Origin: Escherichia coli
GTDB lineage: Bacteria; Pseudomonadota; Gammaproteobacteria; Enterobacterales; Enterobacteriaceae
Assembly: GCF_022846255.1 (NCBI RefSeq)
Contig: NZ_AP025682.1
DNA length: 64,000 bases
Direction: 5' to 3' (one strand)
Shown here: piece after piece, positions 1 to 64,000 of the stretch
How the letters are laid out: every line of letters begins with the position of its first letter
How positions within the stretch are numbered: the first letter of the stretch is position 1
The notes under the pieces: model-generated
Seen by the model: only the letters and a program-made list of their open reading frames with translations
The model's database searches: none
What the model was told of the DNA's origin: nothing
Position numbers and translations under genes: made by a program

Positions 1-1
1 G

Positions 2-877
2 AAATATATCGCTCTCGATCTCTCGCTACCACTGGGCAACTGGTTTAGCGCAGGGATGACCCATCAAAACGGCTACACCATGGCAAACCTGTCAGCACGC
101 AAACAGTTTGATGAAGGAACCATTCGCACTGTTGGTGCCAATCTGTCACGAGCCATCTCCGGCGATACCGGTGATGACAAAACCCTCAGCGGTGGGGCGT
201 ATGCACAGTTCGACGCTCGTTACGCCAGCGGAACGCTGAACGTCAATAGCGCGGCGGACGGCTACATCAATACCAATTTGACCGCCAACGGCAGCGTCGG
301 CTGGCAGGGTAAAAACATCGCTGCCAGCGGGCGGACCGATGGCAACGCTGGGGTGATATTCGACACTGGCCTGGAGAACGATGGTCAGATCAGCGCCAAA
401 ATCAACGGGCGGATTTTCCCGCTTAACGGCAAGCGTAACTATCTCCCGCTCTCTCCCTATGGAAGATATGAGGTGGAGTTGCAGAACAGCAAAAACTCAC
501 TCGACAGTTACGATATCGTCAGCGGTCGCAAAAGTCATCTGACTCTCTATCCAGGCAATGTCGCTGTCATTGAGCCAGAGGTGAAGCAGATGGTTACCGT
601 CTCCGGTCGTATCCGTGCGGAAGACGGCACACTGCTGGCTAACGCACGGATTAACAACCATATCGGCCGAACCCGAACCGATGAAAACGGCGAGTTTGTC
701 ATGGACGTGGATAAGAAATACCCCACTATCGATTTTCGCTACAGTGGCAATAAAACCTGCGAAGTGGCACTGGAACTCAACCAGGCGCGCGGTGCCGTCT
801 GGGTCGGTGATGTGGTCTGCAGCGGCCTCTCATCGTGGGCGGCGGTGACGCAGACAGGAGAAGAGAATGAGAGTTAA
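2..877 (+). CDS. ecpC: Fimbrial usher EcpC (MatD/YagX), C-terminal part; start lies upstream of the window
   Basis: Frame is open from window start to stop at 877; followed directly by ecpD and ecpE in the conserved ecp order; sequence recognised as the usher C-terminus. Confidence 0.8.
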
Positions 878-2510
878 CCTACTGATAGCGATGATAATCT
901 TTGCGCTAATCTGGCCTGCAACCGCGCTCAGAGCGGCAGTGAGCAAAACAACCTGGGCGGATGCTCCGGCACGCGAGTTTGTGTTTGTCGAAAACAACTC
1001 AGACGACAACTTTTTCGTCACTCCTGGCGGGGCGCTGGATCCGCGCCTGACCGGTGCCAACCGCTGGACCGGTTTAAAATACAATGGTTCAGGAACCATC
1101 TATCAGCAAAGCCTCGGCTACATTGATAACGGTTACAACACCGGCCTTTATACCAACTGGAAGTTTGATATGTGGCTGGAAAATTCACCAGTTTCATCTC
1201 CTTTAACTGGCTTGCGCTGCATCAACTGGTACGCAGGGTGTAATATGACCACCAGTCTTATCCTGCCGCAAACCACCGACGCCAGTGGATTTTATGGCGC
1301 GACGGTGACCAGCGGCGGCGCGAAATGGATGCACGGCATGTTGTCAGACGCGTTTTACCAGTATCTGCAACAAATGCCCGTCGGCAGCAGCTTTACAATG
1401 ACCATCAATGCCTGCCAGACCTCTGTGAACTATGACGCCAGCAGCGGCGCACGCTGTAAGGATCAGGCCTCCGGCAACTGGTATGTTCGCAACGTCACCC
1501 ATACGAAAGCAGCAAATCTGCGGTTGATAAATACCCACTCGCTGGCGGAAGTATTTATCAACAGCGACGGAGTTCCGACTCTGGGCGAAGGGAACGCCGA
1601 CTGCCGGACGCAAACCATCGGCAGTCGTTCAGGATTAAGTTGTAAGATGGTTAACTATACCCTGCAAACAAACGGACTCAGCAACACCTCAATCCATATA
1701 TTCCCGGCGATCGCCAACTCGTCGTTAGCCTCGGCCGTCGGGGCGTACGATATGCAGTTCAGTCTGAATGGCAGTTCATGGAAACCGGTGAGCAATACTG
1801 CCTATTACTACACCTTCAACGAGATGAAGAGCGCAGACTCGATCTATGTTTTCTTCTCGAGCAACTTCTTTAAACAGATGGTGAACCTCGGGATCAGCGA
1901 TATCAACACCAAAGATCTATTCAACTTTCGCTTTCAGAACACCACATCACCGGAGTCTGGCTGGTATGAATTTTCTACCTCCAACACGCTGATTATCAAA
2001 CCCCGTGATTTCAGCATCAGTATTATCTCCGATGAATATACTCAGACACCGTCGCGGGAGGGATATGTCGGCAGCGGCGAGTCGGCACTCGATTTCGGCT
2101 ATATCGTAACCACCAGCGGTAAAACAGCTGCCGACGAAGTGCTGATCAAGGTGACCGGACCCGCGCAGGTGATTGGCGGGCGCTCCTATTGTGTCTTCAG
2201 CTCCGATGACGGTAAGGCTAAAGTACCGTTCCCGGCGACGCTTTCCTTTATTACCCGCAACGGAGCTACAAAAACCTACGATGCCGGGTGCGATGATAGC
2301 TGGCGGGATATGACCGATGCGCTGTGGTTGACCACACCGTGGACTGATATCTCTGGCGAAGTGGGGCAGATGGATAAGACCACAGTCAAATTTTCGATTC
2401 CAATGGATAACGCCATTTCTCTGCGTACGGTAGATGATAACGGCTGGTTTGGCGAAGTCAGCGCTTCAGGAGAGATTCATGTTCAGGCGACGTGGCGTAA
2501 CATTAACTAA
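867..2510 (+). CDS. ecpD: E. coli common pilus tip adhesin EcpD (YagW), 547 aa
   Basis: Full-length ORF with signal-peptide-like N-terminus ([20 protein letters not shown]); length and sequence match EcpD as I recall it. Confidence 0.9.
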
Positions 2511-3189
2511 GGCCCTGCTGACAGTGGTCTGTATGCTGGCGGCACCTTTGACACAGGCGATTTCGGTCGGCAATCTGACTTTTTCACTGCCGTCCGAGAC
2601 TGACTTTGTCAGCAAACGTGTCGTGAATAACAACAAAAGCGCGCGGATATACCGTATTGCCATCAGTGCTATTGATAGCCCGGGCAGCAGTGAATTGCGC
2701 ACCCGACCGGTGGATGGTGAACTACTTTTCGCCCCCCGCCAGCTGGCGTTGCAGGCTGGTGAGAGCGAGTATTTTAAATTTTACTATCATGGTCCACGGG
2801 ATAACCGCGAGCGCTACTACCGGGTCTCATTTCGCGAGGTCCCCACTCGTAACCTGACAAAACGCAGCCCAACCGGCGGTGAGGTCAGCACGGAGCCGGT
2901 GGTGGTGATGGATACCATTCTGGTAGTACGACCACGTCAGGTTCAGTTTAAATGGTCCTTCGATCAGGTGACCGGAACGGTAAGTAACACCGGCAACACG
3001 TGGTTTAAGCTACTGATTAAACCAGGATGTGATTCGACCGAAGAGGAAGGCGATGCCTGGTATCTACGTCCGGGAGACGTGGTTCATCAGCCTGAGTTAC
3101 GTCAGCCGGGGAATCATTATCTGGTCTATAACGACAAATTCATTAAGATTAGCGATTCCTGTCCGGCTAAGCCCCCTTCGGCGGACTAA
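2479..3189 (+). CDS. ecpE: Fimbrial chaperone EcpE (YagV), about 236 aa
   Basis: Start chosen at [14 protein letters not shown] (ORF track begins 15 codons earlier); overlaps ecpD end by 32 nt. Confidence 0.85.
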
Positions 3190-3501
3190 GACTTATCCAT
3201 CAGACGAGGGAAGAATTCCACCTCAGAGACTCAAAAATCGTTTAAATGATGTGGAAGCGATCGTCAATGTCACCTGTAACGATGAGCTTTCTCATATGCA
3301 CACCACAGTGTTCAGGAGACACGGAAAGGTACCAGGCGGCCTGCTAACGAGTGGTTTCTTCACTAATTAGGACGTAAAATCGGTAACGGCTGGAAATCAT
3401 TCAATACTCACACTATCGAAAGTACACCAGCCAACCGAGATACGTCCCTGCATACGACGTACCGCAGTTATCTTTACGATTTATAGCTGTACTGGTGAAT
3501 T

Positions 3502-3831
3502 ATGAGCAATCTGAATCCATGCATGACGTGTGGTGCCTGTTGTGCATTTTTCCGCGTCTCTTTTTACTGGGCCGAAGCCGACGATGCTGGCGGTACCATT
3601 CCCGCCAGGCTCACTGAACAAATATCCCCTTTTCACCGATGCATGAGCGGTACTAATCAGAAAAATCCCCGATGTATTGCCCTTGCAGGAACACCGGGCA
3701 AAAATGCCTGCTGCACGATATATGAAAATCGATCGTCCACATGCAGAGAATTCGCCATGTCTGGTGAGAACGGAGAAGTCAATGAGGCTTGCAATCGTGC
3801 AAGAGCTAAATACGGGCTAACACCGTTATAA
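3502..3831 (+). CDS. ykgJ: YkgJ, small Cys-rich protein (UPF0153, putative metal-binding), 109 aa
   Basis: Cys-rich motifs ([22 protein letters not shown]); K-12 neighbour of yagU and ecpE. Confidence 0.8.
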
Positions 3832-4079
3832 ATATACAATAATTAATTGCATTGCCCCGCCAGCTGTAATAGCGGGGCTTCGTTTTTCAGGGACAACAAA
3901 ACCTGAAACTTCTTCCATTTTCCAGCAACAATGCCTCTTCTTCTGTAGCGTTCTCCGGATCTACATCATCCTGAAGTAGCGCGATATGATCACTGACTGT
4001 CCGCATCAGAATATGAAAAGCAACGTTTTTAACCTATAAAAATGGCGCTATATTTGCGCCATTTTTATCATTCAAAGCA

Positions 4080-4694
4080 TTATCTATTTGAGCCTAAAGG
4101 GATCTCAGGATCTGGCTCATGGGTAATTCTGTTTCGTAAATCTCTGCGAATAATTTCAATAGACCAGAACCAGACTAAATGTCCAAAAATTTCAGAGACA
4201 TTCTCATACCACGGAAGCTCAAAGAGAGGTGGCGTAAGTCCCATGAGAGGGAATGAAATCATATGAACAAAAAGTTGCGCTAAAGCACCTGCCAGTAAGC
4301 CCTGCCAAAGTTTAATTTTCGGAAATACTTCGGCGACCACACAGTAACCAACGGCAAAAACTATCGAAAAGATTATGTGCGTTACACCAACCCAGTTAAA
4401 GACATGCCCGGCGAAGGTATAAACAGCCGAATTTGGATCTGTCAGTCCCAACCAATCCCGAAGAAAAATGTACGGAGGATTGAGAAAGTTACGGGAGCAA
4501 TCAATTTGGCCTGCAGCCCTGATTAATGATTCCGGACCACACGCTGCATTAAACATATCAACCGGACTACGTGGTGGCAATGGAACTTCTGCCCCCCACT
4601 TAACAAATGCGGAAACAACGCCAGCAATCAGCCCAATGAATGCAGCAAGACCATAACGTCTGCGGTTTGGTGGAGTTTGTTCAAATATATTCAT
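4080..4694 (-). CDS. yagU: Inner-membrane protein YagU (DUF1440), 204 aa
   Basis: Full-length ORF with hydrophobic segments; sequence recognised as YagU. Confidence 0.85.
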
Positions 4695-5082
4695 ATCTAC
4701 CCTGCTTGTACCATTATGTTATACACCTCTTTAGGAGTATTCATAAAACAAGGCAAATGTAAAGAACTGTATTGTTTTGTATAACCACATGGTTACCTAA
4801 TCGCCAATTAATATAAGCTCCATTATTTCTCCATATTTTTATGTTAGAAGTGACAAGGAGAAATGTAATGTTTCTCTCAGAGAATATAAATCATTCCTTT
4901 TGCCCACCTTAATGGTGGGCTTTTTTATGCAAAACCTGAACGTCCTGTGGTATTCCTCTGGCATAATGATTTTCGCGATTAACCAACAACCAGACCAGCA
5001 AAGACGCCACCACAAGCACAGCAACATCCATCAGGCTTGCCACACCCCATGCGTGCGGCTCAAAGCCGCCATGGCATATTAA

Positions 5083-5229
5083 TCCGCTTGCCATTTTCGA
5101 ACAGCTGATTGGTTTAGTCCGGTGTTTCCCTGCTTGCACTTAAAAATGAGCGGATGGGAAACTCTCGAAATGGTTCGTCGATATGCTCACCTCGCACCTA
5201 ATCACCTTACCGAACACGCACGGTAAATA
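5083..5229 (+). pseudogene. 3' remnant of a tyrosine-recombinase (phage-type integrase) gene, about 48 codons, no start
   Basis: Translates to ...[27 protein letters not shown], the typical integrase C-terminus with the RYAHL catalytic-Tyr region; bounded upstream by an in-frame stop; ends 85 bp from the thrW 3' end. Confidence 0.5.
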
Positions 5230-5314
5230 GATTCGATCCTGAACCCATCGGTCCCAAATCTGTCCCAATAAAAAATAAGGAAGGTATTAGTGATGTGTAA
5301 CTTATTGATTTAAA

Positions 5315-5390
5315 TGGTGCCGATAAGAGGAGTCGAACCTCCGACCTTCGCATTACGAATGCGCTGCTCTACCAACTGAGCTATATCGGC
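5315..5390 (-). tRNA. thrW: tRNA-Thr (anticodon CGU)
   Basis: Reverse complement reads GCCGATATAGCTCAGTTGGTAGAGCAGCGCATTCGTAATGCGAAGGTCGGAGGTTCGACTCCTCTTATCGGCACCA: cloverleaf-compatible, CGT anticodon, 3' CCA; sits next to proA as thrW does in K-12. Confidence 0.95.
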
Positions 5391-5504
5391 CCTGAAAGGA
5401 CATGTTCACGAACGTGAATCACGGTGGACAAGGTTAAAACTAACCGGGCGATGCGTCAATGGCCTTGTGAATCAAATGGCTACTTTTGCATCACCCGGTT
5501 TTAT

Positions 5505-6758
5505 TTACGCACGAATGGTGTAATCACCAATGCCGATCCACTTGTAAGTGGTCAGTGCTTCCAGCCCCATTGGGCCACGCGCGTGGAGTTTTTGTGTGCT
5601 TACCGCCACTTCCGCACCCAGTCCAAACTGGCCGCCGTCGGTAAACCGCGTAGAGGCGTTAACGTAAACAGCGGACGAATCCACTTCGTTAACAAAACGC
5701 TGGGCGTTGCGCATATCGCGGGTCAGGATCGCATCGGAGTGTTGTGTGCCGTGTTCACGAATATGGGCGATGGCATCGTCAAGATCGCTGACGATTTTGA
5801 CGTTCAAATCTAATGACAGAAACTCATCGTCATACTCTTCCGCTTTAACAGCCACCACCTTCGCGGGGCCTGTCTGCAACTGCGCCAGCGCAGCTGCATC
5901 TGCGTGTAATGTCACGCCGCTTTCCGCCATTTGTTTGCTTAATGCGGGCAGGAAGCTATCGGCGATGTTTTTATTTACCAGCAACGTTTCTACCGTATTA
6001 CATGTGCTCGGACGCTGAGTTTTCGCGTTGACAATTACTTTCAGGGCTTCAGCGATCTCTGCACTTTCATCAACGTAAATATGGCATACGCCTATACCGC
6101 CTGTGATCACCGGGATTGTCGACTGTTCGCGGCACAGCTTATGCAGCCCAGCGCCACCACGCGGGATCAGCATGTCGATGTATTTATCCATACGCAGCAT
6201 TTCACTGACCAGCGCGCGGTCAGGATTATCAATCGCCTGCACGGCACCCGCCGGTAAGCCACAGGATTTCAGGGCGTCCTGAATCACCGCCACCGTTGCA
6301 GCGTTAGTGCGACAGGTTTCTTTGCCGCCGCGCAGGATCACCGCGTTACCCGTTTTCAGGCACAGCGAAGCGACATCAACCGTCACGTTCGGGCGAGCTT
6401 CATAAATCACGCCAATCACCCCCAGCGGCACGCGACGGCGCTCCAGACGCAGACCACTGTCCAGTACGCCGCCATCGATTACCTGCCCCACCGGATCGGC
6501 GAGATTGCACACCTGGCGCACATCGTCGGCAATGCCTTTCAGCCGTGCGGGCGTCAGTGCCAGACGGTCAAGCATCGCTTCGCTAAGGCCATTGGCACGC
6601 GCGTCTGCAACATCCTGCGCGTTAGCGTTGAGGATACTTTCGCTTTGTGCTTCCAGTTCATCGGCGATTTTTTCCAGCACACGATTTTTTTCGCGGCTGG
6701 AGAGTTGCGCTAATTTATACGAGGCTTGCTTCGCGGCAATGCCCATTTGTTCCAGCAT
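5505..6758 (-). CDS. proA: Gamma-glutamyl phosphate reductase, 417 aa
   Basis: Full-length match to ProA ([38 protein letters not shown]...). Confidence 0.97.
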
Positions 6759-6769
6759 CGGCCAGCTCC

Positions 6770-7873
6770 TTAACGGGTAATCATGTCATCACGGTGAACG
6801 GCAACCGGGCCGTATTCATATCCCAGTATTGCATCAATTTCTTGCGAGTGGTGTCCGGCAATACGGCGTAATGCATCGCTGTTGTAACGACTGACGCCGT
6901 GGGCGATATCGCGACCTTCGAGGTTGCAAATACGGATGACTTCACCACGCGAGAAATTGCCAGTCACGCTTTTAATGCCTTTCGGCAACAGGGAGCTGCC
7001 GCGTTCAAGAATGGCGGCAGTTGCCCCTTCATCTACCGTGATTTCACCCGCTGGCGGCGCACCGAAAATCCAGCGTTTACGGTTTTCAAGCGGAGTTGCC
7101 TGGGCATGGAACAGCGTACCCACGGAAATGCCTTCCATCACATCACCAATAACGCCCGGCTTGCTGCCCGCGGCAATAATGGTGTCGATACCCGCACGGC
7201 AAGCCACGTCCGCGGCCTGCAATTTGGTACTCATGCCGCCAGTTCCGAGGCCTGAAACGCTATCACCGGCAATCGCGCGCAGTGCGTCATCAATGCCGTA
7301 CACATCTTTAATCAGTTCTGCCTGCGGATTGCTGCGCGGGTCAGCGGTATACAAACCTTTTTGATCGGTCAGCAGCAACAGTTTATCGGCACCCGCCAGA
7401 ATCGCCGCCAGCGCAGAAAGGTTATCGTTATCACCGACCTTAATCTCTGCCGTAGCGACAGCATCGTTCTCATTAATTACCGGAACGATATTGTTATCGA
7501 GCAACGCACGCAGGGTATCGCGGGCGTTCAGGAAGCGTTCACGATCTTCCATATCAGCACGGGTCAGCAACATCTGCCCGACATGAATGCCGTAAATTGA
7601 AAACAGCTGTTCCCACAGTTGAATCAGTCGACTCTGCCCTACCGCCGCCAGCAATTGTTTCGAGGCGATAGTCGCAGGTAGTTCCGGGTAACCCAGGTGC
7701 TCACGTCCGGCGGCAATCGCGCCCGACGTCACAATAACAATCCGATGCCCGGCGGCATGTAACTGCGCGCACTGGCGAACGAGTTCAACAATATGGGCAC
7801 GGTTCAGGCGGCGCGATCCGCCTGTTAGCACACTGGTGCCGAGTTTTACCACCAGCGTCTGGCTGTCACTCAT
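6770..7873 (-). CDS. proB: Glutamate 5-kinase, 367 aa
   Basis: Start set at [16 protein letters not shown] (ORF track extends 29 codons upstream); immediately upstream of proA. Confidence 0.95.
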
Positions 7874-8061
7874 GATTCTCTGCCATTCAATTTTAGGAAA
7901 AATGATATCAAACGAACGTTTTAGCAGGACTGTCGTCGGTTGCCAACCATCTGCGAGCAAAGCATGGCGTTTTGTTGCGCGGGATCAGCAAGCGTAGCGG
8001 CAGTTGTTTACGCTTTTATTACAGATTTAATAAATTACCACATTTTAAGAATATTATTAAT

Positions 8062-8086
8062 CTGTAATATATCTTTAACAATCTCA
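8062..8086 (+). promoter_or_regulatory. Candidate PhoB-binding Pho box of the phoE promoter
   Basis: CTGTAATATATCTTTAACAATCTCAG, two CTGTAAT/TTTAACA-like half sites about 75-100 nt upstream of the phoE start codon. Confidence 0.45.
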
Positions 8087-8160
8087 GGTTAAAAACTTTC
8101 CTGTTTTCAACGGGACTCTCCCGCTGAATATTCGCGCGTTAATTAAAATCAGGAATGAAA

Positions 8161-9216
8161 ATGAAAAAGAGCACTCTGGCATTAGTGGTGATGGGCATTG
8201 TGGCATCTGCATCCGTACAGGCCGCAGAAATATATAACAAAGACGGTAATAAACTGGATGTCTATGGCAAAGTTAAAGCCATGCATTATATGAGTGATAA
8301 CGACAGTAAAGATGGCGACCAGAGTTATATCCGTTTTGGTTTTAAAGGCGAAACACAAATTAACGATCAACTGACTGGTTATGGTCGTTGGGAAGCAGAG
8401 TTTGCCGGTAATAAAGCGGAGAGTGATACTGCACAGCAAAAAACACGTCTCGCTTTTGCCGGGTTGAAATATAAAGATTTGGGTTCTTTCGATTATGGTC
8501 GTAACCTGGGCGCGCTGTATGACGTGGAAGCCTGGACCGATATGTTCCCGGAATTTGGTGGCGACTCCTCCGCACAGACCGACAACTTTATGACCAAACG
8601 CGCCAGCGGTCTGGCGACGTATCGGAACACCGAATTCTTCGGCGTTATCGATGGCCTGAACTTAACCCTGCAATATCAAGGGAAAAACGAAAACCGCGAC
8701 GTTAAAAAGCAAAACGGCGATGGCTTCGGCACGTCATTGACATATGACTTTGGTGGCAGCGATTTCGCCATCAGTGGAGCCTATACCAACTCTGATCGCA
8801 CCAACGAGCAGAACCTGCAAAGCCGTGGCACAGGCAAGCGTGCAGAAGCATGGGCAACAGGTCTGAAATACGATGCCAATAATATTTATCTGGCAACTTT
8901 CTATTCTGAAACACGCAAAATGACGCCAATAACTGGCGGCTTTGCCAATAAGACACAGAACTTTGAAGCGGTCGCCCAATACCAGTTTGACTTTGGTCTG
9001 CGTCCGTCGCTGGGTTATGTCTTATCGAAAGGGAAAGATATTGAAGGAATCGGTGATGAAGATCTGGTCAATTATATCGATGTTGGTGCTACGTATTATT
9101 TCAACAAAAATATGTCGGCATTTGTTGATTATAAAATAAACCAACTGGATAGCGATAATAAGCTGAACATCAATAATGATGATATTGTCGCGGTTGGCAT
9201 GACCTATCAGTTTTAA
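8161..9216 (+). CDS. phoE: Phosphate-starvation outer membrane porin PhoE, 351 aa
   Basis: Start at [21 protein letters not shown] (signal peptide); C-terminal ...VAVGMTYQF typical of porins. Confidence 0.95.
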
Positions 9217-9223
9217 TGGATAT

Positions 9224-9246
9224 TGCCGGATGTGATGCATCCGGCA
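9224..9246. terminator. Hairpin between convergent phoE and crl, possible terminator
   Basis: GCCGGATG-tgatg-CATCCGGC perfect 8-bp stem; no strong U-run, so low confidence. Confidence 0.3.
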
Positions 9247-9254
9247 CATTTCAC

Positions 9255-9713
<459 letters not shown>

Positions 9714-10958
9714 TTAACACAACCGTTTTTCGATCCAGTCTGTGATTTCCTGAAGGCCTTTGTCAAAATTCCGATACACCGGGTTAAATGGGATCTCTAA
9801 TAATTTACCGTCAGCAGATGACGACGTGATTAAGCGTGAGTCCTCTTCCGGGCTGAACGGATCGTTCTTCCAGTAGCCTGATAACATTGGCGTTGGGCAG
9901 CGACGTCCCAGCAATCCTTGCACTTTTAATGAATAGCGATTCAACTCCACGCGCAACGCTTCATCGGAAGCATCATGCATCCCTAAACGACTGGCCAGAA
10001 CGTCAAGATACATTTCCGGCACCTGTTGCTGGCACTTAAAATCACTCAACAGGGTATGAACTACCGGACCAAGACAGGCAACCACTTTCAGACGCGGCGA
10101 TTCAAGGTATGCCAGACGCACGGCAACGTTAGCGCCGAAACGGAAACCAAAGGCCGCGACGCGAGTGTGATCCACCCACGGTACGTTAGGCAGCGCCTTT
10201 AAAACGTGCTGATGCAACAGGCTGGAGTCCTGGGTGAGCTTCCATTTTGAAGAAAAGCCCACCGACGGCATATCAATAGTCAGCATAGCAATGCCGCGCG
10301 GCGCAAAATAACGTTCATACAGGCTGTAATAGTCCGTCTGCATCGCATCCAGACCACCACACATTAATACTGTCGGGAACGGGCCATCGCCTTTCGGCAT
10401 ATGCAAAAAGCCGGTGATGGGCGCACCGCCGGGTACGGTAAACTCCATCTGCCGCATCGTGCCCGGCAGACGCTGAGCGGCCTCTTCATAGGCGCGGTTT
10501 GACAAAGCCTGCGCTTGCTCGGCCAGGTCATCTCCTTTCAGATGAGGATAGGCAGCAATGTTGTACAACGTAGCCGCATGCAGCCAGTGTCGACCGCTGA
10601 GTTGCGGATCTTCTTCCGCACAGGCTTTTTGTTGCCACACCATCGCCTGGGTAGCCCACTCATAAATCCAGTTGCCGCCGCGGTAGCCAATCACCGTATC
10701 GTATAAATCATCGTCGGTACGTTCGGCATCGCTCATCACAATACGCGCCTGGACATCGAGGATTTCACGTGGGTCAATGCCGCGCCAGATCCACATCAGA
10801 CGGTTAATCATGCGATACCAGTGAGGGATGGTTTTACCATCAAGGGCCGACTGCACAGGCAGTTGTGCGCCGTGACTAAAGCGGCGGACTAGCGTCGAGG
10901 TTTCAGGATGTTTAAAGCGGGGTTTGAACAGGGTTTCGCTCAGGTTTGCCTGTGTCAT
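9714..10958 (-). CDS. frsA: Esterase FrsA (alpha/beta hydrolase), 414 aa
   Basis: Full-length ORF recognised as FrsA. Confidence 0.93.
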
Positions 10959-11049
10959 GGATGCAGCCTCCAGAATACTTACTGGAAACTATTGTAACCC
11001 GCCTGAAGTTAAAAAGAACAACGCCCGGCAGTGCCAGGCGTTGAAAAGA

Positions 11050-11508
11050 TTAGCGACCGGAGATTGGCGGGACGAATACGACGCCCATATCCCACGGCTG
11101 TTCGATCCAGGTATTTTGCGGAATATCAACAACATAATCATCAACCAGCGGACGACCGGCCGGTTTTGCGAAGATGGTGACAAAGTGCGCTTTTGGATAC
11201 ATTTCACGAATCGCAACCGCAGTACCACCGGTATCTACCAGGTCATCAATAACGATGAAGCCTTCGCCATCGCCTTCTGCGCGTTTCAGCACTTTAAGCT
11301 CGCGCTGGTTGTCGTGATCGTAGCTGGAAATACAAACGGTATCGACATGACGAATACCCAGTTCACGCGCCAGTAACGCACCCGGTACCAGACCGCCACG
11401 GCTTACGGCAATAATGCCTTTCCATTGTTCAGAAGGCATCAGTCGGCTTGCGAGTTTACGTGCATGGATCTGCAACATGTCCCAGGTGACGATGTATTTT
11501 TCGCTCAT
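11050..11508 (-). CDS. gpt: Xanthine-guanine phosphoribosyltransferase, 152 aa
   Basis: Full-length match ([50 protein letters not shown]...). Confidence 0.97.
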
Positions 11509-11768
11509 GTGAAGTGTCCCAGCCTGTTTATCTACGGCTTAAAAAGTGTTCGAGGGGAAAATAGGTTGCGCGAGATTATAGAGATCTGGCGCACTAAAAA
11601 CCAGTATTTCACATGAGTCCGCGTCTTTTTACGCACTGCCTCTCCCTGACGCGGGATAAAGTGGTATTCTCAAACATATCTCGCAAGCCTGTCTTGTGTT
11701 GACAACATTTTCTGCTAACCCTGTGACCTGCAATACTGTTTTGCGGGTGATCGACAAGGAGACTTAAC

Positions 11769-13226
11769 GTGTCTGAACTGTCTCAATTATCTCCACAGCC
11801 GCTGTGGGATATTTTTGCCAAAATCTGTTCTATTCCTCACCCGTCCTATCATGAAGAGCAACTCGCTGAATACATTGTTGGTTGGGCAAAAGAGAAAGGT
11901 TTCCATGTCGAACGCGATCAGGTAGGTAATATCCTGATTCGTAAACCTGCTACCGCAGGTATGGAAAATCGTAAACCGGTCGTCTTGCAGGCCCACCTCG
12001 ATATGGTGCCGCAAAAAAATAACGACACCGTGCATGACTTCACCAAAGATCCTATCCAGCCTTATATTGATGGCGAATGGGTTAAAGCACGCGGCACCAC
12101 GCTGGGTGCGGATAACGGCATTGGTATGGCCTCTGCACTGGCGGTTCTGGCTGACGAAAACGTGGTTCACGGCCCGCTGGAAGTGCTGCTGACCATGACC
12201 GAAGAAGCCGGTATGGACGGTGCTTTTGGCTTACAGAGCAACTGGTTGCAGGCTGATATTCTGATTAACACCGACTCCGAAGAAGAAGGTGAAATCTACA
12301 TGGGTTGTGCGGGAGGTATCGACTTCACCTCCAACCTGCATTTAGATCGTGAAGCGGTTCCAGCTGGTTTTGAAACCTTCAAGTTAACCTTAAAAGGTCT
12401 GAAAGGCGGTCACTCCGGCGGTGAAATCCACGTTGGCCTGGGTAATGCCAACAAACTGTTGGTGCGCTTCCTGGCGGGTCATGCAGAAGAACTGGACCTG
12501 CGTCTTATTGATTTCAACGGCGGCACACTGCGTAACGCCATCCCGCGTGAAGCCTTTGCGACCATTGCTGTCGCAGCTGATAAAGTCGACACCCTGAAAT
12601 CTCTGGTGGATACCTATCAGGAGATCCTGAAAAACGAACTGGCAGAGAAAGAGAAAAATCTGGCATTGCTGCTGGACTCTGTTGCGAACGATAAAGCTGC
12701 CCTGATTGCGAAATCTCGCGATACCTTTATTCGTCTGCTGAACGCCACCCCGAACGGTGTGATCCGCAACTCCGACGTGGCAAAAGGTGTGGTCGAAACC
12801 TCCCTGAACGTCGGTGTGGTGACCATGACCGACAATAACGTAGAAATTCACTGCCTGATCCGTTCTCTGATCGACAGCGGTAAAGACTACGTAGTGAGCA
12901 TGCTGGATTCGCTGGGTAAACTGGCAGGTGCGAAAACCGAAGCAAAAGGCGCATATCCTGGCTGGCAGCCGGACGCTAACTCTCCGGTAATGCATCTGGT
13001 ACGTGAAACCTATCAGCGTCTGTTCAACAAAACGCCGAACATCCAGATTATCCACGCGGGCCTCGAATGTGGTCTGTTCAAAAAACCGTATCCGGAAATG
13101 GACATGGTGTCTATCGGGCCAACCATCACCGGTCCACACTCCCCGGATGAGCAAGTTCATATCGAAAGCGTTGGTCATTACTGGACGCTTCTGACTGAAC
13201 TGCTGAAAGAAATTCCGGCGAAGTAA
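11769..13226 (+). CDS. pepD: Cytosol non-specific dipeptidase (aminoacyl-histidine dipeptidase) PepD, 485 aa
   Basis: GTG start, full-length M20-family peptidase; divergent from gpt. Confidence 0.95.
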   Translation: MSELSQLSPQPLWDIFAKICSIPHPSYHEEQLAEYIVGWAKEKGFHVERDQVGNILIRKPATAGMENRKPVVLQAHLDMVPQKNNDTVHDFTKDPIQPYIDGEWVKARGTTLGADNGIGMASALAVLADENVVHGPLEVLLTMTEEAGMDGAFGLQSNWLQADILINTDSEEEGEIYMGCAGGIDFTSNLHLDREAVPAGFETFKLTLKGLKGGHSGGEIHVGLGNANKLLVRFLAGHAEELDLRLIDFNGGTLRNAIPREAFATIAVAADKVDTLKSLVDTYQEILKNELAEKEKNLALLLDSVANDKAALIAKSRDTFIRLLNATPNGVIRNSDVAKGVVETSLNVGVVTMTDNNVEIHCLIRSLIDSGKDYVVSMLDSLGKLAGAKTEAKGAYPGWQPDANSPVMHLVRETYQRLFNKTPNIQIIHAGLECGLFKKPYPEMDMVSIGPTITGPHSPDEQVHIESVGHYWTLLTELLKEIPAK

Positions 13227-13235
13227 TTATTTGAT

Positions 13236-13270
13236 TTGCTGCCGGATGGCGTTTAATCGCCTTCCGGCAG
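13236..13270. repeat. REP-like imperfect palindrome downstream of pepD
   Basis: CTGCCGGATGGCG-ttta-ATCGCCTTCCGGCAG, one mismatch in the stem. Confidence 0.4.
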
Positions 13271-13282
13271 TTTCATCCTTCA

Positions 13283-13897
13283 TTATCCTTCGATAAAAGC
13301 CATCCCTGTGAACGTTCGTCGCGGGTTGCCACGTTCAATCTGGTGATGGAACATTCGCCGCTGCGATTTCAGCGCCGCGCTATTTTCCTGTTGCTGTTGT
13401 TCCAGCTTCCAGGCAATCAGTAATCGCGCCAGCCGCTTGTTAGCATGCTGACTGCGCTCTGACTGAACCTTCACGCTAATACCGGATGCCAGATGCGTGG
13501 CGCGTACCGCCGAGTCGGTTTTATTGACATGTTGACCGCCCGGCCCCGACGAACGCAGCGTCTCATAACGGATCGCGTCGGATTGTTCCTGCTCATCAGC
13601 GGTAAAACGCCCAATGCCCAGAAACCAGTTTTTGCGCCCATGATGAGGCCGATACGGACTCGGACAAATCCACTGGATAGTGCCACACCAGCTTTCGCTT
13701 AGAGCCCATGCGTTATCGCCATCCAGAGAAATCAGCGCCGAACGCAGTGTGTCAGAGTAGCGACCCGTTTCTGTTTCCAGCACCGTTACCGCGACGTCCT
13801 GTCGGGTAGCTTCTTTAATCAGCCTGTCCAGTGCTTTTCTCACTGCGAGACAACATTCTTCCGGCCCCTGAGCAGAGGAGAGTTGTAGCAAGATCAT
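13283..13897 (-). CDS. prfH: Peptide chain release factor homologue PrfH (RF-H), about 204 aa, apparently intact
   Basis: Class-I release-factor-like sequence with the GGQ motif ([17 protein letters not shown]); start set at [16 protein letters not shown], where the ATG overlaps the rtcB-like stop (ATGA). Confidence 0.8.
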
Positions 13898-15045
13898 CCT
13901 TTTTTCCCTCCACTGTTTTTGAGCGTCAGCACCGGGCGCAGTCGCGCGACAGGAATAATTAACCCAGCCAGCACCAGACATTGCACCACGCTTTCAGCCG
14001 ATTTATAGGCTTGTGGCGCTTCTTCAAAGATGAGTTGTTTATCGCGACAAATTACCCGACTGCCAAGTTCAGTCCGCGAGAGTTGCGTCGCCGTGTATTT
14101 CGCTGCCAGACGCCCTTTACACTCGGTGCGCCCCCATTTACGCCCCGCCCCATGCGCCAGCGAGTGGAGCGTTTTTTCGTTCGCAACAGGTTTAACCAGC
14201 CAGGAGTAATCGCCGCGTGAACCGGGAATAATCACCAGACCGTTGTCATCCGGCGTGGCGCCTTTACGATGCAACCAGCCCTGTTGATCGCCGATTTGGC
14301 ACGCGCTAACAAAGTTATGCGCCACATCCAGAACCGGACTTCCGGTGGCCTTAACTTGTTGCATTATGCGCAAAGCGATCAGCTGGCGATTAATACGCGC
14401 AAACGCCAGCGCATCGTCATGTTCCGCAATATACCGTAGCGCGTCGTCACTGCCTTCAGGCAAACCATGATGCGAAAACGAGGCAATATGCCGCTGTAAA
14501 ATAGACTGCCCCAATCCCCTCGAGCCGCTATGAACCAGCAGTTGCAGATGCTGCGCATCCAGACCAGCCAGTGCAAACAGTTCCGCGTCGATAATTTGAT
14601 CAATCTGTTGCAGTTCTGCGAAGTGGTTACCGCCACCGATGGAGCCAAGCGAGTTGTGCCACGGATGCTGTGCAAATGCTGACGGCAGGTTTTCCTCCAG
14701 CCAGCTTTCTTCAGCAACGTCATCCAGATCTGATAATCGCTTTTCAAACTTATCGGCGTTGTATTTGCGAGCGAGAATATCTGTTTGCCATAGCGCCATG
14801 CCGCAGCCGATATCATTGCCGACCAGTGCCGGGTAAAAACGGCCTACGGAGAAGAACGCTGCGCCAATCGGGTAGCCGCGTCCGGGATGTAAATCTGGCA
14901 TCCCCACAACGCGCTGCATGTTGGGTAAATTTGCCGTGGTGTGTAATTGTTGGATCGCTAAACTCTCGATCCACAGGTCATCAGATGCGATGGTAAATAC
15001 CGCATCGGATAAGGGACGAATATATTTGCCCATGTACCATTCCAT
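13894..15045 (-). CDS. RtcB-family RNA ligase paralogue coupled to prfH (ykfJ region in K-12), 383 aa
   Basis: RtcB-like His/Cys-rich motifs ([22 protein letters not shown]); translationally coupled to prfH. Confidence 0.8.
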
Positions 15046-15222
15046 TTATGAATAAAAATCAGGAAATGGCAGACGAATCCAGGGCAAGAAAAAAGAATTA
15101 ATCCTGGAAAGGTCTGCAAAGAGTCATTGATAAAGGATTTGTCATGATTTACCTCCTTGCAGTTTGTGGAATAAGAAAACGCGCACATACTAGACGGGCG
15201 TTATTTTCATTGCAAGCTGGAT

Positions 15223-15675
15223 TTAATGTTGCGGTTTATATCGCATATAAAAATTAGTAAACCACGTTCCCCGGCATTCAACGCGCTGCTGCTTAACTGT
15301 CTGAAAACCATAACGTTCAAAAAAGGGTTTTGCGGTTATGCTGGCGTCCACCGTAAGTTCGGATTCAGACTTAATCAATGGTTTTAACAAAGCGCTGGCA
15401 ACTCCGCGTCGGGTGTATTCCGGTTCAACAAATAACATATCGATATAATGTCCAATGCGGGTAATAAAACCAACCGGTTGTGCATTAATAACTGCAACCC
15501 GCACTTGTGATTTCGCGAGTTTCTCCTTCCAGCGAGATTCGTCAATCTGCGCCCAGGCGGCAATTTGCTGTGGAGAATAGTGCTGACTCGCCGTCATCGT
15601 AACAGCTCGAAGGAAAATAGCGCATAGTTGCTGAAAATCACCAGGCTGATAGTTTCTTATTTGTATGTTATTCAT
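15223..15675 (-). CDS. yafP: GNAT-family acetyltransferase YafP, 150 aa
   Basis: Full-length ORF; last gene of the dinB-yafNOP operon. Confidence 0.9.
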   Translation of the reverse strand: MNNIQIRNYQPGDFQQLCAIFLRAVTMTASQHYSPQQIAAWAQIDESRWKEKLAKSQVRVAVINAQPVGFITRIGHYIDMLFVEPEYTRRGVASALLKPLIKSESELTVDASITAKPFFERYGFQTVKQQRVECRGTWFTNFYMRYKPQH

Positions 15676-15684
15676 AATATAAAT

Positions 15685-16083
15685 TCAAAAACGCATGCGA
15701 AACGCTTCTGCCATTTTCCCAATTTTATGCATTTGGTTGTTATCTCGAGCCAGTTTATGAGGTTCAGGTTTCAGAATGGCAATGAGCAACCATGCTTGCT
15801 CATCAAACGCACCCTGACAATATACCAAATGCGCTGCGTCATTCGTTCTGCTGAATTGGCGCAACTGTGGCGGAAATGGATTATTCACATTTGCCAGATG
15901 AATATGAGCAACTCGCTCAAATTTGATTAATGGCCAGGTAAACGAGTCGTCGTAGAGTGCATCGCGACCAAATATATCTGGCAAAACACCGTCACGCTTA
16001 TAGGAAATAAAATCCGCCGTTAACGCATCAAGTTCCTCTGCTGTAAGTTGCAGGCGAATAAGTTTTGTTTTGAATACCCGCAT
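15685..16083 (-). CDS. yafO: mRNA interferase toxin YafO, 132 aa
   Basis: Full-length ORF directly downstream of yafN, 2-nt gap. Confidence 0.9.
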   Translation of the reverse strand: MRVFKTKLIRLQLTAEELDALTADFISYKRDGVLPDIFGRDALYDDSFTWPLIKFERVAHIHLANVNNPFPPQLRQFSRTNDAAHLVYCQGAFDEQAWLLIAILKPEPHKLARDNNQMHKIGKMAEAFRMRF

Positions 16084-16085
16084 CC

Positions 16086-16379
16086 TTATTCCTTAAAGTC
16101 ATTGAAATCATCATCCGTCATATCATTAAGATATTGTTCAGCGCGGCGTGTAATTTCCTCTAATCTTGCGGCACTCGGACGGAAGCGCGCCTTAACCAGT
16201 TTTTTCTCCTCTTGTTCAGCAAGCATGTCCATTAACGCTTCAAATGCGCTGGCACTTAAGAGATATCCTGCGGGGCGATTATTAGAAAGAACCGCAACCG
16301 GTTGATCAATAAAGTATTTAGCTGGGTTTTTACGTAACTCAGTGATATTGACCGATTTTTCAGCGAGAATTCGATGCAT
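16086..16379 (-). CDS. yafN: Antitoxin YafN (Phd/YefM family), 97 aa
   Basis: Full-length ORF; typical antitoxin-before-toxin arrangement. Confidence 0.9.
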   Translation of the reverse strand: MHRILAEKSVNITELRKNPAKYFIDQPVAVLSNNRPAGYLLSASAFEALMDMLAEQEEKKLVKARFRPSAARLEEITRRAEQYLNDMTDDDFNDFKE

Positions 16380-16430
16380 ACAGTGATCCCCTCATAATAA
16401 TGCACATCAGAATATACATAATAGTATACA

Positions 16431-17486
16431 TCATAATCCCAGCACCAGTTGTCTTTCCATTTGAGGGTCAAGTAACGTCACATGCAGCCCCACCAGACGC
16501 ACACCGCGCCCGCCACGGCGTTCATCCCAGGTTTTACGCGCGGTGGCGATTAAGTCAGCTTTATTCAGCCGCGGCCAGACGTGCTCCTGAGTGGTTTGCT
16601 GAAAATCATCAAACTTTAATTTCACCCCCTGGCGAGCAATCAGTAAATCAGGTTTTACCTTTGCCAGACGGCGTTCAAGTTCAGGATACAGCCGCTCGAT
16701 AATCGCTTCACATTCAGACCAGTGATGAATATCTTCCGCCATCGTGCGTTCCACGCCGACGGATTTTCGCAACCGTTCACTGTTAACGTCGCGCTCGTCA
16801 ATCCCCTGACTACGCTCCCACAAAATGCGGCCAAATTTGCCAAAACGTTTGAGCAGAGTCACCAGATCACACTTTTGCACATCACCGCAGGTCCGCAGCC
16901 CCATCGCTTCCAGTTTTGCCGCCGAGACTTTGCCGACGCCGGGAATTTTTGCCAGCGGTAAGGTTTGCAGAAATGCCGGAACTTCTGCCGGCGTAATCAC
17001 AAACTGGCCGTTGGGTTTATTCATGTCGGAGGCGATTTTGGCGAGAAACTTGACCGGCGCAACGCCCGCAGACGCCGTCAGTTGCAGCTCGTTGAAGATC
17101 GTCTGGCGGATTTCCTGGGCGATGAGGGTCGCAGAACCGTGGCAATGGACGCTATCGGTGACATCGAGATAGGCTTCATCCAGTGATAACGGTTCAATGC
17201 GCGAGGTATAGCGCGAGAAAATTTCGCGGATATGATTTGAGGCTTCTTTGTAGGCGTCAAAGCGCCCTGGAAGCAAGGTGAGATGCGGGCATAATTTGAG
17301 CGCCATCCCTGTCGGCATAGCGCTACGTACGCCAAATTTACGCGCGGGATAATTGGCGGTGCTGATTACCCCCCGTCGTTCGCGGCTGCCGCCAATAGCA
17401 ATAGGGATATCGCGCAGGGCGGGATTGTCGCGCATCTCCACCGCTGCGAAAAAGCAGTCCATATCCACATGAATGATTTTACGCAT
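16431..17486 (-). CDS. dinB: DNA polymerase IV (Y-family translesion polymerase), 351 aa
   Basis: Full-length match ([46 protein letters not shown]...). Confidence 0.96.
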
Positions 17487-17500
17487 TGCTCACCTCTCAA

Positions 17501-17520
17501 CACTGGTAAAGTATACAGTG
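17501..17520 (-). promoter_or_regulatory. LexA (SOS) box of the dinB promoter
   Basis: CACTGGTAAAGTATACAGTG contains CTG-N10-CAG with a TATA core, 15 bp upstream of the dinB start. Confidence 0.7.
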
Positions 17521-17556
17521 ATTTCAGGGTTTGAGAAATGCGTAAAGATTCAGCAT

Positions 17557-18480
17557 TTAACGCGTTCGCTGCGAAAGCACCTGCTGCTTATCCAGCTTTT
17601 GCACCAGCGGCTGCACCACTTTATCCCCATGCTGACCAAAGTATTGATACAGCGTATCGGACGCGCTTTTAGTCAGCACCATAATCTCAATGCGCCGGTT
17701 GCCCGCGCTTTGCGGATTTTTCGCGTCCAGCAGCATCTGGTCCGCCATTGCGCTCACCTGCATCACTTTATCTTCCGGCATTCCTGCCTCTTCCAGCACC
17801 CGACGAGCCGAAAGCGCGCGGTCACCCGAAAGGTTCCAGTTGTTGTAGATATTGTTTTTGTAGGCCATCGCATCGGTATGCCCGGTAATAATAATTTTGT
17901 TATCGAGCGAGTCGAACACTGGCGCGAGCTCCACCAGCAGCGTTTTAAAGAACGGCATAATCTGCGCGCTGCCGCGTTCGAACATATTGCGATTCTGGTC
18001 GTCTTTAATCAGCACGCGTAATCCCTGCGGGACAATCTCCATCTCCAGATTCGCTTCCATATGCGCATCACGGGCAATGGTGTTGATGCTGGTTGCCAGC
18101 TCACCAAGCTCGGTGGCGGATTTCTTCTTCAGCAGCGCCGTTTTCTCGTTGACGTCGCGCGCTTTTTTCTCCGTCTCTTCCGGCACCGCCACGGTGGCAG
18201 GTTTTGACGGATGAGACGGGCTGATTTTATTTAACGGCGACAGCCCACCACCGTTAAAAATCGACTGCCCGTGCAGCGCGGCGATAATGCTTTCACGCTC
18301 GGATTTACTGACGCTATTGACAATCCACAGCGTCATAAATAGCGCCATCATCGCCAGGGTAAAGTCGGCGAACGCTACCTTCCACGCCCCGCCGTGGTGC
18401 CCGGCATGATTCTTTTTGATCTGCCGCCGGACGATGGTGGTTTTTGCCCCACGCTCGCGGCGGTTGCCCGTCTTTCTCAT
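17557..18480 (-). CDS. lafU: Lateral flagellar motor stator protein LafU (MotB-like, OmpA C-terminal domain); mbhA counterpart
   Basis: Single TM segment (WKVAFADFTLAMMALFMTLWIV) plus OmpA-like peptidoglycan-binding C-terminus; start set at MRKTGNRRE just after the lafT stop. Confidence 0.85.
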   Translation of the reverse strand: MRKTGNRRERGAKTTIVRRQIKKNHAGHHGGAWKVAFADFTLAMMALFMTLWIVNSVSKSERESIIAALHGQSIFNGGGLSPLNKISPSHPSKPATVAVPEETEKKARDVNEKTALLKKKSATELGELATSINTIARDAHMEANLEMEIVPQGLRVLIKDDQNRNMFERGSAQIMPFFKTLLVELAPVFDSLDNKIIITGHTDAMAYKNNIYNNWNLSGDRALSARRVLEEAGMPEDKVMQVSAMADQMLLDAKNPQSAGNRRIEIMVLTKSASDTLYQYFGQHGDKVVQPLVQKLDKQQVLSQRTR

Positions 18481-18482
18481 GC

Positions 18483-19346
18483 TTATTCTTGCTCCAGCAT
18501 CGCATTCACCCATGCATCGAGGTTGGCGAAGGTCGGTTTGGACGCCAGATGCAGCAGCTTACGCCCGGCGTCCACCGCCAGCAGCGTCGGTTTGCCGCCC
18601 GCCTGGGCCACCAGCACGGTACGCACACACTCCAGCAGCGAATGTTCCGCCCGCGCCTGCTGTTCCATGGCGTTGGCGAGCGGGTCCATCAGGCAGTAGC
18701 AAATAAACACGCCTAAAAATGTCCCCACCAGCGCTGCCGCCACTTTCAGGCCAATCAGGGCGATAGAACCGTCAATTGACTGCATGGTGATGATGATGCC
18801 CAGCACTGCCGCGCAAATACCAAATCCCGGCATCGCTTCGGCGGTCCGTTGCAGCGAGCGTGACGGCGTTAACAGCGACTCTTCAGCGGTGTCCAGCTCC
18901 TGATCGAGAATGCCTTCCAGTTCATGGGCGTCGATTTTACCCATCGCCATCAGGCGAAAGTTATCGGCAATAAAAGTCACCAGCCGCTTCTGGGTTAACA
19001 CCAGCGGGTATTTCTGGAAAACGGTACTCTCTTCCGGCTGCTCAATATGCTGATCCAACATCCGCAGACCGCCGTTTTGTACCATTTCAAGCAACTCATA
19101 CAGGCACATTAATAGCTGGCGCTGAAACTCCGGCCCGAGCTGTTTTTTACTGATCACGCCTTTAATTTGATGGGCAATCTCTTTCAGCACATGTTTCGGG
19201 TTCCCAATAATCATCGCCCCGAAACCCGCACCCAAAATAATGATCATTTCCGCCGGTTGCCAGATAGCCACTAATTGGCCGCCCGCTTCAAAATAACCGC
19301 CAAATACGCAGCCGAGCACCACCAGTAAACCTAATATTTTTTGCAT
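18483..19346 (-). CDS. lafT: Lateral flagellar motor stator protein LafT (MotA-like), 287 aa
   Basis: Four-TM MotA/TolQ/ExbB-type sequence immediately upstream of the MotB-like gene. Confidence 0.85.
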   Translation of the reverse strand: MQKILGLLVVLGCVFGGYFEAGGQLVAIWQPAEMIIILGAGFGAMIIGNPKHVLKEIAHQIKGVISKKQLGPEFQRQLLMCLYELLEMVQNGGLRMLDQHIEQPEESTVFQKYPLVLTQKRLVTFIADNFRLMAMGKIDAHELEGILDQELDTAEESLLTPSRSLQRTAEAMPGFGICAAVLGIIITMQSIDGSIALIGLKVAAALVGTFLGVFICYCLMDPLANAMEQQARAEHSLLECVRTVLVAQAGGKPTLLAVDAGRKLLHLASKPTFANLDAWVNAMLEQE

Positions 19347-19358
19347 GATTTCTTCACT

Positions 19359-20078
19359 TTAATTCGGATAGACAAAATCACGAATTTTCTGCGCGATCTG
19401 TTTATTCAGTTGACAAATTCGGGCCTCGGTTAGCCCTAATACCAGCGCAATCTCTTTGAGATTCATCTCATGCTGGTAATACATGGAGAGGATCAGTTGC
19501 TCTTTTTCGCTTAATTGTGAAAGCGCGTGTTGCAGCATTTTCTGCGTGACAAACTGATCTTCCAGGTCTCTGCCAGCAAGCGGAATACCCGGTCCTTCGC
19601 CGTTCAGCAGTTCGTCCAGGCTGGCGAGCGTTTCCGCCCCTTCCAGTTGCTGATATTCGAGATAATCTTCATGCGAGATCCCTTCCTCAGCCAGCTCCTG
19701 CCACTCCGGTTCGTGCCCCAGTTTTTTACGCGTTTCGCGAATCAGGTCTTTCATCTGATGATATTTCTGTCGCAGCTGGCGCGGTCGCCAGTCGAGAGCG
19801 CGCAGCTCATCCAGGATCGCACCGCGAATACGGTGCACGGCATAGCCCGCAAAACCTTCGTCCGGCAGCCCATAGCGACGAATGGCCTTCAACAGCCCCA
19901 TTAACGCCGTTTGTTCCATATCCTGACGGTCAATAATGCAATTACACTGCGGGGCAAGGTGCCGCACCACTTTACGCACCAACGGTAAATAGGCCTGCAA
20001 GTAGTGGCTCTCCTGCTGCGGGGTTAATACCGGCGCGGCAGCAAATTCTTCTGACTCGAATAATACGTCCTGTAGCAT
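19359..20078 (-). CDS. lafS: Lateral flagellar sigma-28 (FliA-family) LafS, 239 aa
   Basis: Sigma-70 family regions 2 and 4 recognisable (e.g. LKEIALVLGLTEARICQLNKQ HTH). Confidence 0.85.
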   Translation of the reverse strand: MLQDVLFESEEFAAAPVLTPQQESHYLQAYLPLVRKVVRHLAPQCNCIIDRQDMEQTALMGLLKAIRRYGLPDEGFAGYAVHRIRGAILDELRALDWRPRQLRQKYHQMKDLIRETRKKLGHEPEWQELAEEGISHEDYLEYQQLEGAETLASLDELLNGEGPGIPLAGRDLEDQFVTQKMLQHALSQLSEKEQLILSMYYQHEMNLKEIALVLGLTEARICQLNKQIAQKIRDFVYPN

Positions 20079-20097
20079 GTTTATATCCGCCTGGTGA

Positions 20098-20565
20098 TTA
20101 CTGGAAGACCACTTTTTTCACCAGTAAATCCTTATACGGTGCGCTCATTTTGCGACGCTGAAGATCTTTCTTTAACGCATCCGAAATCAGTTTGCGGATG
20201 GCAGATATTTTCATGCCGCGCAAATCTTCAAATTTCATTTCCGTCAGGCATTCAACTGCAATACTTTGATACAGAGGCTCCTGATGTTTTATTTTTTCCG
20301 CCTCTTTGTCACTGGCGACCACCATCACTAATTCCGCCGACAAATAATGATCCGCGCCGTTGTTGTCATGCAAAGTGACAATGGTTTCCGGCAGCGTCAC
20401 AAATACGCTCTTGCTCTCATCCAGAGCTTCCACCGATTCCGTTTGCGCGGCGGTAGTCGGTTTTCCTTTTCCGGCATAATGATGCCAGACACTCCATCCT
20501 GCTCCAGCGCCGACCACCAACGCCAGAACGGCGCTGACCACGCCTGCCACCACGATTTTCTTCAT
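20098..20565 (-). CDS. lafF: FliL-like basal-body-associated protein LafF, 155 aa
   Basis: N-terminal TM followed by FliL-like domain; position between the fliK-like gene and the sigma gene. Confidence 0.75.
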   Translation of the reverse strand: MKKIVVAGVVSAVLALVVGAGAGWSVWHHYAGKGKPTTAAQTESVEALDESKSVFVTLPETIVTLHDNNGADHYLSAELVMVVASDKEAEKIKHQEPLYQSIAVECLTEMKFEDLRGMKISAIRKLISDALKKDLQRRKMSAPYKDLLVKKVVFQ

Positions 20566-20572
20566 ATTGCCT

Positions 20573-21634
20573 TTACACTTTGATCAAAACGGATTCGTTC
20601 TGTTGAAATTGAGGCGCATCATCAAGCTGTAAGGCGGCACTCACCTCTTCCTGCTGATGGCCCGACTGTTGTTGCTGCTGCGACTGCCCTTCGGAGGAGA
20701 CCTGTACGTTCACCTCCATAAAATTTTGCGCCGTCAGATGCTGGCGGAGATCGTCGCTAAACTGCTGTAACGCGCGGCAAACTTCACTTTGGTTCGCGCC
20801 GATGTGCACCATCAGTTTGCCGTTGTCGAGTTGTACGGCGATCTCGAGCTTGCCAAGCGACGGTGGATCGAGACGGATGGTGGAGATCTGCTGTTGTTTG
20901 TTGAGCTGAAAGTGGATCTGATCTTTCAACAGCGTCGTCAGTTTTTCGCCCAGTTCGTCGATCGAAAGCGTGGCTGGTTTGGCGACAATCTCCTGATGAT
21001 CGCTGACCAGCTCCGGCGTCTTAACCTGCAACACCGCACGCGCAATAACCAGTTCGCTGTCCGACACTTTTTCCGTTTTACGCTCGACCTGCGGGCGCGC
21101 GTTCACACGGGTTAGTTCAGGTTTCGGGCGAGCTGGCTGTGTTGAGACGCGCGGCTGCGTCGGTGCAATGGCATGTAAATCTTCACTGGCGTAAGTCGCC
21201 AGTCTGGCCTGCTGTTCGGGTTTCGCCTGCGGCAACTGACCGATCAGCTCCTGCAACTGCGGCGGCAACGGCGTGAGTTCCTGCTGCTGCGTCGGGCGTT
21301 GCGCCGCGTTTTGCACCACCGCTTTCGTCAATTGCTGGATAACCGGCGATGTTGCGACGTTTCGCGGCTGCGGCGTGTCCTGATGCGGCGCGGCAGGTTG
21401 CGGAAGTAACAGCGCCATTAGCGCCTGCATCGCCACCGGATCGTTCTCCTGCGGGCGCGTCGCCTGTTGCTGACTGGTTTTTGCGCTATGAACGCGCTCC
21501 GCCACCGCCGCGACCGCCATTTTCGGCAGGGTAAACGCGGGCGCGTTTTCACTACTCACCGGCGGTAAAATATCCGCTTTCAGCGACGCCGTTTCCGCAA
21601 GTGTTCCGAGCGTGGCAAGCAATGCCGGATTCAT
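20573..21634 (-). CDS. lafE: Hook-length control protein LafE (FliK-like), 353 aa
   Basis: Pro/Gln-rich low-complexity middle and FliK-like C-terminal domain; conserved position. Confidence 0.7.
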   Translation of the reverse strand: MNPALLATLGTLAETASLKADILPPVSSENAPAFTLPKMAVAAVAERVHSAKTSQQQATRPQENDPVAMQALMALLLPQPAAPHQDTPQPRNVATSPVIQQLTKAVVQNAAQRPTQQQELTPLPPQLQELIGQLPQAKPEQQARLATYASEDLHAIAPTQPRVSTQPARPKPELTRVNARPQVERKTEKVSDSELVIARAVLQVKTPELVSDHQEIVAKPATLSIDELGEKLTTLLKDQIHFQLNKQQQISTIRLDPPSLGKLEIAVQLDNGKLMVHIGANQSEVCRALQQFSDDLRQHLTAQNFMEVNVQVSSEGQSQQQQQSGHQQEEVSAALQLDDAPQFQQNESVLIKV

Positions 21635-21942
21635 GACTTCTCCGAAAGTAAATTAACAATTGAGTAGGCCAGTACGCCTTCCTGATGCCGCTGATGCTGT
21701 TCCATACGCGCCTTCAACACTTCTGCACGCTGCTCGCGCCGTTTAATCAGGGCATTAAACGCGCCGTACAGCTGCGCCTTCACCGCACACAACTGCGCCG
21801 CGTCGGTTTCCGCCGCCACGTAATCGTGAAACTGGCGCATCAACTGCTGATGCAGTGCCGGAAGGCGTCGCCAGCGTTGCTTGTCGAGGGCTTCGTTCAT
21901 CGCTTCAACCAGCGCGAAAAGTTGCCTGCGTTGTTTTTCCAT
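21631..21942 (-). CDS. lafD: LafD, small helical protein in the FliT position (probable export chaperone)
   Basis: Start set at MEKQRRQL, 5 nt after the lafC stop (ORF track extends into lafC); function by position only. Confidence 0.55.
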   Translation of the reverse strand: MEKQRRQLFALVEAMNEALDKQRWRRLPALHQQLMRQFHDYVAAETDAAQLCAVKAQLYGAFNALIKRREQRAEVLKARMEQHQRHQEGVLAYSIVNLLSEKS

Positions 21943-21946
21943 CGTC

Positions 21947-22339
21947 TTAACCCAGCTTGCCCGAAAGCCCTTCCCAGCCTTCACGCAGGTTGCTTAAGAT
22001 CAGCATCACTTCATCGATTTTCTCTGCCGACAGTTCGCCGCTGGCCTCATACAAGCGATACACACAGTGGTCATAGAGGCGCGAAAGGTTGACCACCAGC
22101 TCGCCGCCAGTTTCAAACTCCAGCGAACTGGTGAGCGCATTGAGAATGTCGATGCATTTATTGATGCTCTGGGCTTTCTTCTCGAAACGCCGCCCTTCAA
22201 TATGGCTTTTGGCGCGTTCCAGCTCGTCCATCAGACCAGAAAACAGCACCAGCACCAGTTCCAGAGGCGATGCCGCCGCAGTACGCGCCGCGAGATCGAT
22301 CTCTTTATATTGCGAATAGCCGTCCTGTACTTGGTACAT
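21947..22339 (-). CDS. lafC: Flagellin-specific chaperone LafC (FliS-like), 130 aa
   Basis: FliS-like sequence (MYQVQDGYSQYKEIDLAARTAAASPLELVLVLFSGL...). Confidence 0.85.
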   Translation of the reverse strand: MYQVQDGYSQYKEIDLAARTAAASPLELVLVLFSGLMDELERAKSHIEGRRFEKKAQSINKCIDILNALTSSLEFETGGELVVNLSRLYDHCVYRLYEASGELSAEKIDEVMLILSNLREGWEGLSGKLG

Positions 22340-22361
22340 CTTTAGGGATATTCCTTCTGAG

Positions 22362-23678
22362 TTACGCGAATGCCGCCATGCTGGCTTTCATGGTGTACAC
22401 CTCGACCAGCGTGTTGGTGTACTCCTCGAGATAACGGTCGTAGTTGGCGTTATAGGTATCAGTAAGCTGATCGCCTTCGTCCTGAATTTTGCTCATCTGA
22501 TCGTCAATGTTCTGCTGGCGCAGGGTGATGATGCCGTTGCTGGAGTCCGTGTAGGTGTTAATCAGGTCGTCCATCTGTGCCACCATGCTGTTGTCGCCAA
22601 CGAAAATAGAGGTCAGACCGTCAGGATTTTTCGCCATTTCGTCGTTGAACTGGTCGGAGTCAATCTGTAAGTGGCCGTGAGAATCAAGCGTGATGCCATA
22701 GTCAACAATCGACACCCCGTTGTAGCTGGCATGGGCGATATCATCGAGCTGGTTCGCCAGTGAGCTGAGTCCGGCGTCACCCGCAAATACCCCGGCGCTG
22801 GTACTGTCATCACCGTGGGTGGTCAACGAATCAACCGTATCAATCAAGGTGTTATAAGCATCAACAAAGGTCTGTACTTTCTCCTGGCTGGCGCTGGAAT
22901 CTTCGCTGATGTTAAAGGTAGTGAGATCGCTGTCAGAATCGCTGACTTCGGTGAAAGTCATGGTGACGCCGGGGATCACATCATCAAAGGTATTGCTGCT
23001 ATTAGTGATCTCTGGCCCCGTGGCGCTGCCGAGATGAATAATCGCGTCCTGGGCGGAGGAAACATCCGTAGCAACAGGCGCGCTGGCGCTGTCGTTGCTG
23101 GCGTCATGCCCCGTTACGCTCACCGAAAATGCGCTCTGCGCCCCGGTGCTATCGGAGGTGAGCATAATCGTGGTGGTGCCGTCGGTTTTTACCAGTGCCG
23201 CCGACACGCCCGGATTGTCATCAGAGTCGTTAATCGCATTCACCAGTTCACTGGCGTCGATAAAACCGTCGCCGTCACCGTTCTGATCTGCCGCCGACAG
23301 ATCAATATCCATGGTGCTGTCGCCCATCGTCAGTTCGAAGGTGCCGGTAGCGGAAAAGGCGTCGTCGCCCATACTGAACGTGGTTTGCTGCCCCTGTGCC
23401 AGTTGCTCAACGAAAAATGAGTAGCTTCCCGCCTGCACCTGCGAGTTAGCGGAAACGGTCGCCGAGTCATTATTGCTGGTGGCGGCAAACGTCACCGGGC
23501 CGTCAGTATCGCTGTTCAGCGCGTCAACGGCGCTCTGAAAATCGCTCAACGCTGAGCTGAGCGAGTCCAGGCCGCTGCTTTCAGCATCCAGCTCGCTCTG
23601 CTTCTCCTGCAAATTGGCTGCCTGAGTGGCAACATCCGCATAAGCGATTTCTTGCGCAATGGTTCTTGGGTTGATCAT
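22362..23678 (-). CDS. lafB: Filament cap protein LafB (FliD / HAP2-like), 438 aa
   Basis: FliD-like N- and C-terminal heptad regions; first gene after a sigma54 promoter motif. Confidence 0.8.
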   Translation of the reverse strand: MINPRTIAQEIAYADVATQAANLQEKQSELDAESSGLDSLSSALSDFQSAVDALNSDTDGPVTFAATSNNDSATVSANSQVQAGSYSFFVEQLAQGQQTTFSMGDDAFSATGTFELTMGDSTMDIDLSAADQNGDGDGFIDASELVNAINDSDDNPGVSAALVKTDGTTTIMLTSDSTGAQSAFSVSVTGHDASNDSASAPVATDVSSAQDAIIHLGSATGPEITNSSNTFDDVIPGVTMTFTEVSDSDSDLTTFNISEDSSASQEKVQTFVDAYNTLIDTVDSLTTHGDDSTSAGVFAGDAGLSSLANQLDDIAHASYNGVSIVDYGITLDSHGHLQIDSDQFNDEMAKNPDGLTSIFVGDNSMVAQMDDLINTYTDSSNGIITLRQQNIDDQMSKIQDEGDQLTDTYNANYDRYLEEYTNTLVEVYTMKASMAAFA

Positions 23679-23710
23679 TGATGACTCCGGATAACGATGT
23701 CAGGTTATTG

Positions 23711-23725
23711 GCAAAAGGCGTGCCA
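23711..23725 (-). promoter_or_regulatory. Sigma54 (-24/-12) promoter motif upstream of lafB
   Basis: Minus strand reads TGGCACgccttTTGC, a perfect match to TGGCAC-N5-TTGC; predicted start site about 20 nt upstream of the lafB ATG, which has a GGAG Shine-Dalgarno. Confidence 0.6.
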
Positions 23726-23842
23726 ATAATTTTTATGTGAATAATCAATAAATTGAAAAAGGGGCGGAAATGGTGTTTCCGGTCTGGCGGAAAAAAGCCT
23801 GCCGCTGAAAGCACAACACCGCCCGCAGGCGGTGTTGTTCGT

Positions 23843-23873
<31 letters not shown>

Positions 23874-23883
23874 AAGTCCGCCA

Positions 23884-24798
23884 TTACTGCAGCAGGCTGG
23901 AAACCATGCTGGACATGCTGTTGGACTGTTTCAGCATGGTGATGCCGGTCTGCATCAGCACCTGCTGTTTAGTCATGTTGGACGCTTCCGTCGCGTAGTC
24001 GGTATCCATAATGTTACCGATAGCGACTTCGGTGTTGTCCTGCATACTGGTCAGGTTATTAGCGGTGTCGTTCAGACGGTTGATAGACGCCCCCAGCTTG
24101 GACTGGATCTGCGAAACATCATCCATCGCGGTAGAAATGCTGGTGATCATCTGGTTAGCCGAGCCAGACGCAGTCAGCTCAGTACCGCCAGAAACGCCTG
24201 CGGTGCCAGTGGTGTCAGCCTGATCCGCACTGAAGGAGTTGCTGATAGCAGAAAGATCCGTCACCAGGGTATTCAGCTGGCTTGAAATATTCACGGTCAT
24301 GGTGTCGGAAGATTCCGCGCCCACCTGGAAAGTTACTGCGCTCTGGAACAGACCGTCAGTACCGGTGTTGCTGGTACCGGAAACACCGAACAGGTTGGTG
24401 CCGCCGTAAGTGGTGTTTTGCAGCATGTCAGACATCTGCTGACCCAGTTCATCGTATTCGTCCTGCATCGCCTGCAGATCGTCGTCGCTGTAGGTGCCGT
24501 TCGCTGCCTGAGTTGACAGGTCTTTCATACGACCCAGCACATCAGACATTTCGTCGAACATGCTGTCAGCGGTTTGCAGCATCGCGGTGGCATCATTGAT
24601 GTTGCTCAGCGCCACACCCATACCGCTGGACTGTGCTGTCAGACGGTTAGCAATTTGTTTGCCTGCGGCGTCATCGGCAGAAGAGTTAATCCGGTTACCC
24701 GTTGCCAGGCGTTCCATAGATGTAGACAGAGAAGAGCTGCTTTTACTGATTGCATTAACGGCGGCCATTGAGGCGTTATTGGTGTTAATAGATAACAT
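23884..24798 (-). CDS. lafA: Lateral flagellin LafA, about 304 aa
   Basis: Conserved flagellin N-terminus (MLSINTNNASMAAVNAISKS...) and C-terminus (...LMQTGITMLKQSNSMSSMVSSLLQ); start at 24798 has an AAGGAG Shine-Dalgarno; short Ser/Thr-rich variable domain. Confidence 0.9.
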   Translation of the reverse strand: MLSINTNNASMAAVNAISKSSSSLSTSMERLATGNRINSSADDAAGKQIANRLTAQSSGMGVALSNINDATAMLQTADSMFDEMSDVLGRMKDLSTQAANGTYSDDDLQAMQDEYDELGQQMSDMLQNTTYGGTNLFGVSGTSNTGTDGLFQSAVTFQVGAESSDTMTVNISSQLNTLVTDLSAISNSFSADQADTTGTAGVSGGTELTASGSANQMITSISTAMDDVSQIQSKLGASINRLNDTANNLTSMQDNTEVAIGNIMDTDYATEASNMTKQQVLMQTGITMLKQSNSMSSMVSSLLQ

Positions 24799-25232
24799 GA
24801 TACTGCTCCTTGGGATTAATCGTTTTCGTTTCGATACCCTGTAAAAACGACACCTCAGGAGCAAACTTAAAATCGCCGTTAAAATTTTTTCGCCACGTAT
24901 TATCCGATGCCACTTTTAGCTAAAAAAAGCAGAGGTTAAATTCAGATAAAAAGATTATTAGCAATATCTGCCACATGGCCAGGAATCAAAATATGTCTTT
25001 ATCAAATGCTTGATATAGTTAAGATTGTCATCAATTAACGCGTTTTCTTCTCAATGTACTGATGCCAAAATTTACATTGCGTTGCAAATAGTACACGTTT
25101 AGCTATTGTGCCTGTCCTGTCATTTCGTTACATTTCCACGCCATATAGTGATTAAGAATAATCCTATTACCATAAAATATTAATTATCACGCAGAAAAAT
25201 CATCTTCTCAGGGACGTATAAGACTGTGCTTT

Positions 25233-26126
25233 ATGCAAAGCACTATCAGGAAACATTTATCCCTTGCTAAGGTAAACTCAACTATGAGTATTATTATCAA
25301 CAACTGGCGGATGGACCCGTCGCTTAATGCCTTAATACATTGCGAAACGGGTGAAACACGTCGTCTCGGCGAATACCATTTTATTTTGCTGGAAACATTA
25401 GCAAAAAATGCCGATGTGGTTTTATCGCGATCTTATTTATGTGCCGAAGTATGGAAGAACCGCATTGTCGGCGGTAACAGCCTGCCGACGGCGATCCACG
25501 CTCTGCGCGTTGCCATTGATGATGACGGCAAGCAACAGAACATTATTAAAACCATCCCGAAAAAAGGGTACCTGTGCAATAAAGAGTATGTGTCTTTGCC
25601 GGAGTCATCGCCTGCAGAAGCGCTGATTATTACCGACCAGATACAAGATACAGCCCCAGAAGAGATATCTTCGACAACACCGCCTGTACCTGTTAGAAAA
25701 AAACATAAAGGACTGATGGGGTTAGCGTTGGCCGCAGCTGTTATATTTATTGGCTCGACCGTGGGGTATTCACACTTGAAAAGTACACCTGACGCCCCGC
25801 AACTGGTAAAAGAGTCAATTAACAGTCCAAGAATAAAAATATTTCATTTAACTTCTGCTGGAGAAAATAATTCCGTACCGTTACTATCACAAACCCTCGC
25901 ACCAGGAAAAGACAAACTCGATAATTTATTGTCAGCGCATAATATGACAATGACAACCTATTATAAATATGTTCGTAACCGACTGGAGAGTGATATTGTT
26001 CTGCGCAACCAGTGCAATGGTAGCTGGCAATTAACCTTTAATGTGGAAGGTTGGCAGAACAGCGATATTAATAGCGCGATGTATCAGAATTTAGAGAAGT
26101 TGTTAAATACTGTGCAGAAATGCTGA
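25233..26126 (+). CDS. lafZ: LafZ, membrane-anchored ToxR/CadC-like winged-helix transcriptional regulator (alternative start at 25284)
   Basis: N-terminal OmpR/PhoB-type winged-helix region (about aa 20-110), single TM (LMGLALAAAVIFIGSTVGY), C-terminal presumably periplasmic domain; divergent from lafA. Confidence 0.65.
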   Translation: MQSTIRKHLSLAKVNSTMSIIINNWRMDPSLNALIHCETGETRRLGEYHFILLETLAKNADVVLSRSYLCAEVWKNRIVGGNSLPTAIHALRVAIDDDGKQQNIIKTIPKKGYLCNKEYVSLPESSPAEALIITDQIQDTAPEEISSTTPPVPVRKKHKGLMGLALAAAVIFIGSTVGYSHLKSTPDAPQLVKESINSPRIKIFHLTSAGENNSVPLLSQTLAPGKDKLDNLLSAHNMTMTTYYKYVRNRLESDIVLRNQCNGSWQLTFNVEGWQNSDINSAMYQNLEKLLNTVQKC

Positions 26127-26141
26127 TGAGTGCCAATATAT

Positions 26142-26178
26142 GCCGGATGCGACGCTAAACGCGTCTTATCCGGCCTAC
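26142..26178. repeat. REP element between lafZ and lafW
   Basis: GCCGGATGCGACGCTAAACGCGTCTTATCCGGCCTAC. Confidence 0.55.
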
Positions 26179-26184
26179 CGATAA

Positions 26185-27162
26185 TTACCCCAATAAATTC
26201 CTCACCGTCTGGCTGGAAATTCGCGCCTGACCGTTCACAGCCTGCAATAAAACCTGATAGTTATGATTGGCGCTATCAAGCACACCGCCGAGATTTTCCG
26301 ATGCCTGCACCGCGTTTTCCGTTTGCGGGAAGCGCGACATGCCGTCGATCAGCTGCCGCGCTTTTTCCTGCTGCACCGCCATCTTCGCGCGCTGCTGATT
26401 AATGTTTTCTAACGTCTGAGAAATCCCCGCCCCACCCTGTTGCAGGCTTTGCGCTAAGCGGTCCGCCTGTGACGGTTCGGCAAAGGTTTTTAGCGGCATA
26501 AACGCTGATTTATCACCATCGGTACGCACGCTTAAGGTTCGTTCGATATGGGGCCACTGTTTTTCAGTGGTGGAGAAGCTGATGCCATCGGCGTGTTGAT
26601 GCATCTGAACGCCCACGCGGCGCAGAGCGTTGGTCAGCCGCGTCTGATACTGCGCGGCGCTGTCATCCTCAGACAGCATCACCGCCGAAAGCTGAGTCTG
26701 CCGCCCGTCAGAGACGCTGAACATGCGCGTTCCCGGCGTGGGATTGTGTACCAGATTCGTCAGATCCGGCGAGTGAAAAGTCACCCGCGCTTCCCCCTGC
26801 AACACTGGCTGCAACTGGCGGTCCACCGCGCCGCCGGAAAGCGCGGTGCGTTTGTCCAGCATCTGCATCAGCGCTGAACTCTGCGCCTGCCCGCCCTTAC
26901 GCTGGCTGTGACGGTAATCGAGCAACTGCTGTTCCAGTTGCCCGAGATAGTGATCCGCCTGCTGCAACGTGGTGAGCTGATCGTTAAGCTGCACACTGTA
27001 ACGCTGCGGGCGAGTGGTAATCAGCGGCGAGGCCGGATATTCACTCGCCGTCGCCGGGAGTTTTTGCCGCACCGCCTGAGTGGGCGCAACGGTTGACGAC
27101 GATACCGCAGCGCTATGCGCGCCGCCGGTGGCGAGTGATGAAGATGTAAGTCCGACCTGCAT
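26185..27162 (-). CDS. lafW: LafW, lateral-flagellar-cluster protein of unknown function, 325 aa
   Basis: ORF directly downstream of lfgL; no domain recognisable by eye; name assigned by position in the Flag-2/lateral flagellar gene order. Confidence 0.5.
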   Translation of the reverse strand: MQVGLTSSSLATGGAHSAAVSSSTVAPTQAVRQKLPATASEYPASPLITTRPQRYSVQLNDQLTTLQQADHYLGQLEQQLLDYRHSQRKGGQAQSSALMQMLDKRTALSGGAVDRQLQPVLQGEARVTFHSPDLTNLVHNPTPGTRMFSVSDGRQTQLSAVMLSEDDSAAQYQTRLTNALRRVGVQMHQHADGISFSTTEKQWPHIERTLSVRTDGDKSAFMPLKTFAEPSQADRLAQSLQQGGAGISQTLENINQQRAKMAVQQEKARQLIDGMSRFPQTENAVQASENLGGVLDSANHNYQVLLQAVNGQARISSQTVRNLLG

Positions 27163-27178
27163 ACGGTTCCTGAAAGAG

Positions 27179-28108
27179 TTAGAGAACGCTGAATAAATTC
27201 AACTCACTCACTTTCGAGTAAGTCTTGAGGGTAGCTTCCATTGCCACTTCCAGTCCGGTAAAGGTGATCGACGCCGGGCCGTAATCGAGATCCTGTAAAG
27301 AACCAATCAACTCATCATTAGAGGTAGAAATATCGGTCTGCGCATCGCTCAGCATCGACATGGTGTTCTGCGTCTCGCCAAGCGACGCAATCGAGGCGTT
27401 GAGATCGTCCGAAGCGGTATCCACCACATCAACGGCGTTCTGAAGATCGCTCTGCACCTGCGGATCTGCCGGGTCAACATCCGGGTTTTGCAGCTCCTGC
27501 GACAGGGAATTAAGGGTGTTGAGCACGTCTAAATTACTGCCGAAGAAATCGCTCGCCGCCACGTTGGTATCCACTTCCACGCCGTTCGACACCGTAGTCT
27601 GACGATGGTCACTGTTACCCTGATAGCTATAGCTGTCGGTCACACCATCACCGTCATCATCCACAGCCACAATCGGCGGCTGATCGTTGATGGTGCCGCC
27701 AAAGACGTAATGCCCGTCTTCATCCTGATAGTTCAGCGCCGCGACCATTGATTCGGTGAGCGACTCAATATCCTGGCCGAGGCTTGCCAGCGAATCGGCG
27801 GTATTGGTGCCGTTCGCTGCTTCCAGCAGGTCGTCACGCACCGCCAGCAGGCTGTTGTTGACGCCATCAAGAATAGACTCCTGCTGGCTTAAGCCCGCCG
27901 ACGCGGAGTCGATATTGCTCTGATACTGTTCAATCGCCGACTGCTGGCGGTTTAACTGGGTGATGCGCGTGGCGGCGATTGGGTCATCCGACGGCTGCAA
28001 AATTTCCTTGCCGGTTGCCATCTGCTCGACCACATGCGCCAGAGAGCCGGAGAGATTATTAAAACTTTGCGTCATCGAGACGTAGGTTTGTTGGGTGGTT
28101 ACTCGCAT
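27179..28108 (-). CDS. lfgL: Hook-filament junction protein LfgL (FlgL / HAP3-like)
   Basis: Flagellin-like N-terminal segment (MRVTTQQTYVSMTQ...PSDDPIAATR); start set 8 codons inside the ORF-track start. Confidence 0.8.
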   Translation of the reverse strand: MRVTTQQTYVSMTQSFNNLSGSLAHVVEQMATGKEILQPSDDPIAATRITQLNRQQSAIEQYQSNIDSASAGLSQQESILDGVNNSLLAVRDDLLEAANGTNTADSLASLGQDIESLTESMVAALNYQDEDGHYVFGGTINDQPPIVAVDDDGDGVTDSYSYQGNSDHRQTTVSNGVEVDTNVAASDFFGSNLDVLNTLNSLSQELQNPDVDPADPQVQSDLQNAVDVVDTASDDLNASIASLGETQNTMSMLSDAQTDISTSNDELIGSLQDLDYGPASITFTGLEVAMEATLKTYSKVSELNLFSVL

Positions 28109-28122
28109 TTTCGCGCTCCCGC

Positions 28123-29499
28123 TTAGCTGCACATTTCCAGCACCGAATCGAAAATCTCGGCCCCGGCGGAAATGACTTTCAGATTGGCTTCATAAATTTG
28201 TTGATAGGTGATCAGGTTCACCGCCTCTTCGTCCATGCTGACGCCGCTGACGCTACTCTGCTGGTTTTGCGCTTCGGAATAGACATTGGACGCGGCATCG
28301 ACTTCCGTCTGGTTTTGCTGACTGTAAATGCCGATATTGCTGATGATTGACGAGCACGCCTGCCCGACCGTCACACTGCCGAGGTTGGCTATCTCCAGCG
28401 GTTCGGTGGAGATATTGATCAGCGCCTGCAGGTTGTCGCTGTTGCCGCTTTCGTCCGGTGAACTGGAAAACGCCAGCTCATCGGCAGTGATATCCGGGTT
28501 AACGGTCAGTGGGCCGTCGGCATTGCTGGCATCGTAAATAAACAGTGGCTCGCCGGGGTTACCGTTGAGATCGTAGCCCTGCGCCAGCTGGTTGTTGACC
28601 GCATCGGCGAACTGCGACGCCATGCTGTTGATGGTGTCGGTCAGCGGCGTCAGCACATCGTTTTGATAATCAAACAGTGCGCCTAATGAACCGCCAGTGT
28701 CGGTGGTCATCGTCGAGATGGTTCCGGCGAAGGTCAGCGTCATACTTGCTGTACCATCGGCGTTGGTTTCCAGCGCGATGGTCGAGCTTTGCTGCCCGCT
28801 CACCAGCGGCTGACCGTTTTTCAGGGTGACGTTGTAGTTGCCCTGGTCGTCAACATTGACCTGCACGTCCATCATTCCGCTCAGTTCTTCCACCATCTGA
28901 TCGCGGGCGTCGTACAGCGCGGAGGCGTTATCGCCGTTGGCTTCGGCCTGAGCGATTTGCTGGTTATAGCTGGCGATGCCGCTGGTCAGCGTATTGATTT
29001 GCGATACCATCGCCTGCTGCTGACTGATGATTTCCGTGCTTTGCGAGTCGATGTAATCCAGCGTGTTGTCGATGCGCAAGGACAGCGCCCCGGCTTCGCT
29101 GATCACCTGCTCGCGCAGGGCGGAATCATCGGGGCTGGTGGTCGCTTCGTTAAGGGCAGCGAAAAAGTTATCGAAGCCGCCGCTCAGACTGCTGTTATCG
29201 TCGCTCAGTACCGCTTCCAGTTGTGTGAGATACCCTTGTTGGGTGCTGTAATAGCCGTAATCGCTGGCGGCATACCATACCTGATTAACCTGATACTGGT
29301 TGGAGACGCGGCGAATACTGTCGACCTGCACGCCGTTACCGGCGCTGTTCGGCGAACCACCGCTGGCACCGATGGTGCTGATCTCCGCCACCTGGCGGGT
29401 GTAGCCCGTGGTCATGGCGTTAGCGGTGTTTTGCGCCGTGACGTTCAGCTCCACCTGCGCGGTTGATGCGCCGCTGTAGCCGATGTTAATCATGTCCAT
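28123..29499 (-). CDS. lfgK: Hook-associated protein 1 LfgK (FlgK-like), 458 aa
   Basis: FlgK-like N-terminus (NAMTTGYTRQ) and conserved C-terminal helix. Confidence 0.85.
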   Translation of the reverse strand: MDMINIGYSGASTAQVELNVTAQNTANAMTTGYTRQVAEISTIGASGGSPNSAGNGVQVDSIRRVSNQYQVNQVWYAASDYGYYSTQQGYLTQLEAVLSDDNSSLSGGFDNFFAALNEATTSPDDSALREQVISEAGALSLRIDNTLDYIDSQSTEIISQQQAMVSQINTLTSGIASYNQQIAQAEANGDNASALYDARDQMVEELSGMMDVQVNVDDQGNYNVTLKNGQPLVSGQQSSTIALETNADGTASMTLTFAGTISTMTTDTGGSLGALFDYQNDVLTPLTDTINSMASQFADAVNNQLAQGYDLNGNPGEPLFIYDASNADGPLTVNPDITADELAFSSSPDESGNSDNLQALINISTEPLEIANLGSVTVGQACSSIISNIGIYSQQNQTEVDAASNVYSEAQNQQSSVSGVSMDEEAVNLITYQQIYEANLKVISAGAEIFDSVLEMCS

Positions 29500-29571
29500 G
29501 TTGGGTCCTTACCGGTAAATCGTGCCGGTTAAAAGCGGCGTGAAGTTGGGGATTCTTAAGTGGATAATGGT

Positions 29572-29705
29572 GCGCGCTGATGCCCTCACCCCGGCCCTCT
29601 CCCACAGGGAGAGGGCGAAAACCTGCGCCATATTCACCTCCGCGCTCAATCGGTCCCCTCGCCCCTTTGGGGAGAGGGTTAGGGTGAGGGGCAAAGCGCG
29701 CCCCT
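29572..29705. repeat. ~130-bp compound palindromic intergenic repeat, copy A (two hairpin units), between lfgK and lfgJ
   Basis: CCCTCACCCCGGCCCTCTCCCacaGGGAGAGGGC ... TCCCCTCGCCCCTTTGGGGAGAGGGTTAGGGTGAGGGG; near-exact reverse complement of copy B at 38862..38993. Confidence 0.6.
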
Positions 29706-30004
29706 CATTTCCCCTTCGGCGACAACTGCTTCACAATCATCGCCGCAATCCCAATCCCGTGCTGCTGCGCCAGGGTGTTACACAACTCATCGTCATAAAA
29801 CCCCTGCATCATGCGCACCGAATCGCTGTTAAATGGGTTATCTTTCGAATCGAACAACTCGTTGGTTTTACGCATCTCTTTCAGCATGTTGCGTAAAAAA
29901 ATCGCCTCAAACTGTTCCGCGGCCTGCCTGATATCATTGGCCTGAACCTTCGGCCCCATTAACGCATCGCTGCCGTCAATCCCGCCGCTGCCGTTGATTT
30001 TCAT
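29705..30004 (-). CDS. lfgJ: Rod-binding protein LfgJ (FlgJ N-terminal-domain-like), 99 aa, no muramidase domain
   Basis: Short ORF in the flgJ position between flgI-like and flgK-like genes. Confidence 0.7.
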   Translation of the reverse strand: MKINGSGGIDGSDALMGPKVQANDIRQAAEQFEAIFLRNMLKEMRKTNELFDSKDNPFNSDSVRMMQGFYDDELCNTLAQQHGIGIAAMIVKQLSPKGK

Positions 30005-31119
30005 CAGATCACCTCCAGGTCGGCATCCAGCGCGCCCGCCTCATGCAGCGCCTGCAAAATCGACATAATGTCATCCGGCGTCGCGCCTAAACTGTTCAAC
30101 GCATTAACCAACGTTTTCAGGCTGCTCGACTCCGGCAAACTCACCACGCCCGGACGGGCATGATTCACCGCGATATTGCTCTGTGGCGTTACTGCCGTAC
30201 GCCCGCCCGCAAAGGCATTCGGTTGGCTGACGTTGCTGGTTTCGTTAATTGAGACAGTCAGGCTGCCATGCGACACCGCCGCCGCGTGCAGCGCGATGCC
30301 ATCGCCCATCACCACCGTACCGGTACGCGAGTTAAACACCACGCGGGCGCGGATTTTCTCCGCCTGCACCTGCACATCATCCAGTTGCGACATAAACGCC
30401 ACCCGCGCGCCGGGGCTGGTGGGCGCACGCACAGTGACGTTGGTGGAACTCTGCGCCGTGGCAATGCCGCCAAACGAGGCGTTGATCGCCGCCGCAATGT
30501 TGTTGGCGTCTTTAAACGACGGGCGTTTCAGGTTGAGCGTGATGGTGTCGCCCATCTGAAAATCGCTGGGGATCTCGCGCTCCACCGTCGCGCCGTTGGG
30601 AATTAACCCGGCGGTTGGCGTATTAACCGTTACGCTCGAACCGCTGGCCCCGGTGGCATTCATCCCGCCCACCACCACGCTGCCCTGCGCCAGCGCATAA
30701 ACTTCGCCATCCGCGCCGTGCAACTGGGTCAGCAACAAAGTGCCGCCACGAATACTTTTGGCATCGCCAATCGACGAAACGGTGACATCAATGGTCTGCC
30801 CGCGCGAGTACATCGGCGGCAGCGTGGCGCTCACCGCCACCGCGGCGACGTTTTTCACCTTCGGGTCGATTTTATTCGGCAGTTGCACGCCAAACTGGCG
30901 CAGCATATTGGTGATGGTCTGGTTGGTGAATTTGACCTGGTTTTTATCGCCCGTGCCGTCGAGGCCGACCACCAGGCTGTAGCCGACCAGTTGGTTTTCA
31001 CGCACGCCCTGTACGTTGACCAGCGATTCCAGCGATTGCGCCAGCGCCACGCCAGGTAGCGCCAGGCTCACGGTGATTACTGCGGCCTTTATCCAGTTTT
31101 GCATTGCACTCTCCGGCAT
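30004..31119 (-). CDS. lfgI: P-ring protein LfgI (FlgI-like), 371 aa
   Basis: Signal peptide followed by FlgI-like sequence (...[13 protein letters not shown]...). Confidence 0.9.
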
Positions 31120-31784
31120 TAAATCGGGAACAGAGGATGGTTAAACAGTCGCGTCAACCAGCCTGCGGCGTTGGCGTCGCTTAACGCGCCGCGTCCGGCA
31201 TAGGAGATGCGGGCATCGGCGATCCGCTGCGAGGAAACCGAGTTGTCGTTCTGGATGTCGTCGGCGCGCACCAGGCCGCTTAAGCGGATGTACTCATCGC
31301 CCTGGTTGAGGGTCAGCCATTTTTCGCCGCGAATTTCCAGGATGCCGTTAGGCTGCACCGCATGGACGGAAACGGTGATCTCCCCGCGCAGGCTGTTCTG
31401 CTGCTGGGAAGTGGCGCTGCCGTCAAAGTCGCGGTTGGCATCAATGGAGCCGGAAAGCTTATCTTTGGTGTGTCCAAAAATGGTCGGCGCGCCGATATCG
31501 ACGGTGTTGCTTTTGCCGAAGTTGGTTTTCGCCTGTTTGCTCGACTGGGTGGATTCTTCGAGGATCACCGTCAGGATATCGCCCACGCGGTAAGCCCGCC
31601 GGTCGGCAGTTAGCGACCAGTTGTAGCCGGTTTCAAACACGCCCCCGGCACGCCCGTCTGCCGGAGGCGGCGCTTCGGTGGTTGGTGGCGCAAAGTATGC
31701 GTCGTCTTTTTTGACCAGAATGGCCTGCGATTCACACCCGCTAAGCAGGGGAAGCAGCGCCACCAGCCAGAGATAATTTTTCAC
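31119..31784 (-). CDS. lfgH: L-ring lipoprotein LfgH (FlgH-like), about 221 aa
   Basis: GTG start chosen at [17 protein letters not shown] (lipobox LLSGC); the ORF-track N-terminal extension runs into a REP element. Confidence 0.85.
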
Positions 31785-31818
31785 GTTCTGCCTGTTTAAA
31801 TACAGTGAGTTATGTGCT

Positions 31819-31860
31819 CTTGTAGGTCGGATAAGACGCCTCAGCGTCGCATCCGACATT
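31819..31860. repeat. REP element between lfgG and lfgH
   Basis: GTAGGTCGGATAAGACGCCTCAGCGTCGCATCCGACAT. Confidence 0.55.
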
Positions 31861-31865
31861 TCGCC

Positions 31866-32651
31866 TTACAGCGTCTGGCTGATGTACTGCAACATATCGT
31901 CCGCTGCTGACACCATTTTGGCGTTCATCTCGTACGCGCGTTGCACCGTAATCATCGCCACCATTTCGTTGACGATATCCACGTTCGAGCCTTCGAGCGC
32001 GTTGTCCTGCAAGGTGCCAAGCCCATCTTCGCCCGGCACGCCTTCGGTCGGCTGACCGCTGGCGGCGGTTTCCAGATAGAGGTTGTCGCCCTCGGCGGAA
32101 AGCCCCGCCGGGTTGGCGAAGTTCACCAGCGTCAGTTGCCCTAACTCGGTCACGTCGCTGTCGCCGGGTAAGATCGCCGTCACCGTACCGTCCTCACCAA
32201 ACGCGACGTTGGTCGCCCCCGCCGGAACGTCGATTTCCGGCTGCAACGGCAAGCCCTGCGAGTTGGTCAGTACGCCGTCAGCGTTCACCTGCAAGTTGCC
32301 GTCGCGGGTATAAGCGATATCGCCGTTGGCCTTTTGCACCTGCAAAAATCCCAGCCCCATAATGGCGACATTCATCGCGTTGTCGGTGGTTTCGACGTTG
32401 CCTTCGGTGAAGGTTTTCTGAGTGCCGACAATGCGTACGCCGCTACCGAATTGCAGCCCGGTCGGCATAATGTTGTTCTGATCGAGCATCGCGCCCGGCG
32501 CTTCCTGGGTCTGGTAAAACAGATCCTGAAACATCACCCGGTCGCGCTTAAAGCCTGTGGTGTTAACGTTGGCGATGTTGTTGGCAATCGCGCTCATTTC
32601 AGCATCCTGCGCTGAGAGGCCGGTTTTGCTGATCCATAGTGCTGCGTTCAT
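31866..32651 (-). CDS. lfgG: Distal rod protein LfgG (FlgG-like), 261 aa
   Basis: Conserved rod/hook N-terminus (ISKTGLSAQDAEMSAIANNIANVNTTGFK) and C-terminus. Confidence 0.9.
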   Translation of the reverse strand: MNAALWISKTGLSAQDAEMSAIANNIANVNTTGFKRDRVMFQDLFYQTQEAPGAMLDQNNIMPTGLQFGSGVRIVGTQKTFTEGNVETTDNAMNVAIMGLGFLQVQKANGDIAYTRDGNLQVNADGVLTNSQGLPLQPEIDVPAGATNVAFGEDGTVTAILPGDSDVTELGQLTLVNFANPAGLSAEGDNLYLETAASGQPTEGVPGEDGLGTLQDNALEGSNVDIVNEMVAMITVQRAYEMNAKMVSAADDMLQYISQTL

Positions 32652-32686
32652 GGTGGTAAATTCCGTGTTATTTTTTGGCCGCGGTT

Positions 32687-32721
<35 letters not shown>

Positions 32722-32729
32722 ATGTGCGG

Positions 32730-33467
32730 TTACGAGCCGCGCAATAAGCGGTTGCCCGCGTCGCTGATATCTTCGGCGGTTTTCATCATCTTGATCTGCG
32801 CTTCGAACTGGCGGTTCATGGCGATGGACGACATCATCTCACTCACCGCCGAGACGTTGCTGCCCTCGAGAAAACCGCCGCTGACTTTGATGTTTTCATC
32901 GCGCTGGGCCGGAACGCCGTCGGCAGTCACCAGCATCCCTTCAGGATTTTTCGCCAGGTTAGCGACCGGAATATCCACCAGCTTCAGGCGGTCGATATCC
33001 ATCGTCGCGGTCACGTCGCCGTCATCGGGCGTCACCGACAGCGTGCCGTCGCTGCCAAAAGAGGCGATGGCGTTCGGCGGCAGAATAATCGGCCCGTTAT
33101 CCCCCAGCACCAGATTGCCGTCGATGGTCAGTTGCCCCTGGTCGTCCTGCTGAATGTTGCCGTTGCGGGTATAGACTTCGTTGCCGTTTTTATCCTGCAC
33201 CGCAATGTAACCCGCGCCCTGAATCGCCACGTCCAGCGGGCGTTCGGTTTTCTCCGCCACACCCGTGCTGTCGTTCACGCCGCTGGCCCCTTCCTGCGCC
33301 ATATAGCGAGTGTCGAAGCCGCCGCCTTTCACCTTGTCATTGGTCGCCATTGCCATATCGGCGCGAAAACCGTTGGTGTTGACGTTCGCCAGGTTGTTGG
33401 CGCTAATCTGCTGCTCATACAACGTCTGAGAAGCCCCGCTCAGGGCGGTATAAATCAAGCGATCCAT
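32730..33467 (-). CDS. lfgF: Proximal rod protein LfgF (FlgF-like), 245 aa
   Basis: Rod-protein N- and C-terminal conserved segments; position between flgE-like and flgG-like genes. Confidence 0.85.
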   Translation of the reverse strand: MDRLIYTALSGASQTLYEQQISANNLANVNTNGFRADMAMATNDKVKGGGFDTRYMAQEGASGVNDSTGVAEKTERPLDVAIQGAGYIAVQDKNGNEVYTRNGNIQQDDQGQLTIDGNLVLGDNGPIILPPNAIASFGSDGTLSVTPDDGDVTATMDIDRLKLVDIPVANLAKNPEGMLVTADGVPAQRDENIKVSGGFLEGSNVSAVSEMMSSIAMNRQFEAQIKMMKTAEDISDAGNRLLRGS

Positions 33468-34669
33468 TACATTGCCTGGAACAGCGCGTCATCGAGCTGC
33501 GTGCTGGTGGCGATCACTTTGGTGTTGGCCTGATAGTTACGCTGGGCGGTCATCAGGTTAACCAGTTCGCTGGTAATATCGACGTTAGAGCTCTCAAGCG
33601 CTCCCGACGTGAGCGTGCCGCAGGTTCCGGAACCGGGAACACCAATCAGTGGCGTGCCGGATTCCCCGGTTTGTACCCACGCGGTACCGCTTACGGCTTG
33701 CAGGCCGTCGTCGTTAGGGAAAGTCGCCAGCACCACCTGGCCCTGCAACATGCGCTCGCCGTTGCTGTAGGTGGCGTAAACTTTGCCATCGTCATCGACC
33801 TGCACACCGTTCTGAGTCGCGGAGGCGTAGCCGTCGGCGGCGTTGGTGGTGACAGAAAATTCAGAACCGTATTGCGTACAGGTGGAGTAATCGACGGTCA
33901 AATCGATGGGCGCGGCGGCGTCGGTCTGAAACTCAATGGTCTGCGGCGTGGTTGGCGAAGTCAGCTTCCCGGTGTTCGGGTCGAAGGTTAACGTCGTCGC
34001 CGGAACGCCGGTCTGCTGCTGACCGTCGAAGGTGTACTGCACTTCCCAGGTGTTGTCGCTGGTTTTGGTGAAGTACTGGCATACCGAGTGTTCGTTACCT
34101 AATGAGTCGTACACCGTGGTGGTGTAGCTGTCGGTGTACGAGCTGCTGTTGGTCGCGTCGAACGGTACGGTAGTGCGGTCGATAGCGTCGTCGCTGGCAT
34201 CGAAGTTGGCGGTAAAGGTCAGGCTGCTACTGGCCTGCGCCGGAATATTGCCAGTTTTGATCTGGATATCGGTGACTGTACCGGTTTGCAGAGTGCCCGT
34301 GTCATCGACCGGATAGCCCTGCAAATAAGCGCCCGAGGCGTTGACGATATAGCCGTTTTTGTCGGTTTCAAACGATCCAGCGCGGGTATAAGAAATGTTG
34401 CCCGCGCTGTCGCAGGTAACAAAAAAACCGTCGTCGTTAATCGCCAGATCCAGCGCGTTACCAGTGGAGACCAGCGAACCGCCGCGCGAAATACTTTGCG
34501 CGGTGCCCGCCACGCTGACGCCCATCGCCTGGCTTCCGGCATACATGGCGGAAAACTGGGTGGTCATCGACTTATAGCCCACCGTTCCGGCGTTAGCGAT
34601 GTTGTTACTGATCCCGTCGAGCTGTTCGTTAACGGCATTCAGCCCCGTTGCGGCAATTTCATAACTCAT
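33467..34669 (-). CDS. lfgE: Flagellar hook protein LfgE (FlgE-like), 400 aa
   Basis: FlgE-like termini (MSYEIAATGLNAVNEQLDGISNNIANAGTVGYK ... SNVDITSELVNLMTAQRNYQAN). Confidence 0.9.
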   Translation of the reverse strand: MSYEIAATGLNAVNEQLDGISNNIANAGTVGYKSMTTQFSAMYAGSQAMGVSVAGTAQSISRGGSLVSTGNALDLAINDDGFFVTCDSAGNISYTRAGSFETDKNGYIVNASGAYLQGYPVDDTGTLQTGTVTDIQIKTGNIPAQASSSLTFTANFDASDDAIDRTTVPFDATNSSSYTDSYTTTVYDSLGNEHSVCQYFTKTSDNTWEVQYTFDGQQQTGVPATTLTFDPNTGKLTSPTTPQTIEFQTDAAAPIDLTVDYSTCTQYGSEFSVTTNAADGYASATQNGVQVDDDGKVYATYSNGERMLQGQVVLATFPNDDGLQAVSGTAWVQTGESGTPLIGVPGSGTCGTLTSGALESSNVDITSELVNLMTAQRNYQANTKVIATSTQLDDALFQAM

Positions 34670-34692
34670 TGTTTCTTCCTGTTAATTGATTC

Positions 34693-35406
34693 TTACGCCA
34701 CATCACTGTCGGCATCGGGTACGCCAAACTGGCTAATCATGGTGAACGGCACTTCACCTACACCTGCAACGTTAAGTACCGGGGAGCTGCCGTCGAGCGG
34801 GATGCGCACATCTTCCACTTCGCCGGAGACTTCAATCGGTACCTCTTCTTCCCCGGTGTTGGTCACCACCGAGACGTCGTAATCGCCCGGCGGGATGCCG
34901 TAATCCGCCGGATTAATCGAGAAATCGACCTGGCCTGGCCCAACCGACGAACTCCCTTCCGGGATCAGCGAGACGGTGTAGTCATCGCCCGCAGCATCGG
35001 TAAAGTGGAGATCGGCGGTGGTACAGGCGTCATCCAGCGTGGCGCGACCGTTAATGGTCTGATCACTCACCTGCAAGGCGGTGGTCTGCACCATAATGTC
35101 GTCGCCCACCAGATTGCCGAGCGCCATCACCTGAATGTTGCTCATCAGCACCGCGTTGGTGTTGGCCTGCACGCTCATCTCTTCCATCATCGCCACCTGC
35201 GCCATCGAAGAAAGCTGGTCGATATATTCGGTGGCGTCAGTCGGGTCGGTCGGGTCCTGGTTTTGGATCTCAGCGACAAACAGCGTCAGGAAGGTATCGA
35301 CGGGCGAGCTATCGCTGCTACTTTGCGTGTCGCTGGCCGCCACGTTGTTGCTTTCCGCCGTGGCGGTCGGCTGCGGCGATTGCGCATTCAGCGCCAGGGT
35401 ATTCAT
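34693..35406 (-). CDS. lfgD: Hook capping/scaffold protein LfgD (FlgD-like), 237 aa
   Basis: Position and FlgD-like N-terminal region. Confidence 0.8.
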   Translation of the reverse strand: MNTLALNAQSPQPTATAESNNVAASDTQSSSDSSPVDTFLTLFVAEIQNQDPTDPTDATEYIDQLSSMAQVAMMEEMSVQANTNAVLMSNIQVMALGNLVGDDIMVQTTALQVSDQTINGRATLDDACTTADLHFTDAAGDDYTVSLIPEGSSSVGPGQVDFSINPADYGIPPGDYDVSVVTNTGEEEVPIEVSGEVEDVRIPLDGSSPVLNVAGVGEVPFTMISQFGVPDADSDVA

Positions 35407-35837
35407 CAGGCTTCTCCCAGTTTCAGCAGGCTTTGCTGCATACTTTTCACGTTGTTGAGCACATCGACATTGGTTTCAAAATCGCGCGAGGCCGACATCA
35501 TGTCCGCCATCTGTTCCACCACGTTGACGTCGGGATACCAGACATCCCCGTTAGCATCGGCGAGCGGCGAATGTGGTTCATAGCGTTTCACCGCCCCGCC
35601 GGTTTGCAGCACGTCCTGCACCTGCACGCTGGCACCGTCAATGGCGTGGCGATGCGTTCCCGCCAGCAAGCTGTTGTGATACACCGCCGCAAACACCGGG
35701 CTGCGCGCTTTATACGCCTGCGCCTCGCTGCTGGCGGGCGCATTGGCATTCGCCAGGTTACTGGCAACGGTATTCAGACGCAGCGTTTGCGCCGTCATCG
35801 CCGAGCCGGAAATCTGATAGATATCAGTAAATGACAT
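35406..35837 (-). CDS. lfgC: Proximal rod protein LfgC (FlgC-like), 143 aa, uninterrupted
   Basis: FlgC-like sequence (MSFTDIYQISGSAMTAQTLRLNTVASNLANANAP...); single ORF with no frameshift. Confidence 0.9.
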   Translation of the reverse strand: MSFTDIYQISGSAMTAQTLRLNTVASNLANANAPASSEAQAYKARSPVFAAVYHNSLLAGTHRHAIDGASVQVQDVLQTGGAVKRYEPHSPLADANGDVWYPDVNVVEQMADMMSASRDFETNVDVLNNVKSMQQSLLKLGEA

Positions 35838-35839
35838 GC

Positions 35840-36175
35840 TTATTTCCCTTCAATGGCCTCTCTGATGCCGCTGATTTGCAGATTCAGAAAGGTCAGACTG
35901 CTTTGATAATCCATACTATTTTGTGAAAACCGCGCCTGTTCGCTGTTCAGTTCCACGGTGTTGCCATCTTCCGACGGCTGCATCGGCACGCGGTACTGGA
36001 CATCCACCGCCGCGTTATTTGCCCGTTGCATCTCCCTGGCAAAATCAATATCTTTAGCCTTGAAATTTGGCGTATCGACGTTCGCCAGATTCGCAGTCAG
36101 TAGCTCGGTCCTCTCAAGACGTAACTTCACTGCCTGCGGATGCACTCCCAATGCCTGTTGAAAACTGATCCCCAT
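35840..36175 (-). CDS. lfgB: Proximal rod protein LfgB (FlgB-like), about 111 aa
   Basis: Start set at MGISFQQALG with an AGGAG Shine-Dalgarno; the longer ORF-track start would lie upstream of the predicted sigma54 start site. Confidence 0.85.
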   Translation of the reverse strand: MGISFQQALGVHPQAVKLRLERTELLTANLANVDTPNFKAKDIDFAREMQRANNAAVDVQYRVPMQPSEDGNTVELNSEQARFSQNSMDYQSSLTFLNLQISGIREAIEGK

Positions 36176-36211
36176 TTCTTGCGTCACTCCTGCTTCAATC
36201 CGCATACGCTA

Positions 36212-36228
36212 AGCAATCGCCGTGCCAT
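36212..36228 (-). promoter_or_regulatory. Sigma54 (-24/-12) promoter motif for the lfgB...L operon
   Basis: Minus strand reads TGGCACggcgaTTGCT, a perfect match to TGGCAC-N5-TTGCW, about 25 nt upstream of the lfgB start. Confidence 0.65.
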
Positions 36229-36256
36229 TTTTTAAGTGACTGATGAGAAAAGGTTT

Positions 36257-36994
36257 ATGAGTTTTCAATTTTGCAGGCGGAAGTTTTATTTCCTCCTGGC
36301 GCTGGCCTTACCGGGCTACGCCGCCGTCCATCCCGTGCAACATAGCGCGCGGGAACAAGTCAACGCCCAGGTGCTGAATGCCGCCAGCCAGCAGATTGAA
36401 TCGCTAGCGCAGCAGCGGCAGTGGCATGACTATCGCTACACCTTTAAGGTCTACATTCCCTCGCAGATTTCGACTGCCGCGCCCTGCGCTACGGCCCCCG
36501 GCGTCACGCTGACTTCGCCTGCGGAAATCGCTCTCAACCGGATGAACTTCACCGTCAGTTGCCCGCAAAGCTGGCAGATGAACGTCGCGGTGCGCCCGGA
36601 TGTTCTGGTACCGGTGGTGATGGCAAAGTCACTGGTTGCCCGCGATACGCCGCTCACGGCAAATGATGTGGAGCTGAAGCCCTACAACGTCAGCGCCCAG
36701 CGTCGCGATGTGTTGATGGAGCTTGATGACGCGATTGGTTTCAGCAGTAAACACGCGTTGCAGCCGGGCAGGCCAATCACCAAAGAAGAACTGATATCTC
36801 CGGTGCTGGTCGAGCGCGATCAACCGGTGATGATTGTTTACCAGAGCGCGGGGATCAGCGCCTCGCTGCCCGGCGTGGCGCTGAAAAATGGTCGTAAGGG
36901 CGAGATGGTGAAAGTGCGTAACGCCAGCAGCCAGCGGGTCATCAGCGCGATGGTGGCAGAAAGCGGCGTGGTGACGACGGTAAGCGCGGAGTAA
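36257..36994 (+). CDS. lfgA: P-ring assembly chaperone LfgA (FlgA-like); ORF-track start is 36236
   Basis: Signal-peptide-like N-terminus, FlgA-like C-terminal domain; divergent from lfgB as in flgA/flgB arrangements. Confidence 0.75.
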   Translation: MSFQFCRRKFYFLLALALPGYAAVHPVQHSAREQVNAQVLNAASQQIESLAQQRQWHDYRYTFKVYIPSQISTAAPCATAPGVTLTSPAEIALNRMNFTVSCPQSWQMNVAVRPDVLVPVVMAKSLVARDTPLTANDVELKPYNVSAQRRDVLMELDDAIGFSSKHALQPGRPITKEELISPVLVERDQPVMIVYQSAGISASLPGVALKNGRKGEMVKVRNASSQRVISAMVAESGVVTTVSAE

Positions 36995-37074
36995 TTTGCG
37001 CAGGCGATTAAAGTTTTGCCGCCTGTTAACCGCTTTACTGGAGTAACCCACCTAAATACCGAGACGAGGTTGCG

Positions 37075-37353
37075 ATGAAAATCACCCCGACTATGCCAGG
37101 CAATCGCCCGACAGCCACAACGGCTGGCTCCAGCCAGCCACGCAAAAGCACGGCGACCACCACCACGACGCAGAGCGCAGACGACATTACCCAGGCGGGA
37201 TTGCAGTCTGCCCAGCAAACGCTGAACGACCAGCAAGAGAGCGATATCGACAGCGATAAAGTGGCGCAAATGCAGGCGATGCTGGCGTCCGGCAGCCTGC
37301 AAGTGGACACCGAACAGTTAGCCAGCGACATGCTGAGTTTTTTCCAGAACTAA
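37075..37353 (+). CDS. lfgM: Anti-sigma-28 factor LfgM (FlgM-like), 92 aa
   Basis: Small ORF with FlgM-like C-terminus (VDTEQLASDMLSFF) in the flgA-flgM-flgN order. Confidence 0.7.
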   Translation: MKITPTMPGNRPTATTAGSSQPRKSTATTTTTQSADDITQAGLQSAQQTLNDQQESDIDSDKVAQMQAMLASGSLQVDTEQLASDMLSFFQN

Positions 37354-37365
37354 GAGGCCGATGAA

Positions 37366-37794
37366 GTGAGTATCCGGTTACAACAGGTGAAGGCGTTGTT
37401 GCAGGGCATTCGTGACGACGACGCACTGTACGATTCCCTGCGCGAACTTCTCCAGCGTCAGCGGATCTGCATGATTCGCCGCGCCAGCGAAGATCTGCTG
37501 GCGGTAAACGACGAGATAACGCAGCACTATGAACAGTTGCATGGGCATAGCCATCAGCGGCACAGCCTGCTGAAAATGCTTAATGTCAGTGTAAATCGTG
37601 ACGGTCTGGCGCAGGTTTTTGCCTGGCTTCCGGCTGTGCAAAAAGCAGCAGCACAACAGTTGTGGCAACGCCTTGAGCAAAAAGCGGAACGCTGCAAAGC
37701 CTACAACGACAAAAACGGCGAGCTGTTGATTCGCCAGTATGAATTTATTCAGTCTTTTTTAGGCGGCGAAACAGATTTTCTGTACCAGGAATAA
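37366..37794 (+). CDS. lfgN: Export chaperone LfgN (FlgN-like), 142 aa
   Basis: Helical ORF immediately downstream of the flgM-like gene. Confidence 0.7.
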   Translation: MSIRLQQVKALLQGIRDDDALYDSLRELLQRQRICMIRRASEDLLAVNDEITQHYEQLHGHSHQRHSLLKMLNVSVNRDGLAQVFAWLPAVQKAAAQQLWQRLEQKAERCKAYNDKNGELLIRQYEFIQSFLGGETDFLYQE

Positions 37795-37921
37795 CGACAA
37801 TTCCTTCCGCCATCGCGGAAACGGATTTTCCGCCTGATTCTCAATCCCTTGTTTTTGATTACAAAAATTCCCGGCACGCTTATTGCACATTCCGCAAAGT
37901 AATAAAGACTGGAAGCCACCT

Positions 37922-38851
37922 ATGAGTTTTATTGAATGTTACGAACCGGAATACGTGCGCAATTTTATGACGCAATATCCCGATTCGCCTTTGTACGTCC
38001 GCAAGGTCTGGAAGAATGAGATTCGCCAGAGCCTGGCATTGACCGATATTGAAAGTTGCAAAGCGGTGCTCAACGATGCCAGGGCCTTTGATTTACAGCT
38101 CACCTACCGCCCTGTGGAAGACAATGCCGCCGAGCTATCCGCGCGCGATGCGATAGTAAACCAGGCCATTTTGAGCACCCTTACGCTCCCCGATTTAACC
38201 CCGGAGCTTTCCCTGTATGCCGTCGGGATTTTGCTCTCCCGCGCCAGTAAAATGCCGGGCAGAGACGGAGATATTCTTGCCCGCTTGACGACGCTGCCAC
38301 AGGCGCTGGGGGATCATGCACAAAAAGGCACGCTACAGGCACAGTTCGCCCAACTCCCACCCGTGCCACAACTGGCGCGCCAACTGGTGACGCTGCTCGG
38401 GAGTTTTGCGTTTGACTGGTCGATTTTGCCGGAAAGCCCGCGCAAAGCCTCGCTACCGTTGCAGGTGACTTTGCTGACGTTGCATGACGCCAACAGCGAA
38501 GCTTTGTTGCAACAGCAGCTTAAGGTGCAGTGGCAAACCACCTGGCAACAGCATTTTGCCGCCGCGCCGTGGATGATGCGCAACTGGCTGATTTACCGAG
38601 TTTATCACGACGTGATTGGGCAGGCAGACGGAGCAGATTATTGCCCGCTGGTGTGTGATTTTTATCTCATCCGCACGTTAATCAGTTTATGGACGCTGGA
38701 TGGTTCTGCGCTGCGGCAGGAGGATATTTTCGCCCTCTTTGCCATGTTTGAACGCTGGCGGACCAGTGAAAATGCGCTGTTTATTCGCCAGCAAATTCAG
38801 TCGTTATGTGCCGCAGAGCCGCTGCTGTCAGCGTTTTCGCTGCTGACGTGA
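37922..38851 (+). CDS. Hypothetical protein, about 309 aa, no recognisable domain; first gene of the putative modification module
   Basis: ATG at 37922 with a GGAAG Shine-Dalgarno; same strand as, and upstream of, the multidomain glycosyltransferase. Confidence 0.55.
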   Translation: MSFIECYEPEYVRNFMTQYPDSPLYVRKVWKNEIRQSLALTDIESCKAVLNDARAFDLQLTYRPVEDNAAELSARDAIVNQAILSTLTLPDLTPELSLYAVGILLSRASKMPGRDGDILARLTTLPQALGDHAQKGTLQAQFAQLPPVPQLARQLVTLLGSFAFDWSILPESPRKASLPLQVTLLTLHDANSEALLQQQLKVQWQTTWQQHFAAAPWMMRNWLIYRVYHDVIGQADGADYCPLVCDFYLIRTLISLWTLDGSALRQEDIFALFAMFERWRTSENALFIRQQIQSLCAAEPLLSAFSLLT

Positions 38852-38861
38852 GTCGCTCTGT

Positions 38862-38993
38862 GCGCGCTTTGCCCCTCACCCTAACCCTCTCCCCAAAGGG
38901 GCGAGGGGACCGATCGAGCACGGTGTTAAAATCGGCGCTGGTTTTCTCCCTCTCCCTGTGGGAGGGGGTCGGGGTGAGGGCATCAGCGCGCAC
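38862..38993. repeat. ~130-bp compound palindromic intergenic repeat, copy B, inverted relative to copy A
   Basis: GCCCCTCACCCTAACCCTCTCCCCAAAGGGGCGAGGGGACCGATCG...CTCCCTCTCCCTGTGGGAGGGGGTCGGGGTGAGGG; reverse complement of 29572..29705. Confidence 0.6.
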
Positions 38994-39029
38994 ATTCATC
39001 ACATTCACCCATTAACTCACCCAGACACC

Positions 39030-41474
39030 ATGCCAACACCGACCATCATCAAAACACTCGCCACCCACCGCGAAAAACCGTTCGTCAGCGTCGTCACGCC
39101 AACCTGGAACCGCGGCGCATTCCTGCCGTACCTGCTTTATATGTACCGCTATCAGGACTACCCGGCAGACCGCCGCGAACTGGTCATCCTCGACGATTCC
39201 CCGCAAAGCCATCAACACATCATCGACCGCCTGACCAATGGCACGCCGGAGTCCTTCAACATCCGCTACATCCATCACCCGGAAAAACTGCCGCTGGGCA
39301 AAAAACGCAACATGCTCAACGAACTGGCGCGCGGCGAATACATCCTCTGCATGGACGATGACGACTACTACCCGGCAGATAAAATCTCTTACACCATCGC
39401 TATGATGCAAAAAAACCGGGCGCTCATCTCCGGTTCCGACCAGATCCCCATCTGGTACAGCCACATCAATCGCATCTTTCAAAGCCGCAGCTTCGGCCCG
39501 CATAACATCCTCAACGGCACCTTTTGCTATCACCGTAACTACCTGAAAAAGCACCGCTACGATGACGATTGCAATTTAGGCGAAGAGAAAAGTTTCACCG
39601 ACAATTTCAGCGCTAACCCGCTACAACTGCCCGGCGAGCGCACGATTTTGTGTATCTCGCACAGCCACAACACCTTTGATAAAGACTTTATCCTCGGGGC
39701 CAGCACGCCTGTAAACGCGGCGCTTACGGATATCGTCAGCGATCCGCTGCTACGCAACGCTTATCTGGGTCTGCATAACGCCACTCATTATCAGGCGATC
39801 CAGCATCAGGCGATCGATCAGATCGTTCTGCTGAATCTGGATAAACGCCCGGATCGCTTACAGCAGATCCGTGAAGAACTGACATTGCTGCATATTCCGC
39901 CTGAGAAGATCACCCGCCTTGCCGCCAGTGAAAATGAAAACGGTCAACGGGGCCGCCAGCAATCACACTTGCAGGCGCTGCATCTGGCGCAACAGCACGG
40001 CTGGCAAAACTATCTGCTGCTGGAAGATGACGCGGTTATTCTCAAACAGGAGAAACATATTCAGGTGCTGAACGCGCTGCTGGCGAGCCTGGCGAAAATT
40101 CCCTGGCAGGTGATGATCCTCGGCGGCGAAATTTCGCAGGGAACGATGCTAAAAAGTTTGCCTGGGCTGGTGCACGCGCGGGACTGCCGCAAAGTGTGCG
40201 CTTATCTGGTGAACAGCCGCTACTACCTGCAGCTGGCGCAGCAGATGAACAACGATGAGCATTCGCTGGAAGGCGGCTGGCAGCCGCTGCTGCGCACCGA
40301 CAAATGGCTGGCCTGTTACCCGAGCCTTTGTTATCAGCGACCGGGCTTTAGTGATATCGAGAAAAAAGCGACTGATAACATTAACCACTACTTCAATAAG
40401 TTACCCGTAGCCACCAAGCCATCTACATTACCTATCGCCGATACCATCGGCTTTTTTATGGAAACCTCATTCCACTACGCGCTCTACCGCCCAATCATCA
40501 CTGCCCTACAGGCGCAAGGACAAAGCTGCACGCTGGTGATCAACGACCGCGTGTTTAAACCGTTTCTGGATGAAATGCTGAATACGTTAAAAAGCATCGA
40601 CGATCCACAGCTCAAAGGAATGCGCTTATCGGAAATGCAGGCACACGGTCAGCGAGTAAAATGCCTGGTCAGCCCCTATCACACGCCTGCGCTCAGTGGC
40701 CTTTCCCCCCTGAACATTCGCGCCATGTACGGCTTAGCCAAAGAAACGTGGAACCACGCCGACTGGAACCGTTTTTATCAGCGCATTTTGTGTTACAGCC
40801 ACTACAGTCAGCGGGCGCTGGCACATTTCGGCAGCGCAAAAGTGGTCGGCAACCCACGCTTCGACGCCTGGCATAACGGCACGTTCGACCGCGCTCTGCC
40901 GGAAAATATCCAACCCGATTCCCGTAAACCTACGGTGCTCTATGCCCCCACGTTTGGCGCATTAAGCTCCCTGCTCCACTGGGCAGAAAAATTGGGGCGT
41001 TTGAGCGGCGATGTGAACCTGATTTGCAAACTGCACCACGGCACCTGCTCGCGCCCGGAAGAAGCCGCATCGCTGGCACTGGCGCGCAGGCATTTAAAAC
41101 AGCGCACCGACTCTGCCCGCCACACGCTGGCGCTACTGGCAAAGGCCGATTACGTGCTCACCGATAACAGCGGGTTTATTTTCGATGCTATCCACGTTGA
41201 TAAACGGGTGATCCTGCTCGACTTTCCGGGCATGACGGAACTGCTCGACGGTGAGAAAAGCTACTCCACGGCAGAGAGCGCCGACCAGCGAATCCGCGAA
41301 ATATTGCCGGTGGCTCATGATGTTGCGGAACTGCGTTACTTATTGTCAGAGGTATTTGACTGGGGGGCGGTTCAGACGCGGCTTACGGAAATTCGCCATC
41401 ACTATTGCGATGCGTTTATGGATGGCAAGGCGGGAGAACGAGCGGCGTTGGTGATTGTGGAGGCGTTGGGGTAA
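39030..41474 (+). CDS. Three-domain glycosyltransferase, about 814 aa: GT2-like + GT25-like + TagB/TagF-like CDP-glycerol glycerophosphotransferase (domain calls by motif)
   Basis: GT-A signatures (VSVVTPTWNRG, VILDDSP, CMDDDDYYPADK); GT25-like block (LLNLDKRPDRLQQI...LLLEDDAVIL); TagF-like block (VLYAPTFG...LTDNSGFIFDAIHVDKRVILL); start codon uncertain (39030 ATG vs 38958 GTG inside the repeat). Confidence 0.75.
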   Translation: MPTPTIIKTLATHREKPFVSVVTPTWNRGAFLPYLLYMYRYQDYPADRRELVILDDSPQSHQHIIDRLTNGTPESFNIRYIHHPEKLPLGKKRNMLNELARGEYILCMDDDDYYPADKISYTIAMMQKNRALISGSDQIPIWYSHINRIFQSRSFGPHNILNGTFCYHRNYLKKHRYDDDCNLGEEKSFTDNFSANPLQLPGERTILCISHSHNTFDKDFILGASTPVNAALTDIVSDPLLRNAYLGLHNATHYQAIQHQAIDQIVLLNLDKRPDRLQQIREELTLLHIPPEKITRLAASENENGQRGRQQSHLQALHLAQQHGWQNYLLLEDDAVILKQEKHIQVLNALLASLAKIPWQVMILGGEISQGTMLKSLPGLVHARDCRKVCAYLVNSRYYLQLAQQMNNDEHSLEGGWQPLLRTDKWLACYPSLCYQRPGFSDIEKKATDNINHYFNKLPVATKPSTLPIADTIGFFMETSFHYALYRPIITALQAQGQSCTLVINDRVFKPFLDEMLNTLKSIDDPQLKGMRLSEMQAHGQRVKCLVSPYHTPALSGLSPLNIRAMYGLAKETWNHADWNRFYQRILCYSHYSQRALAHFGSAKVVGNPRFDAWHNGTFDRALPENIQPDSRKPTVLYAPTFGALSSLLHWAEKLGRLSGDVNLICKLHHGTCSRPEEAASLALARRHLKQRTDSARHTLALLAKADYVLTDNSGFIFDAIHVDKRVILLDFPGMTELLDGEKSYSTAESADQRIREILPVAHDVAELRYLLSEVFDWGAVQTRLTEIRHHYCDAFMDGKAGERAALVIVEALG

Positions 41475-41484
41475 ACCGCGCAAG

Positions 41485-41566
41485 TGCCTGATGCGCTTCG
41501 CTTATCAGGCCTACGGATCGATCACGTCTTGTAGGCAGATAAGGCGTTTACGCCGCATCCGGAAAG
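41485..41566. repeat. Pair of REP elements downstream of the glycosyltransferase gene
   Basis: GCCTGATGCGCTTCGCTTATCAGGCCTAC and GTAGGCAGATAAGGCGTTTACGCCGCATCCGG. Confidence 0.6.
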
Positions 41567-41583
41567 AAACAAACATCTCTGTG

Positions 41584-41988
41584 TTAGTACTTTATATAAT
41601 TCCCCCTAATCACCTCAATGATCCCCGTCGTCGATACCGACGGCGTACGGGGAAAATAGACCACCTCACAGATACACGAGAAATCGTCAAACTTCCCTGC
41701 CCAGTCATCACCCATCACCAAAATATCCGCACTGTACCCCCACAGATATTCCGCTTTCTGCGCCAGCGACTCCTCCAGAAATACGCCATCCACGCACGCC
41801 AGCCCGGCGATGATCGACATGCGGTCATCCTGATGGTAAACCGGTGCTCTGCCCTTTTTGGCGATATTTAAGGCGTCGGACGATACGCCGACCAGCAGCC
41901 GTTCGCCCAGCGTGCGGGCGCGTTGTAAAAGGCGCAGATGACCGACATGAAACACATCGAAGGTGCCGAAGGTGATGACCGTTTTCAT
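41584..41988 (-). CDS. TagD-like cytidylyltransferase (glycerol-3-phosphate cytidylyltransferase family), about 134 aa
   Basis: Nucleotidyltransferase HxGH-type motif (ITFGTFDVFHVGHLRLL) and size matching TagD/TarD-type enzymes; start set at MKTVITFG, 2 nt after the lfiJ stop. Confidence 0.75.
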   Translation of the reverse strand: MKTVITFGTFDVFHVGHLRLLQRARTLGERLLVGVSSDALNIAKKGRAPVYHQDDRMSIIAGLACVDGVFLEESLAQKAEYLWGYSADILVMGDDWAGKFDDFSCICEVVYFPRTPSVSTTGIIEVIRGNYIKY

Positions 41989-41990
41989 GG

Positions 41991-42425
41991 CTACTCCGCT
42001 AATTTGTGCCGTAGCCAGCACTGAACGGCGATATCATCCACCGCTTTTTGCGCTTTCGCCGTGGCACTTTCATGCTGCTCGCGGCGTTTGTCATCCAGCG
42101 TCAGGGCCACCACTTTCTCTTCGCACGCCGCCGCCGTCAGGTTTTTCTGCATTCGCGTAGCCTTGATGTTAGCCAGCGTTTTTTCCTGCTCCTGCCAGGC
42201 GATCACCTTGCGTAAGGTGCCTTTGTAGCCGCTGACGTTTTTCAGCGATTCCACCGACGCCGCCGCGTCCGCAGACGTTTTCTCCACCAGGTAGCCTAAC
42301 GCTTTGATATTGTTGTCATAGCCCGCGCAGATCTGTTTTTGCTTTGCCAGTTCGACGGTTTTGTCTTTGACCGATTTATCCCGCAGGCGCTGCAACTGCG
42401 CCAGAGTGTCGATGATTTGTCGCAT
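41991..42425 (-). CDS. lfiJ: Export chaperone-like LfiJ (FliJ-like), 144 aa
   Basis: Coiled-coil ORF immediately downstream of the fliI-like ATPase. Confidence 0.75.
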   Translation of the reverse strand: MRQIIDTLAQLQRLRDKSVKDKTVELAKQKQICAGYDNNIKALGYLVEKTSADAAASVESLKNVSGYKGTLRKVIAWQEQEKTLANIKATRMQKNLTAAACEEKVVALTLDDKRREQHESATAKAQKAVDDIAVQCWLRHKLAE

Positions 42426-42427
42426 GG

Positions 42428-43768
42428 TTATTGCCCTTCTGCCTTTTTGCCGTTGGGAAAGAGGATTTGCAGGCGGCTTTGCACCAGTTCGAGGGAAGCG
42501 GGTTCGTGCATCTCCTGGCGCAAAAATCGCTCGATAGCCGGGAACATTTTCACCGCTTTGTCGACGCTGGCGTCGGCACCTGCCACGTAGCCCCCGAGCG
42601 GGATCAGCGGTTTGATCTCCATATAGGCGGCGTAGTTTTGTTTCATCGCACGGGCGGATTGCTGATGTTCCGGGCTGGTGACCTGGTTCATGCAGCGGCT
42701 GATCGACTGGCCGATATCAATAGCCGGATAGTGCCCCGCTTCCGCCAGTTTGCGGGTTAATACGATATGTCCGTCCAGCACTGCGCGGGCGCAGTCGACT
42801 ATTGGATCTTGCTGGTCGTCGCCTTCCGCCAGCACGGTGTAGATGGCGGTCATCGATCCTGCGCTTTCGCTGTTGCCTGCGCTCTCGACCAGTTTGGGGA
42901 TCATGCCGAATGCCGATGGCGGATAGCCTTTGGTGGCGGGCGGTTCGCCGAGTGAAAGAGCAATTTCCCGCTGAGCCATGGCGTAGCGGGTCAGGGAATC
43001 CACCAGCAGTAAAACGTGATGCCCGCGGTCGCGAAACCAGGCGGCGATGGAGTGGCACAGTTCGGTGGCTTTCAGGCGCATCAGCGGCGATTCATCGGCA
43101 GGCGCGACAACAACGATAGACTTTGCCAGCCCGTCCGCGCCCAGCGAATGGTCAATAAACTCTTTCACTTCGCGCCCGCGTTCGCCAATCAACCCGACCA
43201 CCACAATGTCGGCTTTGGTCTGGCGGGTGATCATCCCCAGCAGCACGCTTTTCCCGACGCCGCTGCCCGCCATCAGCCCGACACGCTGGCCTTTGCCGAT
43301 GGTCAGCAGGCCGTTAATCGCTTTCACGCCCACGTCCAGCGGTTCGTCCACTGAACGGCGGGTTAAGGGATTGACCGAGGGTGGCAGCGGCGGCAGAAGG
43401 TCGTTGCCGTTCAGGCGGCCTTTGCCATCCAGCGGTTCGCCGAGACCGTTAACCACGCGGCCTAACCAGCTTTCGCCAATCAGGATGTCGTGGGCTTTTT
43501 CTTCCGGGAAGACGCGTGCGCCTGCCATCAGGCCGACCGGCTGTTTAAACGGCATTAAGTAGGTGATGTCGCGATTAAAGCCCACGGCCTGCGCGTCGAT
43601 CAGCGTGTGATTGGCGCTTTCGATGCGGCACAGTTGCCCGGTCATTAGCGGGCAGCCGACGCTCTCCAGCAGAATGCCGTTCAGGCGCACCAGCCGCCCG
43701 GCGACGCGGGCCAGCGGGATCGACTCCAGCGAGCGCAGGGCGTTATCGAAAGCAGAAAAATCACTCAC
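42428..43768 (-). CDS. lfiI: Flagellar export ATPase LfiI (FliI-like), 446 aa
   Basis: Walker A (GLMAGSGVGKS) and F1-ATPase-like fold signatures. Confidence 0.92.
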   Translation of the reverse strand: MSDFSAFDNALRSLESIPLARVAGRLVRLNGILLESVGCPLMTGQLCRIESANHTLIDAQAVGFNRDITYLMPFKQPVGLMAGARVFPEEKAHDILIGESWLGRVVNGLGEPLDGKGRLNGNDLLPPLPPSVNPLTRRSVDEPLDVGVKAINGLLTIGKGQRVGLMAGSGVGKSVLLGMITRQTKADIVVVGLIGERGREVKEFIDHSLGADGLAKSIVVVAPADESPLMRLKATELCHSIAAWFRDRGHHVLLLVDSLTRYAMAQREIALSLGEPPATKGYPPSAFGMIPKLVESAGNSESAGSMTAIYTVLAEGDDQQDPIVDCARAVLDGHIVLTRKLAEAGHYPAIDIGQSISRCMNQVTSPEHQQSARAMKQNYAAYMEIKPLIPLGGYVAGADASVDKAVKMFPAIERFLRQEMHEPASLELVQSRLQILFPNGKKAEGQ

Positions 43769-44471
43769 CCTGTGACTCCGGCGTCAGCGTCTCTTGCAGC
43801 GCGGTCATGCATTGTTCAAGGCGATGCTCACAGCCGATATCCAGTTCAGATTTGTCGGTAATCACTCGGCATTCGCCTGGCGGCAGATCCGGCGAAGGCG
43901 TCAGCCCCCATTCGCTGACTTTTTCCGGCACCGCGTCGCGCAGGCGGTTAAACTCTTCTGTACTCAGCATCACTTGCAGGGTCTCCGGCATCGCCGGGAA
44001 GGCCGCCAGCGCCTCTTCCACCAGCGCCAGTAACTGCGTCGGTTGCAGCGCCAGTTCGCAGCGGATCACCTGGCGGGTGACTTTTTCCACCAGTTGCAGC
44101 AAATCTTCCCGCTGTTTGCGTTCGATATGGGCGAGAAAGTCGTTCACTTTTCCGCTGATGGCTTCCAGCGGCTGCGCCGCCTCAACAAACTGTTTGCGTC
44201 CTTCCTGCTGCCCGGCGAGGCTGCCTTCGGTGTAGCCCTGACGTCGCCCCTCGACAAAACCTTGTTGATGACCTTCGCTAAAGCCCTGCTCCTGACCTTC
44301 GGTCATTCCCTGAGCAAACCCTTTTTGCAGCCCTTCCTGAAAACCGTCCATCAACTGACGCTGGTAATCGGCGGCGCTGATACTGGCAGTAAGCGGTTCT
44401 CCGGTCACCGCACGCTGGCGCGGCGGGAAGCGGTGCAGGCGATAGCGCCCGCGCAGTGTTTCAATGGTCAT
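43761..44471 (-). CDS. lfiH: Export ATPase regulator LfiH (FliH-like), 236 aa
   Basis: Position between fliG-like and fliI-like genes; overlaps lfiI by 8 nt. Confidence 0.75.
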   Translation of the reverse strand: MTIETLRGRYRLHRFPPRQRAVTGEPLTASISAADYQRQLMDGFQEGLQKGFAQGMTEGQEQGFSEGHQQGFVEGRRQGYTEGSLAGQQEGRKQFVEAAQPLEAISGKVNDFLAHIERKQREDLLQLVEKVTRQVIRCELALQPTQLLALVEEALAAFPAMPETLQVMLSTEEFNRLRDAVPEKVSEWGLTPSPDLPPGECRVITDKSELDIGCEHRLEQCMTALQETLTPESQGE

Positions 44472-44474
44472 GGG

Positions 44475-45485
44475 TTACTCCGCCGTCTGTTCCGCAAAGA
44501 GCTGTAGCTGAATTTCGCCCGCTTCTTCCAGCTCACGGGCGATGCCCATGATTTCGCGGCGGATCTGTTCGATACGGCTAACCGGCACCGGACCCAGACG
44601 CGCGGTGATCGCTTCCAGTTGCTGCGCCTGACGTTTTGGCATTACCGCGTAAATCGAGCGGCGCAGCAGGGCTTCGGTGCCTTTCAGCGCCACCGCCCAG
44701 TCTTCCATCGGCACTTCGTCAAGCAGACGCCGACGCACTTCTTCGTTCTGGCGGCTGAGGATAAAGAAGTCGTACATCTCATCCTGGATCTGCCCCAACA
44801 CCTCTTCGTCGCGTTCGCGCATCTGGTCGAGGATCACCTGCTGATTGCCCTGGAAGCGGTTGACGATATCCGCCGCCTGTTTGATGCCTTTTACCTTCGA
44901 GCCATGTTCCGAAAGTACCGACAGGCCACGTTCAATCAGGCGGTCCAGCTCATCCACCACGTCGCGGTTGACGTCGTTGAGTTTCGCCACCCGATAGAGT
45001 ATTTCGTTTTGCACCGATTCGTTGAGATAAGAGAGCACCGCTGCCGAGATTTCCGGCGTCAGAAACGCGAGGAACACCGCCTGCAATTGCAGATGTTCTT
45101 CGGAAATCAGCATCGCCAGCTGGCGTGGTTCTACCCATTGCAGGCGCGCCATCCGCGAGCGGATCTCATCGCCATAGATGCCGTTGATCACGCTGCTGGC
45201 GATCTCGGTGCCCAGCGCCTTGTTAAGAATGCCCTGCAACATGGAGCGCGATGCGCCGTTGATCCCGCTCTGTTCGCGGAACTCATCAAAGAAGTTATTG
45301 ATCACCTTGCGCGCCATGCTGGTTTTGACGCCGGAAAGCCGCGCCATGTTTTCGCTCAGGCGCACCACTTCTTCGCGGCTGAGTTTTTGCATCACCGTCG
45401 CCGCCGCCTCTTCGCCCAGACACAGCAACAGGATCGCCGCCTGTTCCAGGTAGCTGTTGCTCTTATTTGTTGTCAATTCGCTCAT
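44475..45485 (-). CDS. lfiG: Rotor/switch protein LfiG (FliG-like), 336 aa
   Basis: FliG-like sequence and position after the fliF-like gene. Confidence 0.85.
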   Translation of the reverse strand: MSELTTNKSNSYLEQAAILLLCLGEEAAATVMQKLSREEVVRLSENMARLSGVKTSMARKVINNFFDEFREQSGINGASRSMLQGILNKALGTEIASSVINGIYGDEIRSRMARLQWVEPRQLAMLISEEHLQLQAVFLAFLTPEISAAVLSYLNESVQNEILYRVAKLNDVNRDVVDELDRLIERGLSVLSEHGSKVKGIKQAADIVNRFQGNQQVILDQMRERDEEVLGQIQDEMYDFFILSRQNEEVRRRLLDEVPMEDWAVALKGTEALLRRSIYAVMPKRQAQQLEAITARLGPVPVSRIEQIRREIMGIARELEEAGEIQLQLFAEQTAE

Positions 45486-47109
45486 TGCTGGTGATCCATT
45501 GTCTGAGAACTTCGGCTACGCGATCGGTGTCGCTCATGGCCAGTTTTTGCAGGAACTCGAGTTTCACTTCGAGGCCAGAACTTTGTGACGGCAGGCTGTC
45601 ATCGCCGGGTAGCGACGGCAGGTCGACGTTTTTGCGCTCTTCTTCCGGCATGGCAATCCACGGTTCGCTGACGGCTTCCGGTTCTGGTGTGATAACCGGC
45701 GCACGTACCGCCGTCAGCCGTTTCATCAACGGACGCACCACGAAAAACAGCAGCAACAGCGCCAGCAGGCCGCAGCCAATCAGCCGCACCCAGGCCAGTA
45801 CGCTGTCATCTTTCCACAGTGGAATAACCGGTCCGACAGGCACCGCCTGCGGTACAAAGTTGAGTAACGATAAGGAGAGATTGTCACCACGCTGGGCGTC
45901 GATCCCGGCGGCATTGTTCAGCAGTGCGGTCAGTTGCGCAGTCTGCTCCGGCTTCCAGTTTTTCAGCACCGGGGCGTTTTGATTGAGCACCACCGCCACG
46001 TTGAGGCGTTTCACCGCAAAACCAGGATGCTGAATATGCTGGACGCTGCGGTCGTAAGAGTAATCGCGCTTGCTTTCGCTGTGTTTGGATAACGCTTCCG
46101 GCGAGCGATTTTCTTCCGTACCGTTGGTCATCTGATTCGCCGCAACCGGCGGGCGGTTGCTGAGCGAACCGGGCACGCCCATCGCCACCTGATTGGTGTC
46201 GCTGTCCAGCACGCTCTCTTCGCGGTTGATTTTCGGCGAGTCGCCGTAGTGTTCCTGGGTTTCGTCAATGGTGCTGAGATCGAGATCCGGCATCACGCTG
46301 ACGCGGTAATTCCCGCTGCCGACCAGCGAATCCAGCACGTTCGCCACGCTGGCGCGGGTTTTGTCCTGGATGTCTTTAAGGATCTGATCGCGTTTACGCG
46401 TTGCGGCAGAAACCGCCTCGCCCGCGCCGATGTCGTCGGTCAGCAGATTTCCCGCCTGATCGACGACGCTGACTTTGCTGGCGTGCAGCCCCGGAATACT
46501 ACCGGAAACCAGATGCACGATGGCGTTCACCTGGTCCATATTCAGCTTCGCGCCGTAGTGCAGGCGCACCACCACCGAGGCGCTGTTTTGCGGCTCATCG
46601 CTGACCACAAACGAACTTTCTTCGTTAAGCGCCAGATGCACCCGCGCACTCTCCACCGCGTCCAGCGACATAATGCTCTGCGCCAGCTCCCCTTCGAGGC
46701 TGCGTTTGTAGCGCACGTTCTGCACGAACTGGCTGCTGCCGAGCACTTCGTCTTTGTCCATCAGCTCGTAGCCGCTGGGCAATATCGCCTGCACGCCTTT
46801 GGCGGCAAGGGTCATGCGCGTTTTCGACAGTTCATCTTCCGGCACCAGTATCTGCCCGCTTTGCGGGTCGATGCGGTAGCTGAGCTTTTCGCCATCCAGC
46901 ACGGTGACAATCTGCGACACGGGCAGATTTTCCTGGCGTCCGTAGAGCGAAACGTAGCCGCGATTACCGGTCCACAGCACGCTGACGATAATCGCCGTCA
47001 CCGCCACGGCAAGCCCCACTCCCGCCATCAACGCCCAGCGTTTGTTATCTACGAGACGCAGTCGAAACGCCGGAAACGCCTGGGTTAACTTCTTTATTTG
47101 TGCATTCAT
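45463..47109 (-). CDS. lfiF: MS-ring protein LfiF (FliF-like), 548 aa
   Basis: N-terminal TM, large periplasmic region, C-terminal TM; size typical of FliF. Confidence 0.85.
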   Translation of the reverse strand: MNAQIKKLTQAFPAFRLRLVDNKRWALMAGVGLAVAVTAIIVSVLWTGNRGYVSLYGRQENLPVSQIVTVLDGEKLSYRIDPQSGQILVPEDELSKTRMTLAAKGVQAILPSGYELMDKDEVLGSSQFVQNVRYKRSLEGELAQSIMSLDAVESARVHLALNEESSFVVSDEPQNSASVVVRLHYGAKLNMDQVNAIVHLVSGSIPGLHASKVSVVDQAGNLLTDDIGAGEAVSAATRKRDQILKDIQDKTRASVANVLDSLVGSGNYRVSVMPDLDLSTIDETQEHYGDSPKINREESVLDSDTNQVAMGVPGSLSNRPPVAANQMTNGTEENRSPEALSKHSESKRDYSYDRSVQHIQHPGFAVKRLNVAVVLNQNAPVLKNWKPEQTAQLTALLNNAAGIDAQRGDNLSLSLLNFVPQAVPVGPVIPLWKDDSVLAWVRLIGCGLLALLLLFFVVRPLMKRLTAVRAPVITPEPEAVSEPWIAMPEEERKNVDLPSLPGDDSLPSQSSGLEVKLEFLQKLAMSDTDRVAEVLRQWITSNERIDNK

Positions 47110-47113
47110 AGGG

Positions 47114-47455
47114 TTATATCGACATACTCATCAGGTCGTTAAACCCGGTGGCGATTTTATTGCGCACCTGCACCAGCGCGGAGAAAGAGAGCGACGCCTG
47201 CTGGCTGGCGATCATCGCACCTGCTAAATCATCACTTTTGCCCGTGTCGATAGCTGTTTGCTGCTGCTCCGCCACCTGCTGGAACTGGTCAACGTGACCG
47301 AGCGCGCCGGACATAATGCGGTTAAACGAAACGTCCGGGTCGGTGGAACTGAAGGTCATGGCGGGCAGCACCGGTGCCTGGGCGTTGGCCTGCATCCGCT
47401 GCACGTCCTGCATGATTTGCGCCTGCATGGTGCTGTTGATTGTGGTAATGCTCAT
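47114..47455 (-). CDS. lfiE: Hook-basal body protein LfiE (FliE-like), 113 aa
   Basis: Small ORF with FliE-like C-terminus; 14 nt downstream of lafK. Confidence 0.75.
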   Translation of the reverse strand: MSITTINSTMQAQIMQDVQRMQANAQAPVLPAMTFSSTDPDVSFNRIMSGALGHVDQFQQVAEQQQTAIDTGKSDDLAGAMIASQQASLSFSALVQVRNKIATGFNDLMSMSI

Positions 47456-47469
47456 TTTTAACTTCCGGG

Positions 47470-48456
47470 TCAGGAGAAAACTTCGATACCGTGCTTGCGC
47501 ATGGAGGCCAGTCGATAGCGCAGTGCGCGCGGGGTAATGCCTAACAGGTCGGCAATTTTGCTGCGGTTGCCCTGATATTTACGCATCAGGTCGGCGATAT
47601 ATTGATACTGCGCACTTCGTCCGGCCTGGCCTAAATCGCTGGTTTCCGCAACAGATACGGAGGGCTGAACAGGCCATTGCAGTTCACTGTGATCGGCAAC
47701 GTCTATTTCCGGCAGGCCTAAGGCATCCGGGAAAATCACGCCGTCGCGGTTTAAAATCATTCCCCGCTGAATGGCGTTCTCCAGCTGACGCACGTTGCCG
47801 GGCCAGCGGTAATTGAGCAGCGCCCGGCGGGTAGATTCTGAAAGGGTGATATTTTTCACCAGCACCGTGGAGTATTTTTTAATAAATGACTCTGCCAATG
47901 GAATAATATCGTTCAGACGTTCACGCAGCGGCGGCATGGTAATAGGAATTACCGCCAGACGATAATAGAGATCTTCACGAAAACGCCCGGCGGCAACTTC
48001 CTGTTCAAGGTTTTTATTGGTACAGGCAATCAGGCGAAAATTGAGTTTAATTTGTCGGTTGCTGCCTAATCGCTCAACCTGTTGTTCCTGCAACACGCGT
48101 AATATTTTGGCCTGAAGCGCCAGCGGCATATCGCCAATTTCATCGAGTAATAAGGTGCCGTTATTCGCCAGTTCCATTTTTCCTGGCACGCTGGCAATTG
48201 CGCCGGTAAATGCACCTTTGTCGTAGCCAAATAAGGTAGATTCCAGCATATTTTCCGGGATCGCCGCGCAGTTCACGCCGACATAGGGTGCGCTTTCATT
48301 TTCACCAAAGGCTACGGTGTGAATATATTTTGCCACGCACTCTTTGCCCGCGCCGGTTTCGCCCTGAATGAGCACCGGCACGTTAAATGCGGCGACACGC
48401 TTTGCCAGAGTAAAAGCGTTAATGCTGGAAGCGGCAGTTGCAATAAGTTCAGACAT
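47470..48456 (-). CDS. lafK: Sigma54-dependent transcriptional activator LafK, 328 aa, AAA+ domain plus C-terminal HTH, no receiver domain
   Basis: Walker A GETGAGKE, GAFTGA motif (ESTLFGYDKGAFTGA), Walker B LLLDEIGDMP, FREDLYYRL, C-terminal HTH (NRSKIADLLGITPRALRYRL); in-frame stop 25 codons upstream of the ATG. Confidence 0.85.
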   Translation of the reverse strand: MSELIATAASSINAFTLAKRVAAFNVPVLIQGETGAGKECVAKYIHTVAFGENESAPYVGVNCAAIPENMLESTLFGYDKGAFTGAIASVPGKMELANNGTLLLDEIGDMPLALQAKILRVLQEQQVERLGSNRQIKLNFRLIACTNKNLEQEVAAGRFREDLYYRLAVIPITMPPLRERLNDIIPLAESFIKKYSTVLVKNITLSESTRRALLNYRWPGNVRQLENAIQRGMILNRDGVIFPDALGLPEIDVADHSELQWPVQPSVSVAETSDLGQAGRSAQYQYIADLMRKYQGNRSKIADLLGITPRALRYRLASMRKHGIEVFS

Positions 48457-48584
48457 AGGGTGAACGATATAAGTAGCGACATTAATCAGGATGTTCTGAA
48501 GCGTATCACCGGTGGGATTAACAAGTTCGAATTAAACGATAATAAAAATATTATTTGTTTATAAACAATGAGTTATAACCGCAG

Positions 48585-48662
48585 GCCGGATAAAGCGTTT
48601 ACGCCGCATCCGGCAATCGTGCACCGGTGCCTGATGCGACGCTGCGCGTCTTATCAGGCCTA
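48585..48662. repeat. Pair of REP elements in the lafK-lfiM divergent intergenic region
   Basis: GCCGGATAAAGCGTTTACGCCGCATCCGGC and GCCTGATGCGACGCTGCGCGTCTTATCAGGCCTAC. Confidence 0.6.
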
Positions 48663-48842
48663 CAGTTCGTGCAATGTTTTATGACGATGCCCTATATCTC
48701 GCCCGTTAATAATTTAATTATTTTTTCACCCTATTAATAATTTGCCCCTTTCACTCCCCCTCTATTTAATACCTCACCTTGTGTCACTGCCGGATTTGCG
48801 TGCACAAAATCGCCCATACCATTACAGCAGAGAAAGTAAGCC

Positions 48843-49694
48843 ATGCTGAAGTACAGTAAAACGCCAGGCATCTTTAAATTAGAAGGTAATCGGCTCGGAC
48901 GCCCCTACCATCGCCTGCCGACCCTGTTTACGGGGAATTTTGACGTGATTGATTCGCATCTGGGCAGCTACTTTCTCAAAAAGCATCGCAGCAATATCAC
49001 CTTAAAAAAGATTGGCTGCGAAATGGATATTATTAATAAAAACGCCGAACTGATGGTTTCCCAGGTCGGGCATCTGGCGTTTGATATTGATCGCTCCTTA
49101 TTGTTAATGCTGCTGGGCAATTTTTATGGTCTGGAGTCCTCTCTCGAAGAGGCGAAAGACCATAATGGCCTGCCGACCAAAACCGAAACGCGGTTAAAAA
49201 ACCGCCTCGCGCTGGATATCTGCACGCTGATTTTTAATCTGCAAACCTCCGGTATTGCGCTGAAATTAAAGATGGACAGCAGCACGGTAATTACCCACTG
49301 GGCGTATCAATTAACCTTTACCCTTGCGGGCGATGAAGAGAGCAGCTTTCGTATTTTGCTCGACGACGCCCACACCGATTTTATTTTAAATCTGATCCGC
49401 CACAGCGAGCACAGTAAACCGCAGCAGGTGGCGAAATCGGTCAATAAACCGGCCCTGATTAAAGAAATCATCCGCTCCCTGCCGTTGACTCTGAACGTCA
49501 AAATCGCCGAGCTATCGATGAATGTCGCCGATCTGGCGCAGATAAAAGCCGGGGATATTTTACCCATTTCGCTGGGAGAAACGTTCCCGGTGGCGATTGG
49601 GCAATCTGAATTATTTAGCGCCCTGATTGTGGAAGACAAAGACAAACTGTTTTTGTCGGAGCTGGCGGGCAAGAATGAGAATAGCCATGAGTAA
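48843..49694 (+). CDS. lfiM: Switch protein LfiM (FliM-like), 283 aa
   Basis: FliM-like middle domain; first gene of the lfiMNPQR-lfhBA operon. Confidence 0.8.
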   Translation: MLKYSKTPGIFKLEGNRLGRPYHRLPTLFTGNFDVIDSHLGSYFLKKHRSNITLKKIGCEMDIINKNAELMVSQVGHLAFDIDRSLLLMLLGNFYGLESSLEEAKDHNGLPTKTETRLKNRLALDICTLIFNLQTSGIALKLKMDSSTVITHWAYQLTFTLAGDEESSFRILLDDAHTDFILNLIRHSEHSKPQQVAKSVNKPALIKEIIRSLPLTLNVKIAELSMNVADLAQIKAGDILPISLGETFPVAIGQSELFSALIVEDKDKLFLSELAGKNENSHE

Positions 49695-50058
49695 GCAAGA
49701 AGATATTTTAGCCGGGGATTTTGGCCTCACCGATGAAGTTGCGCCTGTCGCCAAATCCGCCGACGCCGAAACGCTGGTCACCCGCCTGGAAGACCGATTT
49801 TCCGACTCGATGACGCTACTGAAACGCATTCCGGTGACCTTAACGCTGGAAGTGTCGTCGGTGGAAATCATGTTAGCCGACCTGCTTAACATCGACGACG
49901 ACACGGTGATTGAACTGGATAAACTCGCCGGGGAGCCGCTGGATATTAAAGTGAACAATATCCTGCTGGGCAAAGCGGAAGTGGTGGTGGTCAACGAGAA
50001 GTACGGCCTGCGCGTGCTGGAATTTAACACCCGCGATATCAACGACCTGGCACCATGA
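49687..50058 (+). CDS. lfiN: Switch protein LfiN (FliN-like), about 123 aa
   Basis: SpoA/FliN-like C-terminus (VIELDKLAGEPLDIKVNNILLGKAEVVVVNEKYGLRVLE); start at MSKQEDIL overlaps the lfiM stop. Confidence 0.8.
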   Translation: MSKQEDILAGDFGLTDEVAPVAKSADAETLVTRLEDRFSDSMTLLKRIPVTLTLEVSSVEIMLADLLNIDDDTVIELDKLAGEPLDIKVNNILLGKAEVVVVNEKYGLRVLEFNTRDINDLAP

Positions 50059-50807
50059 AACGCCGTACTCAACTGACGCTGGGCCTGGCGCTGCTGGCGC
50101 TCGCCCCGCTGGCGCTCGCCCAGGGCGGCGATATCGCGCTGCTTAACGTGGTGACCCACGGCAACACTCAGGAGTACAGCGTCAAAATTCAGGTACTGAT
50201 TCTGATGACCCTCGTCGGTTTGCTGCCGACGATGGTGCTGATGATGACCTGCTTTACGCGCTTTATTATCGTGCTGTCGCTGCTGCGCCAGGCGCTGGGG
50301 CTGCAACAAACGCCGCCGAACCGCATTCTGATTGGTATTGCGCTCTCACTCACCCTGCTGGTAATGCGCCCCATCTGGCTCAATATTTACGACCACGCGG
50401 TAGTGCCGTTTGAAAACGATCAGATTACCCTGACAGATGCGTTAAGCACCGCCGCGACGCCGCTGAAACGCTTTATGCTGGCGCAGACCGACAAAAAAGC
50501 GATGGCGCAAATCATGACCATCGGCGGCGCGAAGGGCAATGCCGCCGACCAGGATCTCTCCATCGTGGTGCCCGCCTATGTACTGAGCGAGCTGAAAACC
50601 GCCTTCCAGATTGGCTTTATGATTTACATCCCGTTTCTGGTTATCGACCTGATTGTCGCCAGCGTATTGATGGCGATGGGGATGATGATGCTGTCGCCGC
50701 TGATTGTTTCGCTACCCTTTAAACTGATGCTGTTTGTGCTGATTGACGGCTGGTCGCTGACCATCGGCACGCTCACCACCAGCATTCGCGGGCTGGGGCT
50801 GGGCTGA
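50055..50807 (+). CDS. lfiP: Export apparatus protein LfiP (FliP-like), 250 aa
   Basis: Signal peptide plus conserved FliP TM core. Confidence 0.9.
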   Translation: MKRRTQLTLGLALLALAPLALAQGGDIALLNVVTHGNTQEYSVKIQVLILMTLVGLLPTMVLMMTCFTRFIIVLSLLRQALGLQQTPPNRILIGIALSLTLLVMRPIWLNIYDHAVVPFENDQITLTDALSTAATPLKRFMLAQTDKKAMAQIMTIGGAKGNAADQDLSIVVPAYVLSELKTAFQIGFMIYIPFLVIDLIVASVLMAMGMMMLSPLIVSLPFKLMLFVLIDGWSLTIGTLTTSIRGLGLG

Positions 50808-50809
50808 TT

Positions 50810-51082
50810 ATGTTGACCGTAGACGTAGCCGCCGACATTGTCGCCAGCGGCATTAAAGTAGTGATTTTGCTGGTTTCGGTACTGGTGGTGCCAAGCCTGC
50901 TGGTCGGCCTGCTGGTGAGCGTGTTCCAGGCGGTGACGCAGATTAACGAACAGACCCTGAGCTTTTTGCCAAGGCTGATTGTCACGCTGGTGGTGCTGGG
51001 CATGTGCGGCAAATGGATGATTATCCAGTTGCATGATCTCTGCATTCACCTGTTTACCCAGGCCGCGTTGCTGGTTCATTGA
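50810..51082 (+). CDS. lfiQ: Export apparatus protein LfiQ (FliQ-like), 90 aa
   Basis: Two-TM small protein with FliQ-like sequence. Confidence 0.85.
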   Translation: MLTVDVAADIVASGIKVVILLVSVLVVPSLLVGLLVSVFQAVTQINEQTLSFLPRLIVTLVVLGMCGKWMIIQLHDLCIHLFTQAALLVH

Positions 51083-51083
51083 G

Positions 51084-51866
51084 ATGCGCACAAGCGACGT
51101 TACGCAACTGATGGATCTGGCGCTGGGGCTGTGGTTTCCCTTCGTGCGCATTATGGCGTTTCTGCGCTATATGCCGGTGCTGGATAACAGCGCCCTGACC
51201 GCGCGCGTGCGGATTATTTTGTCGCTGGCGCTGGCGATCATCATCACGCCGTTGATCCCCCATCCCATTCCCCACGACCTGCTTTCGCTCAATAGCCTGA
51301 TCCTGACGGTAGAGCAAATTTTATGGGGCATGTTGTTCGGGCTGATGTTTCAGTTTCTGTTTCTGGCGCTGCAACTGGCCGGGCAAATTCTCTCGTTCAA
51401 TATGGGGATGAGCATGGCGGTGATGAACGACCCGAGCAGCGGCGCATCGACCACTGTGCTGGCAGAGTTAATTAACGTTTACGCGATCCTGCTGTTTTTT
51501 GCCATGGACGGGCATCTGCTGCTGGTAAGCGTGCTGTATAAGGGTTTCACCTACTGGCCGATTGGCAACGCCCTGCATCCGCAAACCCTGCGCACCATCG
51601 CGCTGGCCTTTAGCTGGGTGCTGGCGTCGGCATCGCTGCTGGCGCTGCCGACCACTTTTATCATGCTGATTGTGCAGGGCTGCTTTGGCCTGCTCAACCG
51701 CATTGCGCCGCCGCTGAACCTTTTTTCTCTTGGCTTTCCTATCAACATGCTGGCGGGGCTGGTCTGCTTCGCCACCCTGCTCTACAACCTGCCGGATCAC
51801 TATCTGCATCTGGCGAATTTTGTGTTGCAGCAACTCGACGCGCTGAAAGGTCACTATGGCGGATAG
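51084..51866 (+). CDS. lfiR: Export apparatus protein LfiR (FliR-like), about 260 aa
   Basis: Polytopic membrane protein; start set at ATG 51084 just after the lfiQ stop. Confidence 0.85.
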   Translation: MRTSDVTQLMDLALGLWFPFVRIMAFLRYMPVLDNSALTARVRIILSLALAIIITPLIPHPIPHDLLSLNSLILTVEQILWGMLFGLMFQFLFLALQLAGQILSFNMGMSMAVMNDPSSGASTTVLAELINVYAILLFFAMDGHLLLVSVLYKGFTYWPIGNALHPQTLRTIALAFSWVLASASLLALPTTFIMLIVQGCFGLLNRIAPPLNLFSLGFPINMLAGLVCFATLLYNLPDHYLHLANFVLQQLDALKGHYGG

Positions 51867-52995
51867 CAGCAGCGAAGAAAAAACAGAGAAACCCTCGGCG
51901 CAAAAGCTGCGTAAAGCGCGTGAAGAGGGGCAGCTACCGCGCTCGAAGGATATGGGGCTGGCGGCGAGCCTGTTTGCAGCGTTTGTGGTGATCTCCAGTA
52001 GTTTTCCGTGGTATGCCGATTTTGTGCGCGAGAGTTTTATCAGCGTGCATCAGTACGCACAGGAGATTAATAACCCGCAGGTGATCGGTCAGTTTCTGCG
52101 CCATCACCTGTTAATTCTCGGCAAGTTTATCCTTACGTTGCTGCCGATGCCCGCCGCCGCACTGCTCTCCTCACTGGTGCCCGGCGGCTGGCTGTTTCTG
52201 CCGAAAAAAATCCTCCCGGATTTCAGCAAAATCAGCCCGTTAAAAGGCATTGGGCGACTGTTTTCCAGCGAACATCTGGCGGAAACGGGGAAGATGACAG
52301 TGAAGTCGGTGGTGGTGCTGGTAATGCTGTGGGTAAGCCTGCGCAATAACTTTGCCGCCTTTCTCGGCCTGCAGGCGCTGCCGTTCAAACTGGCGATGAA
52401 TGATGGATTATCGCTCTACGCCAGCGTGATGCGCAACTTTGTCATCCTGTTTATCTTCTTTGCGTTAATCGACGTGCCGCTGGCGAAAGCCCTGTTCACC
52501 AAAGGGCTGAAGATGACCAAGCAGGAGCTGAAAGAAGAGTACAAAAATCAGGAAGGCAAGCCGGAAGTGAAGGCGCGCGTGCGGCGGCTGCAACGGCAAC
52601 TGGCGATGGGGCAAATTCGCAAAGTGGTGCCGAAAGCCAACGTGGTGATCACCAACCCGACCCACTACGCCGTGGCGTTACAGTATGACTCATCACGTGC
52701 CGCCGCACCGTTTGTGGTGGCGAAAGGCACCGATGAAATCGCCCTCTATATTCGCCAGGTCGCCACTGAAAATCAGGTGGAAGTGGTGGAGTTCCCGCGA
52801 CTCGCGCGCTCGGTTTACTACACCACCCAGGTGAACCAGCAAATTCCGTTTCAGCTTTACCGGGCCATCGCCCACGTTCTGACCTACATCCTGCAAATGA
52901 AACACTGGCGCGAGGGCGCACAGCCGCGCCCGGCCCTGAACAGACATATTTCCATTCCCAAAGAGGTACTTAAACTGGATGGCGAAAACAACTAA
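51856..52995 (+). CDS. lfhB: Export apparatus protein LfhB (FlhB-like), 379 aa
   Basis: FlhB-like sequence including the NPTH autocleavage motif (VVITNPTHYAVAL). Confidence 0.9.
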   Translation: MADSSSEEKTEKPSAQKLRKAREEGQLPRSKDMGLAASLFAAFVVISSSFPWYADFVRESFISVHQYAQEINNPQVIGQFLRHHLLILGKFILTLLPMPAAALLSSLVPGGWLFLPKKILPDFSKISPLKGIGRLFSSEHLAETGKMTVKSVVVLVMLWVSLRNNFAAFLGLQALPFKLAMNDGLSLYASVMRNFVILFIFFALIDVPLAKALFTKGLKMTKQELKEEYKNQEGKPEVKARVRRLQRQLAMGQIRKVVPKANVVITNPTHYAVALQYDSSRAAAPFVVAKGTDEIALYIRQVATENQVEVVEFPRLARSVYYTTQVNQQIPFQLYRAIAHVLTYILQMKHWREGAQPRPALNRHISIPKEVLKLDGENN

Positions 52996-55072
52996 ATCGT
53001 TCCTCGCGCCGCTGCGCGGCGGCAATCTCGGCGTGCCGTTGGTGATCCTGTGTATTCTGGCGATGGTTATTCTGCCGCTGCCGCCTGCGCTGCTGGATAT
53101 TCTGTTCACCTTCAACATTGTGCTGGCGGTGATGGTGCTGCTGGTGGCCGTGTCGGCGAAAAGGCCGCTGGAATTCAGCCTGTTCCCGACCATTTTGCTG
53201 ATCACCACCTTAATGCGTCTGACGCTTAACGTTGCTTCTACGCGCGTGGTGCTGCTACACGGGCATCTCGGCGCGGGCGCGGCGGGTAAGGTGATTGAGT
53301 CGTTTGGTCAGGTGGTGATTGGCGGCAACTTTGTCGTCGGTTTCGTGGTATTTATCATCCTGATGATCATCAACTTTATCGTCGTAACCAAGGGGGCCGA
53401 GCGTATTTCCGAGGTTTCTGCCCGCTTTACCCTGGACGCGATGCCCGGCAAACAGATGGCGATTGACGCCGATCTTAACGCCGGGTTGATCAACCAGACG
53501 CAGGCGCAAACCCGGCGTAAAGATGTCGCCAGCGAGGCCGATTTCTACGGCGCAATGGACGGGGCATCAAAATTTGTGCGCGGGGACGCCATCGCCGGGA
53601 TGATGATTCTGGCGATCAACCTGATCGGCGGCGTCTGTATCGGCATCTTCAAATACAACCTGAGCGCCGACGCCGCCTTCCAGCAATATGTGCTGATGAC
53701 TATCGGCGATGGGCTGGTGGCGCAAATCCCTTCCCTGCTGCTCTCCACCGCGGCGGCGATTATCGTCACCCGCGTCAGCGATAACGGTGATATCGCCCAT
53801 GACGTGCGTAATCAGTTGCTGGCAAGCCCGTCGGTTCTCTACACCGCCACTGGAATTATGTTCGTGCTGGCGGTGGTGCCGGGAATGCCGCATTTCCCGT
53901 TCCTGATGTTCAGCGCCCTGCTTGGTTTTACCGGCTGGCGGATGAGCAAGCGCCCGCAAGCGGCGGAGGCGGAAGAGAAAAGCCTCGAAACGCTAACCCG
54001 TACGATGACAGAAACCAGCGAGCAACAGGTCAGTTGGGAAACTATTCCGCTGATCGAACCTATCAGTTTAAGCCTCGGCTACAAACTGGTGGCGCTGGTG
54101 GATAAAGCGCAGGGCAACCCGCTCACCCAGCGTATTCGCGGCGTACGTCAGGTGATTTCCGACGGCAACGGCGTGCTGCTGCCGGAGATCCGTATTCGGG
54201 AAAACTTCCGTCTCAAGCCCAGCCAGTACGCCATTTTCATCAACGGCATTAAGGCTGATGAAGCGGATATTCCGGCGGATAAACTGATGGCCCTGCCCTC
54301 CAGCGAAACCTACGGCGAGATTGACGGCGTACTGGGGAATGACCCGGCATATGGGATGCCGGTCACCTGGATTCAGCCTGCGCAGAAAGCGAAGGCGCTG
54401 AATATGGGGTATCAGGTGATCGACAGCGCCAGCGTGATTGCCACCCATGTGAACAAGATTGTGCGCAGCTATATTCCTGACCTCTTTAACTATGACGATA
54501 TTACGCAGTTGCATAACCGCCTGTCGTCGATGGCACCGCGACTGGCGGAAGATTTGAGCGCGGCACTCAATTACAGCCAATTGCTGAAAGTGTACCGGGC
54601 GCTGCTGACCGAAGGCGTTTCCCTGCGCGATATCGTCACCATCGCCACCGTGCTGGTCGCCAGTAGTGCGGTGACCAAAGATCATATTCTGCTGGCGGCA
54701 GATGTGCGCCTGGCGCTGCGGCGCAGCATTACCCATCCGTTCGTTCGCAAGCAGGAGCTGACGGTGTATACGCTGAATAATGAGCTGGAAAATCTGCTGA
54801 CCAACGTGGTGAATCAGGCGCAACAGGCCGGCAAAGTGATGCTCGACAGCGTGCCAGTGGACCCGAATATGCTCAACCAGTTCCAGAGTACGATGCCGCA
54901 GGTAAAAGAGCAGATGAAAGCGGCGGGGAAAGATCCGGTGCTGCTGGTGCCTCCGCAGCTGCGCCCTTTGCTGGCGCGCTATGCAAGGTTGTTTGCGCCG
55001 GGGCTGCATGTGCTGTCGTATAACGAAGTGCCGGATGAGTTGGAGTTGAAGATAATGGGGGCGTTGAGTTGA
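52979..55072 (+). CDS. lfhA: Export gate protein LfhA (FlhA-like; fhiA counterpart), 697 aa
   Basis: FlhA-like N-terminal TM domain and large cytoplasmic domain, full length. Confidence 0.92.
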   Translation: MAKTTKSFLAPLRGGNLGVPLVILCILAMVILPLPPALLDILFTFNIVLAVMVLLVAVSAKRPLEFSLFPTILLITTLMRLTLNVASTRVVLLHGHLGAGAAGKVIESFGQVVIGGNFVVGFVVFIILMIINFIVVTKGAERISEVSARFTLDAMPGKQMAIDADLNAGLINQTQAQTRRKDVASEADFYGAMDGASKFVRGDAIAGMMILAINLIGGVCIGIFKYNLSADAAFQQYVLMTIGDGLVAQIPSLLLSTAAAIIVTRVSDNGDIAHDVRNQLLASPSVLYTATGIMFVLAVVPGMPHFPFLMFSALLGFTGWRMSKRPQAAEAEEKSLETLTRTMTETSEQQVSWETIPLIEPISLSLGYKLVALVDKAQGNPLTQRIRGVRQVISDGNGVLLPEIRIRENFRLKPSQYAIFINGIKADEADIPADKLMALPSSETYGEIDGVLGNDPAYGMPVTWIQPAQKAKALNMGYQVIDSASVIATHVNKIVRSYIPDLFNYDDITQLHNRLSSMAPRLAEDLSAALNYSQLLKVYRALLTEGVSLRDIVTIATVLVASSAVTKDHILLAADVRLALRRSITHPFVRKQELTVYTLNNELENLLTNVVNQAQQAGKVMLDSVPVDPNMLNQFQSTMPQVKEQMKAAGKDPVLLVPPQLRPLLARYARLFAPGLHVLSYNEVPDELELKIMGALS

Positions 55073-55102
55073 TGGGGGAGACTATATAAGGTCTCGGACT
55101 GT

Positions 55103-55127
55103 CCCCTCGCCCCTTTGGGGCGAGGGA
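55103..55127. repeat. Perfect hairpin repeat unit between convergent lfhA and yafL
   Basis: CCCCTCGCCCC-ttt-GGGGCGAGGG; related to units of the compound repeat at 29572 and 38862; no U-run, so not called a terminator. Confidence 0.4.
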
Positions 55128-55169
55128 GAAAAACGTGTACGACTTTAACTTTTTCGCAGTATTGCCGTC

Positions 55170-55928
55170 CTACAAAATCGTCTCTTCCGTCAAAATCCGC
55201 CGCGCGCCTAAAAAATGATCCTGCCAGAAAGGTTCAGCTAACCGGCTTATCCGAATGGTTTCGCCGGTACGTGGTGACTCGATAAACTGACCGTCTCCCA
55301 GATACACCCCCATATGATCGGCTATCTCGCGGCTGTGAATATGGAAAAACAGCAAATCTCCCCGGCGCAGGTCGTTATTCGCCACAATCGTTGCCCGACG
55401 GTAGTGGTACATCTCATTGGCCGTGCGCGGGAGCTTAGCCTCAAGGATCTTGTTGTAGGCATAAAAAACCAACCCGCTACAGTCGAAGCCTTTATCAGGC
55501 CGCGTGCCCCCCCAGATATAAGGCTTACCTAGCTGCTGCTCCAGGCGGTGAATCGCCACTTCGGTGATGTTATGTAGATGGTCGCTGCTTAAGAAATGAT
55601 TATTCTCCACCAACGCCTGCCAGCGTCTGTCACTCGCCTTGAGCGGCGCAGGAAACCATTCTGGATGCTGTTTTATCTGCTCCCGATTATGCTGGCGCAG
55701 CGCCCTTCTGCTTTTGGCATTGCCTTCCACAATATAGCTGGCCTGCTTTTTCAGATGGGTTTGGTACTGTTTTAATAAACGCGCACGGTTTTGCATCCGC
55801 TGGCGGGCGGCGTAGCTAAAAGAGATATGTGATGTGGTGGCGCTGGCGAGTAAAGGGAGCAAAACGCATAACGAAAACACGCCTGGATGCAGAAATCTGC
55901 CGTGCAAGAACGAAGACATGAAGGACAT
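55170..55928 (-). CDS. yafL: NlpC/P60-family peptidoglycan endopeptidase YafL, 252 aa
   Basis: Signal peptide; catalytic Cys context (GFDCSGLVFYAY) and His (DHMGVYLG). Confidence 0.85.
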   Translation of the reverse strand: MSFMSSFLHGRFLHPGVFSLCVLLPLLASATTSHISFSYAARQRMQNRARLLKQYQTHLKKQASYIVEGNAKSRRALRQHNREQIKQHPEWFPAPLKASDRRWQALVENNHFLSSDHLHNITEVAIHRLEQQLGKPYIWGGTRPDKGFDCSGLVFYAYNKILEAKLPRTANEMYHYRRATIVANNDLRRGDLLFFHIHSREIADHMGVYLGDGQFIESPRTGETIRISRLAEPFWQDHFLGARRILTEETIL

Positions 55929-56230
55929 AAACCAGCTGAATGAAGGTGAGAATTTTAAAAGACCGGAGGAGTAAACGGGATTATTAATTGCTTATTTGCA
56001 TATTACTATTGCGGTTTCATAATCTTAGGAAATAAGAAATAAATCTACAATCCATGCGCTTTTCGGACTCTTGAAAACTGCCCCTGTGCTAAATTTGTAA
56101 ACCCTGCGCCGACAGGCTTGCGTAAAACTCTTTTGGTGATAATGTGAGCCTTCCAAATCCAGACTATTCCGATTTGGGATTCATTTTGCCGTCCTGGCGT
56201 GTGTAACCGTTTTATCAAGGAATAAGCAGT

Positions 56231-56971
56231 ATGCGTAAAATCGCATTAATTCTTGCGATGTTGTTGATCCCGTGCGTTTCGTTTGCCGGTTTGCTGGGCA
56301 GCAGTAGCTCGACCACGCCAGTGAGCAAAGAGTATAAGCAGCAGTTGATGGGATCCCCTGTCTACATCCAGATCTTCAAGGAAGAACATACGCTCGATCT
56401 CTACGTCAAAATGGGCGAGCAATATCAACTGCTCGACAGCTATAAAATCTGTAAATATTCCGGCGGCTTAGGGCCAAAACAGCGTCAGGGCGATTTCAAA
56501 AGCCCGGAAGGGTTTTATAGCGTCCAGCGTAATCAGTTAAAACCAGACAGCCGTTACTACAAAGCGATTAATATTGGATTCCCAAACGCCTATGACCGTG
56601 CGCATGGTTATGAAGGGAAATACCTGATGATTCACGGCGATTGTGTTTCCATCGGCTGCTACGCGATGACCAATCAGGGTATTGATGAGATCTTCCAGTT
56701 CGTTACTGGTGCGCTGGTGTTTGGTCAGCCGAGCGTGCAAGTGAGTATTTATCCGTTCCGCATGACCGACGCCAATATGAAGCGCCATAAATATTCCAAC
56801 TTTAAGGACTTCTGGGAGCAACTGAAGCCGGGCTACGACTACTTTGAGCAAACCCGTAAGCCACCGACCGTTTCTGTGGTCAATGGCCGTTACGTGGTCA
56901 GCAAGCCGTTAAGCCACGAAGTTGTGCAGCCACAACTGGCATCAAACTACACGCTCCCCGAGGCAAAATAA
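56231..56971 (+). CDS. yafK: L,D-transpeptidase-family protein YafK, 246 aa
   Basis: Signal peptide; YkuD-like catalytic region ([12 protein letters not shown]). Confidence 0.9.
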
Positions 56972-57709
56972 GCGCCATTCACCTGGCATAATCTTTTGCC
57001 AGGTTTCATTGCCCGTCAGCGGCTGTGTCGCAATCACCGTGACCACATCATTCGGTGTGGTCTGCGAGCTGAAGTCGATTTCCACATCCTGATCCAGCAA
57101 CGTTGCCACGCCAAACGGCGCGCGGCGGGTGATCCAGTGTAAATTAGTCGAGCAATACGCCATTACATAGCGCCCATCCGAAAGTAGCATGTTGAAAACG
57201 CCCTTCTGCCGCAGTTCATCCGCCAGTGAGGCGATATATTTAAACACTGCCGCCATGTTGCCCGGTGTGCGCGGGTAACGCTGCGTTAATTTATGCAGGA
57301 GCCAGCAAAAGGCTTTTTCGCTATCGGTTTCACCGACCGGGCGGAAGTTGCCGGTTTCCAGTGATTTGTAGCCCGTCAGTTGTCCATTATGGGCATAAGT
57401 CCAGTTACGCCCCCATAACTCGCGGGTAAACGGGTGAGTATTTTCCAGCGCCACCTCGCCCCGATTAGCCTGGCGAATATGAGCCACCACCGAACAGGAT
57501 TTTATCGGGTAGTCCTGGACAAGTTTGGCGATGGGGGAATTAAAGCTGGGTTGCGGATCTTTAAATGTGCGACAGCCTTTACCTTCGTAAAAGGTAATGC
57601 CCCAGCCATCTTTATGTGGCCCGGTTCCACCACCACGCTGTACAAGTCCGGTGAAACTAAAGCAGATATCGGTAGGGACATTGGCGCTCATCCCGAGCAA
57701 TTCGCACAT
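56942..57709 (-). CDS. yafJ: Class II glutamine amidotransferase YafJ, about 255 aa
   Basis: N-terminal MCELLGMS (catalytic Cys2) with a GGAGG Shine-Dalgarno; ORF track starts 5 codons earlier. Confidence 0.88.
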
Positions 57710-57784
57710 GGGTAACCTCCACAACAGCGGGAGCGCATGGCCCCCGGCGAAGATTGATTAAAAAGTAAAAAGGTGCAGGCTGTT

Positions 57785-57815
57785 ACCCTCACCCCGGCCC
57801 TCTCCCTGAAAGGGA
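57785..57815. repeat. Single unit of the CCCTCACCCCGGCCCTCTCCC-type palindromic repeat upstream of gmhA
   Basis: CCCTCACCCCGGCCCTCTCCCTGAAAGGGAGA. Confidence 0.4.
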
Positions 57816-57824
57816 GAAAAGACC

Positions 57825-58403
57825 TTACTTAACCATCTCTTTTTCAATTAACTGGATCAGGATATGGATCACTTTAATGTGGATCTCCTGAATGCGGTCG
57901 GCATAACCAAAGTGCGGAACGCGAATTTCAATATCCGCCGTGCCAGCCATTTTGCCGCCGTCTTTACCGGTCAGGGTGATCACTTTCATCCCCTTCTCAC
58001 GCGCCGCCGCGATCGCTTTGATCACGTTTGCAGAGTTACCGGAAGTGGAGATCCCCAGCAGTACATCGCCTTCGCGACCTACCGCTTCAACGTAACGGGA
58101 GAAAATATCATTGAAACCAAAATCATTACCGACGCAGGAAATATGGCTGACGTCAGAAATGGCAATCGCCGGGTAGCCCGGACGGTTTTCACGGTAGCGA
58201 CCGGTCAACTCTTCGGCAAAGTGCATGGCGTCGCAATGGGAGCCGCCGTTGCCACAGGAAAGCACTTTGCCACCGGCTTTAAAGCTGTCTGCTAACAGGA
58301 CCGCCGCGCGCTGAATGGCGTGAATATTGGCGTCATCTTTTAAAAAGTTAGCCAGCGTTTCCGCCGCTTCGTTCAGTTCATTACGAATAAGATCCTGGTA
58401 CAT
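57825..58403 (-). CDS. gmhA: Phosphoheptose isomerase (sedoheptulose-7-phosphate isomerase), 192 aa
   Basis: Start at [24 protein letters not shown] (ORF track extends 54 codons upstream); SIS domain. Confidence 0.95.
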
Positions 58404-58642
58404 GAGGATATCCTTCAGCATAAATGTAATAGACAAAATGCAGTGTACCGGATACCGCCAAAAGCGAGAAGTACGGGCAGGTGCTATGACCAGGACTTTT
58501 TGACCTGAAGTGCGGATAAAAACAGCAACAATGTGAGCTTTGTTGTAATTATATTGTAAACACATTGCTAAATATTTTCACATCCACTACAACCATATCA
58601 TCACAAGTGGTCAGACCTCCTACAAGTAAGGGGCTTTTCGTT

Positions 58643-61087
58643 ATGATGATTTTGAGTATTCTCGCTACGGTTGTCCTGCTCGGCGCATTGTTCTATCACC
58701 GCGTGAGCTTATTTATCAGCAGTCTGATTTTGCTCGCCTGGACAGCCGTCCTCGGCGTTGCTGGTCTGTGGTCGGCGTGGGTACTAGTGCCTCTGGCCAT
58801 TATCCTCGTGCCATTTAACTTTGCGCCTATGCGTAAGTCGATGATTTCCGCACCGGTATTTCGCGGTTTCCGTAAGGTGATGCCGCCGATGTCGCGCACT
58901 GAGAAAGAAGCGATTGATGCGGGCACCACCTGGTGGGAGGGCGACTTGTTCCAGGGCAAGCCGGACTGGAAAAAGCTGCATAACTATCCGCAGCCGCGCC
59001 TGACCGCTGAAGAACAAGCGTTTCTCGACGGCCCGGTAGAAGAAGCCTGCCGGATGGCGAATGATTTCCAGATTACTCATGAGCTGGCGGACCTGCCGCC
59101 GGAGTTGTGGGCGTACCTTAAAGAGCATCGTTTCTTCGCGATGATCATCAAAAAAGAGTACGGTGGGCTGGAGTTCTCGGCTTATGCCCAATCTCGTGTG
59201 CTGCAAAAACTCTCCGGCGTGAGCGGGATCCTGGCAATTACCGTCGGCGTGCCGAACTCATTAGGCCCGGGCGAGCTGCTGCAACATTACGGCACTGACG
59301 AGCAGAAAAATCACTATCTGCCGCGTCTGGCGCGTGGTCAGGAGATCCCTTGCTTTGCACTGACCAGCCCCGAAGCGGGTTCCGATGCGGGCGCGATTCC
59401 GGATACCGGGATTGTCTGCATGGGCGAATGGCAGGGCCAGCAGGTGCTGGGGATGCGTCTGACCTGGAACAAACGCTACATTACGCTGGCACCGATTGCG
59501 ACCGTGCTTGGTCTGGCGTTTAAACTCTCCGACCCGGAGAAATTACTCGGCGGTGCAGAAGATTTAGGTATTACCTGTGCGCTGATCCCGACCACCACGC
59601 CGGGCGTGGAAATTGGTCGTCGCCACTTCCCGCTGAACGTACCGTTCCAGAACGGACCGACGCGCGGTAAAGATGTGTTCGTGCCGATCGATTACATCAT
59701 CGGCGGGCCGAAAATGGCCGGGCAAGGCTGGCGGATGCTGGTGGAGTGCCTCTCGGTAGGCCGCGGCATCACCCTGCCTTCCAACTCAACCGGCGGCGTG
59801 AAATCGGTAGCGCTGGCAACGGGTGCGTATGCGCACATTCGCCGTCAGTTCAAAATTTCTATTGGTAAGATGGAAGGGATTGAAGAGCCGCTGGCGCGTA
59901 TTGCCGGTAATGCCTATGTAATGGATGCTGCGGCATCGCTGATTACCTACGGCATTATGCTCGGTGAAAAACCCGCCGTGCTGTCGGCTATCGTTAAGTA
60001 TCACTGTACCCACCGCGGGCAGCAGTCGATTATTGATGCGATGGATATCACTGGTGGCAAAGGCATTATGCTCGGGCAGAGCAACTTCCTGGCCCGTGCT
60101 TACCAGGGGGCACCGATTGCCATCACCGTTGAAGGGGCAAATATTCTGACCCGTAGCATGATGATCTTCGGTCAGGGGGCGATTCGTTGCCATCCGTACG
60201 TGCTGGAAGAGATGGAAGCGGCGAAGAACAATGACGTTAACGCGTTCGATAAACTGCTGTTCAAACATATCGGTCACGTCGGTAGCAACAAAGTTCGCAG
60301 CTTCTGGCTGGGCCTGACGCGCGGTTTAACCAGCAGCACGCCAACCGGCGACGCCACTAAACGCTACTATCAGCATCTGAACCGCCTGAGTGCCAACCTC
60401 GCCCTGCTTTCTGATGTCTCGATGGCGGTGCTGGGCGGCAGCCTGAAACGTCGTGAGCGCATCTCGGCCCGTCTGGGGGATATTTTAAGCCAGCTTTACC
60501 TCGCCTCTGCCGTTCTGAAGCGTTATGACGACGAAGGCCGTAATGAAGCCGATCTGCCGCTGGTGCACTGGGGCGTACAGGATGCGCTGTATCAGGCAGA
60601 ACAGGCGATGGACGATTTACTGCAAAACTTCCCGAACCGTGTGGTTGCCGGGCTGCTGAATGTGGTGATCTTCCCGACCGGACGTCATTACCTGGCACCG
60701 TCTGACAAGCTGGATCATAAAGTGGCGAAGATTTTACAAGTACCGAACGCCACTCGTTCACGTATTGGTCGCGGTCAGTACCTGACGCCGAGCGAGCATA
60801 ACCCGGTTGGTTTACTGGAAGAGGCGCTGGTGGATGTGATTGCCGCCGACCCGATTCATCAGCGGATCTGTAAAGAGTTGGGTAAAAACCTGCCGTTTAC
60901 CCGTCTGGATGAACTGGCGCACAACGCGCTGGCGAAGGGGCTGATTGATAAAGATGAAGCCGCTATTCTGGTGAAAGCTGAAGAAAGCCGTCTGCGTAGT
61001 ATTAACGTTGATGACTTTGATCCAGAAGAGCTGGCGACGAAGCCGGTAAAGTTGCCGGAGAAAGTGCGGAAAGTTGAAGCCGCGTAA
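58643..61087 (+). CDS. fadE: Acyl-CoA dehydrogenase FadE, 814 aa
   Basis: Start at [24 protein letters not shown] (ORF track extends 26 codons upstream); N-terminal membrane segment plus ACAD domains. Confidence 0.95.
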
Positions 61088-61095
61088 TTGAATAA

Positions 61096-61120
61096 CGGAG
61101 CCTTTCGGCTCCGTTTTTTT
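61096..61120 (+). terminator. Rho-independent terminator downstream of fadE
   Basis: CGGAGCC-tttc-GGCTCCG hairpin followed by TTTTTTT. Confidence 0.7.
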
Positions 61121-61129
61121 ATCGGCTAA

Positions 61130-61603
61130 TTATTTAAAATTAAAGCCATCCGGATGGTTTTCCAGGCTGCCGGTCAACGCCGCGAACAGCACCGTTTTAC
61201 CATCAATAGAAAGCGCATCGTTCACATTCAACCAGGTGAGTTTCTCTTGCGACGTTTTCTCATCAATGGTCGAGAACAGCCCCGTCATCTGATTAGATTT
61301 CTCGGACCACATCACAGCGATACGTTGCGAGCCACAGTCATGCGGTTTGCACGCGCTCATCACCTGATACGTCTCATCTCCCAACGTTACGGTTTGTGCA
61401 GGGGTATAAGTACCGCCTTTCATCACCCAGGCCGGCAGCTTATGCCCTTGCACCATCTGATTAAACGCCGCTTTGGTGGTTTCGCCCTTTGCAAGACTGC
61501 TAATGGTTAAATCATCCTGCGCCATTGCACTGGTGGCGATGACCAGAGCGGCGACTGTCGTTATTGCCTTAAACATCATTCCTCCCGGGCTTATCCTGCC
61601 CAT
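61130..61603 (-). CDS. ivy: Inhibitor of vertebrate lysozyme Ivy, 157 aa
   Basis: Signal peptide plus the conserved CKPHDC loop. Confidence 0.93.
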   Translation of the reverse strand: MGRISPGGMMFKAITTVAALVIATSAMAQDDLTISSLAKGETTKAAFNQMVQGHKLPAWVMKGGTYTPAQTVTLGDETYQVMSACKPHDCGSQRIAVMWSEKSNQMTGLFSTIDEKTSQEKLTWLNVNDALSIDGKTVLFAALTGSLENHPDGFNFK

Positions 61604-61756
61604 GTGATTAACTCCCTAAAGCCTGGCGATAACACGATAATTTGCAAATCAGATATTTCCAATATCAGCATTTGTTATCAATTTATTCTGCGCTAAGGCA
61701 ACTGCCTGATAAGGTGTTAGAGTTATAAAACCCTTCGCATAAAGGAGTTGTACACC

Positions 61757-62527
61757 GTGCCTGGTTTGAAGATTACGCTTTTGCAGCAACCACTGGTGTG
61801 GATGGATGGTCCTGCCAACCTGCGCCATTTTGATCGTCAACTGGAAGGTATTACCGGGCGCGATGTGATCGTTCTACCGGAGATGTTTACCAGCGGCTTT
61901 GCCATGGAAGCGGCAGCTTCGTCGCTAGCACAAGATGACGTAGTGAACTGGATGACAGTCAAAGCGCAGCAGTGCAATGCGCTGATTGCAGGCAGTGTTG
62001 CATTACAAACGGAGTCTGGTTCGGTTAACCGCTTTTTGCTGGTTGAGCCGGGCGGCACGGTACATTTTTATGATAAGCGTCATCTGTTCCGCATGGCAGA
62101 TGAGCATCTACATTATAAAGCGGGCAATGCGCGAGTGATTGTGGAATGGCGCGGCTGGCGTATTTTGCCGCTGGTGTGCTACGACTTACGTTTTCCGGTG
62201 TGGTCGCGCAATCTCAACGATTATGACCTCGCCCTGTACGTCGCCAACTGGCCTGCTCCGCGCTCTCTACACTGGCAGGCATTGCTGACAGCCCGCGCGA
62301 TTGAGAATCAGGCGTATGTGGCGGGATGCAATCGCGTCGGCAGCGATGGCAACGGCTGCCATTATCGTGGTGACAGCCGGGTGATTAATCCGCAAGGCGA
62401 GATTATCGCTACTGCCGACGCGCATCAGGCAACGCGCATTGATGCGGAGCTGTCGATGATGGCATTGCGGGAATATAGAGAAAAGTTTCCGGCATGGCGG
62501 GATGCGGATGAGTTTAGGTTGTGGTGA
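61757..62527 (+). CDS. yafV: Nitrilase-superfamily omega-amidase YafV, about 256 aa
   Basis: GTG start 9 nt after an AAGGAG Shine-Dalgarno; carbon-nitrogen hydrolase catalytic Cys context (LPLVCYDLRFP). Confidence 0.88.
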   Translation: MPGLKITLLQQPLVWMDGPANLRHFDRQLEGITGRDVIVLPEMFTSGFAMEAAASSLAQDDVVNWMTVKAQQCNALIAGSVALQTESGSVNRFLLVEPGGTVHFYDKRHLFRMADEHLHYKAGNARVIVEWRGWRILPLVCYDLRFPVWSRNLNDYDLALYVANWPAPRSLHWQALLTARAIENQAYVAGCNRVGSDGNGCHYRGDSRVINPQGEIIATADAHQATRIDAELSMMALREYREKFPAWRDADEFRLW

Positions 62528-62529
62528 GT

Positions 62530-63765
62530 GGGTGTTGTGTTTAGGGCCGGGGAGAGTCAGGGTAAGACTACGAAAGCCCGCTCCCAGCAAGGACTGACGC
62601 CAGGTAGTTTCTGTCCATGGCTGCTTTTCGCATCTTACGTCTTAACCCTGCCTTGAATACATTATCATTCGTTAAAATATTAATAGCGATGTGCCGTATC
62701 CCTGAAAATAATTCTGCTGCATTTCCTCTTCTTATTTTGCAGTCGTCTTCATTCATTACCACGTCCAGACGCCAGTGCAGCTTATTCTCCACGTGCCAGT
62801 GGTTTCGGATTGCTGTGGCGAACTTCTCTGCGGTTAAATCAGCAGAACTGATATAATATCTGACCGTCATTTCTGGCTCTTTCTTTTGTTCTGCTATTAT
62901 TGACCGAAAGGAGACTGCCACGCATAATTTCTTCAGACCTTTCCATTCAAACATGAAATCAATAAGTTCATCAGGGACATCGCAAACAATGTGAAGACGG
63001 ATTTCTTCTCTGCCGTGACTTTTTTCACTAATTGCGTAACTGTCATGCTCTGGATTATTTAATTCTTTCAGTGGGAATTTTTCCTCAAAGGCTTTATTAA
63101 GCCGCCCCTGATTTCCTTTTACAGCGAATAAATAATCACCGCCCTGTTTTTGTATCTTCTCTGCGATATCTTTCTGGCAACCCATCGCATCAGTTGTGAT
63201 AATTTTTCCTTTAATATCCAACATGTTAAGAAGTTCATGGATAGCTGTGATCTCATTGGATTTCTCATCCGTCCTGATCTGTCCGATGACCAGACTGTGC
63301 ATTGTTGAGAACGCACTAATGACATGAATCGCTCCCCTGCGGCGACTCTTGTCATAAGAATGCCGGAGCGTTTTTCCATCAATTGCAATAACGTCTTTAT
63401 CATCTGAAGAATGGCAGTCACGCATCCAGTTAATAAAGCACTCGTGAAATTTTGCAGGACTGATACAGGATACAACTCTGGCAATGGTATCGTGAACAGG
63501 AATACCATTTTCAAAATCACCATATTGCTTCAAAAAATCGAGATGTGTTTCCCCAAAATCCTCTATATCTTCCCAGCCTTCTGCACCAGAAATAACGGCA
63601 CAAATAGTCAACAGTAGAATACCCGATAATTTATGTTCCACTTTCCAGGCTTGTCTGTAATCGGGGATAATAGAAATATGTTCCATCAATTTTTTAAGTT
63701 CCATTTTGTTCTACTTAATTATGTAAGGAGTATTTGATCATGTATACGCAATAAAAAACAGCTTC
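62530..63765 (-). mobile_element. ISAs1-family (H-repeat) insertion element, complete copy
   Basis: About 1.2-kb unit carrying an intact transposase ORF; its first ~240 bp (62537..62780) is repeated almost identically at 63770..64000, the start of a second tandem copy. Confidence 0.7.
62568..63704 (-). CDS. ISAs1-family transposase (H-repeat-associated protein, YhhI/YafF-like), 378 aa, intact
   Basis: Full-length ORF ([59 protein letters not shown]...). Confidence 0.85.
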
Positions 63766-63781
63766 AGGTAACAGGGCAAGA

Positions 63782-64000
63782 TTACGAAAGCCCGCTCCCC
63801 GCAAGGACTGACGCCAGATAGTTTCTGTCCATGGCTGCTTTTCGCATCTTACGTCTTAACCCTGCCTTGAATACCTTATCATTCGTCAAAATATTAATAG
63901 CGATGTGCCGTATCCCTGAAAATAATTCTGCTGCATTTCCTCTTCTTATTTTGCAGTCGTCTTCATTCATTACCACGTCCAGACGCCAGTGCAGCTTATT
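63782..64000 (-). CDS. Second ISAs1-family transposase gene, 3' part only (continues past window end)
   Basis: Encoded C-terminus differs by one residue from the last 64 aa of the first copy. Confidence 0.7.

Follow-up and report, generated by a model that had tools for sequence, protein, structure and literature searches.

Flag-2 is a lateral-type, second flagellar locus of Escherichia coli, the type locus of which is that of strain 042. Among 5,426 complete genomes of E. coli, approximately 23% contain most of it. It has been deleted in about three quarters of E. coli and has undergone IS insertions or losses in other strains, thereby suggesting weak or intermittent selection. Flag-2, being present in roughly one in four E. 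coli strains, is thus a real but ordinary locus. The original prediction that K-12 retains just two gene remnants was correct: only the pseudogenes lfhA' and lafU', located between rayT and dinB, are left, and the K-12 deletion corresponds roughly to positions 18323-53363 of the 64,000-nucleotide stretch of E. coli DNA analysed here (referred to as the window in the rest of the text).

The related lateral cluster of Plesiomonas is functional for swarming. A regulatory hierarchy of the Laf systems of Vibrio parahaemolyticus and Aeromonas hydrophila is described in the discussion of one report (PMC4481668). In E. coli EC958 (ST131), which has an intact lfgC and is also reported to lack several genes present in 042, no LafA was detected by western blot in LB and no Flag-2 motility was observed in LB or soft agar, in both cases at 28 and 37°C (PMC4637896). 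EC958 provides the one intact E. coli Flag-2 locus with an expression test that we found in the literature.

An intact allele of Flag-2 between dinB and yafL

In the window, Flag-2 spans positions 17557-55072 (37,516 bp), from the end of lafU to the end of lfhA, and is directly flanked by dinB (16431-17486) and yafL (55170-55919). It contains 42 ORFs, namely 39 core genes in three clusters and three flagellin-modification genes, in agreement with the approximately 37.5 kb and 42 full-length genes predicted between dinB and yafL. Upon comparison of all 042 Flag-2 proteins with the window by tblastn, each gave one single, colinear, full-length match with 90-100% amino-acid identity and without any frame break, the only length differences being in frame (lafK, +2; lfgD, +3; lafS, +1 codons). 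All 42 window proteins also aligned gap-free and end to end to those of SMS-3-5 and 2014C-3075, genomes in which PGAP flagged no Flag-2 pseudogene. The anticipated absence of split ORFs and the anticipated Flag-2 gene order both held in these alignments, and the length check against 042 revealed neither frameshift nor premature stop. Equivalog-level NCBIfam matches above cutoff were obtained for LafA, LafU, MotA, FliA, FlgC, FlgE, FlgH, FlgI, FliI, FliH, FliF, FliP and FliR. The segment 17557-55072 is an intact, lesion-free Flag-2 allele, the locus itself being already known from E. coli.

The gene lfgC (35406..35837, minus strand) codes for an intact 143-aa proximal rod protein matching TIGR01395 FlgC over residues 6-141 (132 bits, cutoff 102). 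Its 042 counterpart, annotated as a frameshifted flgC by PGAP, contains a 2-bp GC insertion after nucleotide 45 that is absent from the window, as expected from the predicted uninterrupted 143-codon ORF; the window does not carry the 042 allele with its lfgC lesion. The probed lfgC segment matched 1,101 complete E. coli genomes, and 042 alone aligned without a gap. Among the matches listed, the 60-nt probe aligned to 58 nt in all 11 other rows, and 1,097 of the 1,101 matches fell within the 95-99% identity band. An intact lfgC is not special among E. coli Flag-2 loci.

SMS-3-5 and 2014C-3075 each carry the 42 genes at full length, with an architecture identical to that of the window in 2014C-3075, and the six window proteins that we sampled had previously been deposited in NCBI (BDH34657-BDH34678), three under lateral-flagellar names. 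Because these proteins are deposited and public genomes contain equally intact loci with an identical layout, the locus is already known and no discovery.

Relative to 042, pooled dN/dS was 0.062 at a dS of 0.19 and no gene exceeded 0.23, the most constrained genes being those of the stators (0.019 for lafU and 0.015 for lafT). Out of 11,740 residues, only 46 are unique to the window allele, and most of these changes are conservative.

Genes for the flagellar structure

The core export set consists of a gate (LfhAB and LfiPQR) and an ATPase complex (LfiHIJ). LfiP (50055..50807, +; 250 aa) and LfiR (51084..51866, +; 260 aa) scored above the cutoffs of TIGR01103 FliP and TIGR01400 FliR, and LfiQ (50810..51082, +; 90 aa; 99% identity to 042) reached 80 bits against a TIGR01402 FliQ cutoff of 88.9. 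The export switch gene lfhB (51856..52995, +; 379 aa; 97% full-length identity to 042 FlhB) codes for an NPTH autocleavage motif at residue 267, and the product of lfhA (52979..55072, +; 697 aa), 98.7% identical over its full length to 042 FlhA, is found exactly in NCBI as BDH34678.1. The export ATPase LfiI (42428..43768, -; 446 aa, GTG start; NF005535 FliI equivalog, 772 bits) has intact Walker A (GSGVGKS) and Walker B (LLLVDS) motifs, and is encoded next to its regulator LfiH (43761..44471, -; 236 aa; NF009925 FliH equivalog, 315 bits) and the stalk protein LfiJ (41991..42425, -; 144 aa; TIGR02473 FliJ, above cutoff). Neither a FliO nor a MotY gene was found.

The basal body genes code for an MS ring (LfiF and LfiE), a C ring (LfiGMN), a rod (LfgBCFG) and P and L rings (LfgAHI). 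LfiF (45463..47109, -; 548 aa) and the MS ring-rod adaptor LfiE (47114..47455, -; 113 aa) scored above the cutoffs of TIGR00206 FliF and TIGR00205 FliE, and the rotor/switch protein LfiG (44475..45485, -; 336 aa; 99% identity to 042) scored just under that of TIGR00207 FliG (205 bits). The C-ring proteins LfiM (48843..49694, +; 283 aa), a short FliM-like protein, and LfiN (49687..50058, +; 123 aa; TIGR02480 FliN) are 98% and 100% identical to those of 042; LfiM matched Pfam FliMN_C only, and no LSQxEIDALL-type N-terminal (CheY-binding) peptide was found in it. Besides LfgC, the rod comprises LfgB (35840..36175, -; 111 aa; TIGR01396 FlgB, above cutoff) and LfgF (32730..33467, -; 245 aa; NF009280 FlgF, 317 bits), both proximal, and the distal LfgG (31866..32651, -; 261 aa; TIGR02488 FlgG, 350 bits). 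The rod-binding protein LfgJ (29705..30004, -; 99 aa) has no muramidase domain; its full-length homologs detected in Escherichia, Citrobacter, Leclercia, Scandinavium and Dryocola measure approximately 95-125 aa, most of them 99-106, and all have PF10135 only. The rings are represented by the P-ring protein LfgI (30004..31104, -; 366 aa; NF003676 FlgI, 450 bits), whose N-terminal hydrophobic stretch, as judged by eye, is consistent with a signal peptide, by the L-ring lipoprotein LfgH (31119..31784, -; 221 aa, GTG start; NF009072 FlgH equivalog, 432 bits; lipobox LSGC) and by the P-ring chaperone LfgA (36257..36994, +; 245 aa; TIGR03170 FlgA C-terminal domain).

The hook set comprises LfgDE and LafE, and the junction proteins are LfgKL. 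The hook protein LfgE (33467..34669, -; 400 aa) is a NF005286 FlgE equivalog (533 bits), and the hook cap LfgD (34693..35406, -; 237 aa), equal in length to that of SMS-3-5, matched the FlgD family below the equivalog cutoff. LafE (20573..21634, -; 353 aa), a FliK-like hook-length control protein with a C-terminal YscP-type domain, gave a 96% full-length match to the FliK-like protein of 042. LfgL (27179..28108, -; 309 aa; hook-filament junction) and LfgK (28123..29499, -; 458 aa; hook-associated protein 1) matched TIGR02550 FlgL above cutoff and TIGR02492 FlgK with 351 bits. The adjacent Flag-2 signature protein LafW (26185..27162, -; 325 aa; 96.6% identity to 042 LafW) had no family match in Pfam or NCBIfam, and PGAP names its 2014C-3075 ortholog a flagellar hook-associated protein.

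The flagellin LafA (23884..24798, -; 304 aa) scored 667 bits against NF033376 lateral flagellin LafA (cutoff 440) and is 100% identical to both the 042 and SMS-3-5 proteins. An 11-bp GC-rich, terminator-like hairpin (23813..23838, -) follows lafA and is preceded by a REP hairpin; the 89-nt spacer containing it folds at -46.3 kcal/mol (z = -3.8). The filament set also includes the cap LafB (22362..23678, -; 438 aa; FliD families; 98.6% identity to 042) and the chaperones LafC (21947..22339, -; 130 aa; TIGR00208 FliS, above cutoff; 100% amino-acid identity to 042), LafD (21631..21942, -; 103 aa; FliT-like; 95% identity to 042, with a 2014C-3075 ortholog annotated as FliT by PGAP) and the FlgK/L chaperone LfgN (37366..37794, +; 142 aa, GTG start; 96% identity to 042 FlgN, with orthologs carrying PF05130). 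LafF (20098..20565, -; 155 aa), which is FliL-like, gave weak FliL family matches and is 97% identical to the 042 protein.

The MotB-like stator LafU (17557..18480, -; 307 aa; NF005273 LafU equivalog, 580 bits, above cutoff) contains an OmpA-like C-terminus and, within FADF, D39, the Asp equivalent to MotB D32. The MotA-like stator LafT (18483..19346, -; 287 aa; TIGR03818 MotA, 375 bits, above cutoff) keeps P173 and P222 of MotA but has Q in place of R90 and D in place of E98.

The flagellin-modification module consists of three genes. LafV (37922..38851, +; 309 aa), a FliB-like flagellin lysine-N-methylase, had no match in a Pfam-A scan; its orthologs carry PF27117 FliB_C, and that of 2014C-3075 is a lysine-N-methylase according to PGAP. 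An 814-aa glycosyltransferase (39030..41474, +), found exactly in NCBI as BDH34663.1, combines a GT2 domain (Glycos_transf_2, 1e-17) with a weak TagB/F-like domain (Glyphos_transf, 0.0055). The TagD-like cytidylyltransferase (41584..41988, -; 134 aa) scored above cutoff for TIGR00125 and, with 113 bits, below cutoff for TIGR01518 glycerol-3-phosphate cytidylyltransferase.

Regulators and candidate promoters

The core genes also include those for regulators. Family matches identified the sigma-28 factor and sigma-54 activator that had been predicted, as they did the MotAB-like stators LafT and LafU. LafS (19359..20078, -; 239 aa; NF009091 FliA/WhiG equivalog, 442 bits) is the sigma-28 factor and LfgM (37075..37353, +; 92 aa; TIGR03824 FlgM, above cutoff) its anti-sigma factor. 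The sigma-54 activator LafK (47470..48456, -; 328 aa; AAA+ sigma-54 activator families) has intact Walker A (GETGAGKE) and GAFTGA motifs, and its C-terminal segment SKIADLLGITPRALRYRL was read as a predicted helix-turn-helix. Its AAA+ match starts at about residue 3 and it has no receiver domain; it is therefore probably controlled by its abundance. LafZ (25284..26126, +; 280 aa; Trans_reg_C, 4e-13; 97% identity to 042) is a ToxR/CadC-like regulator, in which the hydrophobic segment GLMGLALAAAVIFIGSTVGY was read as a predicted transmembrane helix.

Three sigma-54 promoters were located, each preceded by a phased GGAAA-N5-TTTCC dyad lying 55 or 66 nt upstream, distances one helical turn apart, that constitutes a candidate LafK enhancer site. 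The lafB operon promoter TGGCACGCCTTTTGC (23711..23725, -) agrees exactly with the consensus, lies 47 nt before the start of lafB, is identical in 042 and SMS-3-5 and was also found in Citrobacter and Dryocola; its dyad GGAAACACCATTTCC (23766..23780, -) lies 55 nt upstream, and the pair is kept across genera. The lfgB-J promoter TGGCACGGCGATTGC (36213..36227, -), again an exact match, 52 nt before lfgB, was found in all five genera checked, with its dyad GGAAATAAAACTTCC (36279..36293, -; within the 5' end of lfgA) 66 nt upstream in the window and 66-68 nt upstream across the five. The conserved lafV-GT promoter CGGCACGCTTATTGC (37872..37886, +), 50 nt before lafV, has one consensus mismatch and a dyad, GGAAACGGATTTTCC (37817..37831, +), 55 nt upstream. 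The promoter and dyad pair was present in 12 of 12 leaders from Escherichia, Citrobacter, Dryocola, Pseudescherichia and Scandinavium.

Sigma-28-like promoters were recognized before lafA (TTAAGTTT-N11-GTCGTTT; 24845..24870, -; 72 nt before the start codon; kept in Citrobacter and Dryocola), lfgK-lfgL-lafW (TTAAGAAT-N12-GCCGCTT; 29533..29559, -; 60 nt before the lfgK start; kept in 042, SMS-3-5, Citrobacter, Dryocola and Pseudescherichia) and lfgM-lfgN (TAAAGTTT-N11-AACCGCTT; 37009..37035, +; 66 nt before lfgM; unchanged in 042 and SMS-3-5, with related sites in Citrobacter, Dryocola and Pseudescherichia). Such sites occur at 11 of the 13 lafA, lfgK and lfgM leaders examined. The sigma-28-like and dyad patterns were derived post hoc, after the sites had been seen, and the LafS and LafK sites are candidates from sequence. 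The divergent lafK/lfiM control region (48457..48842), which contains an Rfam naRNA4/REP match at 48584-48660, is conserved among strains at its ends and variable at its centre; no sigma-54 match with correct spacing was found in it.

Possible capacity for a second flagellar system

Indirect evidence, from purifying selection, the intact motifs and the conservation of the promoters, speaks for the view that the locus could make a second flagellar system. Set against this functional reading are the negative EC958 result, the frequent loss of the locus from E. coli, the lack of a muramidase domain in LfgJ, of FliO and MotY genes and of the CheY-binding peptide in LfiM, the Q at R90 of LafT, and, possibly, private missense changes that include LfhA L11P (in the N-terminal tail), LfiF G226D and LfgG Q100L. 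Taken as a whole, an intact Flag-2 allele governed by a three-tier expression cascade and yielding a conditionally made filament is, in our judgement, probably the best explanation.

In the proposed cascade, the divergent lafK-lfiEFGHIJ-tagD and lfiMNPQR-lfhBA operons, which have no sigma-54 promoter, would start in response to another signal, possibly via LafZ. LafK would then bind the dyads and turn on lfgB-J, lafBCDEF-lafS-lafTU and lafV-GT. Finally, export of LfgM would free LafS to read variant sigma-28 promoters (TTAAGttt-N12-GyCGyTTT) at lafA, lfgKL-lafW and lfgMN. The cascade would yield a modified filament, MotAB-type and presumably proton-driven, that would probably not respond to CheY and whose synthesis is most likely confined to conditions outside those tried in the laboratory. 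This hierarchy agrees with that reported for the Laf systems of V. parahaemolyticus and A. hydrophila in the discussion of PMC4481668.

Content and integrity of the Flag-2 locus

The ORF map of the window between 15 and 58 kb revealed a dense gene block at 17557-55072 with a G+C content of 0.54-0.59, compared to 0.45-0.53 in the flanks. The block is bounded by lafU, which borders dinB (16431-17486) and ends at 17557, and by lfhA, which runs to 55072 and is followed by yafL from 55170. This is the same site as that of the lfhA'/lafU' scar of K-12. As a reference for Flag-2, a second flagellar locus of the lateral type, we used that of the enteroaggregative strain 042 (NC_017626.1, 284682-323159) and compared each of its proteins to the window by tblastn. 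Every one gave a single full-length, colinear match with 90-100% amino acid identity, and the only length changes relative to 042 were in frame (+2 codons in lafK, +3 in lfgD and +1 in lafS) and are shared by SMS-3-5. The 39 conserved Flag-2 genes, which form the three clusters lfhAB-lfiRQPNM-lafK-lfiEFGHIJ, lfgNMABCDEFGHIJKL and lafWZABCDEFSTU (PMC6993521), are all present, colinear and full length, and three genes of the variable region between lfiJ and lfgN (VR1) complete a set of 42. These include the signature genes without counterpart in the primary flagellar system Flag-1, lafK (47470-48456), lafW (26185-27162) and lafZ (25284-26126), whose products are 96.6-98.2% identical to those of 042. 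No insertion sequence, frameshift or stop codon interrupts the essential structural and export genes of the block. Moreover, all 42 proteins align without gaps to those of SMS-3-5 (NC_010498.1) and 2014C-3075 (NZ_CP027447.1), with a mean identity of about 98%, thereby confirming the original prediction of a complete Flag-2 locus lacking any split ORF. Judging from these alignments, 17557-55072 is almost certainly a complete, lesion-free Flag-2 locus. A Shine-Dalgarno sequence precedes most of the genes, and the remaining ones could be translationally coupled.

NCBIfam analyses confirmed the protein families with full-profile coverage. LafA, the flagellin, matched NF033376 (lat_flg_LafA_1) over residues 1-304 of 304 with 667 bits for a cutoff of 440, as well as NF038071 with 280 bits; LafU matched NF005273 (580 bits, cutoff 383), LafT matched TIGR03818 above cutoff, and the sigma-28 factor LafS matched NF009091. 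At the thresholds used, NCBIfam returned no match for LafD, LafW, LfgN, LafV, LfiM or the glycosyltransferase of VR1, and Pfam returned none for LafV or LafW. VR1 consists of flagellin-modification genes, namely lafV, a gene for an 814-aa glycosyltransferase (39030..41474) and a gene for a TagD-like cytidylyltransferase. LafV orthologs carry the FliB_C domain (PF27117) and are named 'lysine-N-methylase' by PGAP, and the glycosyltransferase combines a GT2 domain with a weak TagB/F-like (Glyphos_transf) domain. The second variable region, VR2, is empty and the locus contains no cargo genes. A direct-repeat search returned just one pair, at chance level.

The proximal rod gene lfgC of 042 carries a 2-bp GC insertion after nt 45. 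DNA alignment showed that this insertion is absent from lfgC of the window, which reads through 143 codons and encodes a protein scoring above the cutoff of TIGR01395 (FlgC) along residues 6-141; the locus is thus not the 042 allele with its lfgC lesion. A 60-nt probe across the 042 insertion, compared to 5,426 complete genomes, matched 1,101 of them, with an ungapped match in 042 only. Among the matches listed, the 11 rows from other strains all pair the probe with 58 nt instead of 60, and the identity is 95-99% in 1,097 records. It therefore seems that the 2-bp lesion is confined to 042 and that lfgC is normally intact. The uninterrupted ORF noted in the original prediction is real, but it is no special feature, being the default across the probed genomes.

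In MG1655, the interval from rayT to dinB retains just two pseudogenes, those of lfhA and lafU. These remnants correspond to 53360-55067 and to the part up to 18328 of the window, which places the K-12 deletion at about 18323-53363; microhomology at its junction is limited to a few bases. At least 80% of the segment 17000-41900 was found in one place in 1,264 of the 5,426 genomes (23%), in agreement with the published Flag-2 frequency of 24%. In a convenience sample of five loci, those of SMS-3-5 and 2014C-3075 have all 42 genes at full length without pseudogene flags; 042 has its frameshift, lafZ-lafA are missing beside an IS1397 in 2015C-4136CT1, and Z1323HEC0355 bears an IS1397 between lafA and lafB. 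Window proteins are also found in NCBI, where we sampled six (BDH34657, BDH34663, BDH34669, BDH34671, BDH34678 and one FlgE entry): two entries, FliF and LafK, bear explicit lateral-flagellar names, and LfhA is called 'flagellar export pore protein'. The system is already known, is in a common state and is already annotated in the source genome.

Compared to the window, the 042 locus as described by Ren et al. (2005), in so far as it is cited in PMC6993521 and PMC4637896, occupies the same site with the same 39 core genes, order, orientation and VR1 content. It differs in having rayT beside lfhA and a RelE/HTH toxin-antitoxin pair that separates lafW from lafZ, both absent from the window, and by a mosaic nucleotide identity of 92-99% per gene. 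The architecture of 2014C-3075 is identical, as yafL immediately adjoins lfhA, VR2 is empty and VR1 consists of three genes, whereas SMS-3-5 differs by the presence of rayT and of two additional hypothetical genes within VR1; the alleles of these two strains differ from those of the window by 0-6% of nucleotides per gene. An origin from a cryptic Escherichia clade was considered, the best overall identity within the locus being only 96.5-97.4%, and was rejected in view of flanks that are 99.0% identical to E. coli genomes and of the mosaic pattern, as the modest overall value results from per-gene identities to 042 and SMS-3-5 that range from 92 to 100%. Such mosaicism is typical of the recombination-prone Flag-2 locus.

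Predicted promoters and regulatory scheme

Exact or near-exact sigma-54 elements were found 47-52 nt before the starts of lafB (23711-23725), lfgB (36213-36227) and lafV (37872-37886). GGAAA-N5-TTTCC dyads at 23766-23780, 36279-36293 and 37817-37831 lie 55, 66 and 55 nt upstream of these elements, respectively, two spacings that differ by one helical turn. Both types of elements are identical or near-identical in 042 and SMS-3-5, while the neighbouring bases vary. With up to two mismatches, the sigma-54 consensus is not enriched across the window (79 found compared to 88 expected); the sites kept were two exact and one near-exact in operon leaders, which were then validated by their conservation in Flag-2 loci of Citrobacter, Dryocola, Pseudescherichia and Scandinavium retrieved via their LfgJ proteins. 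The sigma-54 element and the dyad occur together in 12 of 12 lfgB, lafB and lafV leaders from five genera, at spacings of 54-56 or 63-68 nt, and the dyad pattern is otherwise rare in Flag-2 sequences (shuffle means 0.5-2). We read the dyads as candidate enhancer sites for the sigma-54 activator LafK. No description of a LafK site was found in the literature searched, which does not prove that none exists. A fourth copy of the dyad type (GGAAGACCGATTTTCC) lies at 49788-49803 inside lfiN, with no sigma-54 element near.

For the operons of lafK and lfiM, the search yielded no sigma-54 site that was convincing, and the candidate CCGGATTTGCGTGCA was rejected because of its wrong spacing. The 386-bp region between these divergent operons has conserved promoter-proximal ends and a REP element in its middle, and fits a class-1 role. 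Rfam reports a naRNA4 (REP-derived) match at 48584-48660 within this region, the centre of which differs completely between the window, 042 and SMS-3-5.

The canonical E. coli consensus of FliA, the sigma-28 factor of Flag-1 (TAAAG-N14-GCCGATAA), has no good site before lafA, lfgK or lafT. The leaders of lafA, lfgK and lfgM contain instead TTAAGttt-N11/12-GyCGyTTT, which resembles the sigma-28 consensus with a different -10 tail and, in the genera compared, is kept by 11 of 13 leaders. Because this pattern was derived post hoc, a window-wide count is circular. LafK and LafS would be the dedicated regulators of the locus, predicted to act at the three sigma-54 promoters and at the three sigma-28-like sites, respectively, all of which lie in leaders where they are expected. 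Together these elements would form a three-tier scheme, a class 1/2/3 hierarchy resembling the published models of Vibrio and Aeromonas lateral flagella. A REP hairpin and an 11-bp GC stem 3′ of lafA are consistent with this gene being a single-gene unit. Since generic sigma-70 promoter and intrinsic-terminator scans performed no better than on shuffles, they were not used to define operons. Two inverted copies of a 132-bp element, 91% identical, occupy the lfgJ-lfgK spacer (29570-29701) and the spacer between lafV and the glycosyltransferase gene (38862-38993). This intergenic element is G+C-rich and laden with palindromes (CCCTCACCCTAACCCTCTCCCC...), and a short related piece follows lfhA at about 55100-55130; other strains have REP-type elements at the lfgJ-lfgK site.

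Constraint, related systems and function

Pooled over 41 genes, the comparison with 042 gave a dS of 0.19 and a dN of 0.012, for a dN/dS of 0.062, and no gene exceeded 0.23; constraint is strongest on the stators, FliG, FlgG and flagellin. Functional motifs are in place: LfhB has NPTH at 267, LfiI the Walker A motif GSGVGKS and a Walker B motif, and LafK an AAA+ domain with Walker A, GAFTGA and a C-terminal segment read as a helix-turn-helix. LafT and LafU, both above the cutoffs of their families, are MotAB-type stators with a predicted ion specificity: Asp39 of LafU is the equivalent of MotB D32, and LafT keeps P173 and P222. LfgH has a lipobox, and N-terminal hydrophobic stretches consistent with signal peptides were recognized by eye in LfgI and LfgA.

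Several peculiarities are family-level traits, not lesions. LafT (18483-19346) has Q at the position of MotA R90 and D at that of E98. In LfiM (48843-49694; 283 aa), only a FliMN_C domain was detected, with no CheY-binding peptide of the LSQxEIDALL type. These features suggest a motor that may not be switched by CheY-P and that would have a modified charge interface between rotor and stator. Neither fliO nor motY was found in the Flag-2 locus. LfgJ, with 99 aa and PF10135 only, corresponds to the norm of Enterobacteriaceae Flag-2; its interpretation as a truncation was rejected as all full-length homologs across several genera have about 95-125 aa, and those found in Escherichia, Citrobacter, Leclercia, Scandinavium, Dryocola and Pseudescherichia all lack the muramidase domain.

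The lateral systems of Vibrio parahaemolyticus, Aeromonas hydrophila and Plesiomonas shigelloides have in common with the window a lateral-type flagellin, LafU/LafT, LafK, a dedicated sigma-28 factor and the operon blocks, although the reported Plesiomonas cluster lacks lafK. Unlike these systems, the window has LafZ and LafW and lacks motY and maf-5. It also lacks the two-domain FlgJ (rod-binding and muramidase) of the V. parahaemolyticus and Plesiomonas lateral clusters, which in Plesiomonas has 328 aa. Plesiomonas lateral flagella are functional. Lateral systems of the Vibrio/Aeromonas type are characterized by numerous lateral filaments that are induced by surfaces or viscosity and power swarming, which is a proven function of the Vibrio, Aeromonas and Plesiomonas systems, not of an E. 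coli one.

An intact copy of the known Flag-2 locus, governed by its own cascade, is probably the right overall explanation of 17557-55072. That Flag-2 functions is something that we infer on good grounds, and the chances that this copy could build a working organelle are perhaps even or slightly better. Strong purifying selection and conserved control elements lead us to argue that the system would be used somewhere in nature. The locus may instead be a silent relic, intact on paper, unexpressed in E. coli and heading for loss, in which decay has merely not yet arrived. The ST131 strain EC958, in which lfgC is intact and which lacks lafWZ, maf-5 and motY relative to 042 (lafW and lafZ are present in the window), was examined at 28 and 37°C in LB or soft agar, where neither LafA nor Flag-2 motility was detected (PMC4637896); this is the only test of E. 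coli Flag-2 expression found in the papers searched. In addition, the locus is missing from about 77% of complete genomes, the lfhA'-lafU' deletion scar was found in 76 of 100 strains, and the lesions of the sampled loci (the 042 frameshift, the IS1397-associated loss of lafZ-lafA and the IS1397 between lafA and lafB) are all different. However, a pooled dN/dS of 0.06 is not expected under neutral drift over a divergence of 0.19 at synonymous sites, the promoters and enhancers, although non-coding, have been conserved from one genus to another amid diverging surroundings, and two of the five sampled loci as well as the window copy are entirely intact, making a silent relic unlikely.

We also find it highly unlikely that this particular copy is inactivated by a missense or regulatory defect invisible to ORF inspection. 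Compared to five other E. coli alleles, 46 of its 11,740 residues are private and mostly conservative, the least conservative changes being LfhA L11P, LfiF G226D and E426G, LfgG Q100L, and P400L and P649L in the glycosyltransferase, and a REP element sits in the variable centre of the lafK/lfiM control region. Yet this rate is just 0.4% of residues, no private change falls within a checked catalytic or structural motif, and the promoter and dyad elements are all intact, matching their counterparts in 042 and SMS-3-5 exactly or almost exactly. The L11P change affects the N-terminal tail of LfhA (lfhA, 52979-55072), which is short and cytoplasmic; at this residue the five other alleles have Leu. 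Less credible still is an apparatus made mainly for protein export, adhesion or host interaction rather than motility. Such a role has been suggested for Yersinia enterocolitica, in which a Flag-2 knock-out left motility unaffected, and for the cargo genes of other Flag-2 loci, some of which have effector-like cargo in VR1 or VR2 (De Maayer et al.); Y. enterocolitica Flag-2 expression at low temperature is cited in PMC11420993. The window copy has no such cargo, its VR2 being empty and its VR1 limited to flagellin modification, and it retains flagellin, cap and hook-length control. Moreover, the stator genes lafT and lafU rank with the most constrained of the locus, and their products retain both the Asp of the proton path and the conserved prolines, a combination that is understandable only if torque is generated.

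Returning to an intact locus with its own cascade, we propose tentatively, as a reading somewhat short of an even chance, that the Flag-2 systems of Enterobacteriaceae form a regulon that is live, self-contained and wired in its own way, in which a receiver-less LafK would act through an enhancer not described before, the phased palindrome GGAAA-N5-TTTCC 55/66 bp upstream of sigma-54 promoters and LafS through the variant -10 element GyCGyTTT rather than GCCGATAA. The variant -10 element would insulate Flag-2 from the FliA regulon of Flag-1. If so, intact copies could be switched on by expression of LafK alone, and the question of whether E. coli ever builds Flag-2 flagella would become directly testable. 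The locus itself adds nothing new, as Flag-2 has been described since 2005 and surveyed in thousands of genomes. Its value is that of a clean reference copy, free of insertion sequences, cargo genes and frameshifts, suited to asking whether and when E. coli uses Flag-2. A little is added to this by the analysis of selection and by the conserved grammar of promoters and enhancers, as the predicted LafK dyads and variant sigma-28 promoters offer concrete handles for reporter fusions, footprinting and straightforward tests by forced induction.

Chromosomal surroundings

The flanks are ordinary chromosome, with ecpCDE, ykgJ, yagU, thrW, proAB, phoE, crl, frsA, gpt, pepD, prfH, rtcB, yafPON and dinB on the left and yafL, dpaA, yafJ, gmhA, fadE, ivy, yafV and an ISEc1 element on the right. 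Rfam reports an IS009 RNA match at 3874-4074. No island is attached to thrW, tRNA-Thr(CGU), at 5315-5390, where the closest genomes (e.g. STEC299) have a vat autotransporter island of about 7 kb. The region at about 13280-15045 contains an intact rtcB-family RNA ligase gene (13894-15045) with an apparent prfH just downstream, by homology to STEC299; K-12 has only ykfJ/prfH pseudogenes there and lacks about 1 kb (13808-14827). The gene yafO (15685-16083) is an intact ORF of 132 codons and a pseudogene in 042 and SMS-3-5. Compared to K-12, the segment 55073-56230 lacks the REP-associated transposase gene rayT between yafL and lfhA, as does 2014C-3075, and also lacks the toxin-antitoxin genes dinJ-yafQ that separate dpaA from yafL in K-12. 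Adjoining yafV, the end of the window (62558-64000) contains an ISAs1-family (ISEc1-like) transposase gene (62568-63704) and, after it, the beginning of another copy; a 229-bp direct repeat with 97% identity is shared by both (62558-62786 and 63772-64000).

Follow-up and report, generated by a model that had tools for sequence, protein, structure and literature searches.

Flag-2 in Escherichia has been described as not fully understood in function (PMC11420993), and its locus raises a question of order: what turns on an operon that includes the gene for a sigma-28 factor, lafS, which late flagellar genes would need? We approached this question in a 64,000-nucleotide stretch of E. coli DNA (the window), which is the Flag-2 locus of this species. 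The flanking sequence is 99.5% identical to E. coli chromosomes, and the region aligns with the Flag-2 annotation of SMS-3-5, which runs from lafA, fliD, and fliS to a FliA/WhiG sigma factor, motA, lafU, and dinB. The original prediction was that a perfect sigma-54 motif precedes lafB and that LafK and sigma-54 drive lafB through lafS, after which LafS drives lafA. The gene order that it proposed, lafB-C-D-E-F-S-T-U, was borne out, lafS included, by the ORF list, the SMS-3-5 annotation, and Pfam/NCBIfam matches (Table 1). These eight genes overlap or are separated by gaps of 22 nt or less, and a search for internal terminators and promoters between lafB and lafU gave no signal above chance. 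LafS matches the FliA/WhiG-family equivalog NF009091 at 442 bits (cutoff, 339).

Table 1. Features of the Flag-2 locus and their positions in the window
Feature	Position	Strand	Details
lafBCDEFSTU operon	17557..23678	minus	ORF list, SMS-3-5 RefSeq annotation, Pfam/NCBIfam
lafU/motB	17557-18480	minus	
lafT/motA	18483-19346	minus	
lafS	19359-20078	minus	sigma-28
lafF	20098-20565	minus	
lafE	20573-21634	minus	
lafD	21631-21942	minus	
lafC	21947-22339	minus	
lafB	22362-23678	minus	FliD-like, 438 aa; FliD_N and FliD_C domains
Sigma-54 -24/-12 element of the lafB operon (predicted)	23711..23725	minus	TGGCACGCCTTTTGC; GG at 23724-23723, GC at 23712-23711
IHF core match	23743..23755	plus	AATCAATAAATTG (consensus WATCAANNNNTTR); center about -50, between the repeat and -24
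Inverted repeat, candidate LafK enhancer (UAS)	23766..23780	minus	GGAAACACCATTTCC (GGAAR-N5-YTTCC); center about -74
GC-rich hairpin, likely lafA terminator	23813..23838	minus	ACAACACCGCC-TGCG-GGCGGTGTTGT, then GCTTTC; 11-bp perfect stem
REP-type imperfect palindrome	23844..23873	minus	GCCGGATGCGGCGTAAACGCCTTATCCGGC; between the lafA stop (23884) and the terminator hairpin; -21 kcal/mol
lafA	23884..24798	minus	lateral flagellin, 304 aa
Sigma-28-like (LafS-type) promoter	24844..24870	minus	TTAAGTTT-N11-GTCGTTTT; 46 nt 5' of the lafA ATG
Second module, before lfgB (35840-36175)	36213..36293	minus	repeat GGAAATAAAACTTCC (36279-36293), sigma-54 site TGGCACGGCGATTGC (36213-36227)
Third module	37817..37886	plus	repeat GGAAACGGATTTTCC (37817-37831), one-mismatch sigma-54 site CGGCACGCTTATTGC (37872-37886)
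lafK	47470..48456	minus	sigma-54 enhancer-binding protein; Sigma54_activat, AAA lid, and HTH_8; no N-terminal sensory domain

The predicted sigma-54 motif was found where it had been placed, upstream of lafB on the minus strand. It agrees with the consensus TGGCAC-N5-TTGC at 10 of the 10 specified bases, and its GG and GC doublets have the exact 10-nt spacing. About 32 to 33 nt lie between the GC of the -12 element and the lafB ATG, and a Shine-Dalgarno sequence (GGAG, 23688 to 23685) falls within this interval. If the C of GC is taken as -12, the predicted start site is at about 23699, which gives a 5' untranslated region of about 21 nt. A bare GG-N10-GC search of the window was uninformative (753 matches versus 733 expected), and it was replaced by a mismatch-scored scan with gene context. 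There are two perfect TGGCAC-N5-TTGC matches in the 64-kb window versus 0.27 expected, and two or more were reached in 3 of 100 shuffles. Both are intergenic, are oriented with the flagellar operons, and lie 33 to 38 nt upstream of the starts of lafB and lfgB. Matches with one mismatch are at chance level (10 versus 7.6 expected) and mostly intragenic. The base after TTGC in TGGCACGCCTTTTGC is a C, versus A or T in the consensus. We also considered a 9-bp perfect palindrome in this region, TTATTGGCA/TGCCAATAA (23705-23729; -9.4 kcal/mol), as an operator or hairpin. It occurs only in the E. coli/Pseudocitrobacter lineage and was judged incidental.

Conservation of the motif was examined by scanning species-representative genomes with a LafB alignment. 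This yielded 19 enterobacterial loci (Escherichia spp., Pseudocitrobacter, Citrobacter spp., Phytobacter, and other Enterobacteriaceae) and 2 Vibrio loci. TGGCA[CT]-N5-TTGC is present 29 to 35 nt 5' of the lafB ATG in all 19 of the enterobacterial species-level loci. When the lafA-lafB spacers of the window and 18 of these 19 loci were aligned (n = 19), the TGGCA and TTGC columns were invariant, with a mean column identity of 60% and divergent flanks. The lafB promoter region is carried by 1088 of 5426 complete E. coli genomes (about 20%), mostly as a 90 to 95% identical allele, and the sigma-54 motif is unchanged in all of the E. coli alleles examined. The lafB region of the window is itself 98.6% identical to that of the nearest complete genomes. 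None of the E. coli genome records carrying the promoter region annotates a sigma-54 motif. On these sequence grounds, we regard the lafB motif as a real promoter element of class II (middle) in this lateral-type system, and it is very probable that TGGCACGCCTTTTGC drives the lafB operon in a manner that depends on sigma-54 and LafK.

The proposed activator is encoded in the same locus. The Sigma54_activat match of LafK is strong (PF00158, 1.9e-64), and its Walker A (GETGAGKE), GAFTGA, and Walker B (LLLDEIGD) motifs are intact, while its scores fall below every NCBIfam equivalog cutoff. LafK has been classed among the sensor-less activators (PMC3162934). It shares with the PspF-type members of that group an AAA+ domain and HTH_8 and the lack of an N-terminal regulatory domain. 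In the lafK-lfiM spacer of the window, we found no sigma-54 or sigma-70 consensus.

If LafK acts at lafB, a binding site for it might be found upstream of the promoter. The inverted repeat GGAAACACCATTTCC is a candidate. Its extended arm, TTCCGCC, reaches 23763, and there is an extra TTCCGCC half-site at 23786-23792. The window has four copies of GGAAA-N4-8-TTCCGCC versus 0.11 expected, and three of them adjoin sigma-54 sites. The composite module of repeat, spacer, and promoter occurs three times in the window and in none of 300 dinucleotide shuffles. GGAAR-N5-YTTCC is common to all three of these modules, which precede lafB, lfgB, and a fliB-like gene, and its distance from the sigma-54 site is 54 to 56 nt at lafB and the fliB-like gene and 66 to 68 nt at lfgB. 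Before lafB, the module is present in 19 of 19 enterobacterial loci, always at 54 to 56 nt. Before lfgB, it was found at 66 to 68 nt in seven of eight further genera, and the eighth has one mismatch. The two Vibrio fliD_L spacers also have the module, with a sigma-54-like site that reads TGGAACACATCTTGC and a distance of 110 nt. Among all of the fetched loci, the composite module occurs solely before lafB, lfgB, fliB-like genes, and Vibrio fliD_L.

The simplest reading of these sequences is that GGAAR-N5-YTTCC would be a protein-binding site. Because LafK keeps its HTH_8 domain and is the locus-specific activator, we suggest that the site is the LafK enhancer, a proposal that we consider somewhat better than an even bet. 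The broader proposal, which we favor only slightly, is that the repeat is an undescribed LafK enhancer shared from Vibrio to Enterobacterales and helically phased with its promoters (about 55, 66, and 110 nt), with a direct regulon that would consist of three operons, those of lfgB, of lafB-lafU, and of flagellin modification. In the literature that could be searched, a scope outside which the key primary papers lie, no binding site for LafK was described. The candidate enhancer (-74/-85) is nearer to its promoter than many classical UAS sites are.

A perfect IHF core match lies between the repeat and the -24 element, with an A-tract (23730-23734) beyond it. IHF core matches number nine in the window versus 2.35 expected, and the one before lafB is conserved or nearly so in only part of the species set. 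We therefore offer a role for IHF at this promoter as a hypothesis. Sensor-less activators such as PspF act at promoters of the UAS/IHF/sigma-54 type, as at pspA. At lafB, the -24/-12 core is likewise preceded by an IHF-like site and, farther out, by an inverted repeat, but the sequence of the repeat differs.

The second and third modules extend the candidate regulon. The sigma-54 site before lfgB is 38 nt 5' of the annotated lfgB start, and its repeat, which reads GGAAATAAAACTTCCGCC, sits within the coding sequence of the divergent lfgA, on the opposite strand. The repeat of the third module reads GGAAACGGATTTTCCGCC. This module heads a gene for a FliB-like protein (37922-38851), followed by a glycosyltransferase gene (38958-41474). 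It is also found 5' of FliB-like homologues in C. freundii, C. farmeri, Leminorella, and Enterobacteriaceae RIT691. In RIT691, the fliB-like gene and its module are at a different genomic position, beside lafA.

For the late tier, we turned to the region upstream of lafA. The E. coli FliA consensus, TAAAGTTT-N10-12-GCCGATAA, has no match near the laf genes in the window. A lateral sigma-28 motif was derived instead from aligned lafA upstream regions. This motif, TTAAGTTT-N11-GTCGTTTT, departs from the FliA consensus in its -10 element. Each of the 18 enterobacterial loci recovered has it before lafA, in close variants and without a change of position, and a variant is present in the two Vibrio loci. 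Related LafS-type sites precede lfgK, lfgM, and possibly lafZ. We infer that LafS recognizes the lafA motif. In P. shigelloides, the FliA_L-dependent operons are fliC_L, flgKL_L, and flgMN_L (PMC11242183). The sigma-28-like sites at lafA, lfgK, and lfgM correspond to these operons, which supports the order LafK/sigma-54, lafS, and then late genes. The lfgM gene (37075-37353) is annotated as flgM in SMS-3-5, and its homologues carry PF04316; LfgM is likely an anti-sigma factor.

The three-tier cascade is thus supported by sequence and homology, in that the sigma-54 site is conserved, lafS is in the operon, LafK is intact, and lafA has a sigma-28-like promoter. We found no demonstration of rpoN or lafK dependence in E. 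coli in the accessible literature.

Between lafA and the lafB promoter is a GC-rich hairpin of -23 kcal/mol (z = -4.7). The core of its stem is invariant in 19 of 19 aligned sequences, and in three distant taxa the stem is followed by a run of seven or eight T residues. This conserved stem and the T-runs indicate that it is likely the intrinsic terminator of lafA. The U-tract in E. coli is weak (GCUUUC), and a terminator scan did not flag the hairpin. Given this short U-tract, read-through from lafA is possible in E. coli. The invariant palindrome of the terminator, ACACCGCC-N4-GGCGGTGT, was also considered as a shared enhancer and was rejected, since there is one copy per locus, solely after lafA.

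Read-through bears on a different view of the operon, in which LafS/sigma-28 drives it mainly or additionally, either from a promoter of its own or from lafA. The operon would then be class III or autoregulated, and the sigma-54 site would be minor or vestigial. P. shigelloides does not have lafK, and its FliA_L positively regulates fliDS-lafX-fliKL-fliA-lafTU (PMC11242183), which points to sigma-28 input or autoregulation in at least one relative. The weak and unflagged E. coli terminator is compatible with this view, as are the Vibrio spacers, which have a sigma-28-like TTAAGTCA-N11-GTCGTTTT upstream of the sigma-54 module. However, the window has no LafS-type motif with four or fewer mismatches between lafA and lafB, and the conserved hairpin stands between the two genes. 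Across 19 species, neither the sigma-54 core nor the upstream repeat varies, as a vestigial site would. Also, a sigma factor alone cannot start the operon that encodes it. We consider control of this kind improbable. Alternatively, the motif might be unused in E. coli, as a coincidental match or as the decayed remnant of a cryptic gene cluster. Two perfect matches did arise in a few of the shuffles, an lfgC frameshift inactivates Flag-2 in strain 042 (PMC4578781), and Flag-2 is deleted in about 80% of E. coli. Even so, the motif is conserved in 19 species and in the E. coli alleles, with the correct placement and orientation. LafK and LafS are intact, and the Flag-2 ORFs inspected in the window match the lengths of homologues in other genera (LfgC, 143 aa; LfgE, 400 aa; LfgF, 245 aa; LfgG, 261 aa). 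A chance or relic origin is very hard to credit.

The repeat, rather than the promoter, is where an alternative deserves more weight. GGAAR-N5-YTTCC might serve a different regulator, such as the ToxR/CadC-like LafZ, or it might be a weak RNA hairpin or secondary terminator, with LafK acting elsewhere or from solution. Enhancer-free activators exist (FlgR and CtcC have no DNA-binding domains [PMC3162934]), the proximity of the repeat to the promoter fits less well with many UAS sites, and the terminator scan flagged CGGAAACACCATTTCCG and CCCCTTTTTC as terminator-like. However, the hairpin potential of the lafB repeat is weak (-5 kcal/mol). A covariation test of this repeat and of the 11-bp hairpin found the stems almost invariant, with essentially no covariation support, a result that speaks neither way on RNA structure. 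The copies at lfgB and the fliB-like gene have no T-run after them, and the lfgB copy is inside lfgA on the opposite strand. LafK has kept its DNA-binding domain, and in all of the fetched sequence the repeat is found solely with sigma-54 sites at phased distances of 54 to 56, 65 to 68, and 110 nt. We regard this alternative as doubtful and continue to prefer the LafK enhancer.

Much of this arrangement has precedents. Liu et al. (2015, PMC4578781) described consensus sigma-54 sites before lfgB and before lafB in E. coli strain PCN033, for the same locus and genes and with the same TGGCAC-N5-TTGC; they are exactly the two perfect sites of the window. That report concerns a different strain and mentions the motifs only, and conservation analysis, an enhancer, a third promoter, and an experimental test are absent from it. 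The lafB and lfgB sites and the cascade are therefore already published and largely ordinary. In V. parahaemolyticus, according to accounts of Stewart and McCarter (2003) in PMC4481668 and PMC11242183, the accepted model has three levels: LafK and sigma-54 activate class II genes, among them fliA_L, and FliA_L (sigma-28) then turns on class III, to which lafA belongs. The order of genes there, fliD-S-T-K-L-A-motAB, is that of E. coli lafBCDEFSTU. Like E. coli, the Vibrio fliD_L spacers have a sigma-54-like site and GGAA-N7-TTCC. However, the repeat is 110 nt from the promoter in Vibrio versus 55 nt in E. coli, and Vibrio also has the upstream sigma-28-like motif. For V. parahaemolyticus lafB, an RpoN site has been predicted, and lafBCD mRNA was lower in an rpoN mutant; in electrophoretic mobility shift assays (EMSA), purified RpoN alone, without the holoenzyme, did not shift a lafB promoter fragment (PMC9817140). 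In A. hydrophila, PfliM is class I, PflgB is class II, and PlafA is class III, and LafK upregulates classes II and III (Wilhelms et al. 2013, as described in PMC4481668 and PMC5013049). The same descriptions have many Aeromonas clusters as LafK independent and lafK as sigma-70 dependent. The E. coli window has no sigma-54 site before lafK or lfiM.

These comparisons suggest how the promoter might work. Polymerase with sigma-54 (RpoN, encoded elsewhere in the chromosome) would bind TGGCAC-N5-TTGC as a closed complex. LafK, being sensor-less, is probably regulated chiefly through its abundance, and it would bind the repeat centered near -74, with the A/T-rich segment and the IHF-like site near -50 perhaps aiding DNA bending. 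LafK would then hydrolyze ATP to open the promoter, some 21 nt 5' of the lafB start codon. The resulting lafBCDEFSTU transcript would encode the filament cap, chaperones, hook-length control, a FliL-like protein, LafS, and a MotAB-type stator. LafS would in turn read promoters of the TTAAGTTT-N11-GTCGTTTT type at lafA and probably at lfgKL and lfgMN. The same enhancer-plus-promoter module is predicted to drive the lfgB operon and the flagellin-modification operon (FliB-like methylase and glycosyltransferase), and the conserved hairpin would separate lafA from the lafB promoter.

With about 20% of complete E. coli genomes carrying the region, the lafB site offers a phylogenetically validated anchor for studying whether and when this cryptic second flagellar system is expressed. 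The additions made here are modest: a candidate enhancer for LafK, a third module of the sigma-54 type ahead of flagellin-modification genes, and a LafS-type consensus. They provide specific mutational targets and would permit prediction of the LafK and LafS regulons across Flag-2-bearing Enterobacterales. If the repeat is the LafK enhancer, flagellin modification would be tied to the middle class and not to the late class.

The spacer between lafA and the lafB promoter also contains a REP element, which had been proposed as a possible insulator or terminator. The element is present, with 14-nt arms that are 86% complementary, but the proposed role is not supported, because the adjacent hairpin is the conserved element and the REP type of the window occurs in only 5 of 21 distinct lafA-lafB sequences (the window, Escherichia sp. 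E1V33, Pseudocitrobacter faecalis, SMS-3-5, and strain 1162C). Most Citrobacter sequences are without a REP, and NCTC13148 and Escherichia sp. EC7003 have another REP type. Judged by this distribution, the REP is an incidental, strain-variable insertion just upstream of the hairpin. The only Rfam match was a subthreshold one to RF02564 (naRNA4), and it fell on the REP. The REP repeat also explains why a 701-nt query from this region matched E. coli genomes at a median of 11 places each.

A third module, made up of the inverted repeat that is the candidate LafK enhancer and a sigma-54 site, lies in the variable region past lfgN (see the table), together with a FliB-like gene and a family-2 glycosyltransferase gene downstream of it. 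The FliB-like gene of other genera is likewise accompanied by such a module. At one enterobacterial locus (L020) it has been relocated beside lafA, and the module is still with it. A fourth repeat, GGAAR-N6-YTTCC (GGAAGACCGATTTTCC), falls within lfiN (49627-50058). There is no sigma-54 site near it, and it is probably a chance occurrence.

Upstream of lafA there is a conserved promoter of the lateral sigma-28 type, with the consensus TTAAGTTT-N11/12-GTCGTTTT, which is distinct from the -10 element of E. coli FliA (GCCGATAA). Weaker copies precede lfgK, lfgM, and lafZ. In the long, AT-rich lafA-lafZ spacer, two matches to the IHF core, one on each strand, overlap (TATCAAATGCTTG and TATCAAGCATTTG). 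In two Vibrio loci, a sigma-28-like motif (TTAAGTCA-N11-GTCGTTTT) lies 5' of the repeat-plus-sigma-54 module in the lafA-fliD_L spacer. This arrangement suggests that the Vibrio fliD_L operon has a class III and a class II promoter in tandem. The divergent spacer between lfiM and lafK, the tier 1 gene of the cascade, contains a BIME-like pair of REPs of two types, and neither a sigma-54 nor a sigma-70 consensus could be recognized in its sequence.

Coordinates of features in the window, unless another locus is named
Feature	Position	Strand	Remark
Third enhancer-plus-sigma-54 module	37817-37886	+	CGGCACGCTTATTGC
FliB-like gene	37922-38851		Flagellin lysine-N-methylase-like; weak NF038110 match
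Family-2 glycosyltransferase gene	38958-41474		
Module with relocated FliB-like gene	L020 1090-1169		
Repeat within lfiN	49788-49803		
Sigma-28-type promoter, lafA	24844-24870	-	
Weaker copy, lfgK	29532-29559	-	
Weaker copy, lfgM	37009-37036	+	
Weaker copy, lafZ	25019-25046	+	
Sigma-28-like motif, Vibrio	L021 ~2610-2645 and L022 equivalent		V. mexicanus, V. aestivus
IHF core matches	25000-25015	both	
REP pair, lafK-lfiM	48590-48670		
Probable lafA terminator hairpin	23813-23838		
REP, lafA stop-hairpin gap	23844-23873		
9-bp inverted repeat, lafB	23705-23729		

In the probable terminator hairpin of lafA, the stem (ACACCGCC/GGCGGTGT) did not vary among 19 aligned sequences and showed no compensatory changes, and it occurs once per locus. 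Such invariance is unusual for a plain terminator, which suggests that the stem is under additional constraint at the sequence level. Between this hairpin and the stop codon of lafA lies a gap that is a hot spot for REP insertion. The REP type there differs among E. coli strains and Escherichia species (the window, L036, L037, and L007), and most Citrobacter loci have no REP in the gap.

In Pseudocitrobacter vendiensis and a "Citrobacter sp." metagenome-assembled genome (L002 and L003), LafB shares 99% identity with its E. coli counterpart, whereas the LafB proteins of true Citrobacter share about 72-79%. This suggests that either Flag-2 was recently moved by horizontal transfer or these assemblies are mislabelled. 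Finally, a perfect 9-bp inverted repeat (TTATTGGCA-N7-TGCCAATAA) encloses the lafB sigma-54 core. Because it is seen only in the E. coli/Pseudocitrobacter lineage, this repeat was judged probably incidental.

Follow-up and report, generated by a model that had tools for sequence, protein, structure and literature searches.

The gene at positions 23884–24798 of the window (the whole stretch of 64,000 nucleotides of Escherichia coli DNA analyzed here) is lafA, the known lateral flagellin gene of the E. coli Flag-2 locus. O-linked modification of its product, LafA, is plausible, with support that comes from the gene context and not from the composition of the protein. By analogy with characterized systems, we put the probability of the Flag-2 glycosylation explanation as a whole, in which a glycosyltransferase (GT), a TagF-like domain and CDP-glycerol would be combined, at about 0.5. 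The idea of a glycosylated LafA is not new, as the glycosyltransferases of variable region 1, TagD, TagB-like enzymes and LafV were already predicted in 2020 to modify the Flag-2 flagellin (PMC6993521). The present analysis adds a negative result for Ser/Thr content, the hypothesis of a sugar followed by glycerol-phosphate, and two candidate acceptor loops in LafA (residues 129–154 and 195–212).

Identification of lafA

The gene and its translation signal are located as follows.

23884–24798, minus strand: lafA, lateral (Flag-2) flagellin, 304 aa, calculated mass 31,668 Da, pI 4.05
24806–24811, minus strand: AAGGAG ribosome-binding site, 7 nt 5′ of the lafA ATG, read from the sequence

The reading frame runs on the minus strand from an ATG at 24798 to a stop codon ending at 23884 and translates into 304 residues. 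LafA matches the NCBIfam model NF033376 (“lateral flagellin LafA”) along its entire length (aligned 1–304 of 304; 667.3 bits, cutoff 440), and contains the Pfam domains Flagellin_N (PF00669, residues 4–138, 120 bits) and Flagellin_C (PF00700, residues 219–303, 77 bits). These matches bear out the identification as lateral flagellin in the first-pass annotation, whose quoted peptide strings are all present in the translation. The annotated E. coli lafA is 99.2% identical in nucleotide sequence, and E. coli LafA proteins in the databases are 99–100% identical to that of the window. LafA is said to have been described as the lateral flagellin of E. coli Flag-2 by Ren et al. in 2005. Synteny with E. 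coli SMS-3-5 and with 78 Flag-2 loci places lafA between lafB (fliD) and lafZ/lafW in cluster 3. The Flag-2 reading frames on the lafU-to-lfiJ side follow the order of the genes annotated in SMS-3-5 and are of about the same length, and those outside it were judged by size alone.

Ser/Thr content of LafA

LafA had been described as having a middle region dominated by Ser, Thr, Gly, Asp and Asn. Residues 139–218 do contain 33.8% Ser+Thr and 57.5% of these five residues, compared to 23.7% and 47% in the remainder of the protein, but the Ser/Thr enrichment is not local (Fisher's exact p = 0.10 for residues 139–218 and p = 0.052 for residues 140–240). The sliding-window check proposed with that description gave 12 Ser/Thr in the richest 30-residue window, no more than expected on shuffling LafA's own residues (P = 0.95); the same applies to the richest 80-residue window, with 28 (P = 0.43). 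The buried D0 termini are just as rich, at 33% and 31%. Among 125 diverse flagellin representatives, the 26.3% Ser+Thr of whole LafA corresponds to the 99th percentile, and the ratio of middle to termini, 1.43, only to the 76th. We conclude that Ser/Thr richness characterizes the entire protein throughout this LafA clade; it provides possible acceptor sites and is not evidence of glycosylation.

The first-pass annotation also considered this composition typical of flagellins carrying O-glycans, a view that is not sustained by comparison across loci. In 39 Flag-2 loci of different species, the Ser+Thr fraction of the middle region does not differ significantly with the presence of the transferase (Mann-Whitney p = 0.08, uncorrected for phylogeny), with a median of 0.295 (range 0.18–0.36) in loci with the transferase and 0.225 (range 0.11–0.40) in loci with an empty variable region. 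Counter-examples occur in both directions. The LafAs richest in Ser/Thr, those of Rosenbergiella (0.38–0.40) and Tatumella (0.29–0.31), belong to compact loci devoid of cargo genes, and a Burkholderia homologue with 43% identity to LafA, adjoining a complete modification operon, contains only 13.7%. Mass spectrometry of Aeromonas hydrophila lateral flagellins revealed an unmodified protein in strain AH-1 and a glycosylated one in AH-3 (PMC4691044); the unmodified AH-1 LafA shows that the enzymes present, and not the composition of the flagellin, determine whether modification occurs. Thus, Ser/Thr content should not serve to infer flagellin glycosylation.

Predicted structure of the middle region

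A short “surface domain” had also been proposed for LafA. The AlphaFold (AF2) model and Foldseek comparisons instead indicate a flagellin fold limited to D0/D1, with no D2/D3 outer domain and no separate surface domain. The best matches in the PDB are short flagellins and filament cores (Shewanella oneidensis FlaA/B, the Pseudomonas aeruginosa core and Bacillus subtilis Hag). The middle region consists of a loop (residues 129–154), the conserved D1 β-hairpin (155–169), an extra helix (172–194) and a low-confidence loop (195–212), encoded as follows.

24337–24414, minus strand: variable loop 1, codons 129–154 (TTYGGTNLFGVSGTSNTGTDGLFQSA), 35% Ser+Thr, non-helical in the AF2 model; candidate acceptor region
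24217–24336, minus strand: D1 β-hairpin (VTFQVGAESSDTMTV) and extra helix (172–194), codons 155–194, from AF2 secondary structure
24163–24216, minus strand: variable loop 2, codons 195–212 (DTTGTAGVSGGTELTASG), 39% Ser+Thr, indel hot spot; candidate acceptor region

The hairpin and helix are modeled with a pLDDT of 81–90 up to residue 180, which drops to 69 across residues 181–190 and to below 50 in residues 191–203. The segment of residues 155–194 contains numerous invariant columns in the orthologue alignment, and the FQVGA motif of its hairpin is common to S. oneidensis FlaB and Clostridioides difficile FliC peptides. Loop 1 is likewise an indel hot spot among orthologues, and the small indels of E. 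coli LafA variants (an 8-residue duplication, found in loop 1 of one allele, and deletions of 3–4 residues) fall in the two loops. We regard the loops as surface-like because they are indel hot spots of low model confidence. Based on the model, the outer filament face would be made up of the D1 hairpin, the extra helix and the two flexible, Ser/Thr/Gly-rich loops. By count, the two predicted loops hold 16 Ser/Thr and the hairpin with the extra helix 13 more. The C. difficile glycopeptide AGGTTGTDAAK-TMVSSLDAALK aligns with variable loop 2.

Two further leads were discarded. E. coli LafA variants of 252–280 residues were considered as natural loop deletions; most of them remove D1 helices or the hairpin and look defective or mis-assembled. 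A local alignment between a C. difficile glycopeptide and LafA shares the hexapeptide VSGTSN, which is found on one side of the hairpin in LafA and on the other in the C. difficile protein; we took this match as a low-complexity coincidence, not positional homology.

The candidate modification module of variable region 1

Variable region 1 of the window is bounded by lfgN and lfiJ and contains only three genes, lafV, the glycosyltransferase gene and tagD.

37366–37794, plus strand: lfgN (FlgN homologue), one boundary of variable region 1 (SMS-3-5 annotation; BLAST, 78 loci)
37922–38851, plus strand: lafV, 309 aa, weakly FliB-like (NCBIfam NF038110, 37.6 bits, cutoff 85)
39030–41474, plus strand: 814-aa three-domain transferase (Pfam GT2, 66 bits; AF2 model; Foldseek)
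41584–41988, minus strand: tagD-like glycerol-3-phosphate cytidylyltransferase, 134 aa (Pfam CTP_transf_like, 62.9 bits, above cutoff)
41991–42425, minus strand: lfiJ (FliJ homologue), other boundary of variable region 1 (SMS-3-5 annotation; BLAST, 78 loci)

A glycosyltransferase module 15 kb from lafA had been noted earlier. The module exists in the locus, but it starts 13.1 kb from lafA (lafV ATG, 37922), and the transferase reading frame 14.2 kb away (ATG, 39030). Both lafV and the transferase gene follow lfgA-M-N on one strand, and two hypothetical genes of SMS-3-5 are missing from this shorter variable region. A scan for σ28 promoters (TAAAGTTT-N10-12-GCCGATAA, up to 4 mismatches) 5′ of lafA, lafV and the transferase gene returned nothing convincing, and a generic scan for σ70 promoters and terminators remained at background level.

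The transferase, numbered here on the 838-aa mechanical reading frame (the true start gives 814 aa), consists of a GT2 GT-A domain (Pfam, residues 44–158), a second, GT25/COLGALT1-like GT-A domain (approximately residues 285–472) and a TagF-like GT-B domain (residues 495–838). Foldseek matches its N-terminal part to COLGALT1 (E = 7e-12), a protein-glycosylating tandem GT-A enzyme, and its C-terminal domain to TagF (3l7j, E = 1.6e-9) and TarL (E = 1.7e-8); UDP-GlcNAc 2-epimerases resemble the C-terminal fold about equally well, and the model of the GT2 domain is poor over half its length (pLDDT < 50, residues 124–253). The Glyphos_transf match of the window transferase, at 17 bits, does not reach the cutoff of 22.1. 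Among 22 orthologues, GT2 is detected in all 22, Glyphos_transf in 14 (E-values down to 1e-8) and GT25 in 3. Profile searches with the full-length transferase matched GT2 enzymes only, and a sequence search of the C-terminal domain against the PDB gave only spurious matches (E about 0.1). An hhalign comparison of an alignment of this domain with a Burkholderia Glyphos_transf protein is too weak to be relied on (probability 2%, E = 0.023); it pairs GNPRFD with GHPKLD, LYAPT with LWNPH, KLHH with RPHP, and TDNSG..FD with TDTSS..YE, which we take to be motifs of the TagF family.

The best NCBIfam match of the TagD-like protein is TIGR01518 (TagD), at 112 bits against an equivalog cutoff of 165. 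Its ATG is located 2 nt beyond the stop codon of lfiJ, a flagellar export gene to which it is translationally coupled. LafV covers only positions 106–363 of NF038110 and is below the equivalog cutoff; it is named “lysine-N-methylase” in some genomes (PGAP), and is 25% identical to a Burkholderia protein bearing Pfam FliB_C.

Of the 78 Flag-2 loci, which come from many genera, 44 encode the N-terminal GT module or the TagF-like domain. The C-terminal domain varies by lineage and is TagF-like, KpsC/S-like or absent, and in the 841-aa Plesiomonas homologue it falls in no assigned family. TagD accompanies the TagF-like domain, which was found in all 15 TagD-positive loci. Among the 37 loci whose variable region is visible in full, TagD occurs in 6 of 8 with the domain and in 0 of 29 without it (Fisher p = 1.2e-5). 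LafV and the transferase are found together in Flag-2 loci. In Burkholderia oklahomensis, one operon encodes a GT (45% identity), a FliB_C protein, a methyltransferase, a HAD protein, a nucleotidyltransferase and a Glyphos_transf protein, followed by the flagellin that is 43% identical to LafA.

Proposed modification and its alternatives

Of the two arguments put forward earlier for O-linked modification, linkage holds, since the module is located inside Flag-2 variable region 1, and composition failed the tests above. Upon expression of Flag-2, LafA would be O-glycosylated in the cytoplasm by the enzymes of variable region 1, ahead of type III export. Within the 814-aa protein, one or both GT-A domains would transfer one or two sugars onto exposed Ser/Thr, to which the C-terminal TagF-like domain would then attach sn-glycerol-phosphate by a phosphodiester bond. 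The donor, CDP-glycerol, would come from the TagD-like cytidylyltransferase, co-translated with lfiJ. The logic would be that of the phospho-glycans of C. difficile type A and P. aeruginosa b-type (FgtA) flagellins, with glycerol replacing N-methyl-threonine.

We tentatively extend this proposal to a more specific and rather doubtful version, in which the Flag-2 filament of Escherichia and Citrobacter would carry a teichoic-acid-like O-linked sugar with a glycerol-phosphate cap, made by one three-domain enzyme and a CDP-glycerol synthase from a flagellar operon, with a capping domain that is swappable between lineages. A swappable capping domain would, if true, generate lineage-specific filament surfaces. 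The literature searched contained no flagellin with a glycan bearing glycerol-phosphate. Should the proposed modification of LafA take place, many gut Enterobacterales would display an anionic phospho-glycan on their Flag-2 filaments, and this could affect filament assembly, surface charge, recognition by phages and antibodies, and perhaps innate immune sensing. Residues 93–233 of LafA contain neither Lys nor Arg, so that bottom-up mass spectrometry of tryptic peptides would leave the entire candidate region undetected.

The target of the transferase is assigned by gene neighborhood alone, and could be another flagellar component or a component of the envelope. A serious, if less favored, possibility is that LafA is not glycosylated at all, that its Ser/Thr richness is a lineage trait (small polar residues, few Lys/Arg and many Met), and that the enzymes act on a different target, for example a further flagellar protein or a polymer of the envelope, or are decaying cargo. 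The absence of local enrichment, with Ser/Thr richness reaching the buried D0 and the D1 helices, is as expected for such a trait, as are the equally or more Ser/Thr-rich LafAs of loci without modification genes and the unmodified flagellin of A. hydrophila AH-1. Variable region 1 is also an insertion hot spot, IS elements included. Against this, the enzyme set is kept inside flagellar loci across genera and classes, and in Burkholderia it is directly 5′ of the flagellin gene. The translational coupling of tagD to a flagellar export gene points the same way, and every characterized set of such enzymes (C. difficile and P. aeruginosa) targets flagellin.

It is also conceivable, if unlikely, that Flag-2 is cryptic in this host. 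In that case lafA and the modification genes, though intact, would be silent under natural conditions, and the composition would be without function at present. Western blots of E. coli EC958 at 28 or 37 °C revealed no LafA, and a lafA mutant had no motility phenotype (PMC4637896); modification may therefore never happen in practice. Flag-2 has been deleted from most E. coli, with a full lafA in only 1267 of 5426 complete genomes, and Flag-2 loci are often mutated according to the literature. A silent locus is harder to reconcile with the agreement of the lafU-to-lfiJ reading frames with SMS-3-5, and with LafA being 96–100% identical among Escherichia lineages, its conserved helices unaltered. 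The Flag-2 system of Yersinia enterocolitica is reportedly expressed at low temperature. Lysine methylation by LafV as the main modification in place of O-glycosylation, as by FliB in Salmonella, is very improbable despite the weak FliB-likeness and lysine-N-methylase annotation of LafV, its presence alongside the transferase and the five methylated lysines in the middle segment of S. oneidensis FlaB (PMC3765264), as none of the six lysines of LafA is located in residues 93–233, the part expected to be exposed, LafV scores far below the FliB cutoff, and the transferase and TagD would be left unexplained.

Comparison with known systems

The Flag-2 LafA of Enterobacterales (De Maayer et al. 2020, PMC6993521) is the same protein in the same position between lafB (fliD) and lafZ, and nothing substantive sets the LafA of the window apart from it. 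The best structural match is to S. oneidensis FlaA/FlaB (PDB 9oxj, 9oxk and 9lah; Foldseek E = 6e-10), which are also limited to D0/D1, similar in size and share the conserved FQVGA hairpin. FlaB is glycosylated at S105, S143, S171, S180 and S185 (PMC3765264), of which S105 is upstream of the segment equivalent to the LafA middle and the other four are within it. The same segment of FlaB contains the methylated lysines, whereas LafA has no lysine there. The Shewanella glycan is a nonulosonic-acid derivative of a Maf-type pathway, unlike the window locus; no Maf or nonulosonic-acid (pse/leg) genes are annotated in the syntenic 41.6-kb region or found among the Pfam-scanned variable-region proteins. 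Aeromonas and Plesiomonas have homologous lateral flagellar systems, and the LafAs of A. hydrophila AH-3 and P. shigelloides bear glycans, which are pseudaminic or legionaminic acids.

In C. difficile, CD0240 (GT), CD0242 (cytidylyltransferase) and CD0244 (TagF-like) build GlcNAc-P-N-methyl-Thr on FliC peptides of residues 135–166 and 191–212, and P. aeruginosa PA1091 is a fusion of GT and phosphotransferase domains (PMC10714395). The C. difficile target is a short flagellin, as is LafA, and its mapped sites are in the segment of hairpin and loop equivalent to residues 129–225 of LafA; the P. aeruginosa b-type flagellin has 488 residues. Compared to C. difficile, the cytidylyltransferase of the window is of the TagD type (CDP-glycerol) and not of the CD0242 family, and the window is without a HAD-type phosphotransferase (CD0241) and a SAM methyltransferase (CD0243), both of which are present in the Burkholderia locus. 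The window transferase also differs from both CD0240–CD0244 and FgtA in its extra GT25-like GT-A domain, and the module in its distance of 13–14 kb from the flagellin gene. Like C. difficile 630 CD0240–CD0244 and PAO1 PA1088–PA1091, the window combines a GT-A domain, a putative TagF-like phosphotransferase domain (with a match below cutoff in the window) and a cytidylyltransferase for a CDP-activated donor, and, as in FgtA, GT and putative phosphotransferase are in one polypeptide. Likened by domain families, the phospho-glycan system of C. difficile type A and P. aeruginosa FgtA thus appears to be the closest analogue of the module.

Identity and setting of lafA

Window positions 23884–24798 correspond to the already annotated lafA gene, encoding the lateral (Flag-2) flagellin, and the first-pass identification is borne out by a full-length NCBIfam match and by synteny.

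24798 (ATG) to 23884 (stop), minus strand: lafA, 304 residues, the sole ORF at 23884–24798
7 nt upstream of the lafA ATG, minus strand: AAGGAG ribosome-binding site

The NCBIfam lateral flagellin LafA model covers the whole protein (667 bits, cutoff 440), with Pfam Flagellin_N at residues 4–138 and Flagellin_C at residues 219–303. At the DNA level it is 99.2% identical to the lafA annotated in numerous E. coli strains, SMS-3-5 among them, and 1267 of the 5426 complete E. coli genomes carry the gene in full. The locus runs lafU ... lafB, lafA, lafZ, lafW, lfgL ... lfgN, variable region 1, lfiJ ...; the genes annotated in SMS-3-5 are matched in order, and roughly in length, by the ORFs on the lafU-to-lfiJ side, and Flag-2 ORFs outside that side were assigned by size alone. 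A longer, mechanically called ORF over lafA that begins with TTG is an artefact of the rule used to choose starts. Between lafA and lafB (23790–23880) lies a REP/BIME-type palindromic element (gccggataaggcgtttacgccgcatccggc), which accounts for the 61,902 matches in 5352 E. coli genomes obtained with a 1.6-kb lafA-region query.

Serine and threonine content of LafA

The middle of LafA had been described as a Ser/Thr-rich surface domain with a composition typical of O-glycan-bearing flagellins. The peptides quoted in support are present, and the segment between the Pfam regions (residues 139–218) does contain 33.8% Ser+Thr and 57.5% Ser, Thr, Gly, Asp and Asn (23.7% and 47% in the remainder), but this is not a local enrichment. 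The middle and the rest do not differ clearly in Ser+Thr by Fisher's exact test (p = 0.10 for residues 139–218; p = 0.052 for residues 140–240, the span of about 100 residues originally proposed). In the proposed sliding-window check, shuffles of LafA's own residues reproduce its richest windows, both of 30 residues (12 Ser/Thr, P = 0.95) and of 80 residues (28 Ser/Thr, P = 0.43). Ser+Thr is as frequent at the N terminus (39 residues, 33%) and the C terminus (35 residues, 31%), the segments that form the buried D0 core in any flagellar filament. For reference, we used 125 usable representatives from the 150 nearest 50%-identity flagellin clusters.

Ser+Thr in LafA and its rank among the 125 representatives
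Middle: 33.8%, 96.8th percentile
Termini: 23.7%, 98.4th percentile
Whole protein: 26.3%, 99.2nd percentile
Middle/termini ratio: 1.43, 76th percentile

Since middle, termini and whole protein all rank high and the ratio reaches only the 76th percentile, the unusual trait is the Ser-richness of the entire protein, not a Ser/Thr-rich insert. The middle of E. coli K-12 FliC, which is not known to be glycosylated, contains 23.5% Ser+Thr.

LafA is also rich in Met (6.9%, 95th percentile of 130 flagellins) and Ser (15.1%, 99th) and poor in Arg (1.6%, 1st), with a pI of 4.05. Met reaches 5–8% in nearly all Flag-2 LafAs examined, and numerous Leu/Ile positions of FliC-type flagellins are Met in LafA. 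Lys and Arg are absent between K92 and K234 (residues 93–234, window 24097–24522). Trypsin would therefore yield a single 142-residue peptide (D93–K234) covering all of the candidate glycosylation region, and the putative lysine methylase LafV would have no target in the exposed part, as residues 93–233 contain no Lys.

Predicted structure of the LafA middle

The AlphaFold model, computed from 24 orthologues, has a mean pLDDT of 72 (80–95 in the D1 part) and the following elements.

Residues 40–100, 105–128 and 213–269: helices
Residues 155–158 and 166–169: beta-hairpin
Residues 172–194: extra helix
Residues 195–212: unstructured stretch (pLDDT below 50 for residues 191–203)

Because its best Foldseek matches in the PDB are short or core flagellins (S. 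oneidensis FlaA/FlaB, the P. aeruginosa core, B. subtilis Hag, Kurthia and Roseburia), LafA is a D0/D1-only flagellin, without the separate surface domain proposed earlier. The hairpin and extra helix are conserved in the orthologue alignment; residues 138–148 and 191–205 are hypervariable and harbor all indels, including insertions of 60–70 residues in two Citrobacter-type flagellins. Among E. coli alleles, the first spot shows an 8-residue duplication and the second 3–4-residue deletions. These two loops are the credible candidates for exposed segments.

The transferase module of variable region 1

A glycosyltransferase module had been placed 15 kb from lafA. The module exists, at 13.1 kb (to lafV, its start) or 14.2 kb (to the transferase ORF), and consists of three genes whose starts were corrected from mechanical ORF calls.

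37922–38851: lafV, weakly FliB-like (37.6 bits, cutoff 85)
39030–41474: 814-residue transferase; Pfam GT2, 66 bits; Glyphos_transf (TagF-like) sub-threshold at 17 bits (cutoff 22.1)
41584–41988: tagD-like cytidylyltransferase, 134 residues; best family TagD, 112 bits (below the equivalog cutoff of 165); Pfam CTP_transf_like, 63 bits

Among 22 transferase orthologues, GT2 is detected in all, Glyphos_transf in 14 (down to 1e-8), and GT25 and Epimerase_2 in three each. The AlphaFold model of the transferase is confident over residues 280–470 and 495–838 (838-residue ORF numbering). Foldseek pairs the N-terminal ∼560 residues with human collagen galactosyltransferase COLGALT1 (E = 7e-12), a tandem GT-A protein glycosyltransferase, and the C-terminal domain with TagF (E = 1.6e-9), TarL and UDP-GlcNAc 2-epimerases. 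The 24-codon N-terminal extension of the 838-residue ORF is spurious and contains a GC-rich boxC-like inverted repeat (CTCCCTCTCCCTGTGGGAGGGGGTCGGGGTGAGGG; 38945–38990) between lafV and the transferase; the true start is the ATG at 39030.

The tagD-like gene is almost certainly translated as the final gene of the flagellar lfiEFGHIJ operon, judging from its ATG 2 nt past the lfiJ stop codon, with GGAG in the final lfiJ codons as ribosome-binding site; a predicted CDP-glycerol synthase thus appears to be wired into the flagellar export operon. Two hypothetical genes (822 and 540 nt) that separate transferase and tagD in SMS-3-5 (38091–39780 of its locus) are missing from the window at 41475–41583. 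None of the complete E. coli genomes among the matches listed is colinear with the window there, the best being 96% identical in two pieces, and other strains carry an ISEc13 insertion between transferase and tagD.

Distribution of the module

Scanning genomes with the rod protein LfgF as seed gave 78 loci. Most of them come from many Enterobacterales genera and contain Flag-2 marker genes; three Burkholderiales-type MAG loci lack these markers. The N-terminal GT module or a TagF-like domain occurs in 44 of the 78. The transferase family (window 39030–41474 and compared proteins P0198, P0199, P0205 and P0228) is modular: the N-terminal module (∼470 residues, two GT-A domains) stands alone, as in Burkholderia and Erwinia, or is fused to a TagF-like or KpsC/S-like (Pfam PF05159) domain, or, in an 841-residue Plesiomonas homologue, to a C-terminal part without family assignment. 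Some loci have the TagF-like domain but no detectable N-terminal module in the stretch examined. TagD is found only beside a TagF-like domain (15 of 15 TagD-positive loci); where the whole variable region is visible (37 loci), it accompanies six of eight TagF-like domains and none of the 29 regions without one (Fisher p = 1.2e-5, ignoring kinship).

In Burkholderia oklahomensis (positions 8001–14617 of its locus), an operon encodes a GT (45% identical to the window transferase over 450 residues), a FliB_C protein, a methyltransferase, a HAD hydrolase, a nucleotidyltransferase and a Glyphos_transf protein. It lies directly upstream of a 300-residue flagellin (43% identical to LafA), followed by motAB and flhA, in a second flagellar cluster.

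Two loci are unusual. In a MAG contig titled Citrobacter sp. HRGM_Genome_0066, LfgF and LafA are 100% identical to those of the window (85–95% in named Citrobacter species); the bin may be mislabelled, or the locus transferred recently. The Flag-2 locus of Enterobacteriaceae bacterium RIT691 appears rearranged: lfiJ and lfiI adjoin lafZ at the expected lafA position, unassigned ORFs follow lfgN, and the 20 kb examined yielded no flagellin.

Composition does not follow the enzymes

LafA was readable in 48 Flag-2 loci, 27 with the transferase and 12 with an empty variable region (<1.3 kb, no matches). Middle Ser+Thr does not separate these two groups (median 0.295, range 0.18–0.36, versus 0.225, 0.11–0.40; Mann-Whitney p = 0.08, ignoring kinship), nor does whole-protein Ser+Thr (p = 0.62). 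Compact loci have high values in Rosenbergiella (0.27–0.40) and Tatumella (0.29–0.31), whose flagellar clusters contain as sole unassigned ORFs two of 120–140 residues at the lfiJ and lfgJ positions. In Erwinia oleae, which carries the complete module, the value is 0.18, and the flagellin beside the B. oklahomensis operon contains 13.7% Ser+Thr overall. One mixed LafA clade hints at a trend, in small numbers (∼0.26 transferase-positive, ∼0.18 empty). By mass spectrometry, A. hydrophila LafA is unmodified in AH-1, and glycosylated LafA has been reported in AH-3 (PMC4691044). With overlapping ranges over 39 loci and counter-examples in both directions, Ser/Thr composition is not predictive of the enzymes and not diagnostic of glycosylation, the role it had been assigned.

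Comparison with known systems

The argument from linkage is sound, as the module lies within Flag-2 variable region 1 and a homologous operon adjoins a Burkholderia flagellin, and it is already published. De Maayer et al. (2020) catalogued GT2-1 in 222 strains, TagD in 235, TagB-like enzymes, and LafV in 342 of 592 loci, and proposed that these enzymes glycosylate and methylate Flag-2 flagellin, including with teichoic-acid-like polymers (PMC6993521); a 2024 E. albertii study repeats the modification proposal. Western blots of E. coli EC958 showed no LafA at 28 or 37 °C, and mutating lafA did not impair motility (PMC4637896). We put at about one half the probability that any LafA produced is O-glycosylated by the variable-region enzyme; that its glycan carries glycerol-phosphate is a tentative proposal, and rather doubtful. 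Our additions are the three-domain transferase architecture, the TagD/TagF-like coupling, the Burkholderia operon, the type A/FgtA analogy, the candidate loops and the 142-residue tryptic fragment.

In C. difficile CD0240–CD0244, a GT attaches GlcNAc to FliC, and a cytidylyltransferase and a TagF-like phosphotransferase add phospho-N-methyl-threonine; P. aeruginosa FgtA (PA1091) combines GT and phosphotransferase domains in one protein (PMC10714395). The B. oklahomensis operon has the same enzyme list as CD0240–CD0244 and looks like a complete counterpart of that set in a β-proteobacterium. The C. difficile FliC glycopeptides span residues 135–166, including the LQVGA hairpin strand, and 191–212, a block that runs from slightly ahead of the C-terminal D1 helix into it and aligns with LafA 202–225. 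S. oneidensis FlaB, the best structural match of LafA, is O-glycosylated at S105, S143, S171, S180 and S185 and methylated at five lysines (K159–K189) (PMC3765264). These FlaB sites lie around its FQVGA hairpin (148–152; 157–161 in LafA). Four of the five glycosylated serines (S143–S185), as well as the C. difficile sites, thus fall in the segment equivalent to the LafA middle, with S105 upstream of it. The five methylated lysines of FlaB are also in this segment, where LafA, in contrast, has none.

Follow-up and report, generated by a model that had tools for sequence, protein, structure and literature searches.

The 64-kb stretch of Escherichia coli DNA analyzed here (the window) matches, by its sequence, the Flag-2 (lateral flagella) locus of this species. 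An 801-bp probe across lafA found matches with 95-99% identity, annotated 'lateral flagellin LafA', in 1276 of 5426 complete E. coli genomes. The genes of the window were identified by transferring the RefSeq annotation of strain SMS-3-5 with tblastn, and those of interest are listed in Table 1 together with the features described below. The flagellin gene lafA is separated by 485 bp from lafZ, a divergent gene for a ToxR/OmpR-type regulator. The lafA ATG (24798-24796) was confirmed by the 100% identity to RefSeq LafA over all 304 amino acids and by the presence of an AAGGAG ribosome-binding site. The strong terminator-like hairpin found 3' of the gene makes lafA probably monocistronic. This hairpin is preceded by a REP-type repeat (about 23845-23875, minus strand); a scan for consensus terminators flagged instead another palindrome, that at 23781-23765, more probably a site for LafK. 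Flag-2 has been reported to be non-functional in some E. coli strains (PMC4481668). Both lfgM (92 amino acids) and lafS are full length in the window when compared to the RefSeq proteins. At about 41515-41600, in the variable region lfiJ-lfgN, the window is missing two hypothetical genes of SMS-3-5 when compared to positions 1934-3572 of locus L001.

Table 1. Genes, predicted promoters and associated elements in the window. Where only one position is given for a gene, it is the start of the coding sequence.
Feature	Position	Strand	Remarks
lafT	19346	-
lafS	20078	-
lafS coding sequence	19359..20078	-	FliA/WhiG-family sigma factor, intact, 239 aa; presumed reader of the lafA, lfgK and lfgM promoters
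lafB	23678	-
Sigma-54 promoter of lafB	23711-23725	-	exact TGGCAC-N5-TTGC
Terminator-like hairpin 3' of lafA	23812..23837	-	followed by GCUUU; -26.5 kcal/mol, z = -3.7
lafA	24798	-
lafA coding sequence	23884..24798	-	lateral flagellin, 304 aa + stop codon; 100% identical to RefSeq WP_000949083.1
lafA ribosome-binding site, AAGGAG	24806..24811	-	alignment columns A90 and G93 invariant, neighbors at least 90% conserved
Predicted lafA transcription start, ~24836	24834..24838	-	placed by the canonical register (-15)GCCGATAA(-8), PMC12784957
lafA -10 block, GTCGTTTT	24844..24851	-	predicted positions -15 to -8
lafA spacer, GCTCCTGAGGT, 11 nt	24852..24862	-	sequence not conserved; length 11 or 12 nt in orthologs
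lafA -35 block, TTAAGTTT	24863..24870	-	predicted positions -34 to -27
A6T4AA tract	24879..24890	-	about -54 to -43; A6T4 part 24890-24881, roughly -54 to -45
lafZ	25284	+
lfgK	29499	-
lfgK promoter, TTAAGAAT-N12-GCCGCTTT	29532..29559	-	predicted; 32 intervening nt to the lfgK ATG
lfgB	36175	-
Sigma-54 promoter of lfgB	36213-36227	-	exact TGGCAC-N5-TTGC
lfgA	36257	+
lfgM promoter, TAAAGTTT-N12-ACCGCTTT	37009..37036	+	predicted; 38 intervening nt to the lfgM ATG
lfgM	37075	+	anti-sigma factor gene
Sigma-54 promoter of glycosyltransferase/cargo operon	37872-37886	+	one mismatch
lafK	48456	-

A promoter upstream of lafA is in itself an expected kind of feature. An earlier note on this DNA had described a weak sigma-28-like motif, TTAAGTTT-N11-GTCGTTTT, on the minus strand about 45 nt upstream of the lafA start. 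The sequence bears out this layout, with 45 nt (24843-24799) between the -10 block and the ATG; the range proposed for the motif, 24843-24870, contains both blocks plus one surplus base at the 3' end, the true end being 24844. The counts that it gave for the comparison to the FliA consensus are also correct: 7 of 8 positions are identical to TAAAGTTT and 4 of 8 to GCCGATAA, for a total of 11/16. By this measure the site is at background level, as sequences with at least 11 matches occur at 142 sites of the window versus approximately 83 in shuffled versions. The best match to the FliA consensus anywhere in the window, TTTAATTT-N10-GCCGATAA (61119-61144, minus strand), lies at the end of ivy, in the convergent terminator region with fadE, and was discarded as probably due to chance. 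When compared to canonical sigma-28 promoters, the lafA site has the -35 block and the spacer of about 11 nt, and lacks the GCCGATAA -10 element with its -11 A; in GTCGTTTT a T takes the place of this base, which is flipped in canonical sigma-28 promoters.

The conservation of the motif was assessed in a one-genome-per-species scan that yielded 27 loci with an orthologous lafA start, with LafA identities of 69-100%, in Escherichia, Citrobacter, Pseudocitrobacter, Phytobacter, Enterobacter, Leminorella and others. The sequence TTAA(G/T)TT(T/C)-N11/12-G(T/C)CG(C/T)(T/A)TT was found in all 27, 45-50 nt before the ATG. The spacer, which is 11 nt long in the window and 12 nt long in most orthologs, has unrelated sequences in different genera while both flanking blocks are kept. 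Among 22 distinct orthologous sites the -35 block starts with T (22/22), T (22/22), A (21/22) and A (22/22), and the G, C, G and last two T residues of the -10 block are present in every one. An alignment of 17 lafA upstream sequences showed the same picture: the invariant columns are those of the A/T tract, the -35 block, the G-CG--TT of the -10 block (G50, C52, G53, T56 and T57) and the ribosome-binding site. Since GTCGTTTT is the commonest form of the lafA -10 block among the orthologs (12 of 23 listed sites, followed by GTCGCTTT with 5), the qualification of the motif as weak has to be abandoned. The lafA motif looks weak only when it is measured against the sigma-28 consensus because the LafS-type promoters appear to have a conserved -10 element of their own.

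Additional lafA copies were found in some of these genomes. One in locus L019 has its own copy of the LafS-type motif (16297-16323, plus strand), and two loci of Enterobacter sp. kpr-6 (L020 and L027) represent extra lafA copies or a second Flag-2-like locus, each with its own motif. The LafA protein is 100% identical to that of the window in loci L003-L007, which belong to several named genera (Citrobacter sp. MAG, Escherichia sp., Pseudocitrobacter faecalis, Pseudocitrobacter vendiensis and E. whittamii). Divergence is seen in lafZ and in the intergenic DNA, with a LafZ identity of about 63% in Pseudocitrobacter. The identity of LafA amid diverged surroundings suggests a recent exchange of lafA or a strong constraint.

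The homology search with LafA recovered close Enterobacterales relatives only, and neither Vibrio nor Aeromonas was among them; more distant loci were found through LafS representatives. Four of these, with LafS proteins 43-48% identical, have TTAAG/TTCAG-N14/15-GTCG(C/T)(T/A)T before lafA, and two of the four also have it before lfgK. On chromosome 2 of Vibrio campbellii, where LafS is about 40% identical, lafA, lfgK and lfgM share TTAAT-N15-(G/A)(T/C)CGCCT. The possibility that V. campbellii lafA has a canonical promoter (GGCGATAG, 31 nt before the ATG) was considered and dropped, as TTAAT-N15-GTCGCCT is shared by its lfgK, lfgM and lafA. The canonical-looking GGCGATAG nonetheless lies beside the lateral-type motif (L044, about 6555-6585) and may be there by chance or be a site for the polar sigma-28. 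The Vibrio variant, TTAAT-N15-GTCGCCT, differs from TTAAG-N14/15-GTCGYTTT. The pattern common to the putative LafS-type promoters is TTAA(G/T)-N14-15-G(T/C)CG(C/T)(T/A/C)T. A full-text literature search, within whose reach the primary studies on lateral-flagella promoters did not fall, returned no paper stating a LafS consensus.

A matrix was built from the 22 distinct lafA sites of other genera, the window and sequences nearly identical to it being excluded. The instances had been located by a regular expression, a procedure that favors the pattern, yet no locus was without an instance, and the distance to the ATG was consistent. With this matrix the lafA site scored 28.7 bits and was the top match in the window on both strands, while the maxima of 40 shuffled windows had a mean of 13.8 bits (sd 2.8) and did not exceed 20.2 bits. 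The second and third ranks in the whole 64 kb are located just upstream of lfgK and lfgM. Their scores, 15.5 and 15.3 bits respectively, are within the range of the shuffled-window maxima, so that these two sites are supported by position and conservation and not by score alone. For the strict core TTAAG-N14/15-GYCGYWT the window has two occurrences, at lafA and lfgK, versus 0.19 expected, and in the 738 kb of loci retrieved for comparison its matches lie upstream of lafA copies, lfgK and lfgM with one exception, a GGDEF gene. This exception is found in locus L041 (18119-18146, plus strand), where 35 nt separate TTAAGATA-N12-GTCGCTTT from the downstream gene for a MASE5-GGDEF protein (diguanylate cyclase), which is not part of the flagellar cluster; the gene could possibly be a non-flagellar member of a LafS regulon.

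Each of the 21 loci with an lfgK gene has kept the lfgK site, and the spacers are divergent. Upstream of its -35 block the window and the loci L003 and L004 have different repeat elements, and their similarity starts at the -35 block itself. At this place (29560-29700 in the window) the repeats of the different strains are either of the REP type or of the CCCTCTCCC...GAGGG type. For lfgM, conservation is that of two Enterobacterales sequences plus Vibrio; Phytobacter (L014) has TTAAGTTT-N12-GCCGCTTT at the same position. The two-block motif common to lafA, lfgK and lfgM and conserved among orthologs supports the suggestion, made in the earlier note, that LafS may have a diverged -10 preference. 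That note also proposed comparing the upstream regions of lafA, lafT, lfgK and lfgM. The first, third and fourth share the motif. In the case of lafT, whose start is separated by 12 nt from the lafS stop codon, the matrix found no match inside lafS and there is no promoter of its own.

Is the lafA site then read by LafS or by FliA, the sigma factor of the primary flagellar system (Flag-1)? The second possibility, which would tie lafA to the primary flagellar regulon, can draw on the good agreement of the -35 block with the FliA consensus, on the perfect TAAAGTTT of the lfgM site and on the G-N-C-G core of the -10 block, which is kept. The sigma-70 factor flips the adenine at -11 to start DNA melting. 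In the canonical sigma-28 promoter, (-15)GCCGATAA(-8), the -11 A that is likewise flipped out is that of the non-template strand, and the G at -15/-14 is recognized by R97 (PMC12784957). The lafA -10 block has neither this -11 A nor the T-A-A that follows it. The missing -11 A is common to the lateral sites: among 15 distinct variants of the -10 block, position -13 is always C, -12 is always G, and -11 is C in 13 and T in two, never A. The E. coli Flag-1 promoters of fliC (TAAAGGTT-N11-GACGATAA) and fliD (TAAACTTT-N11-GCCGATAA) in turn obtain about 0 bits with the lateral matrix. In addition, the lafA motif is kept (L021) in Leminorella grimontii ATCC 33999, a strain devoid of Flag-1 (PMC6993521), and this argues for LafS and not FliA as the reader. 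Recognition by FliA is therefore quite improbable.

The properties of LafS are in keeping with a reader of the sigma-28 family. Among solved structures its best matches are FliA proteins (E = 2e-32), and within the FliA-like proteins it falls into a distinct clade, with about 20 representatives at E < 1e-30 and the general FliA proteins reaching a plateau near 1e-28. The residues of the clade were compared to those of 97 general FliA proteins using Pseudomonas numbering and the DNA contacts described in PMC12784957. At contact positions the R of the general proteins at 40 is Q or H in the LafS clade, their R/K is Q at 101 and H at 104, and their S at 224 is A. Most of the clade lacks D66, and S72 is altered; the loop 66-72, which contains both, is remodeled and in most members shorter by one residue. 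Further features of the clade are an invariant Arg at 95 and K or R at 231, neither of which is a reported contact. The association between these changes and the type of -10 element is correlative only.

Compared to canonical FliA promoters (TAAAGTTT-N11-GCCGATAA; fliC, fliD and tar in E. coli), the lateral sites have the same two-block layout, an 11-12-nt spacer, a -35 of the TAAAG/TTAAG type and the same G-N-C-G start of the -10 element. They also occupy the same place, before the genes for flagellin, flgK and flgM, and the pairing of sigma and anti-sigma factor, here LafS and LfgM, is the same. The difference resides at -11 to -8, where the lateral sites have (C/T)(T/A/C)TT and not ATAA, and their agreement with the FliA consensus is limited to 10-12 of the 16 positions.

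Directly upstream of the lafA -35 block lies the A6T4AA tract. Nearly all lafA orthologs have a run of A followed by a run of T located 8-12 nt upstream of the -35 block. The tract looks like a UP element that would serve a high flagellin output. A flagellin promoter with a UP element is that of Bacillus subtilis hag, which is read by sigma-D. In both cases an A/T tract immediately precedes the -35 block of a flagellin promoter for a factor of the sigma-28 family, putatively so at lafA; the A6T4 tract is absent upstream of lfgK and lfgM.

The lafB and lfgB operons, as well as the glycosyltransferase/cargo operon, are preceded by sigma-54 sites, and a scan of the window found none at lafA, lfgK or lfgM. 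The division is directly observed: the LafS-type motif is present at the late operons lafA, lfgK and lfgM, and the early lafB and lfgB carry sigma-54 sites instead. The sigma-54 site before lafB makes lafS and lafT appear to be part of a sigma-54-dependent operon, and lafT appears to be co-transcribed from the lafB promoter. Palindromes of the type GGAAR-N5-YTTCC are found about 40-50 nt upstream of the lafB, lfgB and cargo-operon sigma-54 sites (23766-23780, 36279-36293 and 37817-37831, respectively). The window has seven matches versus 1.6 expected, and similar repeats precede lafB in distant loci; the palindromes are probably LafK enhancer sites.

A different explanation is that the two blocks are no promoter and are bound by a regulator, LafZ or LafK for example, or that they are part of a longer 5' UTR transcribed from an upstream promoter. 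The proximity of the divergent lafZ would be compatible with the former and the weak sigma-70-like hexamers at 24981-24954 and 25211-25183 with the latter. However, no sigma-70 site (TTGACA-N16-18-TATAAT) overlaps the lafA motif, and the three weak matches (9/12) in the region are as many as expected in shuffled sequences (3.0). There is no sigma-54 site (TGGCAC-N5-TTGC, one mismatch at most) between lafZ and lafA, and the prediction for the RNA downstream of the motif spoke against a hairpin or a structured 5' UTR (-2.7 kcal/mol, z = +1.3). Furthermore, the same asymmetric pattern of two blocks, with fixed spacing and a free spacer, is present at lfgK and lfgM within unrelated flanks, and at lfgK the upstream flank has been swapped for different repeats right up to the -35 block. 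This explanation is about as improbable as recognition by FliA. A fortuitous similarity within AT-rich intergenic DNA, for which the background-level count of 11/16 could be invoked, is the least believable of all considering the conservation across genera with turnover of the spacer, the matrix score of the site in comparison to the shuffled windows and the specificity of the core pattern.

We conclude, with a probability of roughly 85%, that the motif upstream of lafA is a LafS-dependent class-3 (late) promoter with a lineage-specific -10 element. In the proposed mechanism, RNA polymerase containing LafS would bind TTAAGTTT through sigma domain 4, and domains 2 and 3 of LafS would bind GTCGTTTT, and transcription would start near 24836, some 7-8 nt past this block. 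This would yield a monocistronic lafA mRNA, its 5' UTR being about 38 nt long as estimated from the predicted start, and the output would probably be raised by the A6T4 tract acting as a UP element. The lafS gene would be expressed as part of the lafB-lafU operon from the sigma-54 promoter, presumably activated by LafK, and the anti-sigma factor LfgM would presumably block LafS for as long as the hook-basal body is unfinished. As a consequence of both the sigma-54 origin of LafS and its retention by LfgM, lafA, lfgKL and lfgMN would fire last. The putative LafS-type -10 element retains the G-N-C-G core of sigma-28 promoters, and the A-T-A-A half, including the flipped -11 A, is replaced by a pyrimidine and a T-rich sequence.

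This proposal resembles the hierarchy of Vibrio parahaemolyticus, Aeromonas and Plesiomonas, in which LafK and sigma-54 are followed by a lateral sigma-28 (LafS or FliA_L) and this by lafA, flgMN_L and flgKL_L; the window has the same set of genes and the same division of labor. In Plesiomonas, the LafS homolog FliA_L activates fliC_L, flgMN_L and flgKL_L as determined by RNA-seq (PMC11242183). The split found in the window, where lafB and lfgB have sigma-54 sites and the sites of lafA, lfgK and lfgM are of the LafS type, matches the Plesiomonas FliA_L regulon.

A more general and tentative hypothesis, to which we would give somewhat less than even odds, is that the sigma factors of the LafS clade, from the lateral system of Vibrio to the enterobacterial Flag-2, recognize a G(T/C)CG(C/T)-T-rich -10 element that never has A at -11, and that this element keeps the Flag-1 and Flag-2 regulons apart. 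Should this hold, the factors of this clade would open the DNA through a different base or a different pocket. The shortened specificity loop together with Q/H40, H104, Arg95 and K/R231 would fit the idea of an altered DNA opening.

These findings provide a promoter map for the Flag-2 system of E. coli and other Enterobacterales, with LafS-type sites at lafA, lfgK and lfgM, and sigma-54 sites, each with a likely LafK enhancer, at lafB, lfgB and the cargo operon. They also provide a searchable LafS consensus, which is missed by the FliA consensus and permits the prediction of LafS regulons in genomes as well as the design of reporters to follow the timing of expression of this poorly understood second flagellar system. 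In a cell that has both systems the altered -10 element should separate the regulon of FliA (Flag-1) from that of LafS (Flag-2), and the consensus offers a way to ask whether -10 specificity insulates coexisting sigma-28 regulons. If this is true, the altered -10 element would be a device against the cross-activation of two sigma-28 regulons in one cell.
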